Origin: Novakomyces olei
Taxonomy: Eukaryota
DNA: 64,000 bases
Direction of reading: 5' to 3'
Assembly: GCA_016906335.1 (NCBI GenBank)
Contig: JADEYG010000003.1
Location: 1,612,001-1,676,000, forward strand
A program made the position numbers and the translations under genes. The notes below the pieces were generated by a model, which worked only from the letters and a program-made list of their open reading frames with translations, was not told where the DNA came from and did no database searches. This document shows positions 1-64,000 of the stretch, in pieces (position 1 is the stretch's first letter; each line of letters starts with the position of its first letter).

Positions 1-3000
1 GGTTGACCTATTCAATGCGGATTGCAAAGGACTCAAAGCGCTCTGTGAAGAATTAAACGACTCGGTTGACTTATTCAATGCAGAATGCAGCGGACTCAAC
101 GCACTCGTAGATGAATTAAACGACTTCTTAGTCTGGTCGGCGAGTGTTGTAGCACGGCTTGACTTATTCAATGCAGAATGCAGCGGACTCAATCCTGTCT
201 GTGAAGAATTAAACGACTCGGTTGACCTATTCAATGCAGAATGCAAAGGACTCAAAGCGCTCTGTGAAGAATTAAACGACTCGGTTGACCTATTCAATGC
301 AGAATGCAGCGGACTCGATGCGCTCGTCGATGAATTAAACGACTCGGTTGACCTATTCAATGCAGAATGCAAAGGACTCAACGCACTCGTAGATGAATTA
401 AACGACTTCTTAGACTGGTTGGCGAGTGTTGTAGCACCGCTTGACTTATTCAATGCGGATTGCAAAGGACTCAAAGCGCTCTGTAAAGAATTAAACGACT
501 CGGTTGACTTATTCAATGCAGATTGCAGCGGGCTCAACGCACTCGTGGATGAATTAAACGATTTCTTAGACTGGCCGGCGAGTGATTCTGCAGAGCTTGA
601 CTTATTCAATTCAGATTGCAAAGAACTCAAACCTGTCTGTGAAGAATTAAACGACTCAGTTGACTTATTCAATGCAGAATGCAGCGGCCTCAATCCTGTC
701 TGTGAAGAATTAAACGACTCGGTTGATTTATTCAATGCAGAATGCAAAGGACTCAAAGCGCTCTGTGAAGAATTAAACGACTCGGTTGACATATTCAATG
801 CAGAATGGAGCGGACTCGATGCGCTCGACGATGAATTAAACGACTCGGTTGACCTATTCAATGCAGATTGCAGCGGACTCAAACCTGTCTGTGAAGAATT
901 AAAGGACTCGCGTGATTTATTCAATGCAGAATGCAGCGGACTCAACGCACTCGTGGATGAATTAAACGACTTCTTAGACTGGCCGGCGAGTGATTCTGCA
1001 GAGCTTGACTTATTCAATGCAGATTGCAAAGGACTCAAAGCGCTCTGTGAAGAACTAAACGACTCGGTTGACTTATTCAATGCGGATTGCAGCGGACTCA
1101 AACCTGTCTGTGAAGAATTAAAGGACTCGCGTGATTTATTCAATGCAGAATGCAGCGGACTCAACGCACTCGTGGATAAATTAAACGACTTCTTAGACTG
1201 GCCGGCGAGTGATTCTGCAGAGCTTGACTTATTCAATGCAGATTGCAAAGGACTCAAAGCGCTCTGTGAAGAACTAAACGACTCGGTTGACCTATTCAAT
1301 GCGGATTGCAAAGGACTCAATCCTGTCTGTGAAGAATTAAACGACTCAGTTGACTTATTCAATGCAGATTGCAACGGCCTCAATCCTGTCTGTGAAGAAT
1401 TAAAGGACTCGCGTGATTTATTCAATGCAGAATGCAGCGGACTCAACGCACTCGTGGATAAATTAAACGACTTCTTAGACTGGCCGGCGAGTGATTCTGC
1501 AGAGCTTGACTTATTCAATGCGGATTGCAAAGAACTCAAAGCACTCTGTGAAGAATTAAACGACTCGGTTGACTTATTCAATGCAGATTGCAGCGGGCTC
1601 AACGCACTCGTGGATGAATTAAACGACTTCTTAGACTGGTTGGCGAGTGTTGTAGCACGGCTTGACTTATTCAATGCGGATTGCAAAGGACTCAAAGCGC
1701 TCTGTAAAGAATTAAACGACTCGGTTGACTTATTCAATGCAGATTGCAGCGGGCTCAACGCACTCGTGGATGAATTAAACGATTTCTTAGACTGGCCGGC
1801 GAGTGATTCTGCAGAGCTTGACTTATTCAATTCAGATTGCAAAGAACTCAAACCTGTCTGTGAAGAATTAAACGACTCGGTTGACTTATTCAATGCAGAA
1901 TGCAGCGGCCTCAATTCTGTCTGTGAAGAATTAAACGACTCAGTTGACCTATTCAATGCGGATTCCAAAGGACTCAATCCTGTCTGTGAAGAATTAAACG
2001 ACTCAGTTGACTTATTCAATGCAGATTGCAGCGGCCTCAATCCTGTCTGTGAAGAATTAAAGGACTCGCGTGATTTATTCAATGCAGAATGCAGCGGACT
2101 CAACGCACTCGTGGATAAATTAAACGACTTCTTAGACTGGCCGGCGAGTGATTCTGCAGAGCTTGACTTATTCAATGCAGATTGCAAAGGACTCAAAGCG
2201 CTCTGTGAAGAACTAAACGACTCGGTTGACCTATTCAATGCGGATTGCAAAGGACTCAAAGCGCTCTGTGAAGAATTAAACGACTCGGTTGACTTATTCA
2301 ATGCAGAATGCAGCGGACTCAACGCACTCGTAGATGAATTAAACGACTTCTTAGACTGGTCGGCGAGTGTTGTAGCACGGCTTGACTTATTCAATGCAGA
2401 ATGCAGCGGACTCAAAGCGCTCTGTGAAGAATTAAACGACTCGGTTGACCTATTCAATGCAGAATGCAGCGGACTCGATGCGCTCGTCGATGAATTAAAC
2501 GACTCGGTTGACCTATTCAATGCAGAATGCAAAGGACTCAACGCACTCGTAGATGAATTAAATGACTTCTTAGTCTGGTCGGCGAGTGTTGTAGCACGGC
2601 TTGACTTATTCAATGCAGAATGCAGCGGACTCAACGCACTCGTAGATGAATTAAACGACTTCTTAGTCTGGTCGGCGAGTGTTGTAGCACGGCTTGACTT
2701 ATTCAATGCAGAATGCAGCGGACTCAATCCTGTCTGTGAAGAAATAAACGACTCGGTTGACCTATTCAATGCAGAATGCAAAGGACTCAAAGCGCTCTGT
2801 GAAGAATTAAACGACTCGGTTGACTTATTCAATGCAGAATGCAGCGGACTCAAAGCGCTCTGTGAAGAATTAAACGACTCGGTTGACCTATTCAATGCAG
2901 AATGCAGCGGACTCGATGCGCTCGTCGATGAATTAAACGACTCGGTTGACCTATTCAATGCAGAATGCAAAGGACTCAACGCACTCGTAGATGAATTAAA

Positions 3001-6000
3001 TGACTTCTTAGTCTGGTCGGCGAGTGTTGTAGCACGGCTTGACTTATTCAATGCAGAATGCAGCGGACTCAATCCTGTCTGTGAAGAACTAAACGACTCG
3101 GTTGACCTATTCAATGCAGAATTCAAAGGACTCAAAGCGCTCTGTGAAGAATTAAACGACTCGGTTGACCTATTCAATGCGGATTGCAAAGGACTCAAAG
3201 CGCTCTGTAAAGAATTAAATGACTCGGTTGACCTATTCAATGCAGTATGCAGCGGACTCAACGCACTCGTAGATGAATTAAACGACTTCTTAGACTGGTT
3301 GGCGAGTGTTGTAGCACGGCTTGACTTATTCAATGCGGATTGCAAAGGACTCAAAGCGCTCTGTGAAGAATTAAACGACTCGGTTGACCTATTCAATGCA
3401 GAATGGAGCGGCCTCAATCCTGTCTGTGAAGAATTAAACGACTCGCGTGATTTATTCAATGCAGAATGCAGCGGCCTCAATCCTGTCTGTGAAGAATTAA
3501 ACGACTCGGTTGACCTATTCAATGCAGAATGCAAAGGACTCAAAGCGCTCTGTGAAGAATTAAACGACTCGGTTGACCTATTCAATGCAGAATGCAGCGG
3601 ACTCGATGCGCTCGTCGATGAATTAAACGACTCGGTTGACCTATTCAATGCAGAATGCAAAGGACTCAACGCACTCGTAGATGAATTAAATGACTTCTTA
3701 GTCTGGTCGGCGAGTGTTGTAGCACGGCTTGACTTATTCAATGCAGAATGCAGCGGACTCAACGCACTCGTAGATGAATTAAACGACTTCTTAGTCTGGT
3801 CGGCGAGTGTTGTAGCACGGCTTGACTTATTCAATGCAGAATGCAGCGGACTCAATCCTGTCTGTGAAGAAATAAACGACTCAGTTGACCTATTCAATGC
3901 AGATTGCAAAGGACTCAAAGCGCTCTGTGAAGAATTAAACGACTCGGTTGACCTATTCAATGCAGAATGCAAAGTACTCAAAGCGCTCTGTGAAGAATTA
4001 AACGACTCGGTTGACTTATTCAATGCAGAATGCAGCGGCCTCAATCCTGTCTGTGAAGAATTAAACGACTCGGTTGACTTATTCAATGCAGAATGCAGCG
4101 GCCTCAATCCTGTCTGTGAAGAATTAAACGACTCGCGTGATTTATTCAATGCAGAATGCAGCGGCCTCAATCCTGTCTGTGAAGAATTAAACGACTCGGT
4201 TGACCTATTCAATGCCGAATGCAGCGGACTCAAAGCGCTCTGTGAAGAATTAAACGACTCGGTTGACCTATTCAATGCAGTATGCAGCGGACTCAACGCA
4301 CTCGTAGATGAATTAAACGACTTCTTAGACTGGTTGGCGAGTGTTGTAGCACGGCTTGACTTATTCAATGCAGAATGCAGCGGACTCAATCCTGTCTGTG
4401 AAGAACTAAACGACTCGGTTGACCTATTCAATGCAGAATGCAGCGGACTCAATCCTGTCTGCGAAGAATTAAACGACTCGGTTGACCTATTCAATGCAGA
4501 ATGGAGCGGACTCGATGCGCTCGACGATGAATTAAACGACTCGGTTGACCTATTCAATGCAGATTGCAGCGGACTCAATCCTGTCTGTGAAGAATTAAAC
4601 GACTCGGTTGACCTATTCAATGCAGATTTCAGCGGACTCAATCCTGTCTGTGAAGAATTAGACGACTCGGTTGACCTATTCAATGCAGAATGCAGCGGAC
4701 TCAACGCACTCGTAGATGAATTAAACGACTTCTTAGTCTGGTCGGCGAGTGTTGTAGCACGGCTTGACTTATTCAATGCAGAATGCAGCGGACTCAATCC
4801 TGTCTGTGAAGAACTAAACGACTCGGTTGACCTATTCAATGCAGAATGCAAAGGACTCAAAGCGCTCTGTGAAGAATTAAACGAATCGGTTGACCTATTC
4901 AATGCAGAATGCAAAGGACTCAAAGCGCTCTGTGAAGAATTAAACGACTCGGTTGACCTATTCAATGCAGAATGCAGCGGACTCGATGCGCTCGTCGATG
5001 AATTAAACGACTTCTTAGACTGGTCGGCGAGTGTTGTAGCACGGCTTGACTTATTCAATGCAGATTGCAAAGGACTCAAAGCGCTCTGTGAAGAATTAAA
5101 CGACTCGGTTGACCTATTCAATGCAGAATGCAAAGGACTCAAAGCGCTCTGTGAAGAATTAAACGACTCGGTTGACCTATTCAATGCAGAATGCAAAGGA
5201 CTCAAAGCGCTCTGTGAAGAATTAAACGACTCGCGTGATTTATTCAATGCAGAATGCAAAGGACTCAAACCTGTCTGTGAAGAATTAAAGGACTCGCGTG
5301 ATTTATTCAATGCAGAATGCAGCGGACTCAACGCACTCGTGGATGAATTAAACGACTTCTTAGACTGGCCGGCGAGTGATTCCGCAGAGCTTGACTTATT
5401 CAATGCAGATTGCAAAGGACTCAAAGCGCTCTGTGAAGAACTAAACGACTCGGTTGACCTATTCAATGCGGATTGCAAAGGACTCAAAGCGCTCTGTGAA
5501 GAATTAAACGACTCGGTTGACCTATTCAATGCAGAATGCAAAGGACTCAAAGCGCTCTGTGAAGAATTAAACGACTCGGTTGACCTATTCAATGCAGAAT
5601 GCAAAGGACTCAAACCTGTCTGTGAAGAATTAAAGGACTCGCGTGATTTATTCAATGCAGAATGCAGCGGACTCAATCCTGTCTGTGAAGAACTAAACGA
5701 CTCGGTTGACCTATTCAATGCAGTATGCAGCGGACTCAACGCACTCGTAGATGAATTAAACGACTTCTTAGACTGGTTGGCGAGTGTTGTAGCACGGCTT
5801 GACTTATTCAATGCGGAATGCAAAGAACTCAAAGCGCTCTGTAAAGAATTAAACGACTCGGTTGACTTATTCAATGCAGAATGCAGCGGACTCAAAGCGC
5901 TCTGTGAAGAATTAAACGACTCGGTTGACCTATTCAATGCAGAATGCAGCGGCCTCAATCCCCTCTGTAAAGAATTAAACGACTCAGTTGACTTATTCAA

Positions 6001-9000
6001 TGCAGATTGCAGCGGCCTCAATCCTGTCTGTGAAGAATTAAACGACTCGGTTGACTTATTCAATGCAGAATGCAGCGGCCTCAATCCTGTCTGTGAAGAA
6101 TTAAACGACTCGCGTGATTTATTCAATGCAGAATGCAGCGGCCTCAATCCTGTCTGTGAAGAATTAAACGACTCGGTTGACCTATTCAATGCAGAATGCA
6201 GCGGACTCAAAGCGCTCTGTGAAGAATTAAACGACTCGGTTGACCTATTCAATGCAGTATGCAGCGGACTCAACGCACTCGTAGATGAATTAAACGACTT
6301 CTTAGACTGGTTGGCGAGTGTTGTAGCACGGCTTGACTTATTCAATGCGGATTGCAAAGGACTCAAAGCGCTCTGTAAAGAATTAAACGACTCGGTTGAC
6401 TTATTCAATGCAGATTGCAGCGGGCTCAACGCACTCGTGGATGAATTAAACGATTTCTTAGACTGGCCGGCGAGTGATTCTGCAGAGTTTGACTTATTCA
6501 ATTCAGATTGCAGCGGACTCAAACCTGTCTGTGAAGAATTAAACGACTCGGTTGACTTATTCAATGCAGAATGCAGCGGCCTCAATCCTGTCTGTGAAGA
6601 ATTAAACGACTCGGTTGACTTATTCAATGCAGATTGCAGCGGGCTCAATCCTGTCTGTGAAGAATTAAACGACTCGGTTGACTTATTCAATGCAGAATGC
6701 AGCGGACTCAACGCACTCGTAGATGAATTAAACGACTTCTTAGACTGGTTGGCGAGTGTTGTAGCACGGCTTGACTTATTCAATGCAGAATGCAGTGGAC
6801 TCAATCTTGTCTGTGAAGAATTAAACGACTCGCTTGACTTATTCAATGTGGATTGCAGTGGACTCAATCCTGTCTGTGAAGAATTAAGCGACTCGGTTGA
6901 CTTATTCAATGCAGAATGCAGCGAACTCAACGCACTCGTAGATGAATTAAACGACTTCTTAGACTGGTTGGCGAGTGTTGTAGCACGGCTTGACTTATTC
7001 AATGCAGATTGCAAAGGACTCAAAGCGCTCTGTGAAGAATTAAACGACTCGGTTGACTTATTCAATGTGGATTGCAGAGGGCTCAAAGCGCTCTGTGAAG
7101 AATTAAACGACTCGGTTGACTTATTCAATGCAGATTGCAGCGGGCTCAACGCATTCGTGGATGAATTAAACGATTTCTTAGACTGGCCGGCGAGTGATTC
7201 TGCAGAGCTTGACTTATTCAATTCAGATTGCAGCGGACTCAAACCTGTCTGTGAAGAATTAAAGGACTCGCGTGATTTATTCAATGCAGAATCCAGCGGA
7301 CTCAATCCTGTCTGTGAAGAATTAAACGACTCGGTTGACTTATTCAATGCAGAATGCAGCGGCCTCAATCCTGTCTGTGAAGAATTAAACGACTCGGTTG
7401 ACTTATTCAATGCAGATTGCAGCGGGCTCAACGCACTCGTAGATGAATTAAATGACTTCTTAGTCTGGTCGGCGAGTGTTGTAGCACGGCTTGACTTATT
7501 CAATGCAGAATGCAGCGGACTCAACGCACTCGTAGATGAATTAAACGACTTCTTAGTCTGGTCGGCGAGTGTTGTAGCACGGCTTGACTTATTCAATGCA
7601 GAATGCAGCGGACTCAATCCTGTCTGTGAAGAAATAAACGACTCAGTTGACCTATTCAATGCAGATTGCAAAGGACTCAAAGCGCTCTGTGAAGAATTAA
7701 ACGACTCGGTTGACCTATTCAATGCAGAATGCAAAGTACTCAATCCTGTCTGTGAAGAATTAAACGACTCGGTTGACTTATTCAATGCAGAATGCAGCGG
7801 CCTCAATCCCCTCTGTAAAGAATTAAACGACTCAGTTGACTTATTCAATGCAGATTGCAGCGGCCTCAATCCTGTCTGTGAAGAATTAAACGACTCGGTT
7901 GACTTATTCAATGCAGAATGCAGCGGCCTCAATCCTGTCTGTGAAGAATTAAACGACTCGCGTGATTTATTCAATGCAGAATGCAGCGGCCTCAATCCTG
8001 TCTGTGAAGAATTAAACGACTCGGTTGACCTATTCAATGCAGAATGCAGCGGACTCAAAGCGCTCTGTGAAGAATTAAACGACTCGGTTGACCTATTCAA
8101 TGCAGTATGCAGCGGACTCAACGCACTCGTAGATGAATTAAACGACTTCTTAGACTGGTTGGCGAGTGTTGTAGCACGGCTTGACTTATTCAATGCAGAA
8201 TGCAGCGGACTCAATCCTGTCTGTGAAGAACTAAACGACTCGGTTGACCTATTCAATGCAGAATGCAGCGGACTCAATCCTGTCTGCGAAGAATTAAACG
8301 ACTCGGTTGACCTATTCAATGCAGAATGGAGCGGACTCGATGCGCTCGACGATGAATTAAACGACTCGGTTGACCTATTCAATGCAGATTGCAGCGGACT
8401 CAATCCTGTCTGTGAAGAATTAAACGACTCGGTTGACCTATTCAATGCAGATTTCAGCGGACTCAATCCTGTCTGTGAAGAATTAGACGACTCGGTTGAC
8501 CTATTCAATGCAGAATGCAGCGGACTCAACGCACTCGTAGATGAATTAAACGACTTCTTAGTCTGGTCGGCGAGTGTTGTAGCACGGCTTGACTTATTCA
8601 ATGCAGAATGCAGCGGACTCAATCCTGTCTGTGAAGAACTAAACGACTCGGTTGACCTATTCAATGCAGAATGCAAAGGACTCAAAGCGCTCTGTGAAGA
8701 ATTAAACGAATCGGTTGACCTATTCAATGCAGAATGCAAAGGACTCAAAGCGCTCTGTGAAGAATTAAACGACTCGGTTGACCTATTCAATGCAGAATGC
8801 AGCGGACTCGATGCGCTCGTCGATGAATTAAACGACTTCTTAGACTGGTCGGCGAGTGTTGTAGCACGGCTTGACTTATTCAATGCAGATTGCAAAGGAC
8901 TCAAAGCGCTCTGTGAAGAATTAAACGACTCGGTTGACCTATTCAATGCAGAATGCAAAGGACTCAAAGCGCTCTGTGAAGAATTAAACGACTCGGTTGA

Positions 9001-12000
9001 CCTATTCAATGCAGAATGCAAAGGACTCAAAGCGCTCTGTGAAGAATTAAACGACTCGCGTGATTTATTCAATGCAGAATGCAAAGGACTCAAACCTGTC
9101 TGTGAAGAATTAAAGGACTCGCGTGATTTATTCAATGCAGAATGCAGCGGACTCAACGCACTCGTGGATGAATTAAACGACTTCTTAGACTGGCCGGCGA
9201 GTGATTCCGCAGAGCTTGACTTATTCAATGCAGATTGCAAAGGACTCAAAGCGCTCTGTGAAGAATTAAACGACTCGGTTGACCTATTCAATGCAGAATG
9301 CAGCGGACTCGATGCGCTCGTCGATGAATTAAACGACTTCTTAGACTGGTCGGCGAGTGTTGTAGCACGGCTTGACTTATTCAATGCAGATTGCAAAGGA
9401 CTCAAAGCGCTCTGTGAAGAATTAAACGACTCGGTTGACCTATTCAATGCAGAATGCAAAGGACTCAAAGCGCTCTGTGAAGAATTAAACGACTCGGTTG
9501 ACCTATTCAATGCAGAATGCAAAGGACTCAAAGCGCTCTGTGAAGAATTAAACGACTCGCGTGATTTATTCAATGCAGAATGCAAAGGACTCAAACCTGT
9601 CTGTGAAGAATTAAAGGACTCGCGTGATTTATTCAATGCAGAATGCAGCGGACTCAACGCACTCGTGGATGAATTAAACGACTTCTTAGACTGGCCGGCG
9701 AGTGATTCCGCAGAGCTTGACTTATTCAATGCGGATTGCAAAGGACTCAAAGCGCTCTGTGAAGAATTAAACGACTCGGTTGACCTATTCAATGCAGAAT
9801 GCAAAGGACTCAAAGCGCTCTGTGAAGAATTAAACGACTCGGTTGACCTATTCAATGCAGAATGCAAAGGACTCAAACCTGTCTGTGAAGAATTAAAGGA
9901 CTCGCGTGATTTATTCAATGCAGAATGCAGCGGACTCAATCCTGTCTGTGAAGAACTAAACGACTCGGTTGGCCTATTCAATGCAGTATGCAGCGGACTC
10001 AACGCACTCGTAGATGAATTAAACGACTTCTTAGACTGGTTGGCGAGTGTTGTAGCACGGCTTGACTTATTCAATGCGGAATGCAAAGAACTCAAAGCGC
10101 TCTGTAAAGAATTAAACGACTCGGTTGACTTATTCAATGCAGAATGCAGCGGACTCAAAGCGCTCTGTGAAGAATTAAACGACTCGGTTGACCTATTCAA
10201 TGCAGAATGCAGCGGCCTCAATCCCCTCTGTAAAGAATTAAACGACTCAGTTGACTTATTCAATGCAGATTGCAGCGGCCTCAATCCTGTCTGTGAAGAA
10301 TTAAACGACTCGGTTGACTTATTCAATGCAGAATGCAGCGGCCTCAATCCTGTCTGTGAAGAATTAAACGACTCGCGTGATTTATTCAATGCAGAATGCA
10401 GCGGCCTCAATCCTGTCTGTGAAGAATTAAACGACTCGGTTGACCTATTCAATGCAGAATGCAGCGGACTCGATGCGCTCGTCGATGAATTAAACGACTT
10501 CTTAGACTGGTCGGCGAGTGTTGTAGCACGGCTTGACTTATTCAATGCAGATTGCAAAGGACTCAAAGCGCTCTGTGAAGAATTAAACGACTCGGTTGAC
10601 CTATTCAATGCAGAATGCAGCGGACTCAAAGCGCTCTGTGAAGAATTAAACGACTCGGTTGACCTATTCAATGCAGTATGCAGCGGACTCAACGCACTCG
10701 TAGATGAATTAAACGACTTCTTAGACTGGTTGGCGAGTGTTGTAGCACGGCTTGACTTATTCAATGCAGAATGCAGCGGACTCAATCCTGTCTGTGAAGA
10801 ACTAAACGACTCGGTTGACCTATTCAATGCAGAATGCAGCGGACTCAATCCTGTCTGCGAAGAATTAAACGACTCGGTTGACCTATTCAATGCAGAATGG
10901 AGCGGACTCGATGCGCTCGACGATGAATTAAACGACTCGGTTGACCTATTCAATGCAGATTGCAGCGGACTCAATCCTGTCTGTGAAGAATTAAACGACT
11001 CGGTTGACCTATTCAATGCAGATTTCAGCGGACTCAATCCTGTCTGTGAAGAATTAGACGACTCGGTTGACCTATTCAATGCAGAATGCAGCGGACTCAA
11101 CGCACTCGTAGATGAATTAAACGACTTCTTAGTCTGGTCGGCGAGTGTTGTAGCACGGCTTGACTTATTCAATGCAGAATGCAGCGGACTCAATCCTGTC
11201 TGTGAAGAACTAAACGACTCGGTTGACCTATTCAATGCAGAATGCAAAGGACTCAAAGCGCTCTGTGAAGAATTAAACGAATCGGTTGACCTATTCAATG
11301 CAGAATGCAAAGGACTCAAAGCGCTCTGTGAAGAATTAAACGACTCGGTTGACCTATTCAATGCAGAATGCAGCGGACTCGATGCGCTCGTCGATGAATT
11401 AAACGACTTCTTAGACTGGTCGGCGAGTGTTGTAGCACGGCTTGACTTATTCAATGCAGATTGCAAAGGACTCAAAGCGCTCTGTGAAGAATTAAACGAC
11501 TCGGTTGACCTATTCAATGCAGAATGCAAAGGACTCAAAGCGCTCTGTGAAGAATTAAACGACTCGGTTGACCTATTCAATGCAGAATGCAAAGGACTCA
11601 AAGCGCTCTGTGAAGAATTAAACGACTCGCGTGATTTATTCAATGCAGAATGCAAAGGACTCAAACCTGTCTGTGAAGAATTAAAGGACTCGCGTGATTT
11701 ATTCAATGCAGAATGCAGCGGACTCAACGCACTCGTGGATGAATTAAACGACTTCTTAGACTGGCCGGCGAGTGATTCCGCAGAGCTTGACTTATTCAAT
11801 GCAGATTGCAAAGGACTCAAAGCGCTCTGTGAAGAATTAAACGACTCGGTTGACCTATTCAATGCAGAATGCAGCGGACTCGATGCGCTCGTCGATGAAT
11901 TAAACGACTTCTTAGACTGGTCGGCGAGTGTTGTAGCACGGCTTGACTTATTCAATGCAGATTGCAAAGGACTCAAAGCGCTCTGTGAAGAATTAAACGA

Positions 12001-15000
12001 CTCGGTTGACCTATTCAATGCAGAATGCAAAGGACTCAAAGCGCTCTGTGAAGAATTAAACGACTCGGTTGACCTATTCAATGCAGAATGCAAAGGACTC
12101 AAAGCGCTCTGTGAAGAATTAAACGACTCGCGTGATTTATTCAATGCAGAATGCAAAGGACTCAAACCTGTCTGTGAAGAATTAAAGGACTCGCGTGATT
12201 TATTCAATGCAGAATGCAGCGGACTCAACGCACTCGTGGATGAATTAAACGACTTCTTAGACTGGCCGGCGAGTGATTCCGCAGAGCTTGACTTATTCAA
12301 TGCGGATTGCAAAGGACTCAAAGCGCTCTGTGAAGAATTAAACGACTCGGTTGACCTATTCAATGCAGAATGCAAAGGACTCAAAGCGCTCTGTGAAGAA
12401 TTAAACGACTCGGTTGACCTATTCAATGCAGAATGCAAAGGACTCAAACCTGTCTGTGAAGAATTAAAGGACTCGCGTGATTTATTCAATGCAGAATGCA
12501 GCGGACTCAATCCTGTCTGTGAAGAACTAAACGACTCGGTTGGCCTATTCAATGCAGTATGCAGCGGACTCAACGCACTCGTAGATGAATTAAACGACTT
12601 CTTAGACTGGTTGGCGAGTGTTGTAGCACGGCTTGACTTATTCAATGCGGAATGCAAAGAACTCAAAGCGCTCTGTAAAGAATTAAACGACTCGGTTGAC
12701 TTATTCAATGCAGAATGCAGCGGACTCAAAGCGCTCTGTGAAGAATTAAACGACTCGGTTGACCTATTCAATGCAGAATGCAGCGGCCTCAATCCCCTCT
12801 GTAAAGAATTAAACGACTCAGTTGACTTATTCAATGCAGATTGCAGCGGCCTCAATCCTGTCTGTGAAGAATTAAACGACTCGGTTGACTTATTCAATGC
12901 AGAATGCAGCGGCCTCAATCCTGTCTGTGAAGAATTAAACGACTCGCGTGATTTATTCAATGCAGAATGCAGCGGCCTCAATCCTGTCTGTGAAGAATTA
13001 AACGACTCGGTTGACCTATTCAATGCAGAATGCAGCGGACTCGATGCGCTCGTCGATGAATTAAACGACTTCTTAGACTGGTCGGCGAGTGTTGTAGCAC
13101 GGCTTGACTTATTCAATGCAGATTGCAAAGGACTCAAAGCGCTCTGTGAAGAATTAAACGACTCGGTTGACCTATTCAATGCAGAATGCAAAGGACTCAA
13201 AGCGCTCTGTGAAGAATTAAACGACTCGGTTGACCTATTCAATGCAGAATGCAAAGGACTCAAAGCGCTCTGTGAAGAATTAAACGACTCGCGTGATTTA
13301 TTCAATGCAGAATGCAAAGGACTCAAACCTGTCTGTGAAGAATTAAAGGACTCGCGTGATTTATTCAATGCAGAATGCAGCGGACTCAACGCACTCGTGG
13401 ATGAATTAAACGACTTCTTAGACTGGCCGGCGAGTGATTCCGCAGAGCTTGACTTATTCAATGCGGATTGCAAAGGACTCAAAGCGCTCTGTGAAGAATT
13501 AAACGACTCGGTTGACCTATTCAATGCAGAATGCAAAGGACTCAAAGCGCTCTGTGAAGAATTAAACGACTCGGTTGACCTATTCAATGCAGAATGCAAA
13601 GGACTCAAACCTGTCTGTGAAGAATTAAAGGACTCGCGTGATTTATTCAATGCAGAATGCAGCGGACTCAATCCTGTCTGTGAAGAACTAAACGACTCGG
13701 TTGGCCTATTCAATGCAGTATGCAGCGGACTCAACGCACTCGTAGATGAATTAAACGACTTCTTAGACTGGTTGGCGAGTGTTGTAGCACGGCTTGACTT
13801 ATTCAATGCGGAATGCAAAGAACTCAAAGCGCTCTGTAAAGAATTAAACGACTCGGTTGACTTATTCAATGCAGAATGCAGCGGACTCAAAGCGCTCTGT
13901 GAAGAATTAAACGACTCGGTTGACCTATTCAATGCAGAATGCAGCGGCCTCAATCCCCTCTGTAAAGAATTAAACGACTCAGTTGACTTATTCAATGCAG
14001 ATTGCAGCGGCCTCAATCCTGTCTGTGAAGAATTAAACGACTCGGTTGACTTATTCAATGCAGAATGCAGCGGCCTCAATCCTGTCTGTGAAGAATTAAA
14101 CGACTCGCGTGATTTATTCAATGCAGAATGCAGCGGCCTCAATCCTGTCTGTGAAGAATTAAACGACTCGGTTGACCTATTCAATGCAGAATGCAGCGGA
14201 CTCAAAGCGCTCTGTGAAGAATTAAACGACTCGGTTGACCTATTCAATGCAGTATGCAGCGGACTCAACGCACTCGTAGATGAATTAAACGATTTCTTAG
14301 ACTGGCCGGCGAGTGATTCTGCAGAGTTTGACTTATTCAATTCAGATTGCAGCGGACTCAAACCTGTCTGTGAAGAATTAAACGACTCGGTTGACTTATT
14401 CAATGCAGAATGCAGCGGCCTCAATCCTGTCTGTGAAGAATTAAACGACTCGGTTGACTTATTCAATGCAGATTGCAGCGGGCTCAATCCTGTCTGTGAA
14501 GAATTAAACGACTCGGTTGACTTATTCAATGCAGAATGCAGCGGACTCAACGCACTCGTAGATGAATTAAACGACTTCTTAGACTGGTTGGCGAGTGTTG
14601 TAGCACGGCTTGACTTATTCAATGCAGAATGCAGTGGACTCAATCTTGTCTGTGAAGAATTAAACGATTCGCTTGACTTATTCAATGTGGATTGCAGTGG
14701 ACTCAATCCTGTCTGTGAAGAATTAAGCGACTCGGTTGACTTATTCAATGCAGAATGCAGCGAACTCAACGCACTCGTAGATGAATTAAACGACTTCTTA
14801 GACTGGTTGGCGAGTGTTGTAGCACGGCTTGACTTATTCAATGCAGATTGCAAAGGACTCAAAGCGCTCTGTGAAGAATTAAACGACTCGGTTGACTTAT
14901 TCAATGTGGATTGCAGAGGGCTCAAAGCGCTCTGTGAAGAATTAAACGACTCGGTTGACTTATTCAATGCAGATTGCAGCGGGCTCAACGCATTCGTGGA

Positions 15001-18000
15001 TGAATTAAACGATTTCTTAGACTGGCCGGCGAGTGATTCTGCAGAGCTTGACTTATTCAATTCAGATTGCAGCGGACTCAAACCTGTCTGTGAAGAATTA
15101 AAGGACTCGCGTGATTTATTCAATGCAGAATCCAGCGGACTCAATCCTGTCTGTGAAGAATTAAACGACTCGGTTGACTTATTCAATGCAGAATGCAGCG
15201 GCCTCAATCCTGTCTGTGAAGAATTAAACGACTCGGTTGACTTATTCAATGCAGATTGCAGCGGGCTCAACGCACTCGTAGATGAATTAAATGACTTCTT
15301 AGTCTGGTCGGCGAGTGTTGTAGCACGGCTTGACTTATTCAATGCAGAATGCAGCGGACTCAACGCACTCGTAGATGAATTAAACGACTTCTTAGTCTGG
15401 TCGGCGAGTGTTGTAGCACGGCTTGACTTATTCAATGCAGAATGCAGCGGACTCAATCCTGTCTGTGAAGAAATAAACGACTCGGTTGACCTATTCAATG
15501 CAGATTTCAGCGGACTCAATCCTGTCTGTGAAGAATTAGACGACTCGGTTGACCTATTCAATGCAGAATGCAGCGGACTCAACGCACTCGTAGATGAATT
15601 AAACGACTTCTTAGTCTGGTCGGCGAGTGTTGTAGCACGGCTTGACTTATTCAATGCAGAATGCAGCGGACTCAATCCTGTCTGTGAAGAACTAAACGAC
15701 TCGGTTGACCTATTCAATGCAGAATGCAAAGGACTCAAAGCGCTCTGTGAAGAATTAAACGAATCGGTTGACCTATTCAATGCAGAATGCAAAGGACTCA
15801 AAGCGCTCTGTGAAGAATTAAACGACTCGGTTGACCTATTCAATGCAGAATGCAGCGGACTCGATGCGCTCGTCGATGAATTAAACGACTTCTTAGACTG
15901 GTCGGCGAGTGTTGTAGCACGGCTTGACTTATTCAATGCAGATTGCAAAGGACTCAAAGCGCTCTGTGAAGAATTAAACGACTCGGTTGACCTATTCAAT
16001 GCAGAATGCAAAGGACTCAAAGCGCTCTGTGAAGAATTAAACGACTCGGTTGACCTATTCAATGCAGAATGCAAAGTACTCAATCCTGTCTGTGAAGAAT
16101 TAAACGACTCGGTTGACTTATTCAATGCAGAATGCAGCGGCCTCAATCCCCTCTGTAAAGAATTAAACGACTCAGTTGACCTATTCAATGCAGAATGCAA
16201 AGGACTCAAAGCGCTCTGTGAAGAATTAAACGACTCGGTTGACCTATTCAATGCAGAATGCAAAGGACTCAAAGCGCTCTGTGAAGAATTAAACGACTCG
16301 CGTGATTTATTCAATGCAGAATGCAAAGGACTCAAACCTGTCTGTGAAGAATTAAAGGACTCGCGTGATTTATTCAATGCAGAATGCAGCGGACTCAACG
16401 CACTCGTGGATGAATTAAACGACTTCTTAGACTGGCCGGCGAGTGATTCCGCAGAGCTTGACTTATTCAATGCAGATTGCAAAGGACTCAAAGCGCTCTG
16501 TGAAGAACTAAACGACTCGGTTGACCTATTCAATGCGGATTGCAAAGGACTCAAAGCGCTCTGTGAAGAATTAAACGACTCGGTTGACCTATTCAATGCA
16601 GAATGCAAAGGACTCAAAGCGCTCTGTGAAGAATTAAACGACTCGGTTGACCTATTCAATGCAGAATGCAAAGGACTCAAACCTGTCTGTGAAGAATTAA
16701 AGGACTCGCGTGATTTATTCAATGCAGAATGCAGCGGACTCAATCCTGTCTGTGAAAAACTAAACGACTCGGTTGACCTATTCAATGCAGTATGCAGCGG
16801 ACTCAACGCACTCGTAGATGAATTAAACGACTTCTTAGACTGGTTGGCGAGTGTTGTAGCACGGCTTGACTTATTCAATGCGGAATGCAAAGAACTCAAA
16901 GCGCTCTGTAAAGAATTAAACGACTCGGTTGACTTATTCAATGCAGAATGCAGCGGACTCAAAGCGCTCTGTGAAGAATTAAACGACTCGGTTGACCTAT
17001 TCAATGCAGAATGCAGCGGCCTCAATCCCCTCTGTAAAGAATTAAACGACTCAGTTGACTTATTCAATGCAGATTGCAGCGGCCTCAATCCTGTCTGTGA
17101 AGAATTAAACGACTCGGTTGACTTATTCAATGCAGAATGCAGCGGCCTCAATCCTGTCTGTGAAGAACTAAACGACTCGGTTGACCTATTCAATGCAGTA
17201 TGCAGCGGACTCAACGCACTCGTAGATGAATTAAACGACTTCTTAGACTGGTTGGCGAGTGTTGTAGCACGGCTTGACTTATTCAATGCAGAATGCAGCG
17301 GACTCAATCCTGTCTGTGAAGAAATAAACGACTCGGTTGACCTATTCAATGCAGATTTCAGCGGACTCAAAGCGCTCTGTGAAGAATTAAACGACTCGGT
17401 TGACCTATTCAATGCAGTATGCAGCGGACTCAACGCACTCGTAGATGAATTAAACGACTTCTTAGACTGGTTGGCGAGTGTTGTAGCACGGCTTGACTTA
17501 TTCAATGCAGAATGCAGCGGACTCAATCCTGTCTGTGAAGAACTAAACGACTCGGTTGACCTATTCAATGCAGAATGCAGCGGACTCAATCCTGTCTGCG
17601 AAGAATTAAACGACTCGGTTGACCTATTCAATGCAGAATGGAGCGGACTCGATGCGCTCGACGATGAATTAAACGACTCGGTTGACCTATTCAATGCAGA
17701 TTGCAGCGGACTCAATCCTGTCTGTGAAGAATTAAACGACTCGGTTGACCTATTCAATGCAGATTTCAGCGGACTCAATCCTGTCTGTGAAGAATTAGAC
17801 GACTCGGTTGACCTATTCAATGCAGAATGCAGCGGACTCAACGCACTCGTAGATGAATTAAACGACTTCTTAGTCTGGTCGGCGAGTGTTGTAGCACGGC
17901 TTGACTTATTCAATGCAGAATGCAGCGGACTCAATCCTGTCTGTGAAGAATTAAACGACTCGGTTGACTTATTCAATGCAGAATGCAGCGGCCTCAATCC

Positions 18001-21000
18001 TGTCTGTGAAGAATTAAACGACTCGCGTGACTTATTCAATGCAGAATGCAGCGGACTCAATCCTGTCTGTGAAGAATTAAACGACTTCTTAGACTGGCCG
18101 GCGAGTGATTCCGCAGAGCTTGACTTATTCAATGCAGATTGCAAAGGACTCAAAGCGCTCTGTGAAGAACTAAACGACTCGGTTGACCTATTCAATGCGG
18201 ATTGCAAAGGACTCAAAGCGCTCTGTGAAGAATTAAACGACTCGGTTGACCTATTCAATGCAGAATGCAAAGGACTCAAAGCGCTCTGTGAAGAATTAAA
18301 CGACTCGGTTGACCTATTCAATGCAGAATGCAAAGGACTCAAACCTGTCTGTGAAGAATTAAACGACTCGGTTGACCTATTCAATGCAGAATGCAGCGGA
18401 CTCAAAGCGCTCTGTGAAGAATTAAACGACTCGGTTGACCTATTCAATGCAGTATGCAGCGGACTCAACGCACTCGTAGATGAATTAAACGACTTCTTAG
18501 TCTGGTCGGCGAGTGTTGTAGCACGGCTTGACTTATTCAATGCAGATTGCAAAGGACTCAAAGCGCTCTGTGAAGAATTAAACGACTCGGTTGACCTATT
18601 CAATGCAGAATGCAAAGGACTCAAAGCGCTCTGTGAAGAATTAAACGACTCGGTTGACCTATTCAATGCAGAATGCAAAGGACTCAAAGCGCTCTGTGAA
18701 GAATTAAACGACTCGCGTGATTTATTCAATGCAGAATGCAAAGGACTCAATCCTGTCTGTGAAGAATTAAAGGACTCGCGTGATTTATTCAATGCAGAAT
18801 GCAAAGGACTCAACGCACTCGTAGATGAATTAAATGACTTCTTAGTCTGGTCGGCGAGTGTTGTAGCACGGCTTGACTTATTCAATGCAGATTGCAGCGG
18901 GCTCAACGCACTCGTAGATGAATTAAATGACTTCTTAGTCTGGTCGGCGAGTGTTGTAGCACGGCTTGACTTATTCAATGCAGAATGCAGTGGACTCAAT
19001 CTTGTCTGTGAAGAATTAAACGATTCGCTTGACTTATTCAATGTGGATTGCAGTGGACTCAATCCTGTCTGTGAAGAATTAAGCGACTCGGTTGACTTAT
19101 TCAATGCAGAATGCAGCGAACTCAACGCACTCGTAGATGAATTAAACGACTTCTTAGACTGGTTGGCGAGTGTTGTAGCACGGCTTGACTTATTCAATGC
19201 AGATTGCAAAGGACTCAAAGCGCTCTGTGAAGAATTAAACGACTCGGTTGACTTATTCAATGTGGATTGCAGAGGGCTCAAAGCGCTCTGTGAAGAATTA
19301 AACGACTCGGTTGACTTATTCAATGCAGATTGCAGCGGGCTCAACGCATTCGTGGATGAATTAAACGATTTCTTAGACTGGCCGGCGAGTGATTCTGCAG
19401 AGCTTGACTTATTCAATTCAGATTGCAGCGGACTCAAACCTGTCTGTGAAGAATTAAAGGACTCGCGTGATTTATTCAATGCAGAATCCAGCGGACTCAA
19501 TCCTGTCTGTGAAGAATTAAACGACTCGGTTGACTTATTCAATGCAGAATGCAGCGGCCTCAATCCTGTCTGTGAAGAATTAAACGACTCGGTTGACTTA
19601 TTCAATGCAGATTGCAGCGGGCTCAACGCACTCGTAGATGAATTAAATGACTTCTTAGTCTGGTCGGCGAGTGTTGTAGCACGGCTTGACTTATTCAATG
19701 CAGAATGCAGCGGACTCAACGCACTCGTAGATGAATTAAACGACTTCTTAGTCTGGTCGGCGAGTGTTGTAGCACGGCTTGACTTATTCAATGCAGAATG
19801 CAGCGGACTCAATCCTGTCTGTGAAGAAATAAACGACTCGGTTGACCTATTCAATGCAGATTTCAGCGGACTCAATCCTGTCTGTGAAGAATTAGACGAC
19901 TCGGTTGACCTATTCAATGCAGAATGCAGCGGACTCAACGCACTCGTAGATGAATTAAACGACTTCTTAGTCTGGTCGGCGAGTGTTGTAGCACGGCTTG
20001 ACTTATTCAATGCAGAATGCAGCGGACTCAATCCTGTCTGTGAAGAACTAAACGACTCGGTTGACCTATTCAATGCAGAATGCAAAGGACTCAAAGCGCT
20101 CTGTGAAGAATTAAACGAATCGGTTGACCTATTCAATGCAGAATGCAAAGGACTCAAAGCGCTCTGTGAAGAATTAAACGACTCGGTTGACCTATTCAAT
20201 GCAGAATGCAGCGGACTCGATGCGCTCGTCGATGAATTAAACGACTTCTTAGACTGGTTGGCGAGTGTTGTAGCACGGCTTGACTTATTCAATGCAGAAT
20301 GCAGCGGACTCAATCCTGTCTGTGAAGAACTAAACGACTCGGTTGACCTATTCAATGCAGAATGCAGCGGACTCAATCCTGTCTGCGAAGAATTAAACGA
20401 CTCGGTTGACCTATTCAATGCAGAATGGAGCGGACTCGATGCGCTCGACGATGAATTAAACGACTCGGTTGACCTATTCAATGCAGATTGCAGCGGACTC
20501 AATCCTGTCTGTGAAGAATTAAACGACTCGGTTGACCTATTCAATGCAGATTTCAGCGGACTCAATCCTGTCTGTGAAGAATTAGACGACTCGGTTGACC
20601 TATTCAATGCAGAATGCAGCGGACTCAACGCACTCGTAGATGAATTAAACGACTTCTTAGTCTGGTCGGCGAGTGTTGTAGCACGGCTTGACTTATTCAA
20701 TGCAGAATGCAGCGGACTCAATCCTGTCTGTGAAGAACTAAACGACTCGGTTGACCTATTCAATGCGGATTGCAAAGGACTCAAAGCGCTCTGTGAAGAA
20801 TTAAACGACTCGGTTGACCTATTCAATGCAGAATGCAAAGGACTCAAAGCGCTCTGTGAAGAATTAAACGACTCGGTTGACCTATTCAATGCAGAATGCA
20901 AAGGACTCAAACCTGTCTGTGAAGAATTAAAGGACTCGCGTGATTTATTCAATGCAGAATGCAGCGGACTCAATCCTGTCTGTGAAAAACTAAACGACTC

Positions 21001-24000
21001 GGTTGACCTATTCAATGCGGATTGCAAAGGACTCAAAGCGCTCTGTGAAGAATTAAACGACTCGGTTGACCTATTCAATGCAGAATGCAAAGGACTCAAA
21101 GCGCTCTGTGAAGAATTAAACGACTCGGTTGACTTATTCAATGCAGAATGCAGCGGACTCAACGCACTCGTAGATGAATTAAACGACTTCTTAGTCTGGT
21201 CGGCGAGTGTTGTAGCACGGCTTGACTTATTCAATGCAGAATGCAGCGGACTCAATCCTGTCTGTGAAGAACTAAACGACTCGGTTGACCTATTCAATGC
21301 GGATTGCAAAGGACTCAAAGCGCTCTGTGAAGAATTAAACGACTCGGTTGACCTATTCAATGCAGAATGCAAAGGACTCAAAGCGCTCTGTGAAGAATTA
21401 AACGACTCGGTTGACTTATTCAATGCAGAATGCAAAGGACTCAAAGCGCTCTGTGAAGAATTAAACGACTCGGTTGACCTATTCAATGCAGAATGCAGCG
21501 GACTCGATGCGCTCGTCGATGAATTAAACGACTTCTTAGACTGGTCGGCGAGTGTTGTAGCACGGCTTGACTTATTCAATGCAGATTGCAAAGGACTCAA
21601 AGCGCTCTGTGAAGAATTAAACGACTCGGTTGACCTATTCAATGCAGAATGCAAAGGACTCAAAGCGCTCTGTGAAGAATTAAACGACTCGGTTGACCTA
21701 TTCAATGCAGAATGCAAAGGACTCAAAGCGCTCTGTGAAGAATTAAACGACTCGCGTGATTTATTCAATGCAGAATGCAAAGGACTCAAACCTGTCTGTG
21801 AAGAATTAAAGGACTCGCGTGATTTATTCAATGCAGAATGCAGCGGACTCAACGCACTCGTGGATGAATTAAACGACTTCTTAGACTGGCCGGCGAGTGA
21901 TTCCGCAGAGCTTGACTTATTCAATGCAGATTGCAAAGGACTCAAAGCGCTCTGTGAAGAACTAAACGACTCGGTTGACCTATTCAATGCGGATTGCAAA
22001 GGACTCAAAGCGCTCTGTGAAGAATTAAACGACTCGGTTGACCTATTCAATGCAGAATGCAAAGGACTCAAAGCGCTCTGTGAAGAATTAAACGACTCGG
22101 TTGACCTATTCAATGCAGAATGCAAAGGACTCAAACCTGTCTGTGAAGAATTAAAGGACTCGCGTGATTTATTCAATGCAGAATGCAGCGGACTCAATCC
22201 TGTCTGTGAAAAACTAAACGACTCGGTTGACCTATTCAATGCAGTATGCAGCGGACTCAACGCACTCGTAGATGAATTAAACGACTTCTTAGACTGGTTG
22301 GCGAGTGTTGTAGCACGGCTTGACTTATTCAATGCGGAATGCAAAGAACTCAAAGCGCTCTGTAAAGAATTAAACGACTCGGTTGACTTATTCAATGCAG
22401 AATGCAGCGGACTCAAAGCGCTCTGTGAAGAATTAAACGACTCGGTTGACTTATTCAATGCAGATTGCAGCGGGCTCAACGCACTCGTGGATGAATTAAA
22501 CGATTTCTTAGACTGGCCGGCGAGTGATTCTGCAGAGTTTGACTTATTCAATTCAGATTGCAGCGGACTCAAACCTGTCTGTGAAGAATTAAACGACTCG
22601 GTTGACTTATTCAATGCAGAATGCAGCGGCCTCAATCCTGTCTGTGAAGAATTAAACGACTCGGTTGACTTATTCAATGCAGATTGCAGCGGGCTCAATC
22701 CTGTCTGTGAAGAATTAAACGACTCGGTTGACTTATTCAATGCAGAATGCAGCGGACTCAACGCACTCGTAGATGAATTAAACGACTTCTTAGACTGGTT
22801 GGCGAGTGTTGTAGCACGGCTTGACTTATTCAATGCAGATTGCAAAGGACTCAAAGCGCTCTGTGAAGAATTAAACGACTCGGTTGACCTATTCAATGCA
22901 GAATGCAAAGGACTCAAAGCGCTCTGTGAAGAATTAAACGACTCGGTTGACCTATTCAATGCAGAATGCAAAGGACTCAAAGCGCTCTGTGAAGAATTAA
23001 ACGACTCGCGTGATTTATTCAATGCAGAATGCAAAGGACTCAAACCTGTCTGTGAAGAATTAAAGGACTCGCGTGATTTATTCAATGCAGAATGCAGCGG
23101 ACTCAACGCACTCGTGGATGAATTAAACGACTTCTTAGACTGGCCGGCGAGTGATTCCGCAGAGCTTGACTTATTCAATGCAGATTGCAAAGGACTCAAA
23201 GCGCTCTGTGAAGAACTAAACGACTCGGTTGACCTATTCAATGCGGATTGCAAAGGACTCAAAGCGCTCTGTGAAGAATTAAACGACTCGGTTGACCTAT
23301 TCAATGCAGAATGCAAAGGACTCAAAGCGCTCTGTGAAGAATTAAACGACTCGGTTGACCTATTCAATGCAGAATGCAAAGGACTCAAACCTGTCTGTGA
23401 AGAATTAAAGGACTCGCGTGATTTATTCAATGCAGAATGCAGCGGACTCAATCCTGTCTGTGAAGAATTAGACGACTCGGTTGACCTATTCAATGCAGAA
23501 TGCAGCGGACTCAACGCACTCGTAGATGAATTAAACGACTTCTTAGTCTGGTCGGCGAGTGTTGTAGCACGGCTTGACTTATTCAATGCAGAATGCAGCG
23601 GACTCAATCCTGTCTGTGAAGAACTAAACGACTCGGTTGACCTATTCAATGCAGAATGCAAAGGACTCAAAGCGCTCTGTGAAGAATTAAACGAATCGGT
23701 TGACCTATTCAATGCAGAATGCAAAGGACTCAAAGCGCTCTGTGAAGAATTAAACGACTCGGTTGACCTATTCAATGCAGAATGCAGCGGACTCGATGCG
23801 CTCGTCGATGAATTAAACGACTTCTTAGACTGGTCGGCGAGTGTTGTAGCACGGCTTGACTTATTCAATGCAGATTGCAAAGGACTCAAAGCGCTCTGTG
23901 AAGAATTAAACGACTCGGTTGACCTATTCAATGCAGAATGCAAAGGACTCAAAGCGCTCTGTGAAGAATTAAACGACTCGGTTGACCTATTCAATGCAGA

Positions 24001-26350
24001 ATGCAAAGGACTCAAAGCGCTCTGTGAAGAATTAAACGACTCGCGTGATTTATTCAATGCAGAATGCAAAGGACTCAAACCTGTCTGTGAAGAATTAAAG
24101 GACTCGCGTGATTTATTCAATGCAGAATGCAGCGGACTCAACGCACTCGTGGATGAATTAAACGACTTCTTAGACTGGCCGGCGAGTGATTCCGCAGAGC
24201 TTGACTTATTCAATGCAGATTGCAAAGGACTCAAAGCGCTCTGTGAAGAACTAAACGACTCGGTTGACCTATTCAATGCGGATTGCAAAGGACTCAAAGC
24301 GCTCTGTGAAGAATTAAACGACTCGGTTGACCTATTCAATGCAGAATGCAAAGGACTCAAAGCGCTCTGTGAAGAATTAAACGACTCGGTTGACCTATTC
24401 AATGCAGAATGCAAAGGACTCAAACCTGTCTGTGAAGAATTAAAGGACTCGCGTGATTTATTCAATGCAGAATGCAGCGGACTCAATCCTGTCTGTGAAG
24501 AACTAAACGACTCGGTTGACCTATTCAATGCAGTATGCAGCGGACTCAACGCACTCGTAGATGAATTAAACGACTTCTTAGACTGGTTGGCGAGTGTTGT
24601 AGCACGGCTTGACTTATTCAATGCGGAATGCAAAGAACTCAAAGCGCTCTGTAAAGAATTAAACGACTCGGTTGACTTATTCAATGCAGATTGCAACGGA
24701 CTCAATCCTGTCCGTGAAAAATTAAACGACTCGGTTGACTTATTCAATGCAGAATGCAGCGGACTCAATCCTGTCTGTGAAGAATTAAACGACTCGGTTG
24801 ACTTATTCAATGCAGAATGCAGCGGACTCAATCCTGTCTGTGAAGAATTAAACGACTCGGTTGACTTATTCAATGCAGAATGCAAAGGACTCAAAGCGCT
24901 CTGTGAAGAATTAAACGACTTCTTAGACTGGTTGGCGAGTGTTGTAGCACGGCTTGACTTATTCAATGCAGAATGCAGCGGCCTCAATCCCCTCTGTAAA
25001 GAATTAAACGACTCGGTTGACTTATTCAATGCAGAATGCAGCGGACTCAAAGCGCTCTGTGAAGAATTAAACGACTCGGTTGACCTATTCAATGCAGAAC
25101 GCAGCGGACTCGATGCGCTCGTCGATGAATTAAACGACTTCTTAGACTGGTTGGCGAGTGTTGTAGCACGGCTTGACTTATTCAATGCAGTTTGCAAAGG
25201 ACTCAAAGCGCTCTGTGAAGAATTAAACGACTCGGTTGACCTATTCAATGCAGAATGGAGCGGACTCAATCCTGTCTGTGATGAATTAAACGACTCGGTT
25301 GACTTATTCAATGCAGAATGCAGCGGACTCAATCCTGTCTGTGAAGAATTAAACGACTCGGTTGACTTATTCAATGCAGAATGCAAAGGACTCAAAGCGC
25401 TCTGTGAAGAATTAAACGACTCGGTTGACTTATTCAATGCAGATTGCAACGGACTCAATCCTGTCCGTGAAAAATTAAACGACTCGGTTGACTTATTCAA
25501 TGCAGAATGCAGCGGACTCAATCCTGTCTGTGAAGAATTAAACGACTCGGTTGACTTATTCAATGCAGAATGCAGCGGACTCAATCTTGTCTGTGAAGAA
25601 TTAAACGACTCGGTTGACTTATTCAATGCAGATTGCAACGGACTCAATCCTGTCCGTGAAAAATTAAACGACTCGGTTGACTTATTCAATGCAGAATGCA
25701 GCGGACTCAATCCTGTCTGTGAAGAATTAAACGACTCGGTTGACTTATTCAATGCAGAATGCAAAGGACTCAAAGCGCTCTGTGAAGAATTAAACGACTC
25801 GGTTGACTTATTCAATGCAGATTGCAACGGACTCAATCCTGTCCGTGAAAAATTAAACGACTCGGTTGGCTTATTCAATGCAGATTGCAGCGGACTCAAT
25901 CCCCTCTGTAAAGAATTAAATGACACCTTAGACTGGTCGGCCAGTTTTGTTGTAGGGCACGACCTAGTTAACGTTGAATTAAACCCTTCCACGGACTGGT
26001 CGGCCAGTTCTTGGTCGGCCAGTTCTTGGTCGGCCAGTTCAGTTGTAGGGCTCGACCTATTTAATGCTGAATTAAACCCTTCCTTAGACTGGTCGGCGAG
26101 TTTTGTGGTAGGGCCCGACCGATTAAATGCAGAATTAAACCCTTCCTTAGACTGGTCGGAGAGTGTTGTAGCAGGGATTGGCTTATTCACTTCAGATTCT
26201 AGCGGACTCAATCCGCTCTGTAAAAAATTAAATGACACCTTAGACTGGTCGGTCAGTTTTGTTGTAGGGCTTGACCTATTTAAAGTTGGATTAAATCCTT
26301 CCTCAGACTGGTCGGCAAGTTTTGTTGTAGGGCTCGACCTATTTAACGCT
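1..26350. repeat. Coding tandem array of 63-bp and 93-bp units (roughly 370 units in the window) with higher-order duplications
   Basis: The consensus GACTCGGTTGACCTATTCAATGCAGAATGCAAAGGACTCAAAGCGCTCTGTGAAGAATTAAAC (63 bp) alternates with a variant 30 bp longer. Units degenerate at ~25900-26350. The count is extrapolated from one 2571-bp block that resolves as 29x63 + 8x93. Confidence 0.98.
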
Positions 26351-29300
26351 GACTGCTGAGGACTGATTCCCGTCTTCAACATATTACTAGAGCCGTTAGT
26401 CTCATCAACGCCATGTGTTGCTAAACTGAATTCGGTCTTTGAAGAACTAAACAATTTTTGAGACTGGCCGGTTATTATTGTTGTAGGACTCATTAAGGCG
26501 GTACTGTTCTCCTTATTTCCGATTAAATGTGGAGAACTAGTTTCAAGATATTCAAGGGAAAAAGACATGCTTGCTTTGTGGGTTACTGATGGAGTAGATA
26601 TGACTGCAATGGTCATAGGTGATATGAAGGCATAGGTCATGTTGCGCATAGAAGCAATTTTTTCTGAGCCAAGTAGAGATTGAGCAGATATGGATTCTAA
26701 AGTCGACTTGGAGTTGTGTCCAAAAGAGATAGTTGTAGATACGCCAGAAAGCATATTCGAAACATTGGCATTGGGCCAATAGTTGTTTATGACACTTGTT
26801 AAGGGGGATTTTATACTTTCAGTCTTAAGATTTGCCTTTTTACCGATGAACGGAAGAGACAAAATACCAGTAGACCCGATAGAAAAGGATTCATTAAGAT
26901 TGTCGGCGTTATGTCTGATTACCGCGGATAAAGCATCAACAGAAACAGTCTTTGAAGAAGCATTCAGCATTCCTCCGAGTGACGCTTGCACTGAAAGCCC
27001 CGGTTCTATTGCAGTTGAAGAATTTCGGTGTGGCTTGGTAGGCTGATTGGCCAAACTAAGATTTTTCAAGACCGCGGCGGACACAGCTTTTGTCGGAATG
27101 AAATCGTGCACTGTAGTCTCTTGAATCGAGTTCGCTCGGCCCGTCCCATCAGGTCGCGTATTGACTTTAGATTCGGGAACCGAACCAAGTGTAGTTTCGG
27201 TACTTGAGTTAGTAGGGCCTAGAATGTGCTCCGTGAGAGGCAAATCAATAGCCAGATTGCTGATTCCTGCTTTCGCGTCCTTTTCTACTGTTATTGAACT
27301 GGCAGTAGCACTTGTCAAAGGAGTCAAAGTACTATTTCCGCCATGGCTCTTCAAAGCCTTTTCGACAGGATTGGGATCAAGTTCAACATCAACCCTTTCC
27401 TCGCTCTTATTTCCCGTCTGTTCAAAGTCTAACCAGTCGGAAGTCTCGCCCGTTGTCCAGACCGCTTGGCTCTCGGGCCCACTCGGGCGTCCAAGCCAGA
27501 GCTCATTGTTCCCATTTATACTATTTTCCCTGCTTGATCCGTGATCTGCTGCGGCCTCTGCGTCTTTCTCTGCTCCGCCATACGTTTTGGTCGTAATATT
27601 ATTTATTCTTTTTGGATTATTATATAATCCTTGATTCCCGGTATTAAGGGAAACAGCTGCGTCTGTTGCGAGCGGGTATGGCGGATTGGGAGCGTCTAAG
27701 GCGCTGCTTCTAATGTCCTCAGAACTGCCTTTACTGTCCGTGTGTAAACGGCTCCCGGACAGTTTGGTTCCGATAGCCTTAGCCGTTTTAGCAGACTCGC
27801 CACTTGTAACCACCGTCAGAGACTGCTGATCAGGATGGTTCGGGCTGCTAATTGCAGGCCCGGCCGGACTGCGGATAGCTTTTGTATAGATATCGCTGGC
27901 CATTGAGGACTGTGGGAATTGAAGACTATCGCCAACGTCCCTATTACGTGTCTCAATTTTGGTACCAAGATTGGCATTTTCTACTGATTTTTCCGTCGCT
28001 ATTGCTGTATTATCAACGGTGTTGCCGCTCTCATACCAATTATTGGCTTTTGGCTCGCTCGACGTGGTATATGACGTCGTTATGTTGGGCTTTTTAACAG
28101 TCTTTGCTGTAATTGTGCTCGTAGCTACTCTCGACAAGGGCACGGCTACTTCCTGGGTATTGTGAGCATTTTGATTGGTGGAAGGCCGGCTGCTTCCAGT
28201 ATTGAAGTTTAGTGTTTTCGGCTTTTTTAACACAACAGCGGCGGCTTCGTCTACGTTTGATACTGTTGGCAGAGTTTCTTTTTTAGCTTCATTTATTCCC
28301 GGCCGAGGAGATGAATGTAATGCCTCGGTGTGTTGATCGTCGAAGCGGTGATCAGTTTTTGGATGCCAATGTTCGTCGGACGCGTACATAGGGGGGGTGT
28401 TACCTTTATATACAAAGTGTCCAGGACTGTATGTATGTCCGGCACTTGTTGTTGTATCAAAACTCTTTAGGATTTCTGCTTTCGACGTGTCGACTTTTTT
28501 GGATTGCTCTGGCTTTTCGTTCGCTTTCGGTTCTGGCGTTTGCGAGTTTAAGCTTTGCCAATCCGCTTTTGCTTGATAGTTATATGTGTTTTTATTATCA
28601 CTTAGCTTTTCGGGGCCCTTAAAGTCGAATGCTGAATCCTGCGTCTTTGAACTTGGGTTCGAATTATTCTCAACCATGAAGTTTTGCTCACTGGCCGAAA
28701 CATTATCGTTTCCCAAAAAATGGTCGATGGCAATATCTATATTCCGATCGTTTGTCTTATCCGGAGTCTCTTTATTTTCCAAATCGTTTTCATGAATGAC
28801 ATCGATATCATTGTTGTTGTTGTTTTTATTACTGATTATGGGATCATGGTTTTTCTTTAAATCATTATCGATTTTGACACCATCCCCATTGCTATCCCGA
28901 TCGTTTGTCCTATCCCGAGTCTCTTTATTTTCCAAACCGTTTTCATGACTGAGATCGTTATCATTGATGTTGTTGTTTTTATTACTGTTTATGGGATCAT
29001 GGTTTTTCTTTAAATCATTATCGATTTTGACACCATCTCCATCTCTGTGCTGATCTTCAAGTATCCCAAACCTCGGATCATCCTTTTGTGGCCTGTAATT
29101 TTGATATCTCTCGTTTTTGCCCCCTTCTTTTTCTGCTAAAAAGTCCTGTTTGTTTTCGGACGTATCTGCACCAGCCGACTCTTCGTCTTCTTGAAATTTC
29201 CCAAAACTTTTTTCTTTATTACCATTGCCTTGGGTCGAAATTGGTTGGTTTTTGTTTGGTTTTTCTGAGCCAATTGTACCGTCGTCTAATTCTTTCCCGA

Positions 29301-29979
29301 CTGGTTTCGATCCTGTTCTTACCATTTTATTCTTAGGGTCAATATTTTGAGTCCCAGCTTTTTGGGCAGGCTTTCCTCGCTGTCTGTCATTGGGATATTT
29401 ATCGCTTCTGTGTGCATTAGTAGTCGATTTAGATTCTGGATCTTTGTCAGTGCTTCCGATTAAACTTGGTTTAATCTTGTCCTCTCCAAATGGCCCTTTT
29501 TGCCCGCTATCACGATCTTTACGATTATCATTCGCTTGATAATTATGTGGCGCTTCTGTTTTGTAGACTTGTATGTGCTTGCGGCTACCAGACTCATCTG
29601 GTTTTCTAAAGGGATCTTTGGCTTTTGAGTTTGGTTTTTTGACCTCGTTTGAGTAGGGATAGCGCAGTTTAGATAACACTTTCCTGGTGGCGCCATACGG
29701 TTTGACTTTTGTGAATTTGGTTTGATTGCGGATTGTGTGATTGCTGGAACTTGAATTGGACAATGAATTGTTTGCGCCAAATGTTTTATTCCAATAACGC
29801 TTTGGTCCAAAGGTATAATTGGAAATTGGCCCATTTATCTTAAATGGGCGCTTTGGAAACGGAAAGCTTTGGGCGGTTTTGTGCACTCGGTCGGCTGTTA
29901 CGGTTAGATGTGGACTCTTACCTGTCTGCAGAAGCCGCAGCAATACTATTGATGCCACAAGCCAAAACAGACTTTTCAT
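1..29979 (-). CDS. Giant secreted/cell-surface Ser-rich repeat glycoprotein (mucin/adhesin-like), >=9,993 aa, 3' end beyond the window
   Basis: ATG at 29979 gives MKSLFWLVASIVLLRLLQT (signal-peptide-like). I read this frame codon by codon from 29979 to ~26300 with no stop. It continues in register into the array (FNSSQSALSPLHSALNRSTES) and is still in register at base 1. Array units are multiples of 3; not every unit was checked individually. Confidence 0.9.
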   Translation of the reverse strand, partial: MKSLFWLVASIVLLRLLQTGKSPHLTVTADRVHKTAQSFPFPKRPFKINGPISNYTFGPKRYWNKTFGANNSLSNSSSSNHTIRNQTKFTKVKPYGATRKVLSKLRYPYSNEVKKPNSKAKDPFRKPDESGSRKHIQVYKTEAPHNYQANDNRKDRDSGQKGPFGEDKIKPSLIGSTDKDPESKSTTNAHRSDKYPNDRQRGKPAQKAGTQNIDPKNKMVRTGSKPVGKELDDGTIGSEKPNKNQPISTQGNGNKEKSFGKFQEDEESAGADTSENKQDFLAEKEGGKNERYQNYRPQKDDPRFGILEDQHRDGDGVKIDNDLKKNHDPINSNKNNNINDNDLSHENGLENKETRDRTNDRDSNGDGVKIDNDLKKNHDPIISNKNNNNNDIDVIHENDLENKETPDKTNDRNIDIAIDHFLGNDNVSASEQNFMVENNSNPSSKTQDSAFDFKGPEKLSDNKNTYNYQAKADWQSLNSQTPEPKANEKPEQSKKVDTSKAEILKSFDTTTSAGHTYSPGHFVYKGNTPPMYASDEHWHPKTDHRFDDQHTEALHSSPRPGINEAKKETLPTVSNVDEAAAVVLKKPKTLNFNTGSSRPSTNQNAHNTQEVAVPLSRVATSTITAKTVKKPNITTSYTTSSEPKANNWYESGNTVDNTAIATEKSVENANLGTKIETRNRDVGDSLQFPQSSMASDIYTKAIRSPAGPAISSPNHPDQQSLTVVTSGESAKTAKAIGTKLSGSRLHTDSKGSSEDIRSSALDAPNPPYPLATDAAVSLNTGNQGLYNNPKRINNITTKTYGGAEKDAEAAADHGSSRENSINGNNELWLGRPSGPESQAVWTTGETSDWLDFEQTGNKSEERVDVELDPNPVEKALKSHGGNSTLTPLTSATASSITVEKDAKAGISNLAIDLPLTEHILGPTNSSTETTLGSVPESKVNTRPDGTGRANSIQETTVHDFIPTKAVSAAVLKNLSLANQPTKPHRNSSTAIEPGLSVQASLGGMLNASSKTVSVDALSAVIRHNADNLNESFSIGSTGILSLPFIGKKANLKTESIKSPLTSVINNYWPNANVSNMLSGVSTTISFGHNSKSTLESISAQSLLGSEKIASMRNMTYAFISPMTIAVISTPSVTHKASMSFSLEYLETSSPHLIGNKENSTALMSPTTIITGQSQKLFSSSKTEFSLATHGVDETNGSSNMLKTGISPQQSALNRSSPTTKLADQSEEGFNPTLNRSSPTTKLTDQSKVSFNFLQSGLSPLESEVNKPIPATTLSDQSKEGFNSAFNRSGPTTKLADQSKEGFNSALNRSSPTTELADQELADQELADQSVEGFNSTLTRSCPTTKLADQSKVSFNSLQRGLSPLQSALNKPTESFNFSRTGLSPLQSALNKSTESFNSSQSALSPLHSALNKSTESFNSSQTGLSPLHSALNKSTESFNFSRTGLSPLQSALNKSTESFNSSQTRLSPLHSALNKSTESFNSSQTGLSPLHSALNKSTESFNFSRTGLSPLQSALNKSTESFNSSQSALSPLHSALNKSTESFNSSQTGLSPLHSALNKSTESFNSSQTGLSPLHSALNRSTESFNSSQSALSPLQTALNKSSRATTLANQSKKSFNSSTSASSPLRSALNRSTESFNSSQSALSPLHSALNKSTESFNSLQRGLRPLHSALNKSSRATTLANQSKKSFNSSQSALSPLHSALNKSTESFNSSQTGLSPLHSALNKSTESFNSSQTGLSPLHSALNKSTESFNFSRTGLSPLQSALNKSTESFNSLQSALSSLHSALNKSSRATTLANQSKKSFNSSTSALSPLHTALNRSTESFSSSQTGLSPLHSALNKSRESFNSSQTGLSPLHSALNRSTESFNSSQSALSPLHSALNRSTESFNSSQSALSPLQSALNRSTESFSSSQSALSPLQSALNKSSSAESLAGQSKKSFNSSTSALSPLHSALNKSRESFNSSQTGLSPLHSALNKSRESFNSSQSALSPLHSALNRSTESFNSSQSALSPLHSALNRSTESFNSSQSALSPLQSALNKSSRATTLADQSKKSFNSSTSASSPLHSALNRSTESFNSSQSALSPLHSALNRSTDSFNSSQSALSPLHSALNRSTESFSSSQTGLSPLHSALNKSSRATTLADQTKKSFNSSTSALSPLHSALNRSTESSNSSQTGLSPLHSALNKSRESFNSSQTGLSPLHSALNRSTESFNSSQSALSPLHSALNRSTESFNSSQSALSPLQSALNRSTESFSSSQSALSPLQSALNKSSSAESLAGQSKKSFNSSTSALSPLHSALNKSRESFNSSQTGLSPLHSALNKSRESFNSSQSALSPLHSALNRSTESFNSSQSALSPLHSALNRSTESFNSSQSALSPLQSALNKSSRATTLANQSKKSFNSSTSALSPLHSALNKSTESFNSSQTGLSPLQSALNKSTESFNSSQTGLRPLHSALNKSTESFNSSQTGLSPLQSELNKSNSAESLAGQSKKSFNSSTSALSPLQSALNKSTESFNSSQSALSPLHSALNKSTESFNSLQSALSSLHSALNKSSRATTLANQSKKSFNSSTSALSPLHTALNRSTESFSFSQTGLSPLHSALNKSRESFNSSQTGLSPLHSALNRSTESFNSSQSALSPLHSALNRSTESFNSSQSALSPLQSALNRSTESFSSSQSALSPLQSALNKSSSAESLAGQSKKSFNSSTSALSPLHSALNKSRESFNSSQTGLSPLHSALNKSRESFNSSQSALSPLHSALNRSTESFNSSQSALSPLHSALNRSTESFNSSQSALSPLQSALNKSSRATTLADQSKKSFNSSTSASSPLHSALNRSTESFNSSQSALSPLHSALNKSTESFNSSQSALSPLHSALNRSTESFNSSQSALSPLQSALNRSTESFSSSQTGLSPLHSALNKSSRATTLADQTKKSFNSSTSALSPLHSALNKSTESFNSSQSALSPLHSALNRSTESFNSSQSALSPLQSALNRSTESFSFSQTGLSPLHSALNKSRESFNSSQTGLSPLHSALNRSTESFNSSQSALSPLHSALNRSTESFNSSQSALSPLQSALNRSTESFSSSQTGLSPLHSALNKSSRATTLADQTKKSFNSSTSALSPLHSALNRSTESSNSSQTGLSPLKSALNRSTESFNSSQTGLSPLQSALNRSTESFNSSSSASSPLHSALNRSTESFNSSQTGLSPLHSALNRSTESFSSSQTGLSPLHSALNKSSRATTLANQSKKSFNSSTSASSPLHSALNRSTESFNSSQSALSPLHSALNRSTDSFNSSQSALSPLHSALNRSTESFSSSQTGLSPLHSALNKSSRATTLADQTKKSFNSSTSALSPLHSALNRSTESSNSSQTGLSPLKSALNRSTESFISSQTGLSPLHSALNKSSRATTLADQTKKSFNSSTSALSPLHSALNKSSRATTLADQTKKSFNSSTSALSPLQSALNKSTESFNSSQTGLRPLHSALNKSTESFNSSQTGLSPLDSALNKSRESFNSSQTGLSPLQSELNKSSSAESLAGQSKKSFNSSTNALSPLQSALNKSTESFNSSQSALSPLQSTLNKSTESFNSSQSALSPLQSALNKSSRATTLANQSKKSFNSSTSALSSLHSALNKSTESLNSSQTGLSPLQSTLNKSSESFNSSQTRLSPLHSALNKSSRATTLADQTKKSFNSSTSALSPLQSALNKSSRATTLADQTKKSFNSSTSALSPLHSALNKSRESFNSSQTGLSPLHSALNKSRESFNSSQSALSPLHSALNRSTESFNSSQSALSPLHSALNRSTESFNSSQSALSPLQSALNKSSRATTLADQTKKSFNSSTSALSPLHTALNRSTESFNSSQSALSPLHSALNRSTESFNSSQTGLSPLHSALNRSTESFNSSQSALSPLHSALNRSTESFNSSQSALSPLQSALNRSTESFSSSQSALSPLQSALNKSSSAESLAGQSKKSFNSSQTGLSPLHSALNKSRESFNSSQTGLRPLHSALNKSTESFNSSQTGLSPLHSALNKSSRATTLADQTKKSFNSSTSALSPLHSALNRSTESSNSSQTGLSPLKSALNRSTESFNSSQTGLSPLQSALNRSTESFNSSSSASSPLHSALNRSTESFNSSQTGLSPLHSALNRSTESFSSSQTGLSPLHSALNKSSRATTLANQSKKSFNSSTSALSPLHTALNRSTESFNSSQSALSPLKSALNRSTESFISSQTGLSPLHSALNKSSRATTLANQSKKSFNSSTSALSPLHTALNRSTESFSSSQTGLRPLHSALNKSTESFNSSQTGLRPLQSALNKSTESFNSLQRGLRPLHSALNRSTESFNSSQSALSPLHSALNKSTESFNSLQSALSSLHSALNKSSRATTLANQSKKSFNSSTSALSPLHTALNRSTESFSFSQTGLSPLHSALNKSRESFNSSQTGLSPLHSALNRSTESFNSSQSALSPLHSALNRSTESFNSSQSALSPLQSALNRSTESFSSSQSALSPLQSALNKSSSAESLAGQSKKSFNSSTSALSPLHSALNKSRESFNSSQTGLSPLHSALNKSRESFNSSQSALSPLHSALNRSTESFNSSQSALSPLHSALNRSTESFNSLQRGLRPLHSALNKSTESFNSSQTGLSTLHSALNRSTESFNSSQSALSPLHSALNRSTESFNSSQSALSPLQSALNKSSRATTLADQSKKSFNSSTSASSPLHSALNRSTESFNSSQSALSPLHSALNRSTDSFNSSQSALSPLHSALNRSTESFSSSQTGLSPLHSALNKSSRATTLADQTKKSFNSSTSALSPLHSALNRSTESSNSSQTGLSPLKSALNRSTESFISSQTGLSPLHSALNKSSRATTLADQTKKSFNSSTSALSPLHSALNKSSRATTLADQTKKSFNSSTSALSPLQSALNKSTESFNSSQTGLRPLHSALNKSTESFNSSQTGLSPLDSALNKSRESFNSSQTGLSPLQSELNKSSSAESLAGQSKKSFNSSTNALSPLQSALNKSTESFNSSQSALSPLQSTLNKSTESFNSSQSALSPLQSALNKSSRATTLANQSKKSFNSSTSALSSLHSALNKSTESLNSSQTGLSPLQSTLNKSSESFNSSQTRLSPLHSALNKSSRATTLANQSKKSFNSSTSALSPLHSALNKSTESFNSSQTGLSPLQSALNKSTESFNSSQTGLRPLHSALNKSTESFNSSQTGLSPLQSELNKSNSAESLAGQSKKSFNSSTSALSPLHTALNRSTESFNSSQSALSPLHSALNRSTESFNSSQTGLRPLHSALNKSRESFNSSQTGLRPLHSALNKSTESFNSSQTGLRPLQSALNKSTESFNSLQRGLRPLHSALNRSTESFNSSQSALSPLHSALNKSTESFNSLQSALSSLHSALNKSSRATTLANQSKKSFNSSTSALSPLHTALNRPTESFSSSQTGLSPLHSALNKSRESFNSSQTGLSPLHSALNRSTESFNSSQSALSPLHSALNRSTESFNSSQSALSPLQSALNKSSSAESLAGQSKKSFNSSTSALSPLHSALNKSRESFNSSQTGLSPLHSALNKSRESFNSSQSALSPLHSALNRSTESFNSSQSALSPLHSALNRSTESFNSSQSALSPLQSALNKSSRATTLADQSKKSFNSSTSASSPLHSALNRSTESFNSSQTGLRPLHSALNKSRESFNSSQTGLRPLHSALNKSTESFNSSQTGLRPLQSALNKSTESFNSLQRGLRPLHSALNRSTESFNSSQSALSPLHSALNKSTESFNSLQSALSSLHSALNKSSRATTLANQSKKSFNSSTSALSPLHTALNRPTESFSSSQTGLSPLHSALNKSRESFNSSQTGLSPLHSALNRSTESFNSSQSALSPLHSALNRSTESFNSSQSALSPLQSALNKSSSAESLAGQSKKSFNSSTSALSPLHSALNKSRESFNSSQTGLSPLHSALNKSRESFNSSQSALSPLHSALNRSTESFNSSQSALSPLHSALNRSTESFNSSQSALSPLQSALNKSSRATTLADQSKKSFNSSTSASSPLHSALNRSTESFNSSQSALSPLQSALNKSSSAESLAGQSKKSFNSSTSALSPLHSALNKSRESFNSSQTGLSPLHSALNKSRESFNSSQSALSPLHSALNRSTESFNSSQSALSPLHSALNRSTESFNSSQSALSPLQSALNKSSRATTLADQSKKSFNSSTSASSPLHSALNRSTESFNSSQSALSPLHSALNRSTDSFNSSQSALSPLHSALNRSTESFSSSQTGLSPLHSALNKSSRATTLADQTKKSFNSSTSALSPLHSALNRSTESSNSSQTGLSPLKSALNRSTESFNSSQTGLSPLQSALNRSTESFNSSSSASSPLHSALNRSTESFNSSQTGLSPLHSALNRSTESFSSSQTGLSPLHSALNKSSRATTLANQSKKSFNSSTSALSPLHTALNRSTESFNSSQSALSPLHSALNRSTESFNSSQSALSPLQSALNKSSRATTLADQSKKSFNSSTSASSPLHSALNRSTESFNSSQTGLRPLHSALNKSRESFNSSQTGLRPLHSALNKSTESFNSSQTGLRPLQSALNKSTESFNSLQRGLRPLHSALNRSTESFNSSQSALSPLHSALNKSTESFNSLQSALSSLHSALNKSSRATTLANQSKKSFNSSTSALSPLHTALNRPTESFSSSQTGLSPLHSALNKSRESFNSSQTGLSPLHSALNRSTESFNSSQSALSPLHSALNRSTESFNSSQSALSPLQSALNKSSSAESLAGQSKKSFNSSTSALSPLHSALNKSRESFNSSQTGLSPLHSALNKSRESFNSSQSALSPLHSALNRSTESFNSSQSALSPLHSALNRSTESFNSSQSALSPLQSALNKSSRATTLADQSKKSFNSSTSASSPLHSALNRSTESFNSSQSALSPLQSALNKSSSAESLAGQSKKSFNSSTSALSPLHSALNKSRESFNSSQTGLSPLHSALNKSRESFNSSQSALSPLHSALNRSTESFNSSQSALSPLHSALNRSTESFNSSQSALSPLQSALNKSSRATTLADQSKKSFNSSTSASSPLHSALNRSTESFNSSQSALSPLHSALNRSTDSFNSSQSALSPLHSALNRSTESFSSSQTGLSPLHSALNKSSRATTLADQTKKSFNSSTSALSPLHSALNRSTESSNSSQTGLSPLKSALNRSTESFNSSQTGLSPLQSALNRSTESFNSSSSASSPLHSALNRSTESFNSSQTGLSPLHSALNRSTESFSSSQTGLSPLHSALNKSSRATTLANQSKKSFNSSTSALSPLHTALNRSTESFNSSQSALSPLHSALNRSTESFNSSQTGLRPLHSALNKSRESFNSSQTGLRPLHSALNKSTESFNSSQTGLRPLQSALNKSTESFNSLQRGLRPLHSALNKSTESFNSSQTGLSTLHSALNRSTESFNSSQSALSPLQSALNRSTESFISSQTGLSPLHSALNKSSRATTLADQTKKSFNSSTSALSPLHSALNKSSRATTLADQTKKSFNSSTSALSPLQSALNKSTESFNSSQTGLRPLHSALNKSTESFNSSQTGLSPLDSALNKSRESFNSSQTGLSPLQSELNKSSSAESLAGQSKKSFNSSTNALSPLQSALNKSTESFNSSQSALSPLQSTLNKSTESFNSSQSALSPLQSALNKSSRATTLANQSKKSFNSSTSALSSLHSALNKSTESLNSSQTGLSPLQSTLNKSSESFNSSQTRLSPLHSALNKSSRATTLANQSKKSFNSSTSALSPLHSALNKSTESFNSSQTGLSPLQSALNKSTESFNSSQTGLRPLHSALNKSTESFNSSQTGLSPLQSELNKSNSAESLAGQSKKSFNSSTSALSPLQSALNKSTESFNSLQSALSPLQSALNKSSRATTLANQSKKSFNSSTSALSPLHTALNRSTESFNSSQSALSPLHSALNRSTESFNSSQTGLRPLHSALNKSRESFNSSQTGLRPLHSALNKSTESFNSSQTGLRPLQSALNKSTESFNSLQRGLRPLHSALNRSTESFNSSQSALSPLHSALNKSTESFNSLQSALSSLHSALNKSSRATTLANQSKKSFNSSTSALSPLHTALNRSTESFSSSQTGLSPLHSALNKSRESFNSSQTGLSPLHSALNRSTESFNSSQSALSPLHSALNRSTESFNSSQSALSPLQSALNRSTESFSSSQSALSPLQSALNKSSSAESLAGQSKKSFNSSTSALSPLHSALNKSRESFNSSQTGLSPLHSALNKSRESFNSSQSALSPLHSALNRSTESFNSSQSALSPLHSALNRSTESFNSSQSALSPLQSALNKSSRATTLADQSKKSFNSSTSASSPLHSALNRSTESFNSSQSALSPLHSALNRSTDSFNSSQSALSPLHSALNRSTESFSSSQTGLSPLHSALNKSSRATTLADQTKKSFNSSTSALSPLHSALNRSTESSNSSQTGLSPLKSALNRSTESFNSSQTGLSPLQSALNRSTESFNSSSSASSPLHSALNRSTESFNSSQTGLSPLHSALNRSTESFSSSQTGLSPLHSALNKSSRATTLANQSKKSFNSSTSALSPLHTALNRSTESFNSSQSALSPLHSALNRSTESFNSSQTGLRPLHSALNKSRESFNSSQTGLRPLHSALNKSTESFNSSQTGLRPLHSALNKSTESFNSSQSALSTLHSALNRSTESFNSSQSALSPLQSALNRSTESFISSQTGLSPLHSALNKSSRATTLADQTKKSFNSSTSALSPLHSALNKSSRATTLADQTKKSFNSSTSALSPLHSALNRSTESFNSSTSASSPLHSALNRSTESFNSSQSALSPLHSALNRSTESFNSSQTGLRPLHSALNKSRESFNSSQTGLRPLHSALNRSTESFNSSQSALSPLQSALNKSSRATTLANQSKKSFNSSTSALSPLHTALNRSTESFNSLQSALSPLQSALNRSTESFNSSQSALSPLNSALNRSTESFSSSQTGLSPLHSALNKSSRATTLADQTKKSFNSSTSALSPLHSALNRSTESFNSSTSASSPLHSALNRSTESFNSSQSALSPLHSALNKSTESFNSSQSALSPLHSALNRSTESFISSQTGLSPLHSALNKSSRATTLADQTKKSFNSSTSALSPLHSALNKSSRATTLADQTKKSFNSSTSALSPLHSALNRSTESFNSSTSASSPLHSALNRSTESFNSSQSALSPLHSALNKSSRATTLADQSKKSFNSSTSALSPLHSALNKSTESFNSSQSALSPLQSALNRSTESFSSSQSALSPLQSALNKSSSAESLAGQSKKSFNLSTSALSPLHSALNKSRESFNSSQTGLRPLQSALNKSTESFNSSQTGLSPLESALNRSTESFNSSQTELRPLHSALNKSTESFNSSQTGLSSLQSELNKSSSAESLAGQSKKSFNSSTSALSPLQSALNKSTESFNSLQSALSPLQSALNKSSRATTLANQSKKSFNSSTSALSPLQSALNKSTESFNSSQSALSSLQSALNKSSSAESLAGQSKKSFNLSTSALSPLHSALNKSRESFNSSQTGLRPLQSALNKSTESFNSSQTGLSPLQSALNRSTESFSSSQSALSPLQSALNKSSSAESLAGQSKKSFNLSTSALSPLHSALNKSRESFNSSQTGLSPLQSALNKSTESFSSSQSALSPLQSALNKSSSAESLAGQSKKSFNSSTSALSPLHSALNKSRESFNSSQTGLSPLQSALNRSTESFNSSSSASSPLHSALNMSTESFNSSQSALSPLHSALNKSTESFNSSQTGLRPLHSALNKSTESFNSSQTGLSSLQSELNKSSSAESLAGQSKKSFNSSTSALSPLQSALNKSTESFNSLQSALSPLQSALNKSSGATTLANQSKKSFNSSTSALSPLHSALNRSTESFNSSTSASSPLHSALNRSTESFNSSQSALSPLHSALNRSTESFNSSQTGLSPLHSALNKSSRATTLADQTKKSFNSSTSALSPLHSALNKSTESFNSSQSALSPLQSALNRST
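28745..29040. repeat. Two-copy 153-bp (51-aa) internal duplication in the N-terminal region of the giant protein
   Basis: CGATCGTTTGTC starts at 28745 and 28898. It encodes DGVKIDNDLKKNHDPIxSNKNNN...ENKETxDxTNDR twice. Confidence 0.9.
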
Positions 29980-30682
29980 GATTTATTCCTGACGCATCTG
30001 GTGGCGAAAAGAAAATTTATAGAACCGAGTAAAGGTTTCGTTGATGCTTTTCCGGTTTAAAGTGAAATCCTGGATACATTTGATCCAATCTCTGGCTTTG
30101 TCCGAACGGTCAACAACCTGATGGAAATAGGTCTGTGAACAATGATCAAGCAGGCATAACAAATATTCGAATGGCTGAATGAGCGAGCACCCAATGATAC
30201 AAGAAATGAAATGAAAAAGCAGTTACATGTATGAGAACATTGGTCTGGACAAGTGCATTTAGTCCGGAGTGCCCTTGCTTGAAATCTATTTTTGATTATT
30301 TTTCCTTTCTATTTTCTTCCCCTTTTATTTTCCCCTTTCTTAATAGATTTAGTTTGTTTAAGCTAGCTACGTATAGCGGGTTCAATTACAAATTACGCCC
30401 TTTGTCGCAATAAACCAGCTTTGTACAGGTCAGTCGCACATTTAAGGGATTTTCTACCATTTGTGGTTTAAGGTCAAGCATGGTTCTGGTGTTTAAAGAC
30501 GTCTCGCTATCCCTATTTAAGTATAGTTCCGTTACTTTGACCTCCGACTCGGTCGGTTATCCCATATTTTATGAATAATTCCATAAGACATGTCTCAGAA
30601 CTTTTTTTAATTTATTAACAAAAATAATAAAATTTAAAACTAAAATTTTAATTTTCTTTTGTCTTATTTACTTAAATACTAA

Positions 30683-30685
<3 letters not shown>

Positions 30686-30730
<45 letters not shown>
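30686..30730. repeat. (TAT)n microsatellite
   Basis: About 14-15 consecutive TAT units, seen directly. Confidence 0.95.
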
Positions 30731-31316
30731 TGGGCACTGGGTACAGCCACGGGTCCCTGGCACTCGGTTTGCATTGTCCCAGTTGAAACTGATCTACATC
30801 TAACCATCACGTACAATACCAAAAGCCAATGGCGTGTAACGTATAATTAAAAAAGTTTCACTGGCAATCAGACAAGGCCAGATATTTTTGTACGAAGCGT
30901 AGGAGACCGTACAGTTTGCCTGCGGTCCAAACGAGACGTTGTTGTAAGCAAGTACGCAGGGATGCCATAGAATAAGGTTGTGTTATCAGTGCTGTATCTT
31001 AGTAGATCAGACTCATATTCCTGAAGACGCGTCCACAGTGTACGACTTTTGGGTAAAAACTGTATCTACTATATAATATCGATTGCCACTGAATGATTGA
31101 CCTTTTGAATCATTGTACCTATACACTTTAACCTACTGCTAATCAATGTGAATACTCTATTCAAAAGCATACACCACTCGACACTGTAATCTGACTCTGA
31201 AAAAATTAAAAGGCAGCTGAGCGAGCAGACCATTTATGGCAATTAAACAGCGTCAAACACATCCCGGCGCGATTGATCTGCGGCCCTGTCGGCAGATGAA
31301 TATGCTTTGTGCACGT

Positions 31317-31482
31317 CAGCATTAAAATCCGCACCGTATTATTACTACAGAGCACCAGCAATGAAATCCCCACCATAGAGCTCCAGCAATAAAACCGCAG
31401 TATATTAATACTACGGAGCACCAGCAATAAAATCATACTATATTAACTGTACGCCCGTCAGTAATAAAAATCGCACTATATT
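31317..31482. repeat. Degenerate ~30-40 bp minisatellite (CAGCAATAAAA..C..TAT..TACT)
   Basis: About five imperfect copies starting CAGCA(A/T)T(A/G)AAA or CAGTAATAAAA, upstream of the ankyrin gene. Confidence 0.6.
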
Positions 31483-31751
31483 ATGTAAACCCTGTTGCAC
31501 GCACATTCGCTATGGCAGGCAGGCACCAGCGATCAAACACGGCCACGCTTACAAGTAACCAGGACGAGCGTATAGTGTGTGAGCGATGGCGCAAAAGTCC
31601 GTATGAGCGAGCGATAGACTGACAGCCTACTGATCCTCGATCAACAGGCGAACTGCCGCCTGCTCGCAGCAGGTGGCTTCAGTATTCAGTTTCCCACGTT
31701 TTGTCTTGAGGCGTGGCAATAGTAGACAGTGGCAATATTACACAGCTGGCC

Positions 31752-34700
31752 ATGTCGTCCTCCGCCTCGTCGGACCTGAGCGATCTCGATTCTGACGATC
31801 TCGATTCTGACGATCTCCTACCGCCGCCGACTCTGCCCGGCTCTTTGGGCAGAGAAGGCAGATCTTGTTCCGTCTCTGAGCCGAATTTGCCTCCGGACTC
31901 TGCCGCCTCTTTACCTTCTCTGCCTTCTCTACCTTCTTTACCTTGTCTAGTCCCGTCGCCCTCTCTGCGCAAACGCAGACGGCAGAGCAGCCAAGGCCGC
32001 GAGACAAGACGGCCTCGGCGCAGCAGCAGCCCTTGTGCCTCCACCGCTGCTCAGCAGCATCCATTGCTGCAAGCAATCTTGGCTGCCGATATGGCAGCGC
32101 TCAGTGACGGACTGCGTCAGCTGCCACAGATCGACGAGCAAGACTGCCGAGGCCAAACTGCCCTGCACTTGGCCACCGCACACGACTGGACTGCCGGGAT
32201 CGAAGTGCTGCTGAAACGTGGAGCCGATCCACGTAAAATGGACTCGGCCAGGGAGACTCCGCTTGCTCTTGCAGCCGACAAGAGCTACAAGGCCTGGATG
32301 TCGCGGATGGCAGCTCAGTGTGCTTTTGCTCACAAGCGGGACAAGGCCGGGGTCACTGCTCTGCACAAGGCCTCTTTTAATGGCGATTTAAAGGAGGTTA
32401 GGCGCTTGCTTGCGCTTGGAGCAGACGCTAATGCTGCCGACAATGCGGGGTACAGGCCTCTGCACAAGTGTGCCTTGAGAGGCCATTTTGCAATTGCTTC
32501 TTACCTGCTGCACCAGGGCGCTGACGTGTCCGTGCAGGATGAAAATGGGGAAACCCCACTGTTTGACGCTGCCGGCCATGGATTTTGTGATGTTGTGCAA
32601 CTGCTGTTGGAGCATGGAGCGTCTGCCCGGCACGAGAATCATAACGGAGCTATGGCTATTGACCAGGACGTGGATGACAATGTAGCCCGGCTGCTGCAAA
32701 AGTATATGAGGCACAGGACACGGTCGGGAGGAGAGGAAAAGGGCAGTTTGCTTGCCGAGAACCATCCAAGTTTTAGACGGGAACGGAGCGAGAGCGGCTC
32801 TATTCCGGCTGGCGATAAGCGCCAGGTCGATATTACGCTCTACAGCGACTCTAAAAACTTTTTCCAGTACGTTGCATCGGGCAATTTGGAGTTTGTTGCG
32901 TCTGTTTTGATGGAAGTTGGGCCTAAAATTGCGAATAAGCCTTCATCGCGCGATGGCAATTACCCGCTTCACGTGGCGGCTAAACGTGGGCTGGCAGAGA
33001 TTGTGGAACTGCTGTTGGCTCACGGAGCCGATCCAACAGCTGCCAACGCCCAGGGCAATACTGCCCTTCACGAACTGGCTGGCCGAGGCCATATTCGCGT
33101 GGCTCGAATTCTTATTGAAAGTGGAGCTCTGCCCTGGCTGCGAAATGCTCAAGGCCGCACCCCGCGGGACGTGGCGGGTCTGCTCTTACCGGACGACGAT
33201 GCAGAGCTTTTTTTTTGGGAAAAAGTAGGACAAAGGCAGGACGATGGAAGCAACGAAAAATTAGGGAATGAAAATGGAAATGGGAATGGAAATGGGAATG
33301 GAAATGAAAATGGGAATGAAAATGGAAACGGGAAAAAGAGTCCAGTTGGAAACTCAGGTAACGTGACAGCCAGTGGCCGAGTTAAAGCACGGCAACGGAC
33401 AAACGGAAGCGAAGGAGACAACGAGAGCAGCAATAACGGCTCGGCCAGCCTGAAACGTCGACGCCGGAGCCGGCGTCGGTGCTTGTCCAGCGACTCTGAG
33501 GTTGATCAGATGCAAGATGGGAGCGAGGCAGGTAAAGCCGGCCAAGAGCTGCTCAGGCATAAAGCCTTGAGCAGTGAAACTAGTCGCGATTCAAGTGAGG
33601 GTGAGAGCGAGGCTCCAAACAGGACTGTAATCAACCTCGGCGATAGCAAAGAAGGGGAGCCAATGTCGCCAAACGGTGCAGAGTCTCCGAGCACGTTTAG
33701 TCTACGAGCCGAGTCGGCAATAGGACAGAAACTTGAAAAGACTGGGTCCAGTTGGGAGTGCGATAATGGCCTCGAGCCAAAGGCAGAGCCAAAGGCAGAG
33801 CCAAAGGCAGAGCCAAAGGCAGAGCCAAGGTCAGAGCCAATCCTCTCCGAAGGAGCGGAAAACCAAGTAAAACACGAGGCTGCATACAATGGGGACAGAG
33901 TGCCCGACGGGTTTGCAGAGGATGGCACACAGAGCCTTCAGGCCAATGACGTCAATTTCAGCTTGAGCAATGGTTCGGTTGGTAGTGGAGCGGAGGGCAG
34001 TCAATCAGTAAATGCCAAAGCTTTACCGGAAGGATTTAACCACACTGATACAGCTTCTCCACTAGCAAACGGAGCAGAGTGTTTGCCAATGGAAGAATCA
34101 GATCAAATAGGGTTCAGCGAAACGCAGGGCCCTTTGGATACTGAAGCTCAAGCTGGCGCAGACTGTATGGCCGCTGGTGGAAAGGACTCGCATGGACAAG
34201 CAAATAATTTGCACTCAATCGACGCTCAAACGTCGGATAAAGACCAGTCTGAAGTGAAGGTGGAGCCTGATAATGGGCACAACGATCCTACTGTCCCTGC
34301 GGCTTCTTCGTTTGCTTCGTTTCACTCTCCTGCGCTAAGCAGCAGGAGCCGGGGCAACAGTGACAAGAAAGAAAACGCTCGAGTCAGCAGCTCACGTGGC
34401 AGTTTTGGTGTTGCAGTAAACGGCTCCTCTCCTCAAGCACAGGAAAAGCAAAATACTCTGCCTGTCCAAAGCAAAAAGCGGTCTGTTTCACCCGTTGCCG
34501 CTTGCAAAACCTGTAAATCACCGCCGCCTGCTTTTGCTTCTGCCTCCGCCTCTGCTTTGCCATTTACTCCAGGCCTTGCTTCGGAACCTTCTAGCCATAT
34601 GACGTCGCCCAAATCTTTTCGACGAATGCCGGTGCGTAAGGCGACAATGCCAGAGGCCCGGCAGATCCCACCTGCTGACCAGGAAAACGAGTGGACGGCA

Positions 34701-35651
34701 GTTAGAAGGCTCGTTATGAATCGTGGTGTTCGGCGACCTCCGAACCGGTCAATGTCGCTCTCCGTTTTACCGACTGGCACGCAAGAGAGCGCACTGGACC
34801 CGTCTTTTCAGCCTACACTGATTTGTAAGGATGAGAAGAGCCAAGATAAAGAAGGCGATACGAAGGAAAAGCAAAAAAAAGAAGGAAAAGTAAAAGAAGG
34901 AAATGCAAAAGAAGGCAAAGCAAAGGAAGGCAAAGCAAAAGAACATCAAGATGGAAAAGATGTACTTTGTAGCGCAGAGACGGCTGTGCAAAGCCAAACT
35001 TTTCTTGAACTAGAATCCGATAATTGTGAGAAAAACAAACACAATTCGCCTGATGGAGCGCTTGAAAACGGACAGGGCGGTCTCGATTGCAAGTACAGAA
35101 CTGAAGATTTATATGACGAAAAGACCGAAACTGCTACCGCTCAATCTAAACCCCTTCAGAATAAATCTGAGCCGGTTTCTTCCTCCCGGAGTTTAAGACC
35201 TCGGCCCGTTTCGCGGCAGTCGTCAACCTCGTCAATATTGGGCCACGGTGACCAGAGCCAGCAGCGACAGAGGCTTCAGTACCTGTTAGAATCAATGCAG
35301 GAAAGACCTTCAACCCAGTGTGTACTTGACTACGATTCCGTTTCAGGCGCCCCTTACCTGAACAAAAGCTTGACGGGACCGTGGAATAATCAGAATCATC
35401 TACTGGAGTCTTATCTCCGCTCTGGAAGCTTATCGGAGAAGGGGCAAAAGCCTGTTTATACTACAGTGAGCGATGTAGTGGCCTCGCATTTTCCTGCTAA
35501 TAATGGCCACAATAAATCTACCGTCGACGTTGAAACTAATTCAGCTTCGCTCCCAGATCCTTCTGCGTCAACAAGGGCCAAGCAGTTGTCCCCACAAAAG
35601 CCGAGACGGAAACGCACGAGCTCAAACTTTCTTGATCTTGTTATGAATTGA
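31752..35651 (+). CDS. Ankyrin-repeat protein with long disordered C-terminus (possibly Hos4/Set3C-subunit-like)
   Basis: Multiple ANK motifs (GQTALHLA, GVTALHKA, GYRPLHKC, GETPLFDAA, GNYPLHVAA, GNTALHELA). First ATG at 31752; basic NLS-like runs; low-complexity NG, EPKA and KEGKA repeats. The Hos4 resemblance is from memory of the family only. Confidence 0.85.
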   Translation: MSSSASSDLSDLDSDDLDSDDLLPPPTLPGSLGREGRSCSVSEPNLPPDSAASLPSLPSLPSLPCLVPSPSLRKRRRQSSQGRETRRPRRSSSPCASTAAQQHPLLQAILAADMAALSDGLRQLPQIDEQDCRGQTALHLATAHDWTAGIEVLLKRGADPRKMDSARETPLALAADKSYKAWMSRMAAQCAFAHKRDKAGVTALHKASFNGDLKEVRRLLALGADANAADNAGYRPLHKCALRGHFAIASYLLHQGADVSVQDENGETPLFDAAGHGFCDVVQLLLEHGASARHENHNGAMAIDQDVDDNVARLLQKYMRHRTRSGGEEKGSLLAENHPSFRRERSESGSIPAGDKRQVDITLYSDSKNFFQYVASGNLEFVASVLMEVGPKIANKPSSRDGNYPLHVAAKRGLAEIVELLLAHGADPTAANAQGNTALHELAGRGHIRVARILIESGALPWLRNAQGRTPRDVAGLLLPDDDAELFFWEKVGQRQDDGSNEKLGNENGNGNGNGNGNENGNENGNGKKSPVGNSGNVTASGRVKARQRTNGSEGDNESSNNGSASLKRRRRSRRRCLSSDSEVDQMQDGSEAGKAGQELLRHKALSSETSRDSSEGESEAPNRTVINLGDSKEGEPMSPNGAESPSTFSLRAESAIGQKLEKTGSSWECDNGLEPKAEPKAEPKAEPKAEPRSEPILSEGAENQVKHEAAYNGDRVPDGFAEDGTQSLQANDVNFSLSNGSVGSGAEGSQSVNAKALPEGFNHTDTASPLANGAECLPMEESDQIGFSETQGPLDTEAQAGADCMAAGGKDSHGQANNLHSIDAQTSDKDQSEVKVEPDNGHNDPTVPAASSFASFHSPALSSRSRGNSDKKENARVSSSRGSFGVAVNGSSPQAQEKQNTLPVQSKKRSVSPVAACKTCKSPPPAFASASASALPFTPGLASEPSSHMTSPKSFRRMPVRKATMPEARQIPPADQENEWTAVRRLVMNRGVRRPPNRSMSLSVLPTGTQESALDPSFQPTLICKDEKSQDKEGDTKEKQKKEGKVKEGNAKEGKAKEGKAKEHQDGKDVLCSAETAVQSQTFLELESDNCEKNKHNSPDGALENGQGGLDCKYRTEDLYDEKTETATAQSKPLQNKSEPVSSSRSLRPRPVSRQSSTSSILGHGDQSQQRQRLQYLLESMQERPSTQCVLDYDSVSGAPYLNKSLTGPWNNQNHLLESYLRSGSLSEKGQKPVYTTVSDVVASHFPANNGHNKSTVDVETNSASLPDPSASTRAKQLSPQKPRRKRTSSNFLDLVMN

Positions 35652-36268
35652 ACTATCAGGCAAATGGAAGGCTGTGGCTTTTACCGTTTTCTTTTTCGCC
35701 GGATATTTTTCAATAAATCACGGGACAATAAAGAGGATGAAGAACTATTCACTGTATTCAAACCACTATCGAGCTAAACAGTCTTTCCGTCTTTTCCCTT
35801 TTCATCATGGCCGGAAAAGTCTTGCAATGAAACGTTTTTATTCGTGAATTGGGGTTGGTTAAGGGCTGACTTTAGACGAGATTTTTCTTTTATTTTATTA
35901 TACAGTTTAGTATTTTCTTGTTTATTTTCGTGTTAATTTAATGTGCCTTGTTCATGTGCGGTTGGAGTTTGCCTCCGGCTTTAATGCCGCGAAACCCTAG
36001 CCCTAAACTGCTATTGTGTTTTTTACATAGGAGGGATTATTTTATGTCTAGTAATGACTGATACTTATACTACTTGAGTCTTGTAGGTGAAAGTTCAAGA
36101 GACTTAATTAGAGCAATAGAGGTGTAGTTCTTGTAAAAATTGAGTAATCGCGTGCATTTGGGAAACCATACAATTTTGCCTTAGGAAATCATACACTTTT
36201 CCTTGCTTATACTTCACTATATTCTGCTACAGCTATGCAAACACAGTACAAAATTCCATACTATTTAC

Positions 36269-36789
36269 ATACAATAATATATAAATAATATACAATAATA
36301 TACAATAATATACAATAATATACAATAATATACAATAATATACAATAATATACAATAAAACAATAAAAAATAATATACAATAATATACAATATAATATAC
36401 AATAATATACAATAATATACAATAATATACAATAATATACAATAATATACAATAATATACAATAATATACAATAATATACAATAATATACAATAATAAAA
36501 AAAAAAAAAAAAATATACAATAATATACAATAATATACAATAATATACAATAATATACAATAATATACAATAATATACAATAATATACAATAATATACAA
36601 TAATATACAATAATATACAATAATATACAATAATATACAATAATATACAATAATATACAATAATATACAATAATATACAATAATATACAATAATATACAA
36701 TAATATACAATAATATACAATAATATACAATAATATACAATAATATACAATAATATACAATAATGTACAATAATATACAGTAATATACA
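36269..36789. repeat. 10-bp satellite (TACAATAATA)n, about 50 copies, interrupted by a poly-A run
   Basis: Seen directly; poly-A at ~36496-36513. Confidence 0.97.
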
Positions 36790-36807
36790 TCACTGTAAAC
36801 AAAAAAA

Positions 36808-36815
36808 CAGTCACG
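36808..36815 (+). promoter_or_regulatory. Homol D-like box CAGTCACG upstream of RPS12
   Basis: 7/8 match to CAGTCACA, the Homol D element of ascomycete ribosomal-protein promoters, ~140 bp upstream of an RP gene ATG. Confidence 0.55.
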
Positions 36816-36954
36816 CACTTGACAAATACGAACCGTAAACACACACGGCTCACAAACTCAACACATCGTTTCGAGGAAATCGTGCGGGTAAGCAGCTAAG
36901 CACCTTAAACATCACAAATCCATCTAACAAGAAACAGATAAAAGACAGAAAAAA

Positions 36955-37395
36955 ATGTCTGCTGACGGAGAAGATGTGCAAGTGCCCGATGTGGCGGCCG
37001 CTGAGCCAGAGACCTCGGGAACTCTGTCGGTGGAGGATGCATTGAAGCAGGTTCTTAAAATTGCTCTTACTCACGACGGATTGGCGCGTGGTCTGCGCGA
37101 AGTGAGCAAAGCTCTGGACAAGCGCGTTGCTCACCTGTGCGTCCTCTGCGAAAGCAACAACGAGGAGTCTTACAAGAAATTGATCGAGGCTCTTTGCTCT
37201 GAGCACAGCATCCCATTGATCAAGGTTGGCGATGCGAAGAAGCTGGGCGAGTGGGCCGGTCTCTGCAACATTAACCGTGAAGGTCAGGCTGTTAAGGTTG
37301 TAGGCTGCTCGGCTGTGGCTATCAAAGACTATGGCGAAGAGTCTCACGCTCTGCAGGTTCTGCAAGAGTACGTCAAAAACCAGAACCAAGAGTAA
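36955..37395 (+). CDS. RPS12: 40S ribosomal protein S12 (eS12)
   Basis: [26 protein letters not shown]...LGEWAGLC...KVVGCS signature; intronless, 146 aa. Confidence 0.98.
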
Positions 37396-37888
37396 ATTAA
37401 TTATTATTAAAAAATAATTAAAATTTTTTGGTGGAATGGGTTGCAGGTTCTGTAGACGTATCTGCTAAACATTTGGCGGTAATTCATTGCATCTTCCATC
37501 TATTTTGCGATTGCTTCCTAGAGTACAACCGAGTAAATGTCGGATTCAAGTATACACATTTGGTATATGTCCCATTAAGAAGGCTCCCTTTCTGCTTCTT
37601 AAAGGCCCAAGATCCATATGTTGCTACAGCGCCCATGCCCTGTGCCGTGAAACAATCAAAAGATATTGAAATAATAATAAAAAAAACTTACATATATAAT
37701 AACCATAAAATAAAAATGAACAAAATGAAAGGCACCAGGGGTATAGTAGTGTATCTTTTCGCATTGCTGTATGACATTTCTTCTCATAAAAATAAAAATA
37801 ATGCAGGAACGATTGTACTTTCTCTTGCTAGATAAACGTATTTTATGCAATAGTTAATGCCACTTGGTCATTAGGGTATCATATTCAT

Positions 37889-38753
37889 TTACAGATCCAA
37901 AGCCCACGCTCGACTAACCATCCTCTCTTCCATACAAGCATCTTTGTAATCACATTCACCCCAATCGGACGTGTTGTCCCACGCCAGTTCGAATTCTGGA
38001 TTCCGTGAACTTTGAGTCGGCAGGGGAATCGACCAGATATTTTCGCGTAATTTTTTATGCTAGCTCGAGTTAGCAAAAAAGCAAATAAAGACAATTGATT
38101 AAAATTAGCTTATCAGCAATAATAGAACTACCCTTTCCCGGTCCTCGTCCATACGCTTAAGGATCTCCTTTCGTGAGAAATGCTGTGCAGACTCTGACTC
38201 TCCGCCGGCAGATGTCGATCTTTATTGCACTGTCAGTATAATTTTGATTTTACATAAATCTATGTCATACTCTTCCAGTCTTCGTCCCAAGCCCTGATCA
38301 AGTGGGTCAAAGGCAGCATTGTCAACAAACCCTTTATCTCGCAAATTCGCTAATACTTCACGCGCGGTTATTATATTCGCATTGCCTTGTGCGCCTGCCG
38401 GAGCGACAAGGCTTATTATATGAGCAATATCGTGAATCAGCATTTCATGATAAGTCACCTTGATGCCAGTCGCGCTGCTTTGCTGCTCAGCACGCCGGCT
38501 GTAGTCGCATAGGGTTTCAAGGAAGTATAGAATATTGACACGGGCGTTTAGTGAAGTCTAAATTGGTTAGGGTTTAGCAAAACAGGCCTTGAGGACGCAC
38601 CGACTCGAGCTCTTCTAATATACAGGAATACAAGTCTTCTTCAAGAGCCGAGTTTTTCACGGCAAAAACAGCCAATGATTGCTGACTTTGCTGTGACGCA
38701 TTGAGCTTACTCAGCATCCTGAGGAACAGTAATCGGCCCTCAAACGGGTCCAT
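37889..38753 (-). CDS. CTK3: RNA polymerase II CTD kinase I gamma subunit (4 exons)
   Basis: MDPFEGRLLFLRMLSKLNASQ...LEEDLYSCILEELE, RVNILYF, and C-terminal LKRMDEDRERHKKLRENIW. Introns 38558-38600, 38220-38270 and 38060-38131 keep the frame; stop at 37889-37891. Confidence 0.9.
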
Positions 38754-38879
38754 TGCGAGCTGCTCAAGCTCTATTTTGTCATTCACGATATACAGACAAA
38801 GCGATTCTTAATTATTGTATGGTAATCGCTCTATATATGATTGACTCGAATTCCTCCTTTATTCTATTTCACAGTTTTA

Positions 38880-38922
38880 TAACCCTAAATAATTTCTAGA
38901 AACTAACCCTAACTAACCCTAA
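38880..38922. promoter_or_regulatory. Cluster of telomere-like AACCCTAA motifs in the divergent CTK3/RTT106 promoter
   Basis: AAACCCTAAA followed by tandem ACTAACCCTA-ACTAACCCTA between two head-to-head ATGs ~240 bp apart. Confidence 0.5.
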
Positions 38923-38995
38923 TCCCTTAAGGGCGCCTCGACAACGAGTCAAGCATAATACCTTTTTGCTTGCTTCTGTACTACTGCAAAACGTC

Positions 38996-40465
38996 ATGCC
39001 GCCCTGGTTGAGCGCGTTCGACGGGGACGCGACATTGCGCTCAGATATTTCGCATTATGTGAAACAAACTCCGTCGTCCGAATCTCTTTTCCACCGTGTT
39101 GCAGATTACATTTCTGCTGTGTGTGGTAATGACGGCGATAATAATAATAATAAACGGCGACGCGTAGGCGACACAGCTGGCGGTACTCGGCCGGCGAACT
39201 GTCTCGAATCAGACAATGACAAGGGCATTTTTACCATCCCTAATGTCGCGTTTCTCATGCCTTTACGGAAGAAATGCTCAATAGTGGTAACGGATTTAGG
39301 GTTAATTGCGCGCAATGGCGATAGTGAAGCAGTTAATTTAGAATGGGCTAAAATTGCCTTTGCGTTTTGTCTTCCAGTGGCAGAGAAAACCGTGCCAGCA
39401 CATAATATTATATTGCTGCCTCGTAGTAATGGTGGCCAAGGGTCAATTGCTACAGATTCTGCCGTCTGTTTTGCAGTGGCAGACGGAACAGAAGACTCGA
39501 ATCAAATCTGTTTATTACTGGACAAATACTGCCCTGACGGGCTGGCGAGACCGGACGCTAGCGAGTTTGCTAGTGTCATGCCGCAGGCGAATAAAAAGTC
39601 TCAAAAAGCAATGTACGTGCAGGCCCATCGTGGGTCTAAAGAGGGGAGCTTGTTTTTCCTAAAACAAGGAATATTGTTCGGGTTTAAACGGCCGTTGTTT
39701 TTCATTCCGCTTATGTCTATTAATTCAGTGAGCGTGACAACCGTTGTGCAGCACACATTTAGTCTTTTAGTCACGGATCACGATGGAGGGGCAGTTGAGT
39801 TTTCCATGATTGATCAAGCCGATTATACCGGTATTGAGGGGTACATTCGAAGGTAGCTACATCGCCGTTTTAGGTGGACTGTTTATTTTTATCCAATTTA
39901 TTTATCGTGGCTATACAATGGCACCAATAATACTGACCAAACAAGACATCGGCTGCGTGATAGTAGTATGGCACAAGAACGTGCTGCCAAATCGAGCAAG
40001 AATGCTGCTGAACCGTCAGAATTAGTACGCGCTGAAGCAGAATTGAACGGACAAGGAAACGGAGACGCAACGACGGAGAATGCGGAAGCTGAAGAGGATG
40101 ACGGCGATGATGATGACGATGATGACGACGATAATTTTGAATATACAAAAGATATGAGCGATGGCGGCTCACCTCGATCAGATTCAGATGATGGAGATGG
40201 GGATGGGAGAGCAGAGGAGCCAAATAACGATGAAACTGAACCAGTCGCATCGGAAGAAGAGGATCAAGCCGAGCAAGTGCCGGCTGATGAAGTAGACCTT
40301 GATACTGATGCGTCTGCGTCTGGAGAAGATGATGAACAAGACGAAGAAGAATTGGAGGAAGAAGGCGATGTAGATATTGGACAGGAAGAAGCAGAAGACG
40401 GAGTGGAGGAAGCCGATACAGAGCTTAAGGATGATACGAATGAAGAACCCGAATTTGGATGGTGA
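38996..40465 (+). CDS. RTT106: Histone chaperone Rtt106-like (double PH domain, acidic tail), 2 exons
   Basis: AHRGSKEGSLFFL..GILFGFKRPL and VEFSMIDQAD motifs. Intron 39853-39945 joins YIRR to HRLRDSSMAQER and a D/E-rich tail. Confidence 0.88.
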
Positions 40466-40780
40466 TTGGATTAAAATAAAAGATTACGGTTGCCGTCTAC
40501 AGTATTTGTTCAATTAAAAATATCGAATGTAATCAAAAATATATATATATAGCTATACTTGTAACAACCCTAATTTTACTACCATCTTTTGTAATGAGAA
40601 TTATATTTTCCAGCACTCGGTTGATTGAACAAAGACTTGCTCGAGTGTCGCCAGTACTAAGTATCTGGCCAACAGTCCAAATAAACGCGGCAAGAAAGGG
40701 AAAATATTTACTCTATTCGTTTGTCAAAGCAATTGACAGTTGGGGAAAAAAACCCTTATGCACCCATATTGAACCATGTA

Positions 40781-41944
40781 TCAGGCCGCATTCTTGAACC
40801 CCTCTTTGAAAGGATAGCTGGGCCGTGTGGCGGCGACATAGTCTGGCGGAATAATCCCCAGTTCAATTTGGCGCTGGATAAGAGAGTCCAGGTAAGGCAC
40901 CAAGTGATCGCGGTACGCGTGCACCTCCTTGTAGGCCATAATTTCCTTGGGCGCCTCTGTCATCCAAAGTTTCAGGATCGAGGGAACCCCTGGTTCGTCC
41001 TTCATGTCACATATTCGATAGAATACAGGATGATTGGAGAACACAACTGCTCCAGTCTTTGGCAGGCGTCGCAGTGTCTGCCGCTCAACACGAACGAGAA
41101 ATTTTTCGTACGGTACGTCCGTGATTGCCTCGGAGACTTGGGTGTGGTACCCGAGTTTGTTCTCGTACAGACCGTAATCATATGTAATGAAAAAACTGGC
41201 CCGTTCAACAGGTTTGGCCGCCTCAAACTTGGAAAAGTACCGCTCCATACTGGGCCTCAATTTCGATTCGTACAGCGGCACAGGCGTATGAATCTCGTTC
41301 AGGCAGCGTCCAATCTTTGTAGAAATGTTGAACCCGCCGGGAAAGGGCACACATCCAGCGACCATATAGTGCTGGCCATCGTCCCGCCTTTGCACGATAT
41401 AGAAATCTTCCTTGGCCAGGCGGGCGAGCACAAGCAGCGGATGCTGGTCAGTGGCCTGCAGGTCGGGAAACTCCTCACCCGTAATCAAATTCGCAATCCC
41501 ACAATCGCCGATCCGCTTAAAGAGGCACGGGTACCGTTTAATTAAAAAATCACTGGCCAGCAGCAGCAGTTCCCGTGACGGCTCCTCCCCGTCTGGCAGG
41601 CAATCAAAGACCATACTGCCCCGCTTCGTAATCTCCTTTTGCTTTTCCTCAAAGTACCGCCAGTACCATCGGTCCATATCGAGCCAATGGTTGGGCGGCA
41701 GTTTGAATACGGACATGGTCTGGTGGTACGGCCACCGGAAAGGCCGCCACGGCCGGTCGTCGTACTGCCTCAATTTTTCCACTGTCAAATCACGCAGCGG
41801 CTCTGGGTCTGGGAAGGACTCTGGCTGCTTTTGTCTCTGCCCACTCGCTGATTGGCTGCCCTTGCGTCGCCCTGCACTTAGCGCTTTTTGCGCAAGAAAG
41901 GCAAGCAGCAGCACGACTGCGCCTGCTATTACTTGGACGTGCAT
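40781..41944 (-). CDS. DUF3445 / heme-dependent oxidative N-demethylase alpha-subunit-like protein, paralog A
   Basis: N-terminal hydrophobic anchor; WRPFRWPYHQTM, EDFYI, IHTPVP and RVERQTLRRLPKTGAVVF motifs. Confidence 0.85.
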   Translation of the reverse strand: MHVQVIAGAVVLLLAFLAQKALSAGRRKGSQSASGQRQKQPESFPDPEPLRDLTVEKLRQYDDRPWRPFRWPYHQTMSVFKLPPNHWLDMDRWYWRYFEEKQKEITKRGSMVFDCLPDGEEPSRELLLLASDFLIKRYPCLFKRIGDCGIANLITGEEFPDLQATDQHPLLVLARLAKEDFYIVQRRDDGQHYMVAGCVPFPGGFNISTKIGRCLNEIHTPVPLYESKLRPSMERYFSKFEAAKPVERASFFITYDYGLYENKLGYHTQVSEAITDVPYEKFLVRVERQTLRRLPKTGAVVFSNHPVFYRICDMKDEPGVPSILKLWMTEAPKEIMAYKEVHAYRDHLVPYLDSLIQRQIELGIIPPDYVAATRPSYPFKEGFKNAA

Positions 41945-42859
41945 ATCGTGTGTACGCGCACGCAGGGCCCAATTTCGCGGGGCGCGTGCTTATTTATACT
42001 CGTCAGGCAGTCTCGTCTATCGCGCTTTATACGGGGAAAAGCCGTGCAACCGTGGGCTGCCCCCTATCTAGCGCGGGAGAATATTATGATTAGATAATAT
42101 TATGACTCGATAATAACGGATTAGGCGCACACCGAAATCCGAGGTATCGACGAAACGGGCTGTATGAGTTTTATGGGACATATACATAGGTTTTGTTTCT
42201 TGCGTTCTTTTTTGCGATTTTTATTGCGTTTTTGTTTCGGATTTTCTGTTTTGTTTCTTGTTTTGTTTCTTGTTTTGTTTCTTGTTTTGATTCTTGTTTT
42301 GATTCTTGTTTTGTTTCTTGTTTCGTTTTTACATTTGTGTTTTTCTATTTGCCTTTTCTATTTGCGTCTCTTGTTGCGTCTCTTGCTGTGTTCTTGTTGT
42401 GTTCTTGTTGCGCTCTTTTTGCGTTCTTTTTGCCTTTATTACCCATTTCTACTTGTACTACACAAAAAGAGTATTATTCGCATCTGAATCTTATCACGAC
42501 TTGGCTGCGCGATTACGCATCATTACCTGTCACGAACACGAGCAGGCGTCGATATTGTACTAAATTCATACAGATATCGGTGTCAGATAACCATCCATAA
42601 ACGGTAATTTGCACGGACCAATAGCGAGGGCCGATGAATTCGAGAGGACAGGAAAGACGGAGCGCGCTGGGGAAAGCAAAAGAGACACGGCGATTCCGGC
42701 AATAGATACGATGGAATAGAACGATTTATTTGTGGAAAATTGGTCGGTCGGTTGTGTTTGCTTTTGTTACAGTGCGTGTATAAAAAAGCCACGGACGGGG
42801 ACAGGGAAACGGTGAACGTAGGATCCAAACCTTAAGCTAAAGGGATCGAGAAAAGTATA
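41945..42859. promoter_or_regulatory. Bidirectional promoter of the two DUF3445 genes
   Basis: TATAAATA on the minus strand at 41991-41998 and TATAAAA on the plus strand at 42779-42785, each upstream of an ATG. Central T-rich repeat tract. Confidence 0.65.
42243..42330. repeat. 12-bp repeat (TTGTTTCTTGTT)n within a T-rich tract
   Basis: About 6 copies seen directly, some with TTGATTC variants. Confidence 0.85.
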
Positions 42860-44074
42860 ATGGCGCTGGCGCTGGCACTGGCACTGCTATCCGTCGTCGG
42901 TATTGTTCTTTACGGATTACAGACATTTTTTTCCTCCTCGAAAAAGTCTTTTTCAAATGCATTGAACGACAACAGTACAGAAAGCCCAGCGGCTTCTGCG
43001 TCGGTACCCGCACAAGAACCCGTCATTCAGCCTCTGGACAATTTCGATCTGAGTGCTACTAAGCCCTTGGCCTACCGTCCGTTTCGGTATGGCCCGCGGT
43101 ACCATCAGACAATGGGGATTCGTAGCCTGGACTTGTCAAAGGACTCCTGGATCGAGATCGACAGCGAGCTGCCGCAATTCTTGCAACAAAAACGGGACCG
43201 TTTAGCGGGTCCGCGGGGGCAATTGGGAGTGCAGGTACAGCCGCAAGCTCGCGAGGCTGCTCGTGAGCTTTTGGATACATTGGTGACGTACTTGCTGAAA
43301 CGTTACCCCACAGTTTATGCGACTACGGAATCCGGAGATATTGCTATTGATGGGGGGAAAATTGACACGGTACCCGTGCATTCTGGTGTTGAGCCAATGC
43401 AGGCAGTAGCCCGGCTGATCCAAGATGATGTGGCGATTATGATGGAGGATGAAGCGGACAAGCATTACTACCTTCGTGGAGGAGTAATTTTATTGGCAGG
43501 CTTTTGGCGACTAGAAGATAAAGTGGGGATGCGACTAGACGAGATCCACAAGTCTGGGAATGTCCCCCATTACCGTGAGAAGTTGGAGCTCAGCATGGAT
43601 CGGTACTTTGCCCGACTCAAGCCGGAACATCCTGTAGTGCGGAATAACTACTTTGTCCAATGTGACGGTAATTTGCCGTGGTCCAGCTCTATCGGCGCAG
43701 AGGAGCCAACTGCGGCTAATGCAGCGGGCGGACCCAGTTCGCACCCTGGCTGGCATATGGTGCGTCATAATCCAGATATTGCCGATATCTTTTTCCGGTC
43801 GGAGCGGCAATCGCTCCGACGACTACCAAAGTCACGTGCAATTATATTCACGGTGCGAACATACTTTATAAACGTTATGGAGCTGTGCCAAGAACCCCAT
43901 GTTCCAGGCCGACTGGCTTCAGCACTGCGATCCTGGACGCCTGAAGTGGCAGAGTACAAGGGCCTTGATCGGTACCGGGAGGTATTGCTCCCGTACCTGG
44001 ACAAGAGGCACGCTGAGCAAGTAGACGCGGGTATTTCCACGGTTGAGCCTGCCCCTTTTACATACCCGTTCTGA
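42860..44074 (+). CDS. DUF3445 / heme-dependent oxidative N-demethylase alpha-subunit-like protein, paralog B
   Basis: N-terminal TM anchor; YRPFRYGPRYHQTMG, QDDVAIM, IHKSGNVP, RNNYFVQ and RSERQSLRRLPKSRAIIFTVRTY motifs. Confidence 0.87.
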   Translation: MALALALALLSVVGIVLYGLQTFFSSSKKSFSNALNDNSTESPAASASVPAQEPVIQPLDNFDLSATKPLAYRPFRYGPRYHQTMGIRSLDLSKDSWIEIDSELPQFLQQKRDRLAGPRGQLGVQVQPQAREAARELLDTLVTYLLKRYPTVYATTESGDIAIDGGKIDTVPVHSGVEPMQAVARLIQDDVAIMMEDEADKHYYLRGGVILLAGFWRLEDKVGMRLDEIHKSGNVPHYREKLELSMDRYFARLKPEHPVVRNNYFVQCDGNLPWSSSIGAEEPTAANAAGGPSSHPGWHMVRHNPDIADIFFRSERQSLRRLPKSRAIIFTVRTYFINVMELCQEPHVPGRLASALRSWTPEVAEYKGLDRYREVLLPYLDKRHAEQVDAGISTVEPAPFTYPF

Positions 44075-44431
44075 TTGAGCTATATAGATCATAATAAATG
44101 CGCTAAAAGACGTGTCCAAAAGACAGCGAATGGAGATTAGAGCTCAGGTAGATGGTATTTCATACACCCGTTTGAAATGTTTTGCTAGTTTAAATTTACA
44201 TTTCTATCTGTTGTAAACAGCTCGAGAGTTGATACCGGGGTCAATCGATATCTGTCGACAACAATCAGCGATTTCAAAATTAGCCCTAACTAACCCTAAC
44301 ATTAGAAAGCCCTAAGGCTAAAGAGCCCTAATGCTGAAAAGCCATATTGCTTAAAATGGTACAGATACGTATAATTATGTCCGGCGCGTTCTTCTGTAAA
44401 ACCATCGCGTAGCGTACACAAAGAACTCGCA

Positions 44432-44964
44432 ATGGAATCGGGAGCAATAGAGATGCTTCATGTCGATCTTTTCAAAGGCAAAGTCGCCCTCGGCAAGACA
44501 GGAAAGAAAGGCAGCTCTGAAATAACGATCGTGACTCAAGTTGCCTTTTGTCTGCAGGCAGACGAAACTTGTACTCAAGACATGAAGACACGGTTTATGT
44601 ATGCATAGTGTGAGAGTTGCTTTAGCTAACGTTAGAAACGAAATGAGGGTCTGAAATTGAAGCGTTTCCTTTGTCTGATATCAAAACTTTACTTACCGTT
44701 TAAGCGTTTTGCAAACACGTTGATTGAAGGGCAAGTTGACTATTTATTGCAGGAGAATGAGCCGCATGTGGACGACTGGGAGCCAATAAGGCAGCTTCCT
44801 CTCGATCCCGAAAACTCGGGGTTTCTTTATATCTGTAAAGTACCCTCCTTTGCTACCTTTGAGCCTCAGAGGCTTTGCTAACAGTGTAGTTTACCGGGCG
44901 TGGAACCCGAGCAATAGTGGAATTAGCGCGGATATGTTTCGGTCTGACCCTGATAATGTCGTGA
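44432..44964 (+). pseudogene. Possible orphan spliced gene or gene relic; exon structure unresolved
   Basis: Intron-like segments GTATGC..GCTAACGTTAG (~44598-44635) and GTACCC..GCTAACAGTGTAG (~44840-44889) flank an open exon. The ATG 44432 frame does not splice in phase to that exon. Confidence 0.25.
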
Positions 44965-45727
44965 TTTGCAAAAAAAAGCTTCTGCTCTATATCGGCGAGT
45001 AATTATGCAACAAGTAGGCTTGAGTTTGCTATGAGAGTATGTGTATCCGCTCTTGGCTAGAATGGCTTCGCCAAACCTGTACTATCGACTATGCTTTTAA
45101 ATATGTGCTTATTAGTTGTTTTATGCTTTGTGAATATGTATGGACATGCTCTCAGAGCAATGTGGCTATGCCTATTGTTGATATTGATCCGCCCCAAGTT
45201 CTTCTTTCTGTCGCCTGTGCTGTCTTACTACCTGTTGTTCATTGCTTTGCGTGTACTGTTTTACTACCTGTTCTTTGTTGCTTTTAATTTGCGTGTACCG
45301 TATGTGTTTATGTACTATCATTTCTAGCGGTCTCTACTCGATTGAATCTAATCTAATGCACGAAAACTTGTCGATACTCTGACTTTCGCTTACGCTTACG
45401 CTTATGATCCTGTATATCTTTTACTGTAAAAGATATACATGTAGCTTGTCACCTAACGTGTTGTTCTGTTCTGCCTTGTTCCCATACAAGAATGACCAGA
45501 CAATTCTACAACGGTTTAAAGGGCTGATAGTTGTGTAGCCTAGAAATTACCTATCCTCATAATATATGGCAGCTACAAGTATAATACATGACTGGCTCAG
45601 ATAGTAAATAATTGTACAATAAAGTCCAATATACACAGCCTATTGCTCTGTTCCCAATCCTCTTATCCCGTAAAATTCAACACAAATGCAGAAAAAGACA
45701 AAAGTCAATAACAGAATAGTGATTTTC

Positions 45728-47188
45728 CTAGATCCCATTCGACTGGCATGTGAAGGGCCGGCCGTACAGACCGCTCTGGTAAGACAGTACAATACTGTCT
45801 ACGGAGACATAGGTTCCCGGTCCAAAAACCATAAGCCCAAAAAGCGCGAGGAATACATTAAACAGCGTTAGCGTTGTACGAATCGGGCCGGAGAATAGAC
45901 GTGTACGGTTTATATGGTAGTAGGCAGCAGCCCAAAAGATAAATCCAAACCAGGCGTCAAAAAGCGAGGACATAAGACTAAGCAGATCGCCGAAAAACGG
46001 AATAACTTCGGCGATAATGAAGGCGGCAATCCAGGTACACGCCAAAATCAGCATCCAAACGCTCCATCCGAGGACAGTGTGACTGTAACGATGTGGAGAA
46101 TTTTCAAAAATCCTGAAAAATACTAAACGCGAAGTGCAAGATGCGTAAAGTACACCGACAACGATAATCGTGGGAATCGTCAAGCTAAACGAAACAAACT
46201 TGAAAACCCTGTTTCCCAGCGCACCGTAAGCGGGCGTAATCATGGCCTCGTCCCCCACGTAATGATAAACAATTGCTCCCGCTAAAACATAGAGAATAAT
46301 CTCTGCAACGGTTACGCAGTAAAGTGCCTTTGGAAAATCTCGTGGGTTCCTCATTTCATGGATAAATGAGGGGTAGATGACTTGGCCAACAAAAGTGTAC
46401 AGGATATTTAAATAAGCGACAAAGCCATTGACAAAAGTTGTGCCTGGAGCAGGCCAGGCGCGTACGGTTATAGTGCCATTATAATTGGCCGGCACTGATT
46501 CCACACCGGCAAAAATCATGAGCAAGAGCACGGATATAAACATGAAAGCGGCGGCAATTATACCCATAGTAGACACTCCAGACAATGTTCTGGGGACACT
46601 GAAAATAAAGCAAATAATACAGGAAACAACGCTAAACGCAATGGTACACGTACCACCGTCGGAAAGCGTGTTGAAGATTTCAGAAAAAGTGAGCACATGA
46701 AACCCCTGGATCATTGTGTTGTTGATAACAAACGCGATAACAGTGAGCCAGTACGCGATCTCTGACCCGCCAAACAGGGCGCGGCCGATATCGCCAATGT
46801 CCCGTAGTTTTGGATGCAGCAGCGAATATTTCCAGAGCTCCAAGCTCGTGTAGAGAACGACAAGAGCAGTAAGCACTGTGAGAATAATGCCCAGAGCCAT
46901 TCCAAGGACAGAGTAGGCCCAAGGGAAGGAGGCAATTGCCAGTACAATGTACTCTGTATACAAAAGACCAGCAGTCTTAGGCCAAGAACATGTTCTGTAC
47001 TTGATCTGGTGCGTTGCATCCTCTTCCGCTACTTCTTTCTGAACCTCATCTTCAGCACGTTCCATTTCTTGCTCCAGTTCAGCATCGTCTTGCGACAAAA
47101 TTGCACTAAAACTTTTTCTGCGCGATCGTAGACGCTGCGGTTCAGTGAACCCAGCGTGTTTTTCTTGGTCGTCCAGTAAAGAAGACAT
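45728..47188 (-). CDS. Amino acid transporter, AAAP/Aa_trans family (Neurospora Mtr-like neutral amino acid permease)
   Basis: 486 aa, ~11 hydrophobic segments; IKYRTCSWPKTAGLLYTEYIVLAIASFPWAYSVLG and EMRNPRDFPKAL motifs. Confidence 0.9.
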   Translation of the reverse strand: MSSLLDDQEKHAGFTEPQRLRSRRKSFSAILSQDDAELEQEMERAEDEVQKEVAEEDATHQIKYRTCSWPKTAGLLYTEYIVLAIASFPWAYSVLGMALGIILTVLTALVVLYTSLELWKYSLLHPKLRDIGDIGRALFGGSEIAYWLTVIAFVINNTMIQGFHVLTFSEIFNTLSDGGTCTIAFSVVSCIICFIFSVPRTLSGVSTMGIIAAAFMFISVLLLMIFAGVESVPANYNGTITVRAWPAPGTTFVNGFVAYLNILYTFVGQVIYPSFIHEMRNPRDFPKALYCVTVAEIILYVLAGAIVYHYVGDEAMITPAYGALGNRVFKFVSFSLTIPTIIVVGVLYASCTSRLVFFRIFENSPHRYSHTVLGWSVWMLILACTWIAAFIIAEVIPFFGDLLSLMSSLFDAWFGFIFWAAAYYHINRTRLFSGPIRTTLTLFNVFLALFGLMVFGPGTYVSVDSIVLSYQSGLYGRPFTCQSNGI

Positions 47189-48387
47189 TTCGGTGTGGAT
47201 TGTGCCAATTGACCCTCAAGTCTTCCGACTCTTTGACTTGCACTGACTCCAGCGCGTATGTAATCCAAAATATGTGGGACAAACGATCAAGTGTTTGCGC
47301 AAGCAGGAAAAGCAGAGTGAAGACCACAAACACAAAAGATTAAAGTCGCCAGTGCAAACGTACAAAGACAGACGGCACTATGCTGACAAAATCACGACAG
47401 TTTAAAGGCAACAGTACAATAATTGCGCAAGCTTGAACAAGCTTCACAGAGTATATATAATATACTGTTCGCGCCCTGTCCCGATAGGAGTATTAGATAG
47501 GACGAGGAACTGTGATCGGCACTTTAAAGGAAATTAAATGAAATATACAAGAAACACTAGCACCTGTCTAGTTTCTGTACACACGGTAAAGGGGCCCGAA
47601 AAACCCAAAGCCAAAAAGTCTTGTGAACCTATAACTAACGAAATCCAAGTTTAAAAGTTGTACAAATAATTGTGAGCACGGAAGGGCGAAATTCTCCTTG
47701 TTCTCGCGGCAATACTTTATACTCCTATCTGCTTGTTATCTCATACATCATAAACAGCTGGAGTGTGCACATTATAAAATTTGTCCCCACACTCGTAAAA
47801 TAAGTAATCGTTGTGTCAGCCTAAATTGCAGTGTAATCTCAAGCAATATCGTGGGACAAATAAGATTATGGCGCTCGTTATTGGCGACAAATACATACTT
47901 TTGTTGCCGATGCATTGAATTTACTATTTCGTTTTAATATATGCGCTTCCGCTAGTGGCTATAGTGCCGCGTAAACCGATGTACGCTTTCGGCTATATAT
48001 GCACAACGGCAGTATTACGCATCAAGTATTACGTATTCCGAGTATCTATGTGAATTTAAATGCATCTTTCGAGCCAAGGCGGACCTACAAAAACAAGCAA
48101 GCAAAACATACTCAGCAATAATATTAGACCATCAGGGGACCCGTAGCAAGTAATGGCTAGTCCTGGATGACTAGTCTAAAGTATATCGTGGTAGTCGAAT
48201 TAGTAGTACCATGGCAATTTAGCACGCCATTGCGGTGTATTATTAAGTGATCGATAATTTTGCCGCAAAGCATATGTCATATGCGCGCCCTGACTATAAT
48301 GGGCTTGCGCGCCAAAAACGAACGGAAAGCGCCCCACATATTACGTAGCAAGAATATTACGTCATATAAGCGCTATAAGTGCACATA

Positions 48388-48463
48388 GAGTATCAGGGTT
48401 TGAGTATCAGGGCTTGAGTATCAGGGTTTGAGTATCAGGGTTTGAGTATCAGGGTTTGAGTAT
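48388..48463. repeat. 14-bp tandem repeat (GAGTATCAGGGTTT)x5
   Basis: Seen directly; one copy has GGGCTT. Confidence 0.95.
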
Positions 48464-48663
48464 GGATGCTCCCAAAGGCTTAGTATGCTCTCAAGGATTA
48501 GTTTGGTTTGTACGGTAGGGTCGAGCTGCACTACATTAATCTTCCACACCGGTACCTAGTTTCGTTACATATCCACTCCGAAAGAGTTAGAACAGCTGAG
48601 CCATAGCACTACGACAATATAAATTCGATCTCTTATTAATTGGTATTGTAACCAGTAGTTATA

Positions 48664-49560
48664 TTACGGAGCATTCTGAGAAAGCGACTGTGACTCAATT
48701 GAACCGCTGAACCCTTCATTTAGTGCGTCAATTTCATTCATGTCGCTCTGTGTCAGAGTCAGGCGAAGACTATCGGCATTTTCCTGTTGCCGCTCAACAT
48801 TTGCCGACTTTGGTAGCGGAACAAACCCGTTGCGTAGGCTCCAAGCCAATAGCACTTGCGAAACTGAAGTTTTGTGAGCTGTAGCAACCTTTTGCAACAC
48901 GAGATTACTCTGATTTCGCACACGCATCAGGGGACAATAGGCTTGTACGACGATATCAAGTTCATTACACTTTTGAACCACATCATTCGAGACAAAAAGT
49001 GGATGCAATTCAATCTGATTCGTGACGGGCAGGATGGTGCCGTATTCTTGACATTCCTCCAAGTGCGCTACACCATAATTGCTCACACCAATACTTTTAA
49101 TGAGACCCTCCTTTACTAGAGCTTCCAGTTCTTTCCACGTACGTTCCCGAACAGCTCTGCCACCATCGGGATTGTGCACGAGCACAAGGTCCCAATAACG
49201 CAACCCAGATTTTTCCAGGCTTTCCAACACACATGAACGCGTATTGGCTCCACCATGAGAGGGCAAACGCAGCTTTGTCGTTAGGAAGAGCTCATCTCGA
49301 TTTATTTTGTCGCTTGATTCGCGTACAGCTTGACCTAATTCAGCCTCGTTCCCATAGTATTTCGCCGTATCAAAATGCTTGTACCCTATGCGCAATGCGC
49401 TTTTGCATGCTTCAACGCACTCTACGCCGGACATGGCCCATAGACCGAGTCCAAGGCGTGGCATGCTTAACCCATTATTGAGTTTAATTGCCGAGTCAAG
49501 CGCCAGGTGGGCTGTTAGGTCAGGCCGAAACTTGCTCGCTGTTACGGTTCCGGGACGCAT
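48664..49560 (-). CDS. Aldo-keto reductase
   Basis: MPRLGLG, DTAKYY (catalytic D and Y), TTK, LVH, SIGVSNY, NQIELHP and PLPKS motifs. Start taken at the first ATG (49560); the true start is uncertain. Confidence 0.92.
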   Translation of the reverse strand: MRPGTVTASKFRPDLTAHLALDSAIKLNNGLSMPRLGLGLWAMSGVECVEACKSALRIGYKHFDTAKYYGNEAELGQAVRESSDKINRDELFLTTKLRLPSHGGANTRSCVLESLEKSGLRYWDLVLVHNPDGGRAVRERTWKELEALVKEGLIKSIGVSNYGVAHLEECQEYGTILPVTNQIELHPLFVSNDVVQKCNELDIVVQAYCPLMRVRNQSNLVLQKVATAHKTSVSQVLLAWSLRNGFVPLPKSANVERQQENADSLRLTLTQSDMNEIDALNEGFSGSIESQSLSQNAP

Positions 49561-50427
49561 TTCCAGATGCTTGGGGTAGAAGATCGAAGAAGCTGTGTTC
49601 AATACTTGGCCGATTGTATAAAGCTATGCTCTTCGCGAGTTGGTATTGTACGTATGTTTGTATTTTTAGTATTTGATTTTATTGTTTGACTCCAATGCTC
49701 TTCAATCGTGACGGGATCCCTGATTAAAGTAAAGCGTTTGATAAACCTTCGAACGCGTTGAGTCGTGCCTTTACGATTTCACAGCGTCAAACACTGTGAA
49801 CTGCAAATTTGATTGACGTCGACGTGACGCTCGGACAGAAGAACCCCACCTCAATTTATCTATATATTTGCGTTATCTACCAAATTACGTCGTGTACGGC
49901 AGTGAAGTATATCCGTGAAAAAAGTGGGAGACGACAGCATTACTTGGAAACTTAGGCATCTTGTTAAAAAAGTAATTCTACGCTTCTTTTGTATGGACTA
50001 AATCTTTTATTTTCTACTTACCTAAGCTGCAACGAAGTTTCTCCAGCAATTTCTCCAGCCTTCACAGCCCACCGCCACGTCCCACGAAAAGCGTGGGCGT
50101 CAATTATGTAAGAGTGGTTGTGTGCGCCGTGCTCAATGGTCTAAATGCATTCACAGATCCACAGAATATAGCAATCTTGAGCACTGCTATGTTTTTCCTG
50201 GACGATTTTTAATGTTTATTGTATAAATACGGCTTTGATACTTTGCCCTTTGATAACCCCAAAATAATTAATATTTTCTGCGTTTTGCGTGATCGCTCGT
50301 TTCAATAATTGGCAGTAGGAGCAAGAGCGTCATTCCCAAACGAGAGAAGGACAAAAGAAAAGAAATAAAAGAGACCAATATAAATAAATCACAATCTTCG
50401 CAATGCGTTCCACGAGTCGCGAACGAC

Positions 50428-52484
50428 ATGGCAGACGAATATACTGGGGGAGAATCACCCCTGATGTCGCTAGTGGGGACAGATGAAATGAAAAAAAGGC
50501 AACGTCATTTCTTTTGGATCCAGTTGGCTCTCTACACGAACGTTTTTCTCTGTGGCGTCGATTCAACAATCACGGCAACTATATATGCTGTAGTAGGAAG
50601 CGAGTTCGGCGCCGTTAATACGGTGTCCTGGATTACTACTTCATATTTGCTGACGAGCACGGCTTGGCAGCCATTGTATGGAAGATTTTCAGATGTTTTT
50701 GGACGTCGAGCATGCTTTTTTGTCGCCTCTTTTACTTTTGGTGTAGGCTGTTTTGGCTGCGGCTTTGCTAATACTATCCTCACTCTAAATGTCATGCGAG
50801 GTATGGGCTATCAGTCGAGAATACAATGGCGAATATAGTTCTTTTGTTGGTTTTTGTTTTCGATATAATTTAAAACAGACCTGTTTAAAATTTCGTATTT
50901 TATGGCTCGATCATGTTTTTTTTTTAACGCTTTACGGTTTAAAGTTTTAAAGTGATTCTAATTTCCAGCCCTGTCAGGCATCGGAGGAGGCGGCCTTATG
51001 ACGATGGCGACAATTATAAATTCTGATATTATTCCTTTCAAACATCGCAGCATGTACCAAGCGGTACAAAACCTTATTCTTGGGTTTGGGAGTGTTTTTG
51101 GTGCTTCAATTGGTGGTTTTATCACTGAACTAATTGGCTGGCGGTGGTGCTTTTATCTGCAAACGCCAATTGCTTTTCTTAGTATTATAATTGGCTTGTT
51201 AGTTGTTCCCAATCAGCAGAACCATTCATATCAAGACGGGCTTATCTCTCGCATTAGTCGAATCGATACTCTGGGCTCCCTCCTTCTCGTTATTGGCCTG
51301 ACAACGCAAATATGTGGAGTCAGCTTGGGAGGCAATATTCTACCTTGGACAGACAAATGGGTTATTACCAGTATAATCCTAGGAACTCTTATTATCATTG
51401 GTTTTTTCTACCATGAGTCGGTCACAAAAACGGCTCCTATTCTTCCGCCTTGGCTTCTGCATGGAAGACTCGCACTTGGTACCACTCTGGCCAATATTTG
51501 TGTGGGATTTTCTGCCTACGCTCTTCTTTTTACTCTTCCGTTGTACTTCCAAGTTGTTTTATCGGAAACGGCTACAAAGGCAGGCGAGCGATTAATGATC
51601 CCTTCATTTGGAACGCCCGCTGGTGGATTAGCCGCAGGTTACATAATGACAAGATATGGGCACTTGAGTGAAATTGTGAAGACCGGCAGTTTTTTGATGG
51701 CTCTAGGGAATTTCTTGGTATCCACATTTTCGGAAAAGACCAAAGAGTGGACGTTTTACGTGTACCTGCTCCCTGCAAATTTGGGCCAGGGCATGGCGTA
51801 CCCTGGAATACTTTTCACTTTTCTTTCCGCGTTTGATCACAAAGGTAAGTAGTACCTTGATTTGTTGAAGAAAAAAATTAAGTCAAAACTTTAAAAATCA
51901 ATAGAAAATAATAATGAAGGTGTGAAAACCAAAAATTTTAAAAATGTATTGTGGAATAATATTACGACAAAGACCGTATTCTTTCAATTGTATACTAATT
52001 CCAGAACATGCTGTTTCAACCTCTATGGTTTATCTTTGCCGTAGTATGGGAACCATTTGGGGCGTCGCGGGGTCTTCTGCAATAGTGCAAAATGTATTGC
52101 GAATCGGGCTTGGAGATGGTCTTCGAGATGTACCTAACTCTGAAAAGGTATGTCCATTTGTGCTTTTTTCTCCTTTCTTTAAACCTTTTTGCTTTTTTTG
52201 TAAATCTAATTTTTTTTCACTTTGTTTTTTACTCTAATTTCATGTACAACTGACTCGTGCTATGTCCCTCCTTTTCTTTTACTAGTGCCAATTCCTTTAG
52301 TCGGCTAACTCTCAAAAAGATTATCGACACAGCCATACACTCGGCAATGGATGTTCGCTATTTGGAGCATCCAGTGAAAGAGATTGTGATCCAGGTTTAT
52401 CTTCGTGCTATTAGACGGGCTTTCAGTATTTCATCTGTCGCAAGTGCAGCAGCTGTCTTCTTTTCATTCATTGCCTCTGCGTAA
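50428..52484 (+). CDS. MFS transporter, 14-TM DHA2/Vba-Fnx-like (4 exons)
   Basis: DSTITAT, WITTSYLL, PLYGRFSDVFGRR, GIGGGG and GWRWCF motifs. Introns 50801-50968, 51845-52004 and 52148-52319 restore the frame. Confidence 0.9.
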
Positions 52485-52891
52485 AGCAAGACGGCCTACT
52501 GGCGAAAAAATATATTGAATCTTGAAATTGATTTCGAGAAAAAATTGATAATTAGGACAAGACCCAACATGAACCTTTTGTAAATGTTCAAGCACGCTAC
52601 GCGTGTACCTGCCCACAAATTTGGTTTGATAATATTAAATTTGTAATTATTAAATTTGTAATTGTGGACCGGATATTCAGGTCTAGCGAGGGTTATGCTG
52701 GTTGACGGCCTTTCTATAAGAGTTGACTAGAAATAGGCTGCTCTTGTATTTATGTCGCGGTACTCAGTGAAAAGTCAATTTCCAGTATACCCTTGTGCAG
52801 CCGCAGAACGACTAGTAGGCATTACATTTTTCATATATTTTAATTTTGCGCGTTTCATTACCTCGCGGCAGCATCAGCTTACTAAGATTAG

Positions 52892-52944
52892 CTTATCAAA
52901 CAGTGCAAGTAACACTACAAATCTAATTGGCGATAAGCGATAAG
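52892..52944. promoter_or_regulatory. Three GATAAG (GATA-factor) sites upstream of the P450
   Basis: CTTATC at 52892 and GATAAG at 52932 and 52939; TATAAA at ~53008. Confidence 0.5.
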
Positions 52945-53048
52945 CTTTTTGCCGTAATAAGACGCGCGGGCCAAACCGAACGCGCCCAACGGGGAACGAG
53001 CCATTGGTATAAACAGCGTAGGACGCAAAGGTACCGATTGACCGTGAA

Positions 53049-54686
53049 ATGAGTCAGTCAATTGTATTACAGCTCGCACAATGGGCCAGTCAGCCAAGTG
53101 TTTGGCTCAGCGCCGTACTTGTCTACATTCTTTACGATGTTTTTATATATAATCTCGTGGTTTCCCCACTGGCTAAGCTTCCGGGACCACGACTCGCAGC
53201 CATTACGCGTTACTACATTATGTACTATGAGTATTCAGGCTGCCGCACTGAACATATACATGAGCTGCATCTGAAGTATGGGCCGGTTGTACGTTTTGCT
53301 CCTAACGAAGTATCCTTCAACGATCTCGATGGGCTGAAGAAGATTTATGGAGCCGGGACGCCTTTTACAAAGTCCTCGTTCTACGGTAAGTCTGTATTAA
53401 TTACGAGTTTGGTCTTTTGGTTTTTGTTAGATGTCGATAGTTGTAGAAGTCTGGCTCTTTCCGGTATTTTTGATTCGTTCAAGTTGATCAGGTCTCGCGT
53501 GTTCGGTTTTTTATTAGTTAGTCTATTTCCGTCTATGATTTTAACTTTAGATCTGTTTATCAATTATGGCAAGAGAAACATGTTCTCTATGCCACTCTCG
53601 AAGCCTCATGCGGAACGCAAAAGACTTGTTAGCAATGTTTACTCAAAATCCAATGTTACGCAGCCTGATAACGTGGGCCATGTATCCCACTGTGCCGACT
53701 TGCTTGTAGCAGCGGCAGAAAAGTCACAGAGGCTCGATATTTACTACTGGTTTCATTATTTTACCATGGACACAGTTTCCCGGTTTATATACGGAGACGC
53801 TTGTGCCACACACAACCTTACAAGTCCCGATAACCGGCAGTTGGTGGCGGACATGCTTTCCTCCACAAAATTAGTGGCTTACTACACGTTTCTACGCTTC
53901 CGAAGTCTTTATAATCTGGCCAACTTGCTTTTCCCCACATTTGCTCCATTGAAAGCGCGTACGGAGCGGACGAAAAGGGCATCTGATTACTGCTTTACAT
54001 CTTATTGTAAAATGGTGAATTCACCTATTAAAAGCGGACCGATCCCGAAGTTAATGCACTTGGATCCTTACGAAGGTGCTTCTGAGGCAATGGATCATTT
54101 TGCCGCAGGGGCAGAAACTTCAGGTGATTCTTTGACGTTTATTGCCTGGCAACTTTCTCATCCTGATTCATTTCGAGTACAGGAAAAACTACGTGAAGAA
54201 TTACGCTCCCTACCCAAAGATGCTCCATTCAGTGCTATTGATTCGTTACCATACTTGGAAGCCGTTTTGAAAGAAGGCTTGCGGCTTTTTGCAGCCATTC
54301 CGTTTTCCGAGCCCCGAATTTCTCCTCCTCAGGGACTTCGAGTTTCAGGGTACAACGTTCCGAGCGGTGTAGAATGCACCATGCAGCCTTACAGTCTTCA
54401 CCGAAACCCGGAAGTTTATCGTGATCCTGACGAATTTCGCCCGGAACGATGGATCGACTGCGATGCCTCTCTGCACAAGTATTTCTGGGCTTTCAGCTCT
54501 GGCCCGCGTGTATGTATCGGCTTACATTTTGCTCAATTATCAATGAAAATATTGCTGAGCAAGGTCTACCGAGAGTTTCATACTGAGCGTGGATCAACAC
54601 CGTTGGAGCGGATGCGTATGCAGGACGATATTACGAATATTGTGCCAACAGGCCATGAATGCGAAATCGTATTTCATAAAGTTTGA
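53049..54686 (+). CDS. Cytochrome P450 (class II, benzoate 4-hydroxylase/CYP53-clan-like), one intron 53386-53550
   Basis: N-terminal TM plus PGP, YGPVVRFAPNEV, AGAETS (I-helix), EGLR (ExxR), PERW and heme motif FSSGPRVCIG. GTAAGT..TTAACTTTAG intron; spliced product ~490 aa. Confidence 0.95.
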   Translation: MSQSIVLQLAQWASQPSVWLSAVLVYILYDVFIYNLVVSPLAKLPGPRLAAITRYYIMYYEYSGCRTEHIHELHLKYGPVVRFAPNEVSFNDLDGLKKIYGAGTPFTKSSFYGKSVLITSLVFWFLLDVDSCRSLALSGIFDSFKLIRSRVFGFLLVSLFPSMILTLDLFINYGKRNMFSMPLSKPHAERKRLVSNVYSKSNVTQPDNVGHVSHCADLLVAAAEKSQRLDIYYWFHYFTMDTVSRFIYGDACATHNLTSPDNRQLVADMLSSTKLVAYYTFLRFRSLYNLANLLFPTFAPLKARTERTKRASDYCFTSYCKMVNSPIKSGPIPKLMHLDPYEGASEAMDHFAAGAETSGDSLTFIAWQLSHPDSFRVQEKLREELRSLPKDAPFSAIDSLPYLEAVLKEGLRLFAAIPFSEPRISPPQGLRVSGYNVPSGVECTMQPYSLHRNPEVYRDPDEFRPERWIDCDASLHKYFWAFSSGPRVCIGLHFAQLSMKILLSKVYREFHTERGSTPLERMRMQDDITNIVPTGHECEIVFHKV

Positions 54687-55043
54687 GACTTGGCTTCCGT
54701 GGTGGAAATTGTGCCTATGATTTGGAAGTGCAAGGTGAGCACCGACTGGATTAGGATCACGGCAGAAAGTGGGAGGATTGTAGAAATTGAAACATCACTT
54801 ATGTCTGGAAAATTGGAATAAATTCAGAAAGACCTTTAATTGCCTTTAAATTACTGGCTTTTGCCTTAAGTAACATGCCATCACCAATTGTTGCATTTGT
54901 ATCTATATAAATTATTAGAAGTCCATTCGTAGCGATCTCGAAGAGGCTGATCATTAGTTCATCAATATACAATTGCTATCTGCCCTTGTAACTGCTATTG
55001 ATGTCTTCGTCGAACAGGGCCCGAAGCAAAAACATACAGTCAA

Positions 55044-56144
55044 TTAAAATGCCCGGTCAGAGTAATAAATGCTCTCATGAAGTTCAACCAATCCCTTGAG
55101 AACAACACAAAATGTACTCAAAATAGCGACGTTTCGCCAAACCTTTCTCCATGCAATGATTGGCGTATTTCGGAGCACCAATATCACTCCAGCAAGATCC
55201 GAGGCAAAAAACATAGTATCCCGTACAGCCAAATGATGCCATTTCAGGATATGTCCAGCGCCTTGCTCCCATAATGCGAGAAAAATATGAGCTATTGAGA
55301 CAGAGAGCGACTTTTCTAATGTCTCCACTGGCAAAGATACACCTTGTGCTAGTAATTTATAGCCCACATAAGCGGGTAAAAGATCTGTTGCGGCGAAGAA
55401 TAGTTGAGTCGGCCACAATATGCCTATATAAAAATAATAATAAAAGTCAGTTAAAGCAGGAGCAATGAACTCAATGAAGCAGGTATACTAACCCATATCT
55501 GACCAATGTGCTGCATCATTAATGTAGTTGAATCCCACCCAGCAGCCATATATCTGTGAAAGTTTTATTAGCAAAACAGAGAAATAAAGAGTTCATGCGG
55601 ATTATCTTTCACGTACCAATCCATAATAATTTATTACTGCCCAGGCCAGTACTGACCAGCGAAGGCTTCCAGGGCGTTTTTCCCAATTACTTCGTAATGT
55701 TGTCTCCAAACAGCTAAGGACCCGTTGTACAAAATTCTGCAGGAGTACAAAATGAATAAACATCCAAAGAAAGATTATTGCTGTATTGGAAGTCATGTTA
55801 AAATAAACATGCCTATTAAGAATTAGACTGTCTTGCGAGAGTTTAGATAGCGAGTAGAAGTACAATTAAATGGAGCAATGACAGAAAGGAAAAAAAATAA
55901 AAAAATAATTGTACTTGTACTGTGCACCACTGTCAAAGTGGTCAGCTTTGAACCGGCGATCGAAACAGTCGCAAGTGCAGCTTTCTACATCAGGTTCATA
56001 ATGGCGCCGTCCCGCATTGACTTGCATGGTTGAAATTACAACAACTGCCGAAATCGCAATAGTGGCAGCAAAAAAAAGTCCATTGTGCAAAGGCCGCTCT
56101 GACGCATAAGAAAGATTTTGTCTTCTGCGTGCAATTGTTTTCAT
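55044..56144 (-). CDS. Uncharacterised multi-pass membrane protein (4 exons)
   Basis: Three introns (55813-55914, 55554-55616, ~55424-55492) join in frame to give CTCDCFDRRFK..YKHVYFN..FNYIND..WPTQLFFAATD, with several hydrophobic segments. Confidence 0.75.
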
Positions 56145-57225
56145 ATTATTAAAAATTAGGATCTCAATTTTAAAAGAAAGTATCGCTGCTAGTTAACTCT
56201 TTATTAGAATTTTTTTTATCCAAAAGGCATTGGCTGCTTTTGAAGCTCTTGGCTCTGTAAAGAACGTAGGTGGTCAAGGATTACAAGTTGATTGATAAAG
56301 CGTTGCCTTAACGTTGCGAAATTAGCATGTGTGAAAATAGAATTGAATCTGTAGCCTTGTTTAGAAAGACATCGACGGCTAGCAGTTCCGAAGTGCCAAC
56401 ATTTTACGCCAAGAACAACACGTTACGGTAAATATAGAAAAAATAATACATTAGAATATGAGTACGCTGATAATAATTTTTTGAGTGAATATTACTTTGA
56501 GATTCGCCTTTTTTTTTTTTTGATAAGCGATAAAGCTTTGAAGTCCATCTTTTTGTAAGCGTATGAATTACGTAAATGTTACGCGGCAATAAATGGTAGA
56601 AATGGAGTAGATATTTAATAAAGTTATTTAAAAGTGAAGTAACTCGTTGTCCAAGGTTGTATTGCCCTTATGGGTTTTGGGCAAAACGCCAAGACAAATG
56701 AATTACATAGCCTTCCATATCAGGTGGCACATGAGCTGAATGTTTTCTTTAACACCGAGCGTAAACTTCTAATATAAATTACATTTCATTTCGAGTAATA
56801 AACTGTAGCTGCCGTCCTGGCATATTTATAATTTTGCTTGGAACTAGAGATAATTACGGTTTTCTAATTGAAAAATTAAACCCTAAAGCAGAAATGAACA
56901 ACCCTAACAAATCCTTGTCTCAAGATTCGACGTTTAAATATACCTTAATTTATACAATAATCGAAATAGCTGCAGTACTCATTTTGTGATGCGATTATCT
57001 TGAATATAGCTATGACGTATGACGCATTTCGTTTTGGGCTTTTTCTGGTTTATATTAATAATCAGACAGACGTTGGTTGCTATTTTAGCTACATAACTAT
57101 TTACGCTATCTAACGCAATCGCCATCACTAATAAGCTCGGCAGCATTTTGAATAACTATTTCCTGGATAATCTTCTCGACTTGTGTCCGCGTTTCTGACC
57201 TCACAAAACCGAAAACTTTACTATA

Positions 57226-58079
57226 ATGTCTGCTTCAGTCCCCAAGATTGTTCTTTACACCAACCATGGTTGCCCATGTAAGATATAACAATTTTTGCTT
57301 ATTCGGTTTCTTGATGATCTCATGAAGAGTATCCTGTGGTTTCAGCTAGTTTAATCAATTATGCAGGGGCTCATCGCGCTCATATCGCGCTTTCCGAATT
57401 GAAATTGCCTTTTGAAGAAAGGATCATTGACCTGAAAACTCCTCGATCAAAGGAATACTTGGCTATCAATCCGCGTGGCCTTGTGCCCACTTTAGTATAC
57501 AATGGCGAAATTATCACAGAGTCTGGTATTGTTGCACAGTTTTTGGCGGACGCATATCCGTCACATCTAGAACCAAATTCCGGAACACCAGATGCAGCGC
57601 TTAAAAGAGCTCGAATCAACTTTTTCGTGGACACTTACTTTAGCAAAGTTAACGGGTTCATTTTTAAAGGGATTTTTGCCAAATCTAGTGAGGAGTCTGA
57701 GCAAGCTGCCTCAGAGTTTAAAGAAAAGCTCAAGCTTGAAATTGAGCCCTTGTTAGCAAATACGGGCCCTTACTTTAACGGTAGCCAGACTCTTACTTTG
57801 GCTGAGGTAATAACGGAGAGCCAGCCACTCATTATAGTAAATTTGGGCATTTCACTAAATCTCTAGGTTCTTACAGGCTCTTTTATTCTCCGACTTTTTT
57901 CGGCGGGAAAGACTGGTCTACTTCCAAAAGCCTTTACCGAAGACCTGGCTATAAAGACTCCCAACTTTTACAAATGGGCTCAGAGTGTCGTCAAGCATCC
58001 GAGTGTGACAAGTATCTGGGATGAAGAGAAAGTTACAGCTTCGACTAAGGAGCGTGTCGCCAGCGTCTTGGCCAAGTAG
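57226..58079 (+). CDS. Glutathione S-transferase with CPW active-site motif (omega-like Cys-GST), 3 exons
   Basis: Spliced LYTNHGCPWAHRAHIAL, INPRGLVPTL and TESGIVAQFLAD; introns 57278-57366 and 57807-57866. Confidence 0.92.
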
Positions 58080-58618
58080 ATGGCGAAAAAATAGTGCGAT
58101 AGTGTGATTAGTGCCTCTAAATATGCCGTAAAAATAATGCGTTCCAAGTGGTCCAAATATAGGATAATATTGGATGTTCCAAGTAGGCTTGTGCAAATTG
58201 CAACATGCATTAGCATTAGTCTAGTCTTTGTTGTATAGTTGTATACGAGCCTCGTCATCAAGTCATATAATGAAACCAGAAAAGTAAGATCGGGCGATAG
58301 AAGACAGGATTGGGCTTTCATGATACTGCAAAATCCAGTTTCAGGAAAGCGCCACCAAAAAGTCCCTGTCGTAAGAACAGAATGTGAATAAAACTTGAAA
58401 AAAAAAAGATGAAAATTGATTGACAATTGGCTCGACGACTTGAAAAGCCCAAGATTAATTACGTTGGACCAATAAAGCAGGTAGTAGAAGAAACAATTTT
58501 ATAACGCAAACTCTCTCAATAAAACCAACAAAAGAAGAGAAACTGAAGGGAGGCGCCCGGATAGCCAAATTCTGGAACCTCCCAAAGAAAACCAATTGTG
58601 ACAACTCACAGAAGCAAA

Positions 58619-59908
58619 TTAAACCACACACTGATTCGGGTACTGCCGATCACTCAAAGGCTGAGGAAAAAGTTTGGCTGCCAGCAATCGTGTCAGATCC
58701 CATTCAAGAGTAATATCGGTCTTGTAAGTCCAGAAGAACCAGCCCGCCTGCTCTTCATAAGCATCCAATTGAGCCTCAATGTACCGACGCGTATTAGCAT
58801 AATCGTCGCCTGACCAGGCATTGATATCGTTACGGCCCTCACAAGTACCCAAAGGCGTATCGTTCTCATAAGTGCCATCATAACGTGCTCCGCGGTAAAC
58901 ACCATTGAGAACGGGAGCACAATCAGTCAAAGCAGCGGACCATTCACCTACAACAGCCGGCGCACTTACGGCGTTCATGAGGTTGGCTACTTCACAAGCA
59001 AATTGGACATGCTCGTCGATGGAACGTTGCAGTTCTGGAACACTAAAGACCTGATACTGATGATGGTCAACTACCACATTCTGCACGCCAGACAGGAACC
59101 CGTTCCAGTTGGAAGGATCCAAAAATCCGTCCTGAATAGCAATAGAGAGATCGCCATTAATACTTCGCACAGACTGGTAGGTATTGTTAAAATAAGAGGC
59201 AACCGAGTACTGCCCGTAAACCGGGGTCAGTGGTTCGTTTAGTAGCTCAATAACTGTGACCACATCGTTCCATTCTTGTTGCGCGTACTTTTGCGCAAGT
59301 AATTGTAACGCATACTCTGTATGCTCAGCGTTGCCATTAGTCTGCCATTCATAGTGATCACGGAGACCAGAATTATCAAACCCGTTTTGTGAGCCTGGAG
59401 CACCGTGCAAGTCGATCCAGACTTTAAGTCCGACCTGACGGCACCATCCAAGTGCACGGTCAAGGTACGGGATTTGGCCTTGCACGTAAGGGTCACCTTC
59501 TAGCGGAGCAAAGGCCCAGTAGCCAATAGGGATGCGTACATGGTTCAGGCCAATCTTGCGGATGTACTCAAAATCGTCCAAACTCAGCCACGAGTCCCAA
59601 TGCTTGGTGAGGCGATTGGAAGCCTCTTCTTTACCCAAATACTGTGTGTAATGGTACTCGTCGAGGGGGATATTGTCGGAAGGGAAAGAACTGAACAAGT
59701 TGGTATTAATAAATGGCTCAAGAACAAACCAGCCGCCGAGATTGACGCCTCGCACTTTCTCACCCGTACCGTAACGTGCTGAATAGTAATTGAAGGACTG
59801 CCAACGTTTGGAAAGCGTCGTGTCAGGAGAGCCCTGGACCAATTGGCTGCCTGCCAAAGAAGATGCCAGCAACAAAAAAATATTGCTGCCAGAAAAGATT
59901 CCTCTCAT
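58619..59908 (-). CDS. EXG1: Secreted exo-1,3-beta-glucanase, GH5 subfamily 9
   Basis: Signal peptide, KR pro-site, VRGVNLGGWFVLEP, VRIPIGYW, DLHGAPGSQNGFDNSG, and catalytic LNEP and VGEW. Confidence 0.95.
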   Translation of the reverse strand: MRGIFSGSNIFLLLASSLAGSQLVQGSPDTTLSKRWQSFNYYSARYGTGEKVRGVNLGGWFVLEPFINTNLFSSFPSDNIPLDEYHYTQYLGKEEASNRLTKHWDSWLSLDDFEYIRKIGLNHVRIPIGYWAFAPLEGDPYVQGQIPYLDRALGWCRQVGLKVWIDLHGAPGSQNGFDNSGLRDHYEWQTNGNAEHTEYALQLLAQKYAQQEWNDVVTVIELLNEPLTPVYGQYSVASYFNNTYQSVRSINGDLSIAIQDGFLDPSNWNGFLSGVQNVVVDHHQYQVFSVPELQRSIDEHVQFACEVANLMNAVSAPAVVGEWSAALTDCAPVLNGVYRGARYDGTYENDTPLGTCEGRNDINAWSGDDYANTRRYIEAQLDAYEEQAGWFFWTYKTDITLEWDLTRLLAAKLFPQPLSDRQYPNQCVV

Positions 59909-62114
59909 TTCGATACGATGTTTAAATGGAAAAAGAGATTGTATCGAAATTTGGGTATCGGAGACGAGAAGCTTATATTAAATACCCCCGATTTCTCCAC
60001 GGTTTGCGGTCCGCTTTTAACTTTGAAAAAGTTTGTTTTGTTTGTTTATTTCTTCGTATATTTTGTATGCCCGCTGAATTGCTGCTTTTCTTTTATTATC
60101 TCTTCTTTTCTGCGTCAATAGTACCTCCCACGCTATGCGTCGGTTCGATTGACCTGTATTAAGTAGTCTTCTGATCAGATACCCGCCTTGTTTGACCTCT
60201 ATAAAGACTCCCTGGATTCTTGATTATTTCCTCTGTGATTTCTCCTTCAAATCTGCTGTTTCCTTGTGGATTGCCGTTGGAAATGAAACGAGTGCTGTCC
60301 CCTTTTTCCAAAATATTTCCCCCACCAATATCGTGTATTGGTGTCAATTTAACGTGGATCAAAGACTACTGTTCCACACTCATATCAATATGTTCCGCAT
60401 ACCTTCCTAATTCACGACCTGCATACACCGTCACGTGCAGATCGCTCGTTAGGACTCTCATGCCCGCTTGTGCTGCAGCGGCTTGCTTGGCCGTAAAGGG
60501 TAAACGGATTAACTTTAAATTCTAAATTCTCCACGTTAATAATGAGACCCTCTAACGAACCTATAATTACATAATAATACGTTACCAAATAGTATATGCT
60601 TCGAATAACGTGCGTTATATGCATGGAGATTTATTACTTCCACACCTCGGTTACCCTTGAGCCACTCTCCGCTTTTTTCGACGTGTCTTTTATAAATAGT
60701 AGCACATTCGCCGCATATGTATTACACGCGCGGCATTCACAGTCACCTTTAATTTCGTTAAAATCAACTGGTTTCCCGTCGTCGGATAATCTGCCGCAAG
60801 GCATATTGATATACATTTGAATATGGAAGAATAATGCAGATAACTTAACAAATATGAACATAAAATAACGAATGTGGAACAGCGTTTTCCTATTTAATCC
60901 ACACTGTTTGCCCAAAAATCCTCCAATCTCTCAAACGACTATTTTGTCTTTTTGGAAGTGACGGTACGGCACGTAAGTCAAAAAACCTTTTTTGATTCTT
61001 GCGTTCAAAACCTGCAAAACTTAGAATTAGCAAATGACGGAAAAGCGATATTCCCCGGCTGAACCAGCGCAAGAATTAGTCAATATTTAGCTCTCTTGGA
61101 AAAAACAGAATGTAATATATATATATATATATATACATATCATTATTGACCATCAGTGATTATGGGATTTGAAAAGCTCACATAACTTTCCGTTACAATA
61201 AATTTACATTAAAGTGCGAGACCTTTTGTGCGAGCGAGCATGCTATAAAGACGAGAAGACCCAGGTTTACAAAGTACAGCTAAAAATGGCACGTACGGGA
61301 ATCTCATGAGTAGAGTGAAGCTTTTCCAGCCATTTGGATAGAGCAACGACATTCGTTTCGGAAACTCCGAAAAATTCTGCCACCGCCCGGCTCGCAAACG
61401 ATAATCAGCCCGAGAATCAAGCTGGAAAGCGAATAAATATCCTCGCACGTACAGATACGCCCAAGTTTGAATAGAAAATAGCTCTGTCCAAAAGCAAATA
61501 GGACGGCTGTACTTTGGTGCAAGCCGGGCGGCTCAGTAAATTTGGAGTGAGCTCCAAAAATAACATCACGGTCATAATTCGAAAGACAGCAAAGATCTAA
61601 GCGATCAGATACTGCCTCCGGCCGAACAAGGATGGCATGGGAAAGCTTTTCCGCGAGTCAACAAACAATATACGCATTGCCTGTTGTTATTCTTTTACGT
61701 AGTCATCCAAAGTGCCCGAAAACAGCATTTCAATCGGCTAGCCGATAAACATTTTTTTTGACTCGAGATGCGCAACAGTGGAGAGTCCTTAGCGCAGTGG
61801 CTCAAATTGATTATAAGGCTGATCCCAATGAACGCGCTTACCCAGGATCTAATATTCTCCAGGCTGAAAGAAATATAGATAGTGCGACTGATAAGACATC
61901 GAAAATAAATGGCACAGAAACATATCTTGCCGTCGGCTTGATATTCATCTTAAACTGAAAAGCTTTTCAGCCTATGATGAGCGACCCAGTAAAGCTGAAT
62001 TATGATCGACATGAGCTTAAGTTACGGGCATTTGATTAAATATTATTGCAATAACATTAACTGCTTTTTGCGTTGCTAAGCATTATAGTTTCCAGAGAAA
62101 TTTTCATGCTTTTG

Positions 62115-63275
62115 TCATGTGTGTATAAAAGATGTATGGGTGCGTAGCCGGGCCATAACACACTGTTTATAATGCCAATTGAAAAGTTCTTTCCAAGGCC
62201 AATAAACACGAAAGTCCGGGTTGAGCTTTAGCTTATTCCCGTGGTATTGGGGAAGGTACTGAAATGTGTGTATTTCGTAACAATCATCCTGCAAGGTGGT
62301 TAGAGACTTATTCAAACCGACTTCACTAAGAAAGAGCTAGTAACTTACACGGCAGTAAATTCCAATCTGGTATTTATCGAATTGTTTGTGTAATCCTGCT
62401 TCGAGAATCAGTCCATTTTGAATATTGTCAATATCAGCAAAAGCCGCGAGGTCTTCTGGAAGCAGAGATTTTAGTAGCTATTAGTATTTTATTAGCATAA
62501 TTTAAGAGTATTGGTATGCGCAACTACCGTACTGCCCCGACTTTTTGGAATAATGTGGCACGCTTCACAAGTGTCTGTCATCATTGGAATCCCAGATATA
62601 AGGCAACGACCGTCCCTGTATCCTACGTGGTTTCGGAATTTATTCTAGTTATTGTCAGTCAAACGTTGGATGAGTCTATTCACCTGCGTAGCCGAGCTTC
62701 TTGACGATTTGCTATAGGTCGAAGAATAGTCGTCGATATTAGGTGGCCTTAATGGACAGGCAGGGTTTTTAGACTCCGGGCCTTCATGAGGCCAGATTTC
62801 TTCGTCTTAATAAACTTTGTTAGCCTAGTGTGCTTCATACAAATTGTAAAATTGGGCAACCTTTGATAATAAAAGTGTATTTAGTAAAGACGATCGGATC
62901 ATCCATTTTACATTTGTGTTCACCGAGCCTCAGTTCGCCATCATTTTTTATAGTTGACGTAACGACAAACAAGAGGTAGCGGCAATCTGCATGTGAAATT
63001 TTCGTCAAAAAGGCTGCAGGTATTGCGCAAATATCAATATTTTTCTGTGTTCTAACCGACACATATCCTCGTGGTCCTGAGACGTACCACGAAACTCCTG
63101 CAGTTAGGAAGGGCCTGACCTCAAACTTCGCTTCGGGAGTCTGTGCGCTTTTCGCGTCATTGTGTTCATCCAACGAAATGGTAGCTTCGTCTTTTGTCTT
63201 AGCCACTAATGAGCTCTTTTTGGAACGATTTGAATCCGAGTCTTCTTGTTCGCTTGCCCGTTTCCTGCTACGCAT
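62115..63275 (-). CDS. HNH endonuclease (fungal HNH_2-type) domain protein, 5 exons
   Basis: Splicing introns 62806-62860, 62645-62683, 62478-62527 and 62289-62348 yields KFRNHVGYRDGRCLISG..CEACHIIP..NIQNGLILEAGLHKQFDKYQIGI..PWKELFNWHYKQCV. The first intron donor (GTTGCC) is atypical. Confidence 0.8.
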
Positions 63276-63825
63276 TCCACCAAGAGGACAGAGCTTTAGC
63301 AAGAGCCGCCACTGGTCTTGATGAACGTGAAATAGCGATACAGCAGACTAAAGCATTGCACGGTATATGGAGCACACTGCTAAATACAAAATATATAAGA
63401 ATAAACAACTAGCCCGATTAACCCAATTATTATCAACAAGACTAACCCTATATTTCTTGCTATTAACGAACTTGCTCGTAATAATTTTGCCTTAAATTTC
63501 CCTTAGCGCCGCCCCGAGACTAAAATGACACAGAGATGGAAGTGAACTGAGGATGCAATGTGGCAGGCTAGTACGGGTATTATTGGGTGTTTGAGATTTT
63601 TGTGCAGTGTGATTGACGGCAATAAAATGTTTGGATATTTAGAGCTTAAAACTGTTCCTGCAAGAGATCGCCAATGAATGTTGTGGAGATATAACACTGA
63701 TCTATGCTTACTGGTGAAAAATAAACCAATTTGGAATGGCTTTACAGCCAGTTTTACATCGTGCTTTTTTGTCTATGGAAACTGTAGAACAGGACTTTAT
63801 TGAATCCGTAACTAACCCTACCCCT

Positions 63826-63915
63826 TAGCTATTATTATTAGCTATTATTATTAGCTATTATTATTAGCTATTATTATTAGCTATTATTATTAGCTATTAT
63901 TATTAGCTATTATTA
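63826..63915. repeat. 13-bp tandem repeat (AGCTATTATTATT)n, about 6-7 copies
   Basis: Seen directly; preceded by ACTAACCCTACCCC. Confidence 0.93.
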
Positions 63916-64000
63916 CCAGCGACATTTTGACGAAATGTCGGGTTGGATATAATTTTGGTATAGAAATGGCTTTAAAATTGAGAAAACCTTATCACTGATA

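What the first reader, a model, noticed from the sequence alone, without database searches (positions are those of the whole stretch)
1..29979. Hidden ~10,000+ aa secreted protein on the minus strand, missed by the ORF track
Seen: one minus frame runs from ATG 29979 (hydrophobic leader MKSLFWLVASIVLLRLL) through 3.6 kb of unique stop-free sequence into the 26-kb array and off the window edge, i.e. at least 9,993 codons and on the order of 1 MDa before glycosylation. Known: fungal adhesins and mucins (Flo, Als, Epa, Msb2) have Ser/Thr repeat stalks but are usually far shorter and carry a folded N-terminal domain. Here the N-terminal ~1,200 aa look polar and disordered, Lys/Asn-rich and nearly Cys-free, with dibasic sites (e.g. 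SRKRRG). Inference: an undescribed giant surface or matrix glycopolymer (capsule/slime, adhesion or signalling mucin).
Basis: partly seen in the sequence, partly recalled or inferred. Interest (0 to 1): 0.88.

Follow-up and report, generated by a model that had tools for sequence, protein, structure and literature searches.

The report
Giant orphan fungal secreted repeat protein
A fungal gene of at least 30 kb appears to encode a secreted protein of at least 9,993 residues, most of it about 372 copies of a 21- or 31-residue serine-rich unit with no relatives in any database searched; it is probably a huge sugar-coated surface or matrix fibre, but no RNA or protein evidence is yet available.

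Summary
The minus strand is open from ATG 29979 to the window edge: 9,993 codons with no stop. The 3.6-kb unique part has 0 stops in that frame, against 33-111 in the other five frames. Its codon usage resembles the flanking genes. DNA contigs from two studies show substitutions but no indels there.

The array is a compound minisatellite of 289 x 63 nt and 83 x 93 nt. It is rich in Ser, Leu, Ala and Asn rather than being a classical Pro/Thr/Ser mucin. Hydrophobic residues recur every 7 positions, and each unit has two invariant Asn and one Pro.

AlphaFold2 gives a low-confidence three-sided beta-solenoid for the array and no fold for the N-terminal 1,200 aa. Neither part has a relative among 1.84 billion representative proteins, Pfam, PDB or metagenome contigs.

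The opposite strand is also open across the array, but it has no Met and ends at the array edge. The C-terminus, any anchor, expression and true array length remain untested.

Verdict: a real, orphan, giant secreted repeat-protein gene and a new variant of fungal wall or matrix repeat glycoproteins.

The parts
30015..30021 (-). TATAAAT motif 42 nt upstream of the ATG; a possible core promoter element
   Evidence: Read from the sequence. Function is inferred only; no promoter tool for fungi was run.
29920..29979 (-). Start codon (29979-29977) and signal-peptide-like leader, residues 1-20 MKSLFWLVASIVLLRLLQTG
   Evidence: It is the first ATG after an in-frame TAA. It is the only confident element in the N-terminal AlphaFold2 model (helix 2-18, pLDDT 51-59). 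No SignalP-type predictor was available.
29914..29921 (-). GTAAGAGT, a 5'-splice-site-like motif straddling codon 20, followed by CTAAC and CAG within 27 nt; judged not to be an intron
   Evidence: Sequence. Two introns inferred in flanking genes are about 90-170 nt long, so a 27-nt intron is unlikely. This is untested without RNA.
26362..29919 (-). Unique N-terminal region, residues 21-1206. It is basic at 51-250 and acidic and Asn/Asp-rich at 251-450, with a 51-aa internal duplication (313-363 and 364-414, 40 of 51 identical). It is richer in Ser/Thr from about 550. The only hydrophobic beta-prone patches are at 1114-1127.
   Evidence: It has 0 stops against 33-111 in the other frames. Its codon-usage log-odds is +0.14, within the range of the flanking genes. 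It has no Pfam, PDB, representative-library or Atlas match. AlphaFold2 on the single sequence gives mean pLDDT 31.3.
25990..26361 (-). Degenerate old repeat units at the N-terminal edge of the array (residues about 1207-1330, e.g. RSSPTTKLADQSEEGFNPTLN)
   Evidence: Translations. They resemble the array units at protein level in the minus frame. A decayed edge is what natural tandem arrays usually show (inference).
1..25989 (-). Compound minisatellite array running off the window edge. It holds 289 units of 63 nt (21 aa, STESFNSSQSALSPLHSALNK/R) and 83 units of 93 nt (31 aa, SSRATTLADQSKKSFNSSTSALSPLHSALNK), intermingled without a fixed period.
   Evidence: 372 of 376 parsed pieces are exactly 21 or 31 aa. 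There are 71 distinct 63-nt and 24 distinct 93-nt variants, with mean identity to consensus of 91.5 % and 94.4 %. There are no stops.
8001..13190 (.). Exact 2,619-bp internal duplication at an offset of 2,571 bp (about 8001-10619 and 10572-13190). It is either a recent unequal exchange or a local assembly over-expansion.
   Evidence: longest exact repeat; 2,760 bp at 99.3 %.
2..26359 (+). Antisense open frame across the array (8,785 codons, 5'-open), read here as a by-product of the repeat
   Evidence: It has no Met codon, ends at the array edge, and has D+E 22.5 % and Cys 7.2 %. 12 of the 13 single-base changes that would create a stop in it are also non-synonymous or nonsense in the minus frame.

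Best explanation
A single, essentially intron-less gene on the minus strand of a fungal genome encodes a secretory-pathway protein of at least 9,993 residues (at least 1.05 MDa before glycosylation).

The protein has three parts:
- a cleavable N-terminal signal peptide;
- about 1,190 residues of unique, Cys-free, polar sequence that is probably unstructured;
- at least 372 tandem 21/31-residue units.

Each unit is three heptads (STESFNS / SQSALSP / LHSALNK). It has conserved inward-type residues (F5, L12, L15, L19), two invariant Asn (both within N-x-S sequons), one Pro, and a Lys or Arg at its end.

I think the array forms a long, regular, heavily mannosylated rod or brush. It may be a three-sided beta-solenoid with one 21-residue coil per unit, which would be about 0.18 um for the visible part. 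If it is extended instead, it would be about 2 um. Such a rod or brush would coat the cell surface or extracellular matrix and hold the N-terminal region away from the wall. Copy number would change by unequal recombination.

Shown here: the ORF, its strand in the unique part, the repeat architecture, the periodicity, and the lack of relatives.
Inferred: signal-peptide cleavage, glycosylation, fold, location and function.
For: ORF and strand:
- 9,993 codons are open.
- The unique 3.6 kb has 0 stops against 33-111 in the other frames.
- Codon-usage log-odds was trained on 7 flanking ORFs (3,882 codons). The unique part scores +0.14 in the minus frame and is negative in all five others. The array scores +0.19 in the minus frame and +0.089 in the plus frame.
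- Within the array the minus frame has fewer and more conservative replacements: 741 differences, mean BLOSUM62 +0.25, with G/A, S/T, K/R and H/Q making up 488 of the 741. The plus frame has 849 differences with mean +0.02.
- All 372 full units keep a length that is a multiple of three, despite 75 + 38 distinct base variants.

Population data:
- Contigs of 3 DNA runs from 2 studies cover the unique part and show two haplotypes.
- 31 of the 40 listed substitutions fall in the ORF: 11 synonymous, 20 non-synonymous, 0 stops. About 22 % synonymous and 4 % stops would be expected at random.
- The only listed indel lies upstream, at 30449. 68 further substitution rows were not shown and were not examined.

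Secretion: a hydrophobic leader sits at the first ATG after a stop. There is no other 19-residue window with Kyte-Doolittle hydropathy above 1.6.

Glycosylation potential: 712 sequons in the 8,793 residues after residue 1,200, and S+T 37.8 % over the array proper, residues 1,331 onward.

Regular structure:
- The hydrophobic moment at the heptad angle is 0.326 against a shuffle mean of 0.142; 5 of 1,000 shuffles reach it.
- F, L, N and P columns are invariant across 70 aligned segments.
- The best AlphaFold2 model has strands LHSALN and TESFNS plus a short SA strand per unit.
- Its geometry matches parallel beta-helices: PL6 lyase 7o7a_A (Z 17.9, rmsd 3.6, 274 aligned), antifreeze 3p4g_A (Z 17.3, rmsd 2.9, 233 aligned) and C. 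glabrata Awp1 A-domain 7o9q_B (Z 14.1, rmsd 3.3, 209 aligned).

Context: ordinary fungal genes with few introns lie alongside.
Against: - No RNA run holds the locus, so transcription, strand and splicing are untested.
- The C-terminus is outside the window, so the stop codon and any anchor are unknown.
- Array variation alone barely separates the two strands. Changes that are synonymous in the minus frame only were seen for 8 of 15 possible. Changes that are synonymous in the plus frame only were seen for 7 of 10 possible.
- The beta-solenoid model is weak. Mean pLDDT is 50.5 and pTM 0.49, and the other four models score 26-37. Foldseek found nothing at E <= 0.001.
- Profile hits of the array to coiled-coil proteins fit a helical reading of the same 7-residue periodicity equally well.
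- If the invariant Asn form a buried ladder they would not be glycosylated, so the 'rigid solenoid' and 'dense N-glycan brush' readings partly conflict.
- An exact 2.6-kb internal duplicate could be an assembly artefact.
- The gene has no homologue anywhere, so conservation cannot support function.
Confidence: 0.6

Rival explanations
1. Polyprotein precursor of the KEX2-processed repeat protein (KEP) or repellent type. The giant protein would be cut in the Golgi at the Lys-Lys pair in every 31-residue unit. That would release 80 or more similar glycopeptides of 73-199 residues, which could act as surface-active or signalling peptides, as Ustilago maydis Rep1 does after Kex2 cleavage.
For: There is a signal peptide plus internal repeats plus one KK per 31-aa unit. 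That gives 83 KK in the array with spacings of 31-199 aa, mostly 73, 94, 115 and 136. The KEP pipeline accepts KK as a fallback site and requires only a signal peptide, repeats and sites between repeats (PMC6339444, passages). Rep1 consists of amphipathic repeats processed to wall-bound peptides (PMC4617103, passages). The units here are amphipathic at a 7-residue period.
Against: There is no KR or RR anywhere in the array, although these are the usual Kex2 sites and KK is used only 'to a lesser extent' (PMC6339444). The 289 21-aa units have only single basic residues. The fragments would be far longer than typical KEP peptides, a comparison that rests on recall. No STE13-type dipeptides follow the KK: the sequence is KKSF.
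Confidence: 0.12
2. The 5' gene is real, but the visible 26-kb array is not a faithful, fully translated coding sequence. Either the assembly over-expanded a shorter array, or the locus is a recently expanded minisatellite in a decaying gene whose frame has not yet been broken.
For: There is an exact 2,619-bp duplicate at an offset of 2,571 bp. Only 5 % of 31-mers and 20 % of 101-mers are unique within the array, so short reads cannot check it. No RNA data exist. The gene has no homologue.
Against: 81 % of 1,001-mers in the array are unique. The units are diverse, with 71 and 24 distinct variants. The array has a decayed edge. These features suggest a natural array that long reads can resolve. 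There are 0 stops and 0 frame-breaking length variants in 372 units despite 113 distinct base variants. About 6 stop-creating variants would be expected if changes were random (the estimate assumes a uniform mutation spectrum).
Confidence: 0.12
3. The plus strand is the coding strand of the array. It would encode an acidic, Cys- and Leu-rich repeat protein (LFNAECSGLKPLCEELNDSVD) whose gene starts left of the window and ends at 26359. The minus ORF would then be coding only in its unique part.
For: The plus frame is open for 8,785 codons. Its codon-usage score is positive at +0.089. Base variation in the array does not clearly favour either strand.
Against: The minus frame has no stop between its 1,207 unique codons and the array, so translation must run on into the array. 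The plus frame has no Met in 8,785 codons and stops exactly where the repeat ends, as a repeat by-product would. Codon-usage and replacement scores are lower than for the minus frame. 12 of the 13 changes that would create a stop in the plus frame are selected against anyway as minus-frame replacements. Pfam gives only summed, non-specific coiled-coil-type hits.
Confidence: 0.04

Closest known systems
Yeast wall adhesins with tandem-repeat stalks (Flo, Als, Epa, Hyr/Iff-like Hil)
   Same: Both have a signal peptide and a long Ser/Thr-rich, sequon-rich tandem-repeat region encoded by an intragenic minisatellite, with repeat number expected to vary. [quoted passage not shown]
   Different: No recognisable N-terminal effector domain was found. 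There is no sequence similarity to any of these families. The visible size is at least 9,993 aa, against a median of 1,745 aa for the long Hil subset and 50 x 44 aa in Hil1. Only two short beta-prone patches were found. Whether there is a GPI signal is unknown.
Ustilago maydis Rep1 repellent and other KEX2-processed repeat proteins
   Same: All are secreted proteins made almost wholly of amphipathic tandem repeats that end up at the fungal surface. Dibasic sites recur at intervals.
   Different: Rep1 is 652 aa with 12 repeats separated by Kex2 sites (PMC4617103). Here only KK occurs, only in the 31-aa units, and KR/RR are absent from the array. The scale is about 15 times larger.
Compound minisatellites and megasatellites of Candida glabrata wall-protein genes
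   Same: Two motifs of different length (63 and 93 nt) share one end and are shuffled with no regular period. Both lengths are multiples of three and lie inside a coding region. This matches the published description of compound minisatellites (PMC2566889, passages).
   Different: The motifs are shorter than the 126-429 bp that define megasatellites. The array is at least 26 kb, against 9.6 kb for the longest array reported there.
Bacterial beta-helical fibre adhesins and solenoids (FHA/HMW1-type TpsA proteins, autotransporter passengers, beta-helical antifreeze region of the Marinomonas ice-binding adhesin, curli CsgA)
   Same: This concerns how it may work, not ancestry. The best AlphaFold2 model of the array superposes on HMW1 2odl_A (Z 16.7, rmsd 3.3, 253 aligned), UpaB 6bea_A (Z 15.8, rmsd 4.0, 260 aligned), antifreeze 3p4g_A (Z 17.3, rmsd 2.9, 233 aligned) and CsgA 8c50_A (Z 17.6, rmsd 9.7, 268 aligned). 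These are long rods built from one coil per short repeat, with Asn and Ser ladders.
   Different: The model is low-confidence. Sequence identity is 2-12 %. The host is a eukaryote using the ER/Golgi route with probable glycosylation. There is no relation by descent.
Fungal signalling mucins Msb2/Hkr1
   Same: All have a signal peptide followed by a large Ser/Thr-rich repeat ectodomain (recalled knowledge).
   Different: Msb2-type proteins are about 1,300 aa with one transmembrane segment and a cytoplasmic tail (recalled). No transmembrane segment exists in the 9,993 visible residues, and the C-terminus is unseen. The repeat here is Leu/Ala-rich and strictly periodic.

Membership tests
Canonical yeast GPI-anchored wall adhesin (architecture as listed in bioRxiv 10.1101/2022.02.09.479577) | N-terminal signal peptide | tested here: met
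   By inspection only. M-K is followed by a 14-residue hydrophobic stretch at the first ATG after a stop. AlphaFold2 predicts helix 2-18. No SignalP-type predictor was available.
Canonical yeast GPI-anchored wall adhesin (architecture as listed in bioRxiv 10.1101/2022.02.09.479577) | Folded N-terminal effector (ligand-binding) domain of a known family (PA14/Flo5, Als Ig-like, Hyphal_reg_CWP, Flo11) | tested here: not met
   A Pfam scan of residues 1-1260 at E <= 1 gave only a chance TraG-D_C hit (E 0.11). There were 0 PDB sequence hits and 0 hits among 1.84 billion representatives. AlphaFold2 pLDDT is 31 with no domain. A novel fold cannot be excluded from a single-sequence model.
Canonical yeast GPI-anchored wall adhesin (architecture as listed in bioRxiv 10.1101/2022.02.09.479577) | Ser/Thr-rich, glycosylatable central domain of tandem repeats | tested here: met
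   S+T is 37.8 % in the array. There are 712 N-x-S/T sequons after residue 1,200 and 372 units. Glycosylation itself was not tested.
Canonical yeast GPI-anchored wall adhesin (architecture as listed in bioRxiv 10.1101/2022.02.09.479577) | Beta-aggregation-prone sequences | tested here: inconclusive
   A crude pattern search found only MTYAFI (1114-1119) and MTIAVI (1122-1127) outside the leader. TANGO was not available.
Canonical yeast GPI-anchored wall adhesin (architecture as listed in bioRxiv 10.1101/2022.02.09.479577) | C-terminal GPI-anchor signal | not testable with these tools
   The ORF runs off the window at base 1. No genome is held. Metagenome scans found no further copy.
KEX2-processed repeat proteins (KEPs; PMC6339444) | Signal peptide and at least three internal repeats | tested here: met
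KEX2-processed repeat proteins (KEPs; PMC6339444) | KEX2 sites (KR or RR, to a lesser extent KK) between the repeats | tested here: inconclusive
   The array has KR 0, RR 0 and KK 83. There is one KK inside each 31-aa unit and none between the 289 21-aa units. This would pass only the pipeline's KK fallback.
Compound minisatellite in a coding gene (PMC2566889) | Two intermingled motifs of different size, no regular period, sharing one end, each a multiple of 3 nt, inside an ORF | tested here: met
   63-nt and 93-nt units occur in irregular order. The last 18 residues of both units are alike.
Megasatellite (PMC2566889) | Motif of 126-429 bp | tested here: not met
   The motifs are 63 and 93 nt. 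Higher-order periods of 219-408 nt exist but are combinations of the two motifs.
Parallel beta-helix / beta-solenoid repeat proteins (structural class) | One coil per repeat with stacked strands and confident structural support | tested here: inconclusive
   The best AlphaFold2 model is a three-sided solenoid that superposes on beta-helices at Z 14-18. However, mean pLDDT is 50.5, four of five models fail, and Foldseek found nothing at E <= 0.001.
Signalling mucins (Msb2/Hkr1) | Single transmembrane segment and cytoplasmic tail after the mucin domain | not testable with these tools
   No transmembrane-like segment occurs in the visible 9,993 residues. The C-terminus lies beyond the window.

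The most novel reading that the evidence does not exclude
The array is not a floppy mucin. It is a continuous, self-templating three-sided beta-solenoid with one 21-residue coil per unit and Asn and Ser ladders. That would make a rigid proteinaceous nanofibre of at least 372 coils (at least 0.18 um) secreted by a fungus. It would be a eukaryotic counterpart of bacterial beta-helical fibre adhesins or curli, the largest secreted non-enzyme protein known in fungi, and a gene with no homologue.
Probability: 0.15. Interest if true: 0.8.

Novelty: new variant of a known kind. Interest (0 to 1): 0.6.

Why it matters
Fungal wall and matrix repeat proteins studied so far are one to a few thousand residues long and carry a recognisable binding domain. 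A secreted protein of at least 1 MDa with no homologue, built from a strictly periodic 21-residue unit, would show three things:
- Fungal surfaces can carry fibres on the scale of bacterial giant adhesins or animal mucins.
- Gene callers and short-read assemblies systematically miss such genes.
- Intragenic minisatellites can grow about three times longer than the longest array reported for C. glabrata (9.6 kb, PMC2566889).

The unit ends in Lys or Arg, so trypsin should release 21-residue peptides. That makes the protein easy to look for by mass spectrometry. The unit is also a simple test case for whether a Ser/Asn/Leu heptad triplet folds as a solenoid.

Tried and rejected
- Whole genome: none is held for this window, so the contig could not be extended to find the stop codon.
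- RNA: no RNA holder was listed among sequencing runs. Only DNA contigs could be laid.
- Copy number: the contig depth over the array edge was not used as a copy number, because the tool says it is not one.
- Metagenome contigs: the degenerate repeat DNA pattern gave 0 matches. The N-terminal protein gave 588 pattern matches, none confirmed by tblastn.
- Homology searches on the N-terminal 1,200 aa:
  - representative library: 0 hits
  - ESM Atlas: no usable hit
  - PDB sequences: 0 hits
- Homology searches on the array:
  - Near-length proteins gave 2 hits: a bacterial LRR protein at 7 % coverage and a Mycena TPR protein. I read both as compositional.
  - Longer proteins gave none.
  - ESM Atlas gave nothing at 0.9 or above.
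- Pfam hits of the array (Spectrin_SYNE1, YkyA and others) and of the plus frame (COG6_N, DASH_Dam1 and others) were rejected. They are sums of many weak matches to a low-complexity periodic sequence. The PDB profile hits to M-like protein, coronavirus HR1 and myosin were rejected for the same reason.
- An intron after the signal peptide (GTAAGAGT...CTAAC...CAG, 27 nt) was rejected as too short compared with neighbouring introns of about 90-170 nt.
- CUG reassignment was rejected. CTG is the commonest Leu codon in the flanking genes at 28 %, and the array uses mostly TTG.
- Strand choice from codon-position entropy fails, because third positions of the two open frames coincide.
- Literature: five full-text searches found no fungal secreted repeat protein of this size or with this unit. 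Sequence motifs cannot be searched in the papers. Supplementary tables, for example the KEP lists of PMC6339444, were closed and could hold long repeat proteins.
- Earlier scan notes: three look-ups found nothing relevant.
Full report
**Observation**

With open ends allowed, the ORF listing reports a minus-strand ORF at 1..29979: 9,993 aa, starting at ATG and running off the window. The full translation has no stop. An in-frame TAA lies two codons upstream of the ATG, so Met1 is the first possible start. The leader is MKSLFWLVASIVLLRLLQTG.

In the unique part (26360-29979) the coding frame has 0 stops in about 1,207 codons. The other five frames have 33-111. This cannot be chance.

- The N-terminal 1,200 residues are Cys-free and rich in Ser, Asn, Lys and Thr, as stated.
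- The quoted 'SRKRRG' is not in the protein.
- The tool's default omits ORFs that run off a window end. This probably explains why an ORF listing missed it (inference).

**Which strand codes**

The array alone does not settle this.
- The two open frames share third codon positions.
- Single-base variants that are silent in only one frame are seen at similar rates. Changes silent only in the minus frame were seen for 8 of 15 possible, and changes silent only in the plus frame for 7 of 10.

Four points favour the minus strand.
1. The minus frame continues for 3.6 kb of unique, stop-free sequence to a start codon with a secretory leader, and no stop separates it from the array. The plus frame has no Met in 8,785 codons and ends exactly at the array edge.
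2. A codon-usage log-odds was trained on seven flanking ORFs (3,882 codons). It scores the unique part +0.14 in the minus frame, within the 0.12-0.21 range of the training genes, and negative in all other frames. The array scores +0.19 in the minus frame and +0.089 in the plus frame.
3. Replacements among units are fewer and milder in the minus frame. There are 741 differences with mean BLOSUM62 +0.25, and G/A, S/T, K/R and H/Q make up 488 of them. The plus frame has 849 differences with mean +0.02.
4. 12 of the 13 single-base changes that would put a stop in the plus frame also change or stop the minus-frame protein. The plus frame is therefore kept open as a by-product.

The flanking genes use CTG as their commonest Leu codon, so the standard genetic code is assumed.

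**Is the locus real DNA?**

No RNA run holds it. Contigs of three DNA runs from two studies cover the unique part and show two haplotypes at roughly equal depth.
- Of the 40 listed substitutions, 31 lie in the ORF: 11 synonymous, 20 non-synonymous, 0 stops. About 22 % synonymous and 4 % stops would be expected at random.
- The only listed indel is upstream, at 30449.
- 68 further substitution rows were not shown and were not examined.
- One of the runs may be the source of the assembly, so these runs are not fully independent.

Short-read contigs cannot verify the array. Internally it looks natural.
- It has 71 distinct 63-nt and 24 distinct 93-nt variants.
- Its N-terminal edge is decayed.
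- 81 % of its 1,001-mers are unique.

One exact 2,619-bp duplicate at an offset of 2,571 bp is either a very recent unequal exchange or a local assembly error.

**Anatomy**

- Residues 1-20: leader.
- Residues 21-1206: unique sequence.
  - It is basic at 51-250.
  - It is acidic and Asn/Asp-rich at 251-450, with a 51-residue duplication (40 of 51 identical).
  - It is richer in Ser/Thr from about 550.
  - Its only hydrophobic patches are at 1114-1127.
  - It carries 21 sequons.
- About 1207-1330: degenerate units.
- From there to the window edge: 289 units of 21 aa and 83 units of 31 aa in irregular order.

The 31-residue unit shares its last 18 residues with the 21-residue unit and replaces 'STE' with 'SSRATTLADQSKK'. 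This matches the 'compound minisatellite' described for C. glabrata wall-protein genes. The array is at least 26 kb, against 9.6 kb for the longest array in that study (PMC2566889, passages).

Array composition is S 30.2, L 13.9, A 8.6, N 8.5, T 7.4 and P 4.2 %. The 8,793 residues after residue 1,200 hold 712 N-x-S/T sequons. The array has a net positive charge, with K+R 712 against D+E 361. The visible mass is 1,053 kDa and the pI is 10.3.

A TATAAAT motif lies 42 nt upstream of the ATG. A GTAAGAGT straddling codon 20 is probably not a splice site. The only in-frame acceptor gives a 27-nt intron, whereas neighbouring genes have introns of about 90-170 nt.

**The unit is strictly periodic**

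The unit reads as three heptads: STESFNS / SQSALSP / LHSALNK. The hydrophobic moment at the heptad angle is 0.326 against a shuffle mean of 0.142, and only 5 of 1,000 shuffles reach it. Across 70 aligned 283-residue segments, the F, L, N and P positions are invariant or nearly so.

A 7-residue period fits an amphipathic helix or coiled coil. That explains the non-specific profile hits to M-like protein, coronavirus HR1 and myosin and to many coiled-coil Pfam families. It fits equally well a three-sided beta-solenoid with 7 residues per side.

AlphaFold2, run on the 70-row self-alignment, gave a solenoid as its best model. Each unit has strands LHSALN and TESFNS, a short SA strand, and turns at K/R-S and L-S-P.
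- Confidence is low. Mean pLDDT is 50.5 and pTM 0.49, and the other four models score 26-37.
- Foldseek found nothing at E <= 0.001.
- VIA-align shows that the model's geometry is a parallel beta-helix:
  - PL6 lyase 7o7a_A: Z 17.9, rmsd 3.6, 274 aligned
  - antifreeze 3p4g_A: Z 17.3, rmsd 2.9, 233 aligned
  - HMW1 2odl_A: Z 16.7, rmsd 3.3, 253 aligned
  - Awp1 A-domain 7o9q_B: Z 14.1, rmsd 3.3, 209 aligned

That result describes the model. It does not validate it.

The N-terminal 1,200 residues, folded as a single sequence, gave only the leader helix (mean pLDDT 31.3). This is consistent with disorder but is weak evidence for an orphan sequence.

**Relatives**

None were found.
- N-terminal 1,200 aa:
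  - 0 hits among 1.84 billion representatives
  - no usable Atlas hit
  - 0 PDB sequence hits
  - only a chance Pfam hit, TraG-D_C at E 0.11
  - no confirmed relative in metagenome contigs
- Array:
  - two compositional hits among near-length proteins
  - none among longer proteins
  - no DNA pattern match in metagenome contigs

The flanking genes are ordinary fungal genes with few introns:
- an ankyrin protein
- two HODM_asu-like genes
- an Aa_trans permease
- an aldo-keto reductase
- an MFS transporter
- a P450
- a GST
- a GH5 glycosidase
- an Rtt106-like gene
- a ribosomal L7Ae gene

The permease's best named relatives are only 50-54 % identical and mix Basidiomycota and Ascomycota. The best hit overall, at 78 %, is unnamed. 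The host is therefore a fungus without a close annotated relative in these collections. That also explains why the protein itself is absent from the libraries.

**Most likely mechanism (inference)**

The protein is co-translationally translocated, and the leader is removed. It is heavily O-mannosylated on its many Ser and Thr residues. It is N-glycosylated wherever its sequons are exposed. It is then delivered to the wall or extracellular matrix. There the array would act as a very long regular rod or brush. As a solenoid at 4.8 A per coil it would be about 0.18 um. If extended at about 2.5 A per residue it would be about 2 um. Both spacings are general structural knowledge. The array would carry the polar N-terminal region outward, and its length would be tuned by unequal recombination.

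The two readings conflict in one respect. A buried Asn ladder would not be glycosylated.

**Rivals**

- A KEX2-type polyprotein cut at the KK of each 31-residue unit (83 sites, fragments mostly 73-136 aa). This meets only the KK fallback of the KEP definition, and the array has no KR or RR.
- An inflated or decaying array.
- A plus-strand gene.

**Comparison and novelty**

It works most like yeast wall adhesin stalks (Flo, Als, Epa, Hil). However:
- It fails the test for a recognisable effector domain.
- Its GPI signal cannot be checked.
- It has no sequence relation to them.
- It is several times longer than the sizes quoted for Hil proteins.

It resembles Rep1 and the KEPs in being nearly all amphipathic repeat, and C. 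glabrata compound minisatellites at the DNA level. Five full-text searches found no fungal secreted repeat protein of this size or with this unit. Supplementary tables were closed.

I rate it a new variant of a known kind, with interest 0.6. The ORF and its orphan, periodic architecture are solid. Expression, the C-terminus, true array length, fold and function are open.

Noticed in passing
window 31713-35651 (+): A single 1,312-aa ORF with many ankyrin repeats (Ank_2 E 2.4e-48), transcribed divergently from the giant gene. Its G+C (about 55 % at 32001-34000) stands out against the 41-46 % of the adjacent sequence.
   Followed up: no
window 40781-41944 (-) and 42860-44074 (+): Two divergently oriented paralogues of the HODM_asu-like family (PF11927, E 2.7e-79 and 4.1e-83) lie side by side.
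   Followed up: no
window 45728-59908: A run of small-molecule-handling genes: an Aa_trans permease, an aldo-keto reductase, a two-exon MFS/TRI12-like transporter, a cytochrome P450, a GST N-terminal domain and a GH5 glycosidase. It may be a detoxification or metabolite cluster.
   Followed up: no
window about 30674-30740: An (AAT)n microsatellite sits in the 1.7-kb intergenic region upstream of the giant gene. Contigs of the public runs break there.
   Followed up: no
window 26000-31500: Two haplotypes at roughly equal depth appear in runs X1 and X2 (for example 28071-28126 and 28902-28936). This suggests a heterozygous diploid or dikaryotic fungus, or a mixed one.
   Followed up: partly
window 36001-38000: An AT-rich stretch (G+C 33 %) contains a ribosomal L7Ae/L30e-family gene at 36928-37395 (+), overlapped by long antisense open frames with no family match.
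   Followed up: no
window 2-26359 (+): The antisense frame of the array is itself a clean 21-residue periodic sequence (LFNAECSGLKPLCEELNDSVD), acidic with two Cys per unit and without a single Met. It is a reminder that long periodic arrays can give two protein-like open frames.
   Followed up: yes
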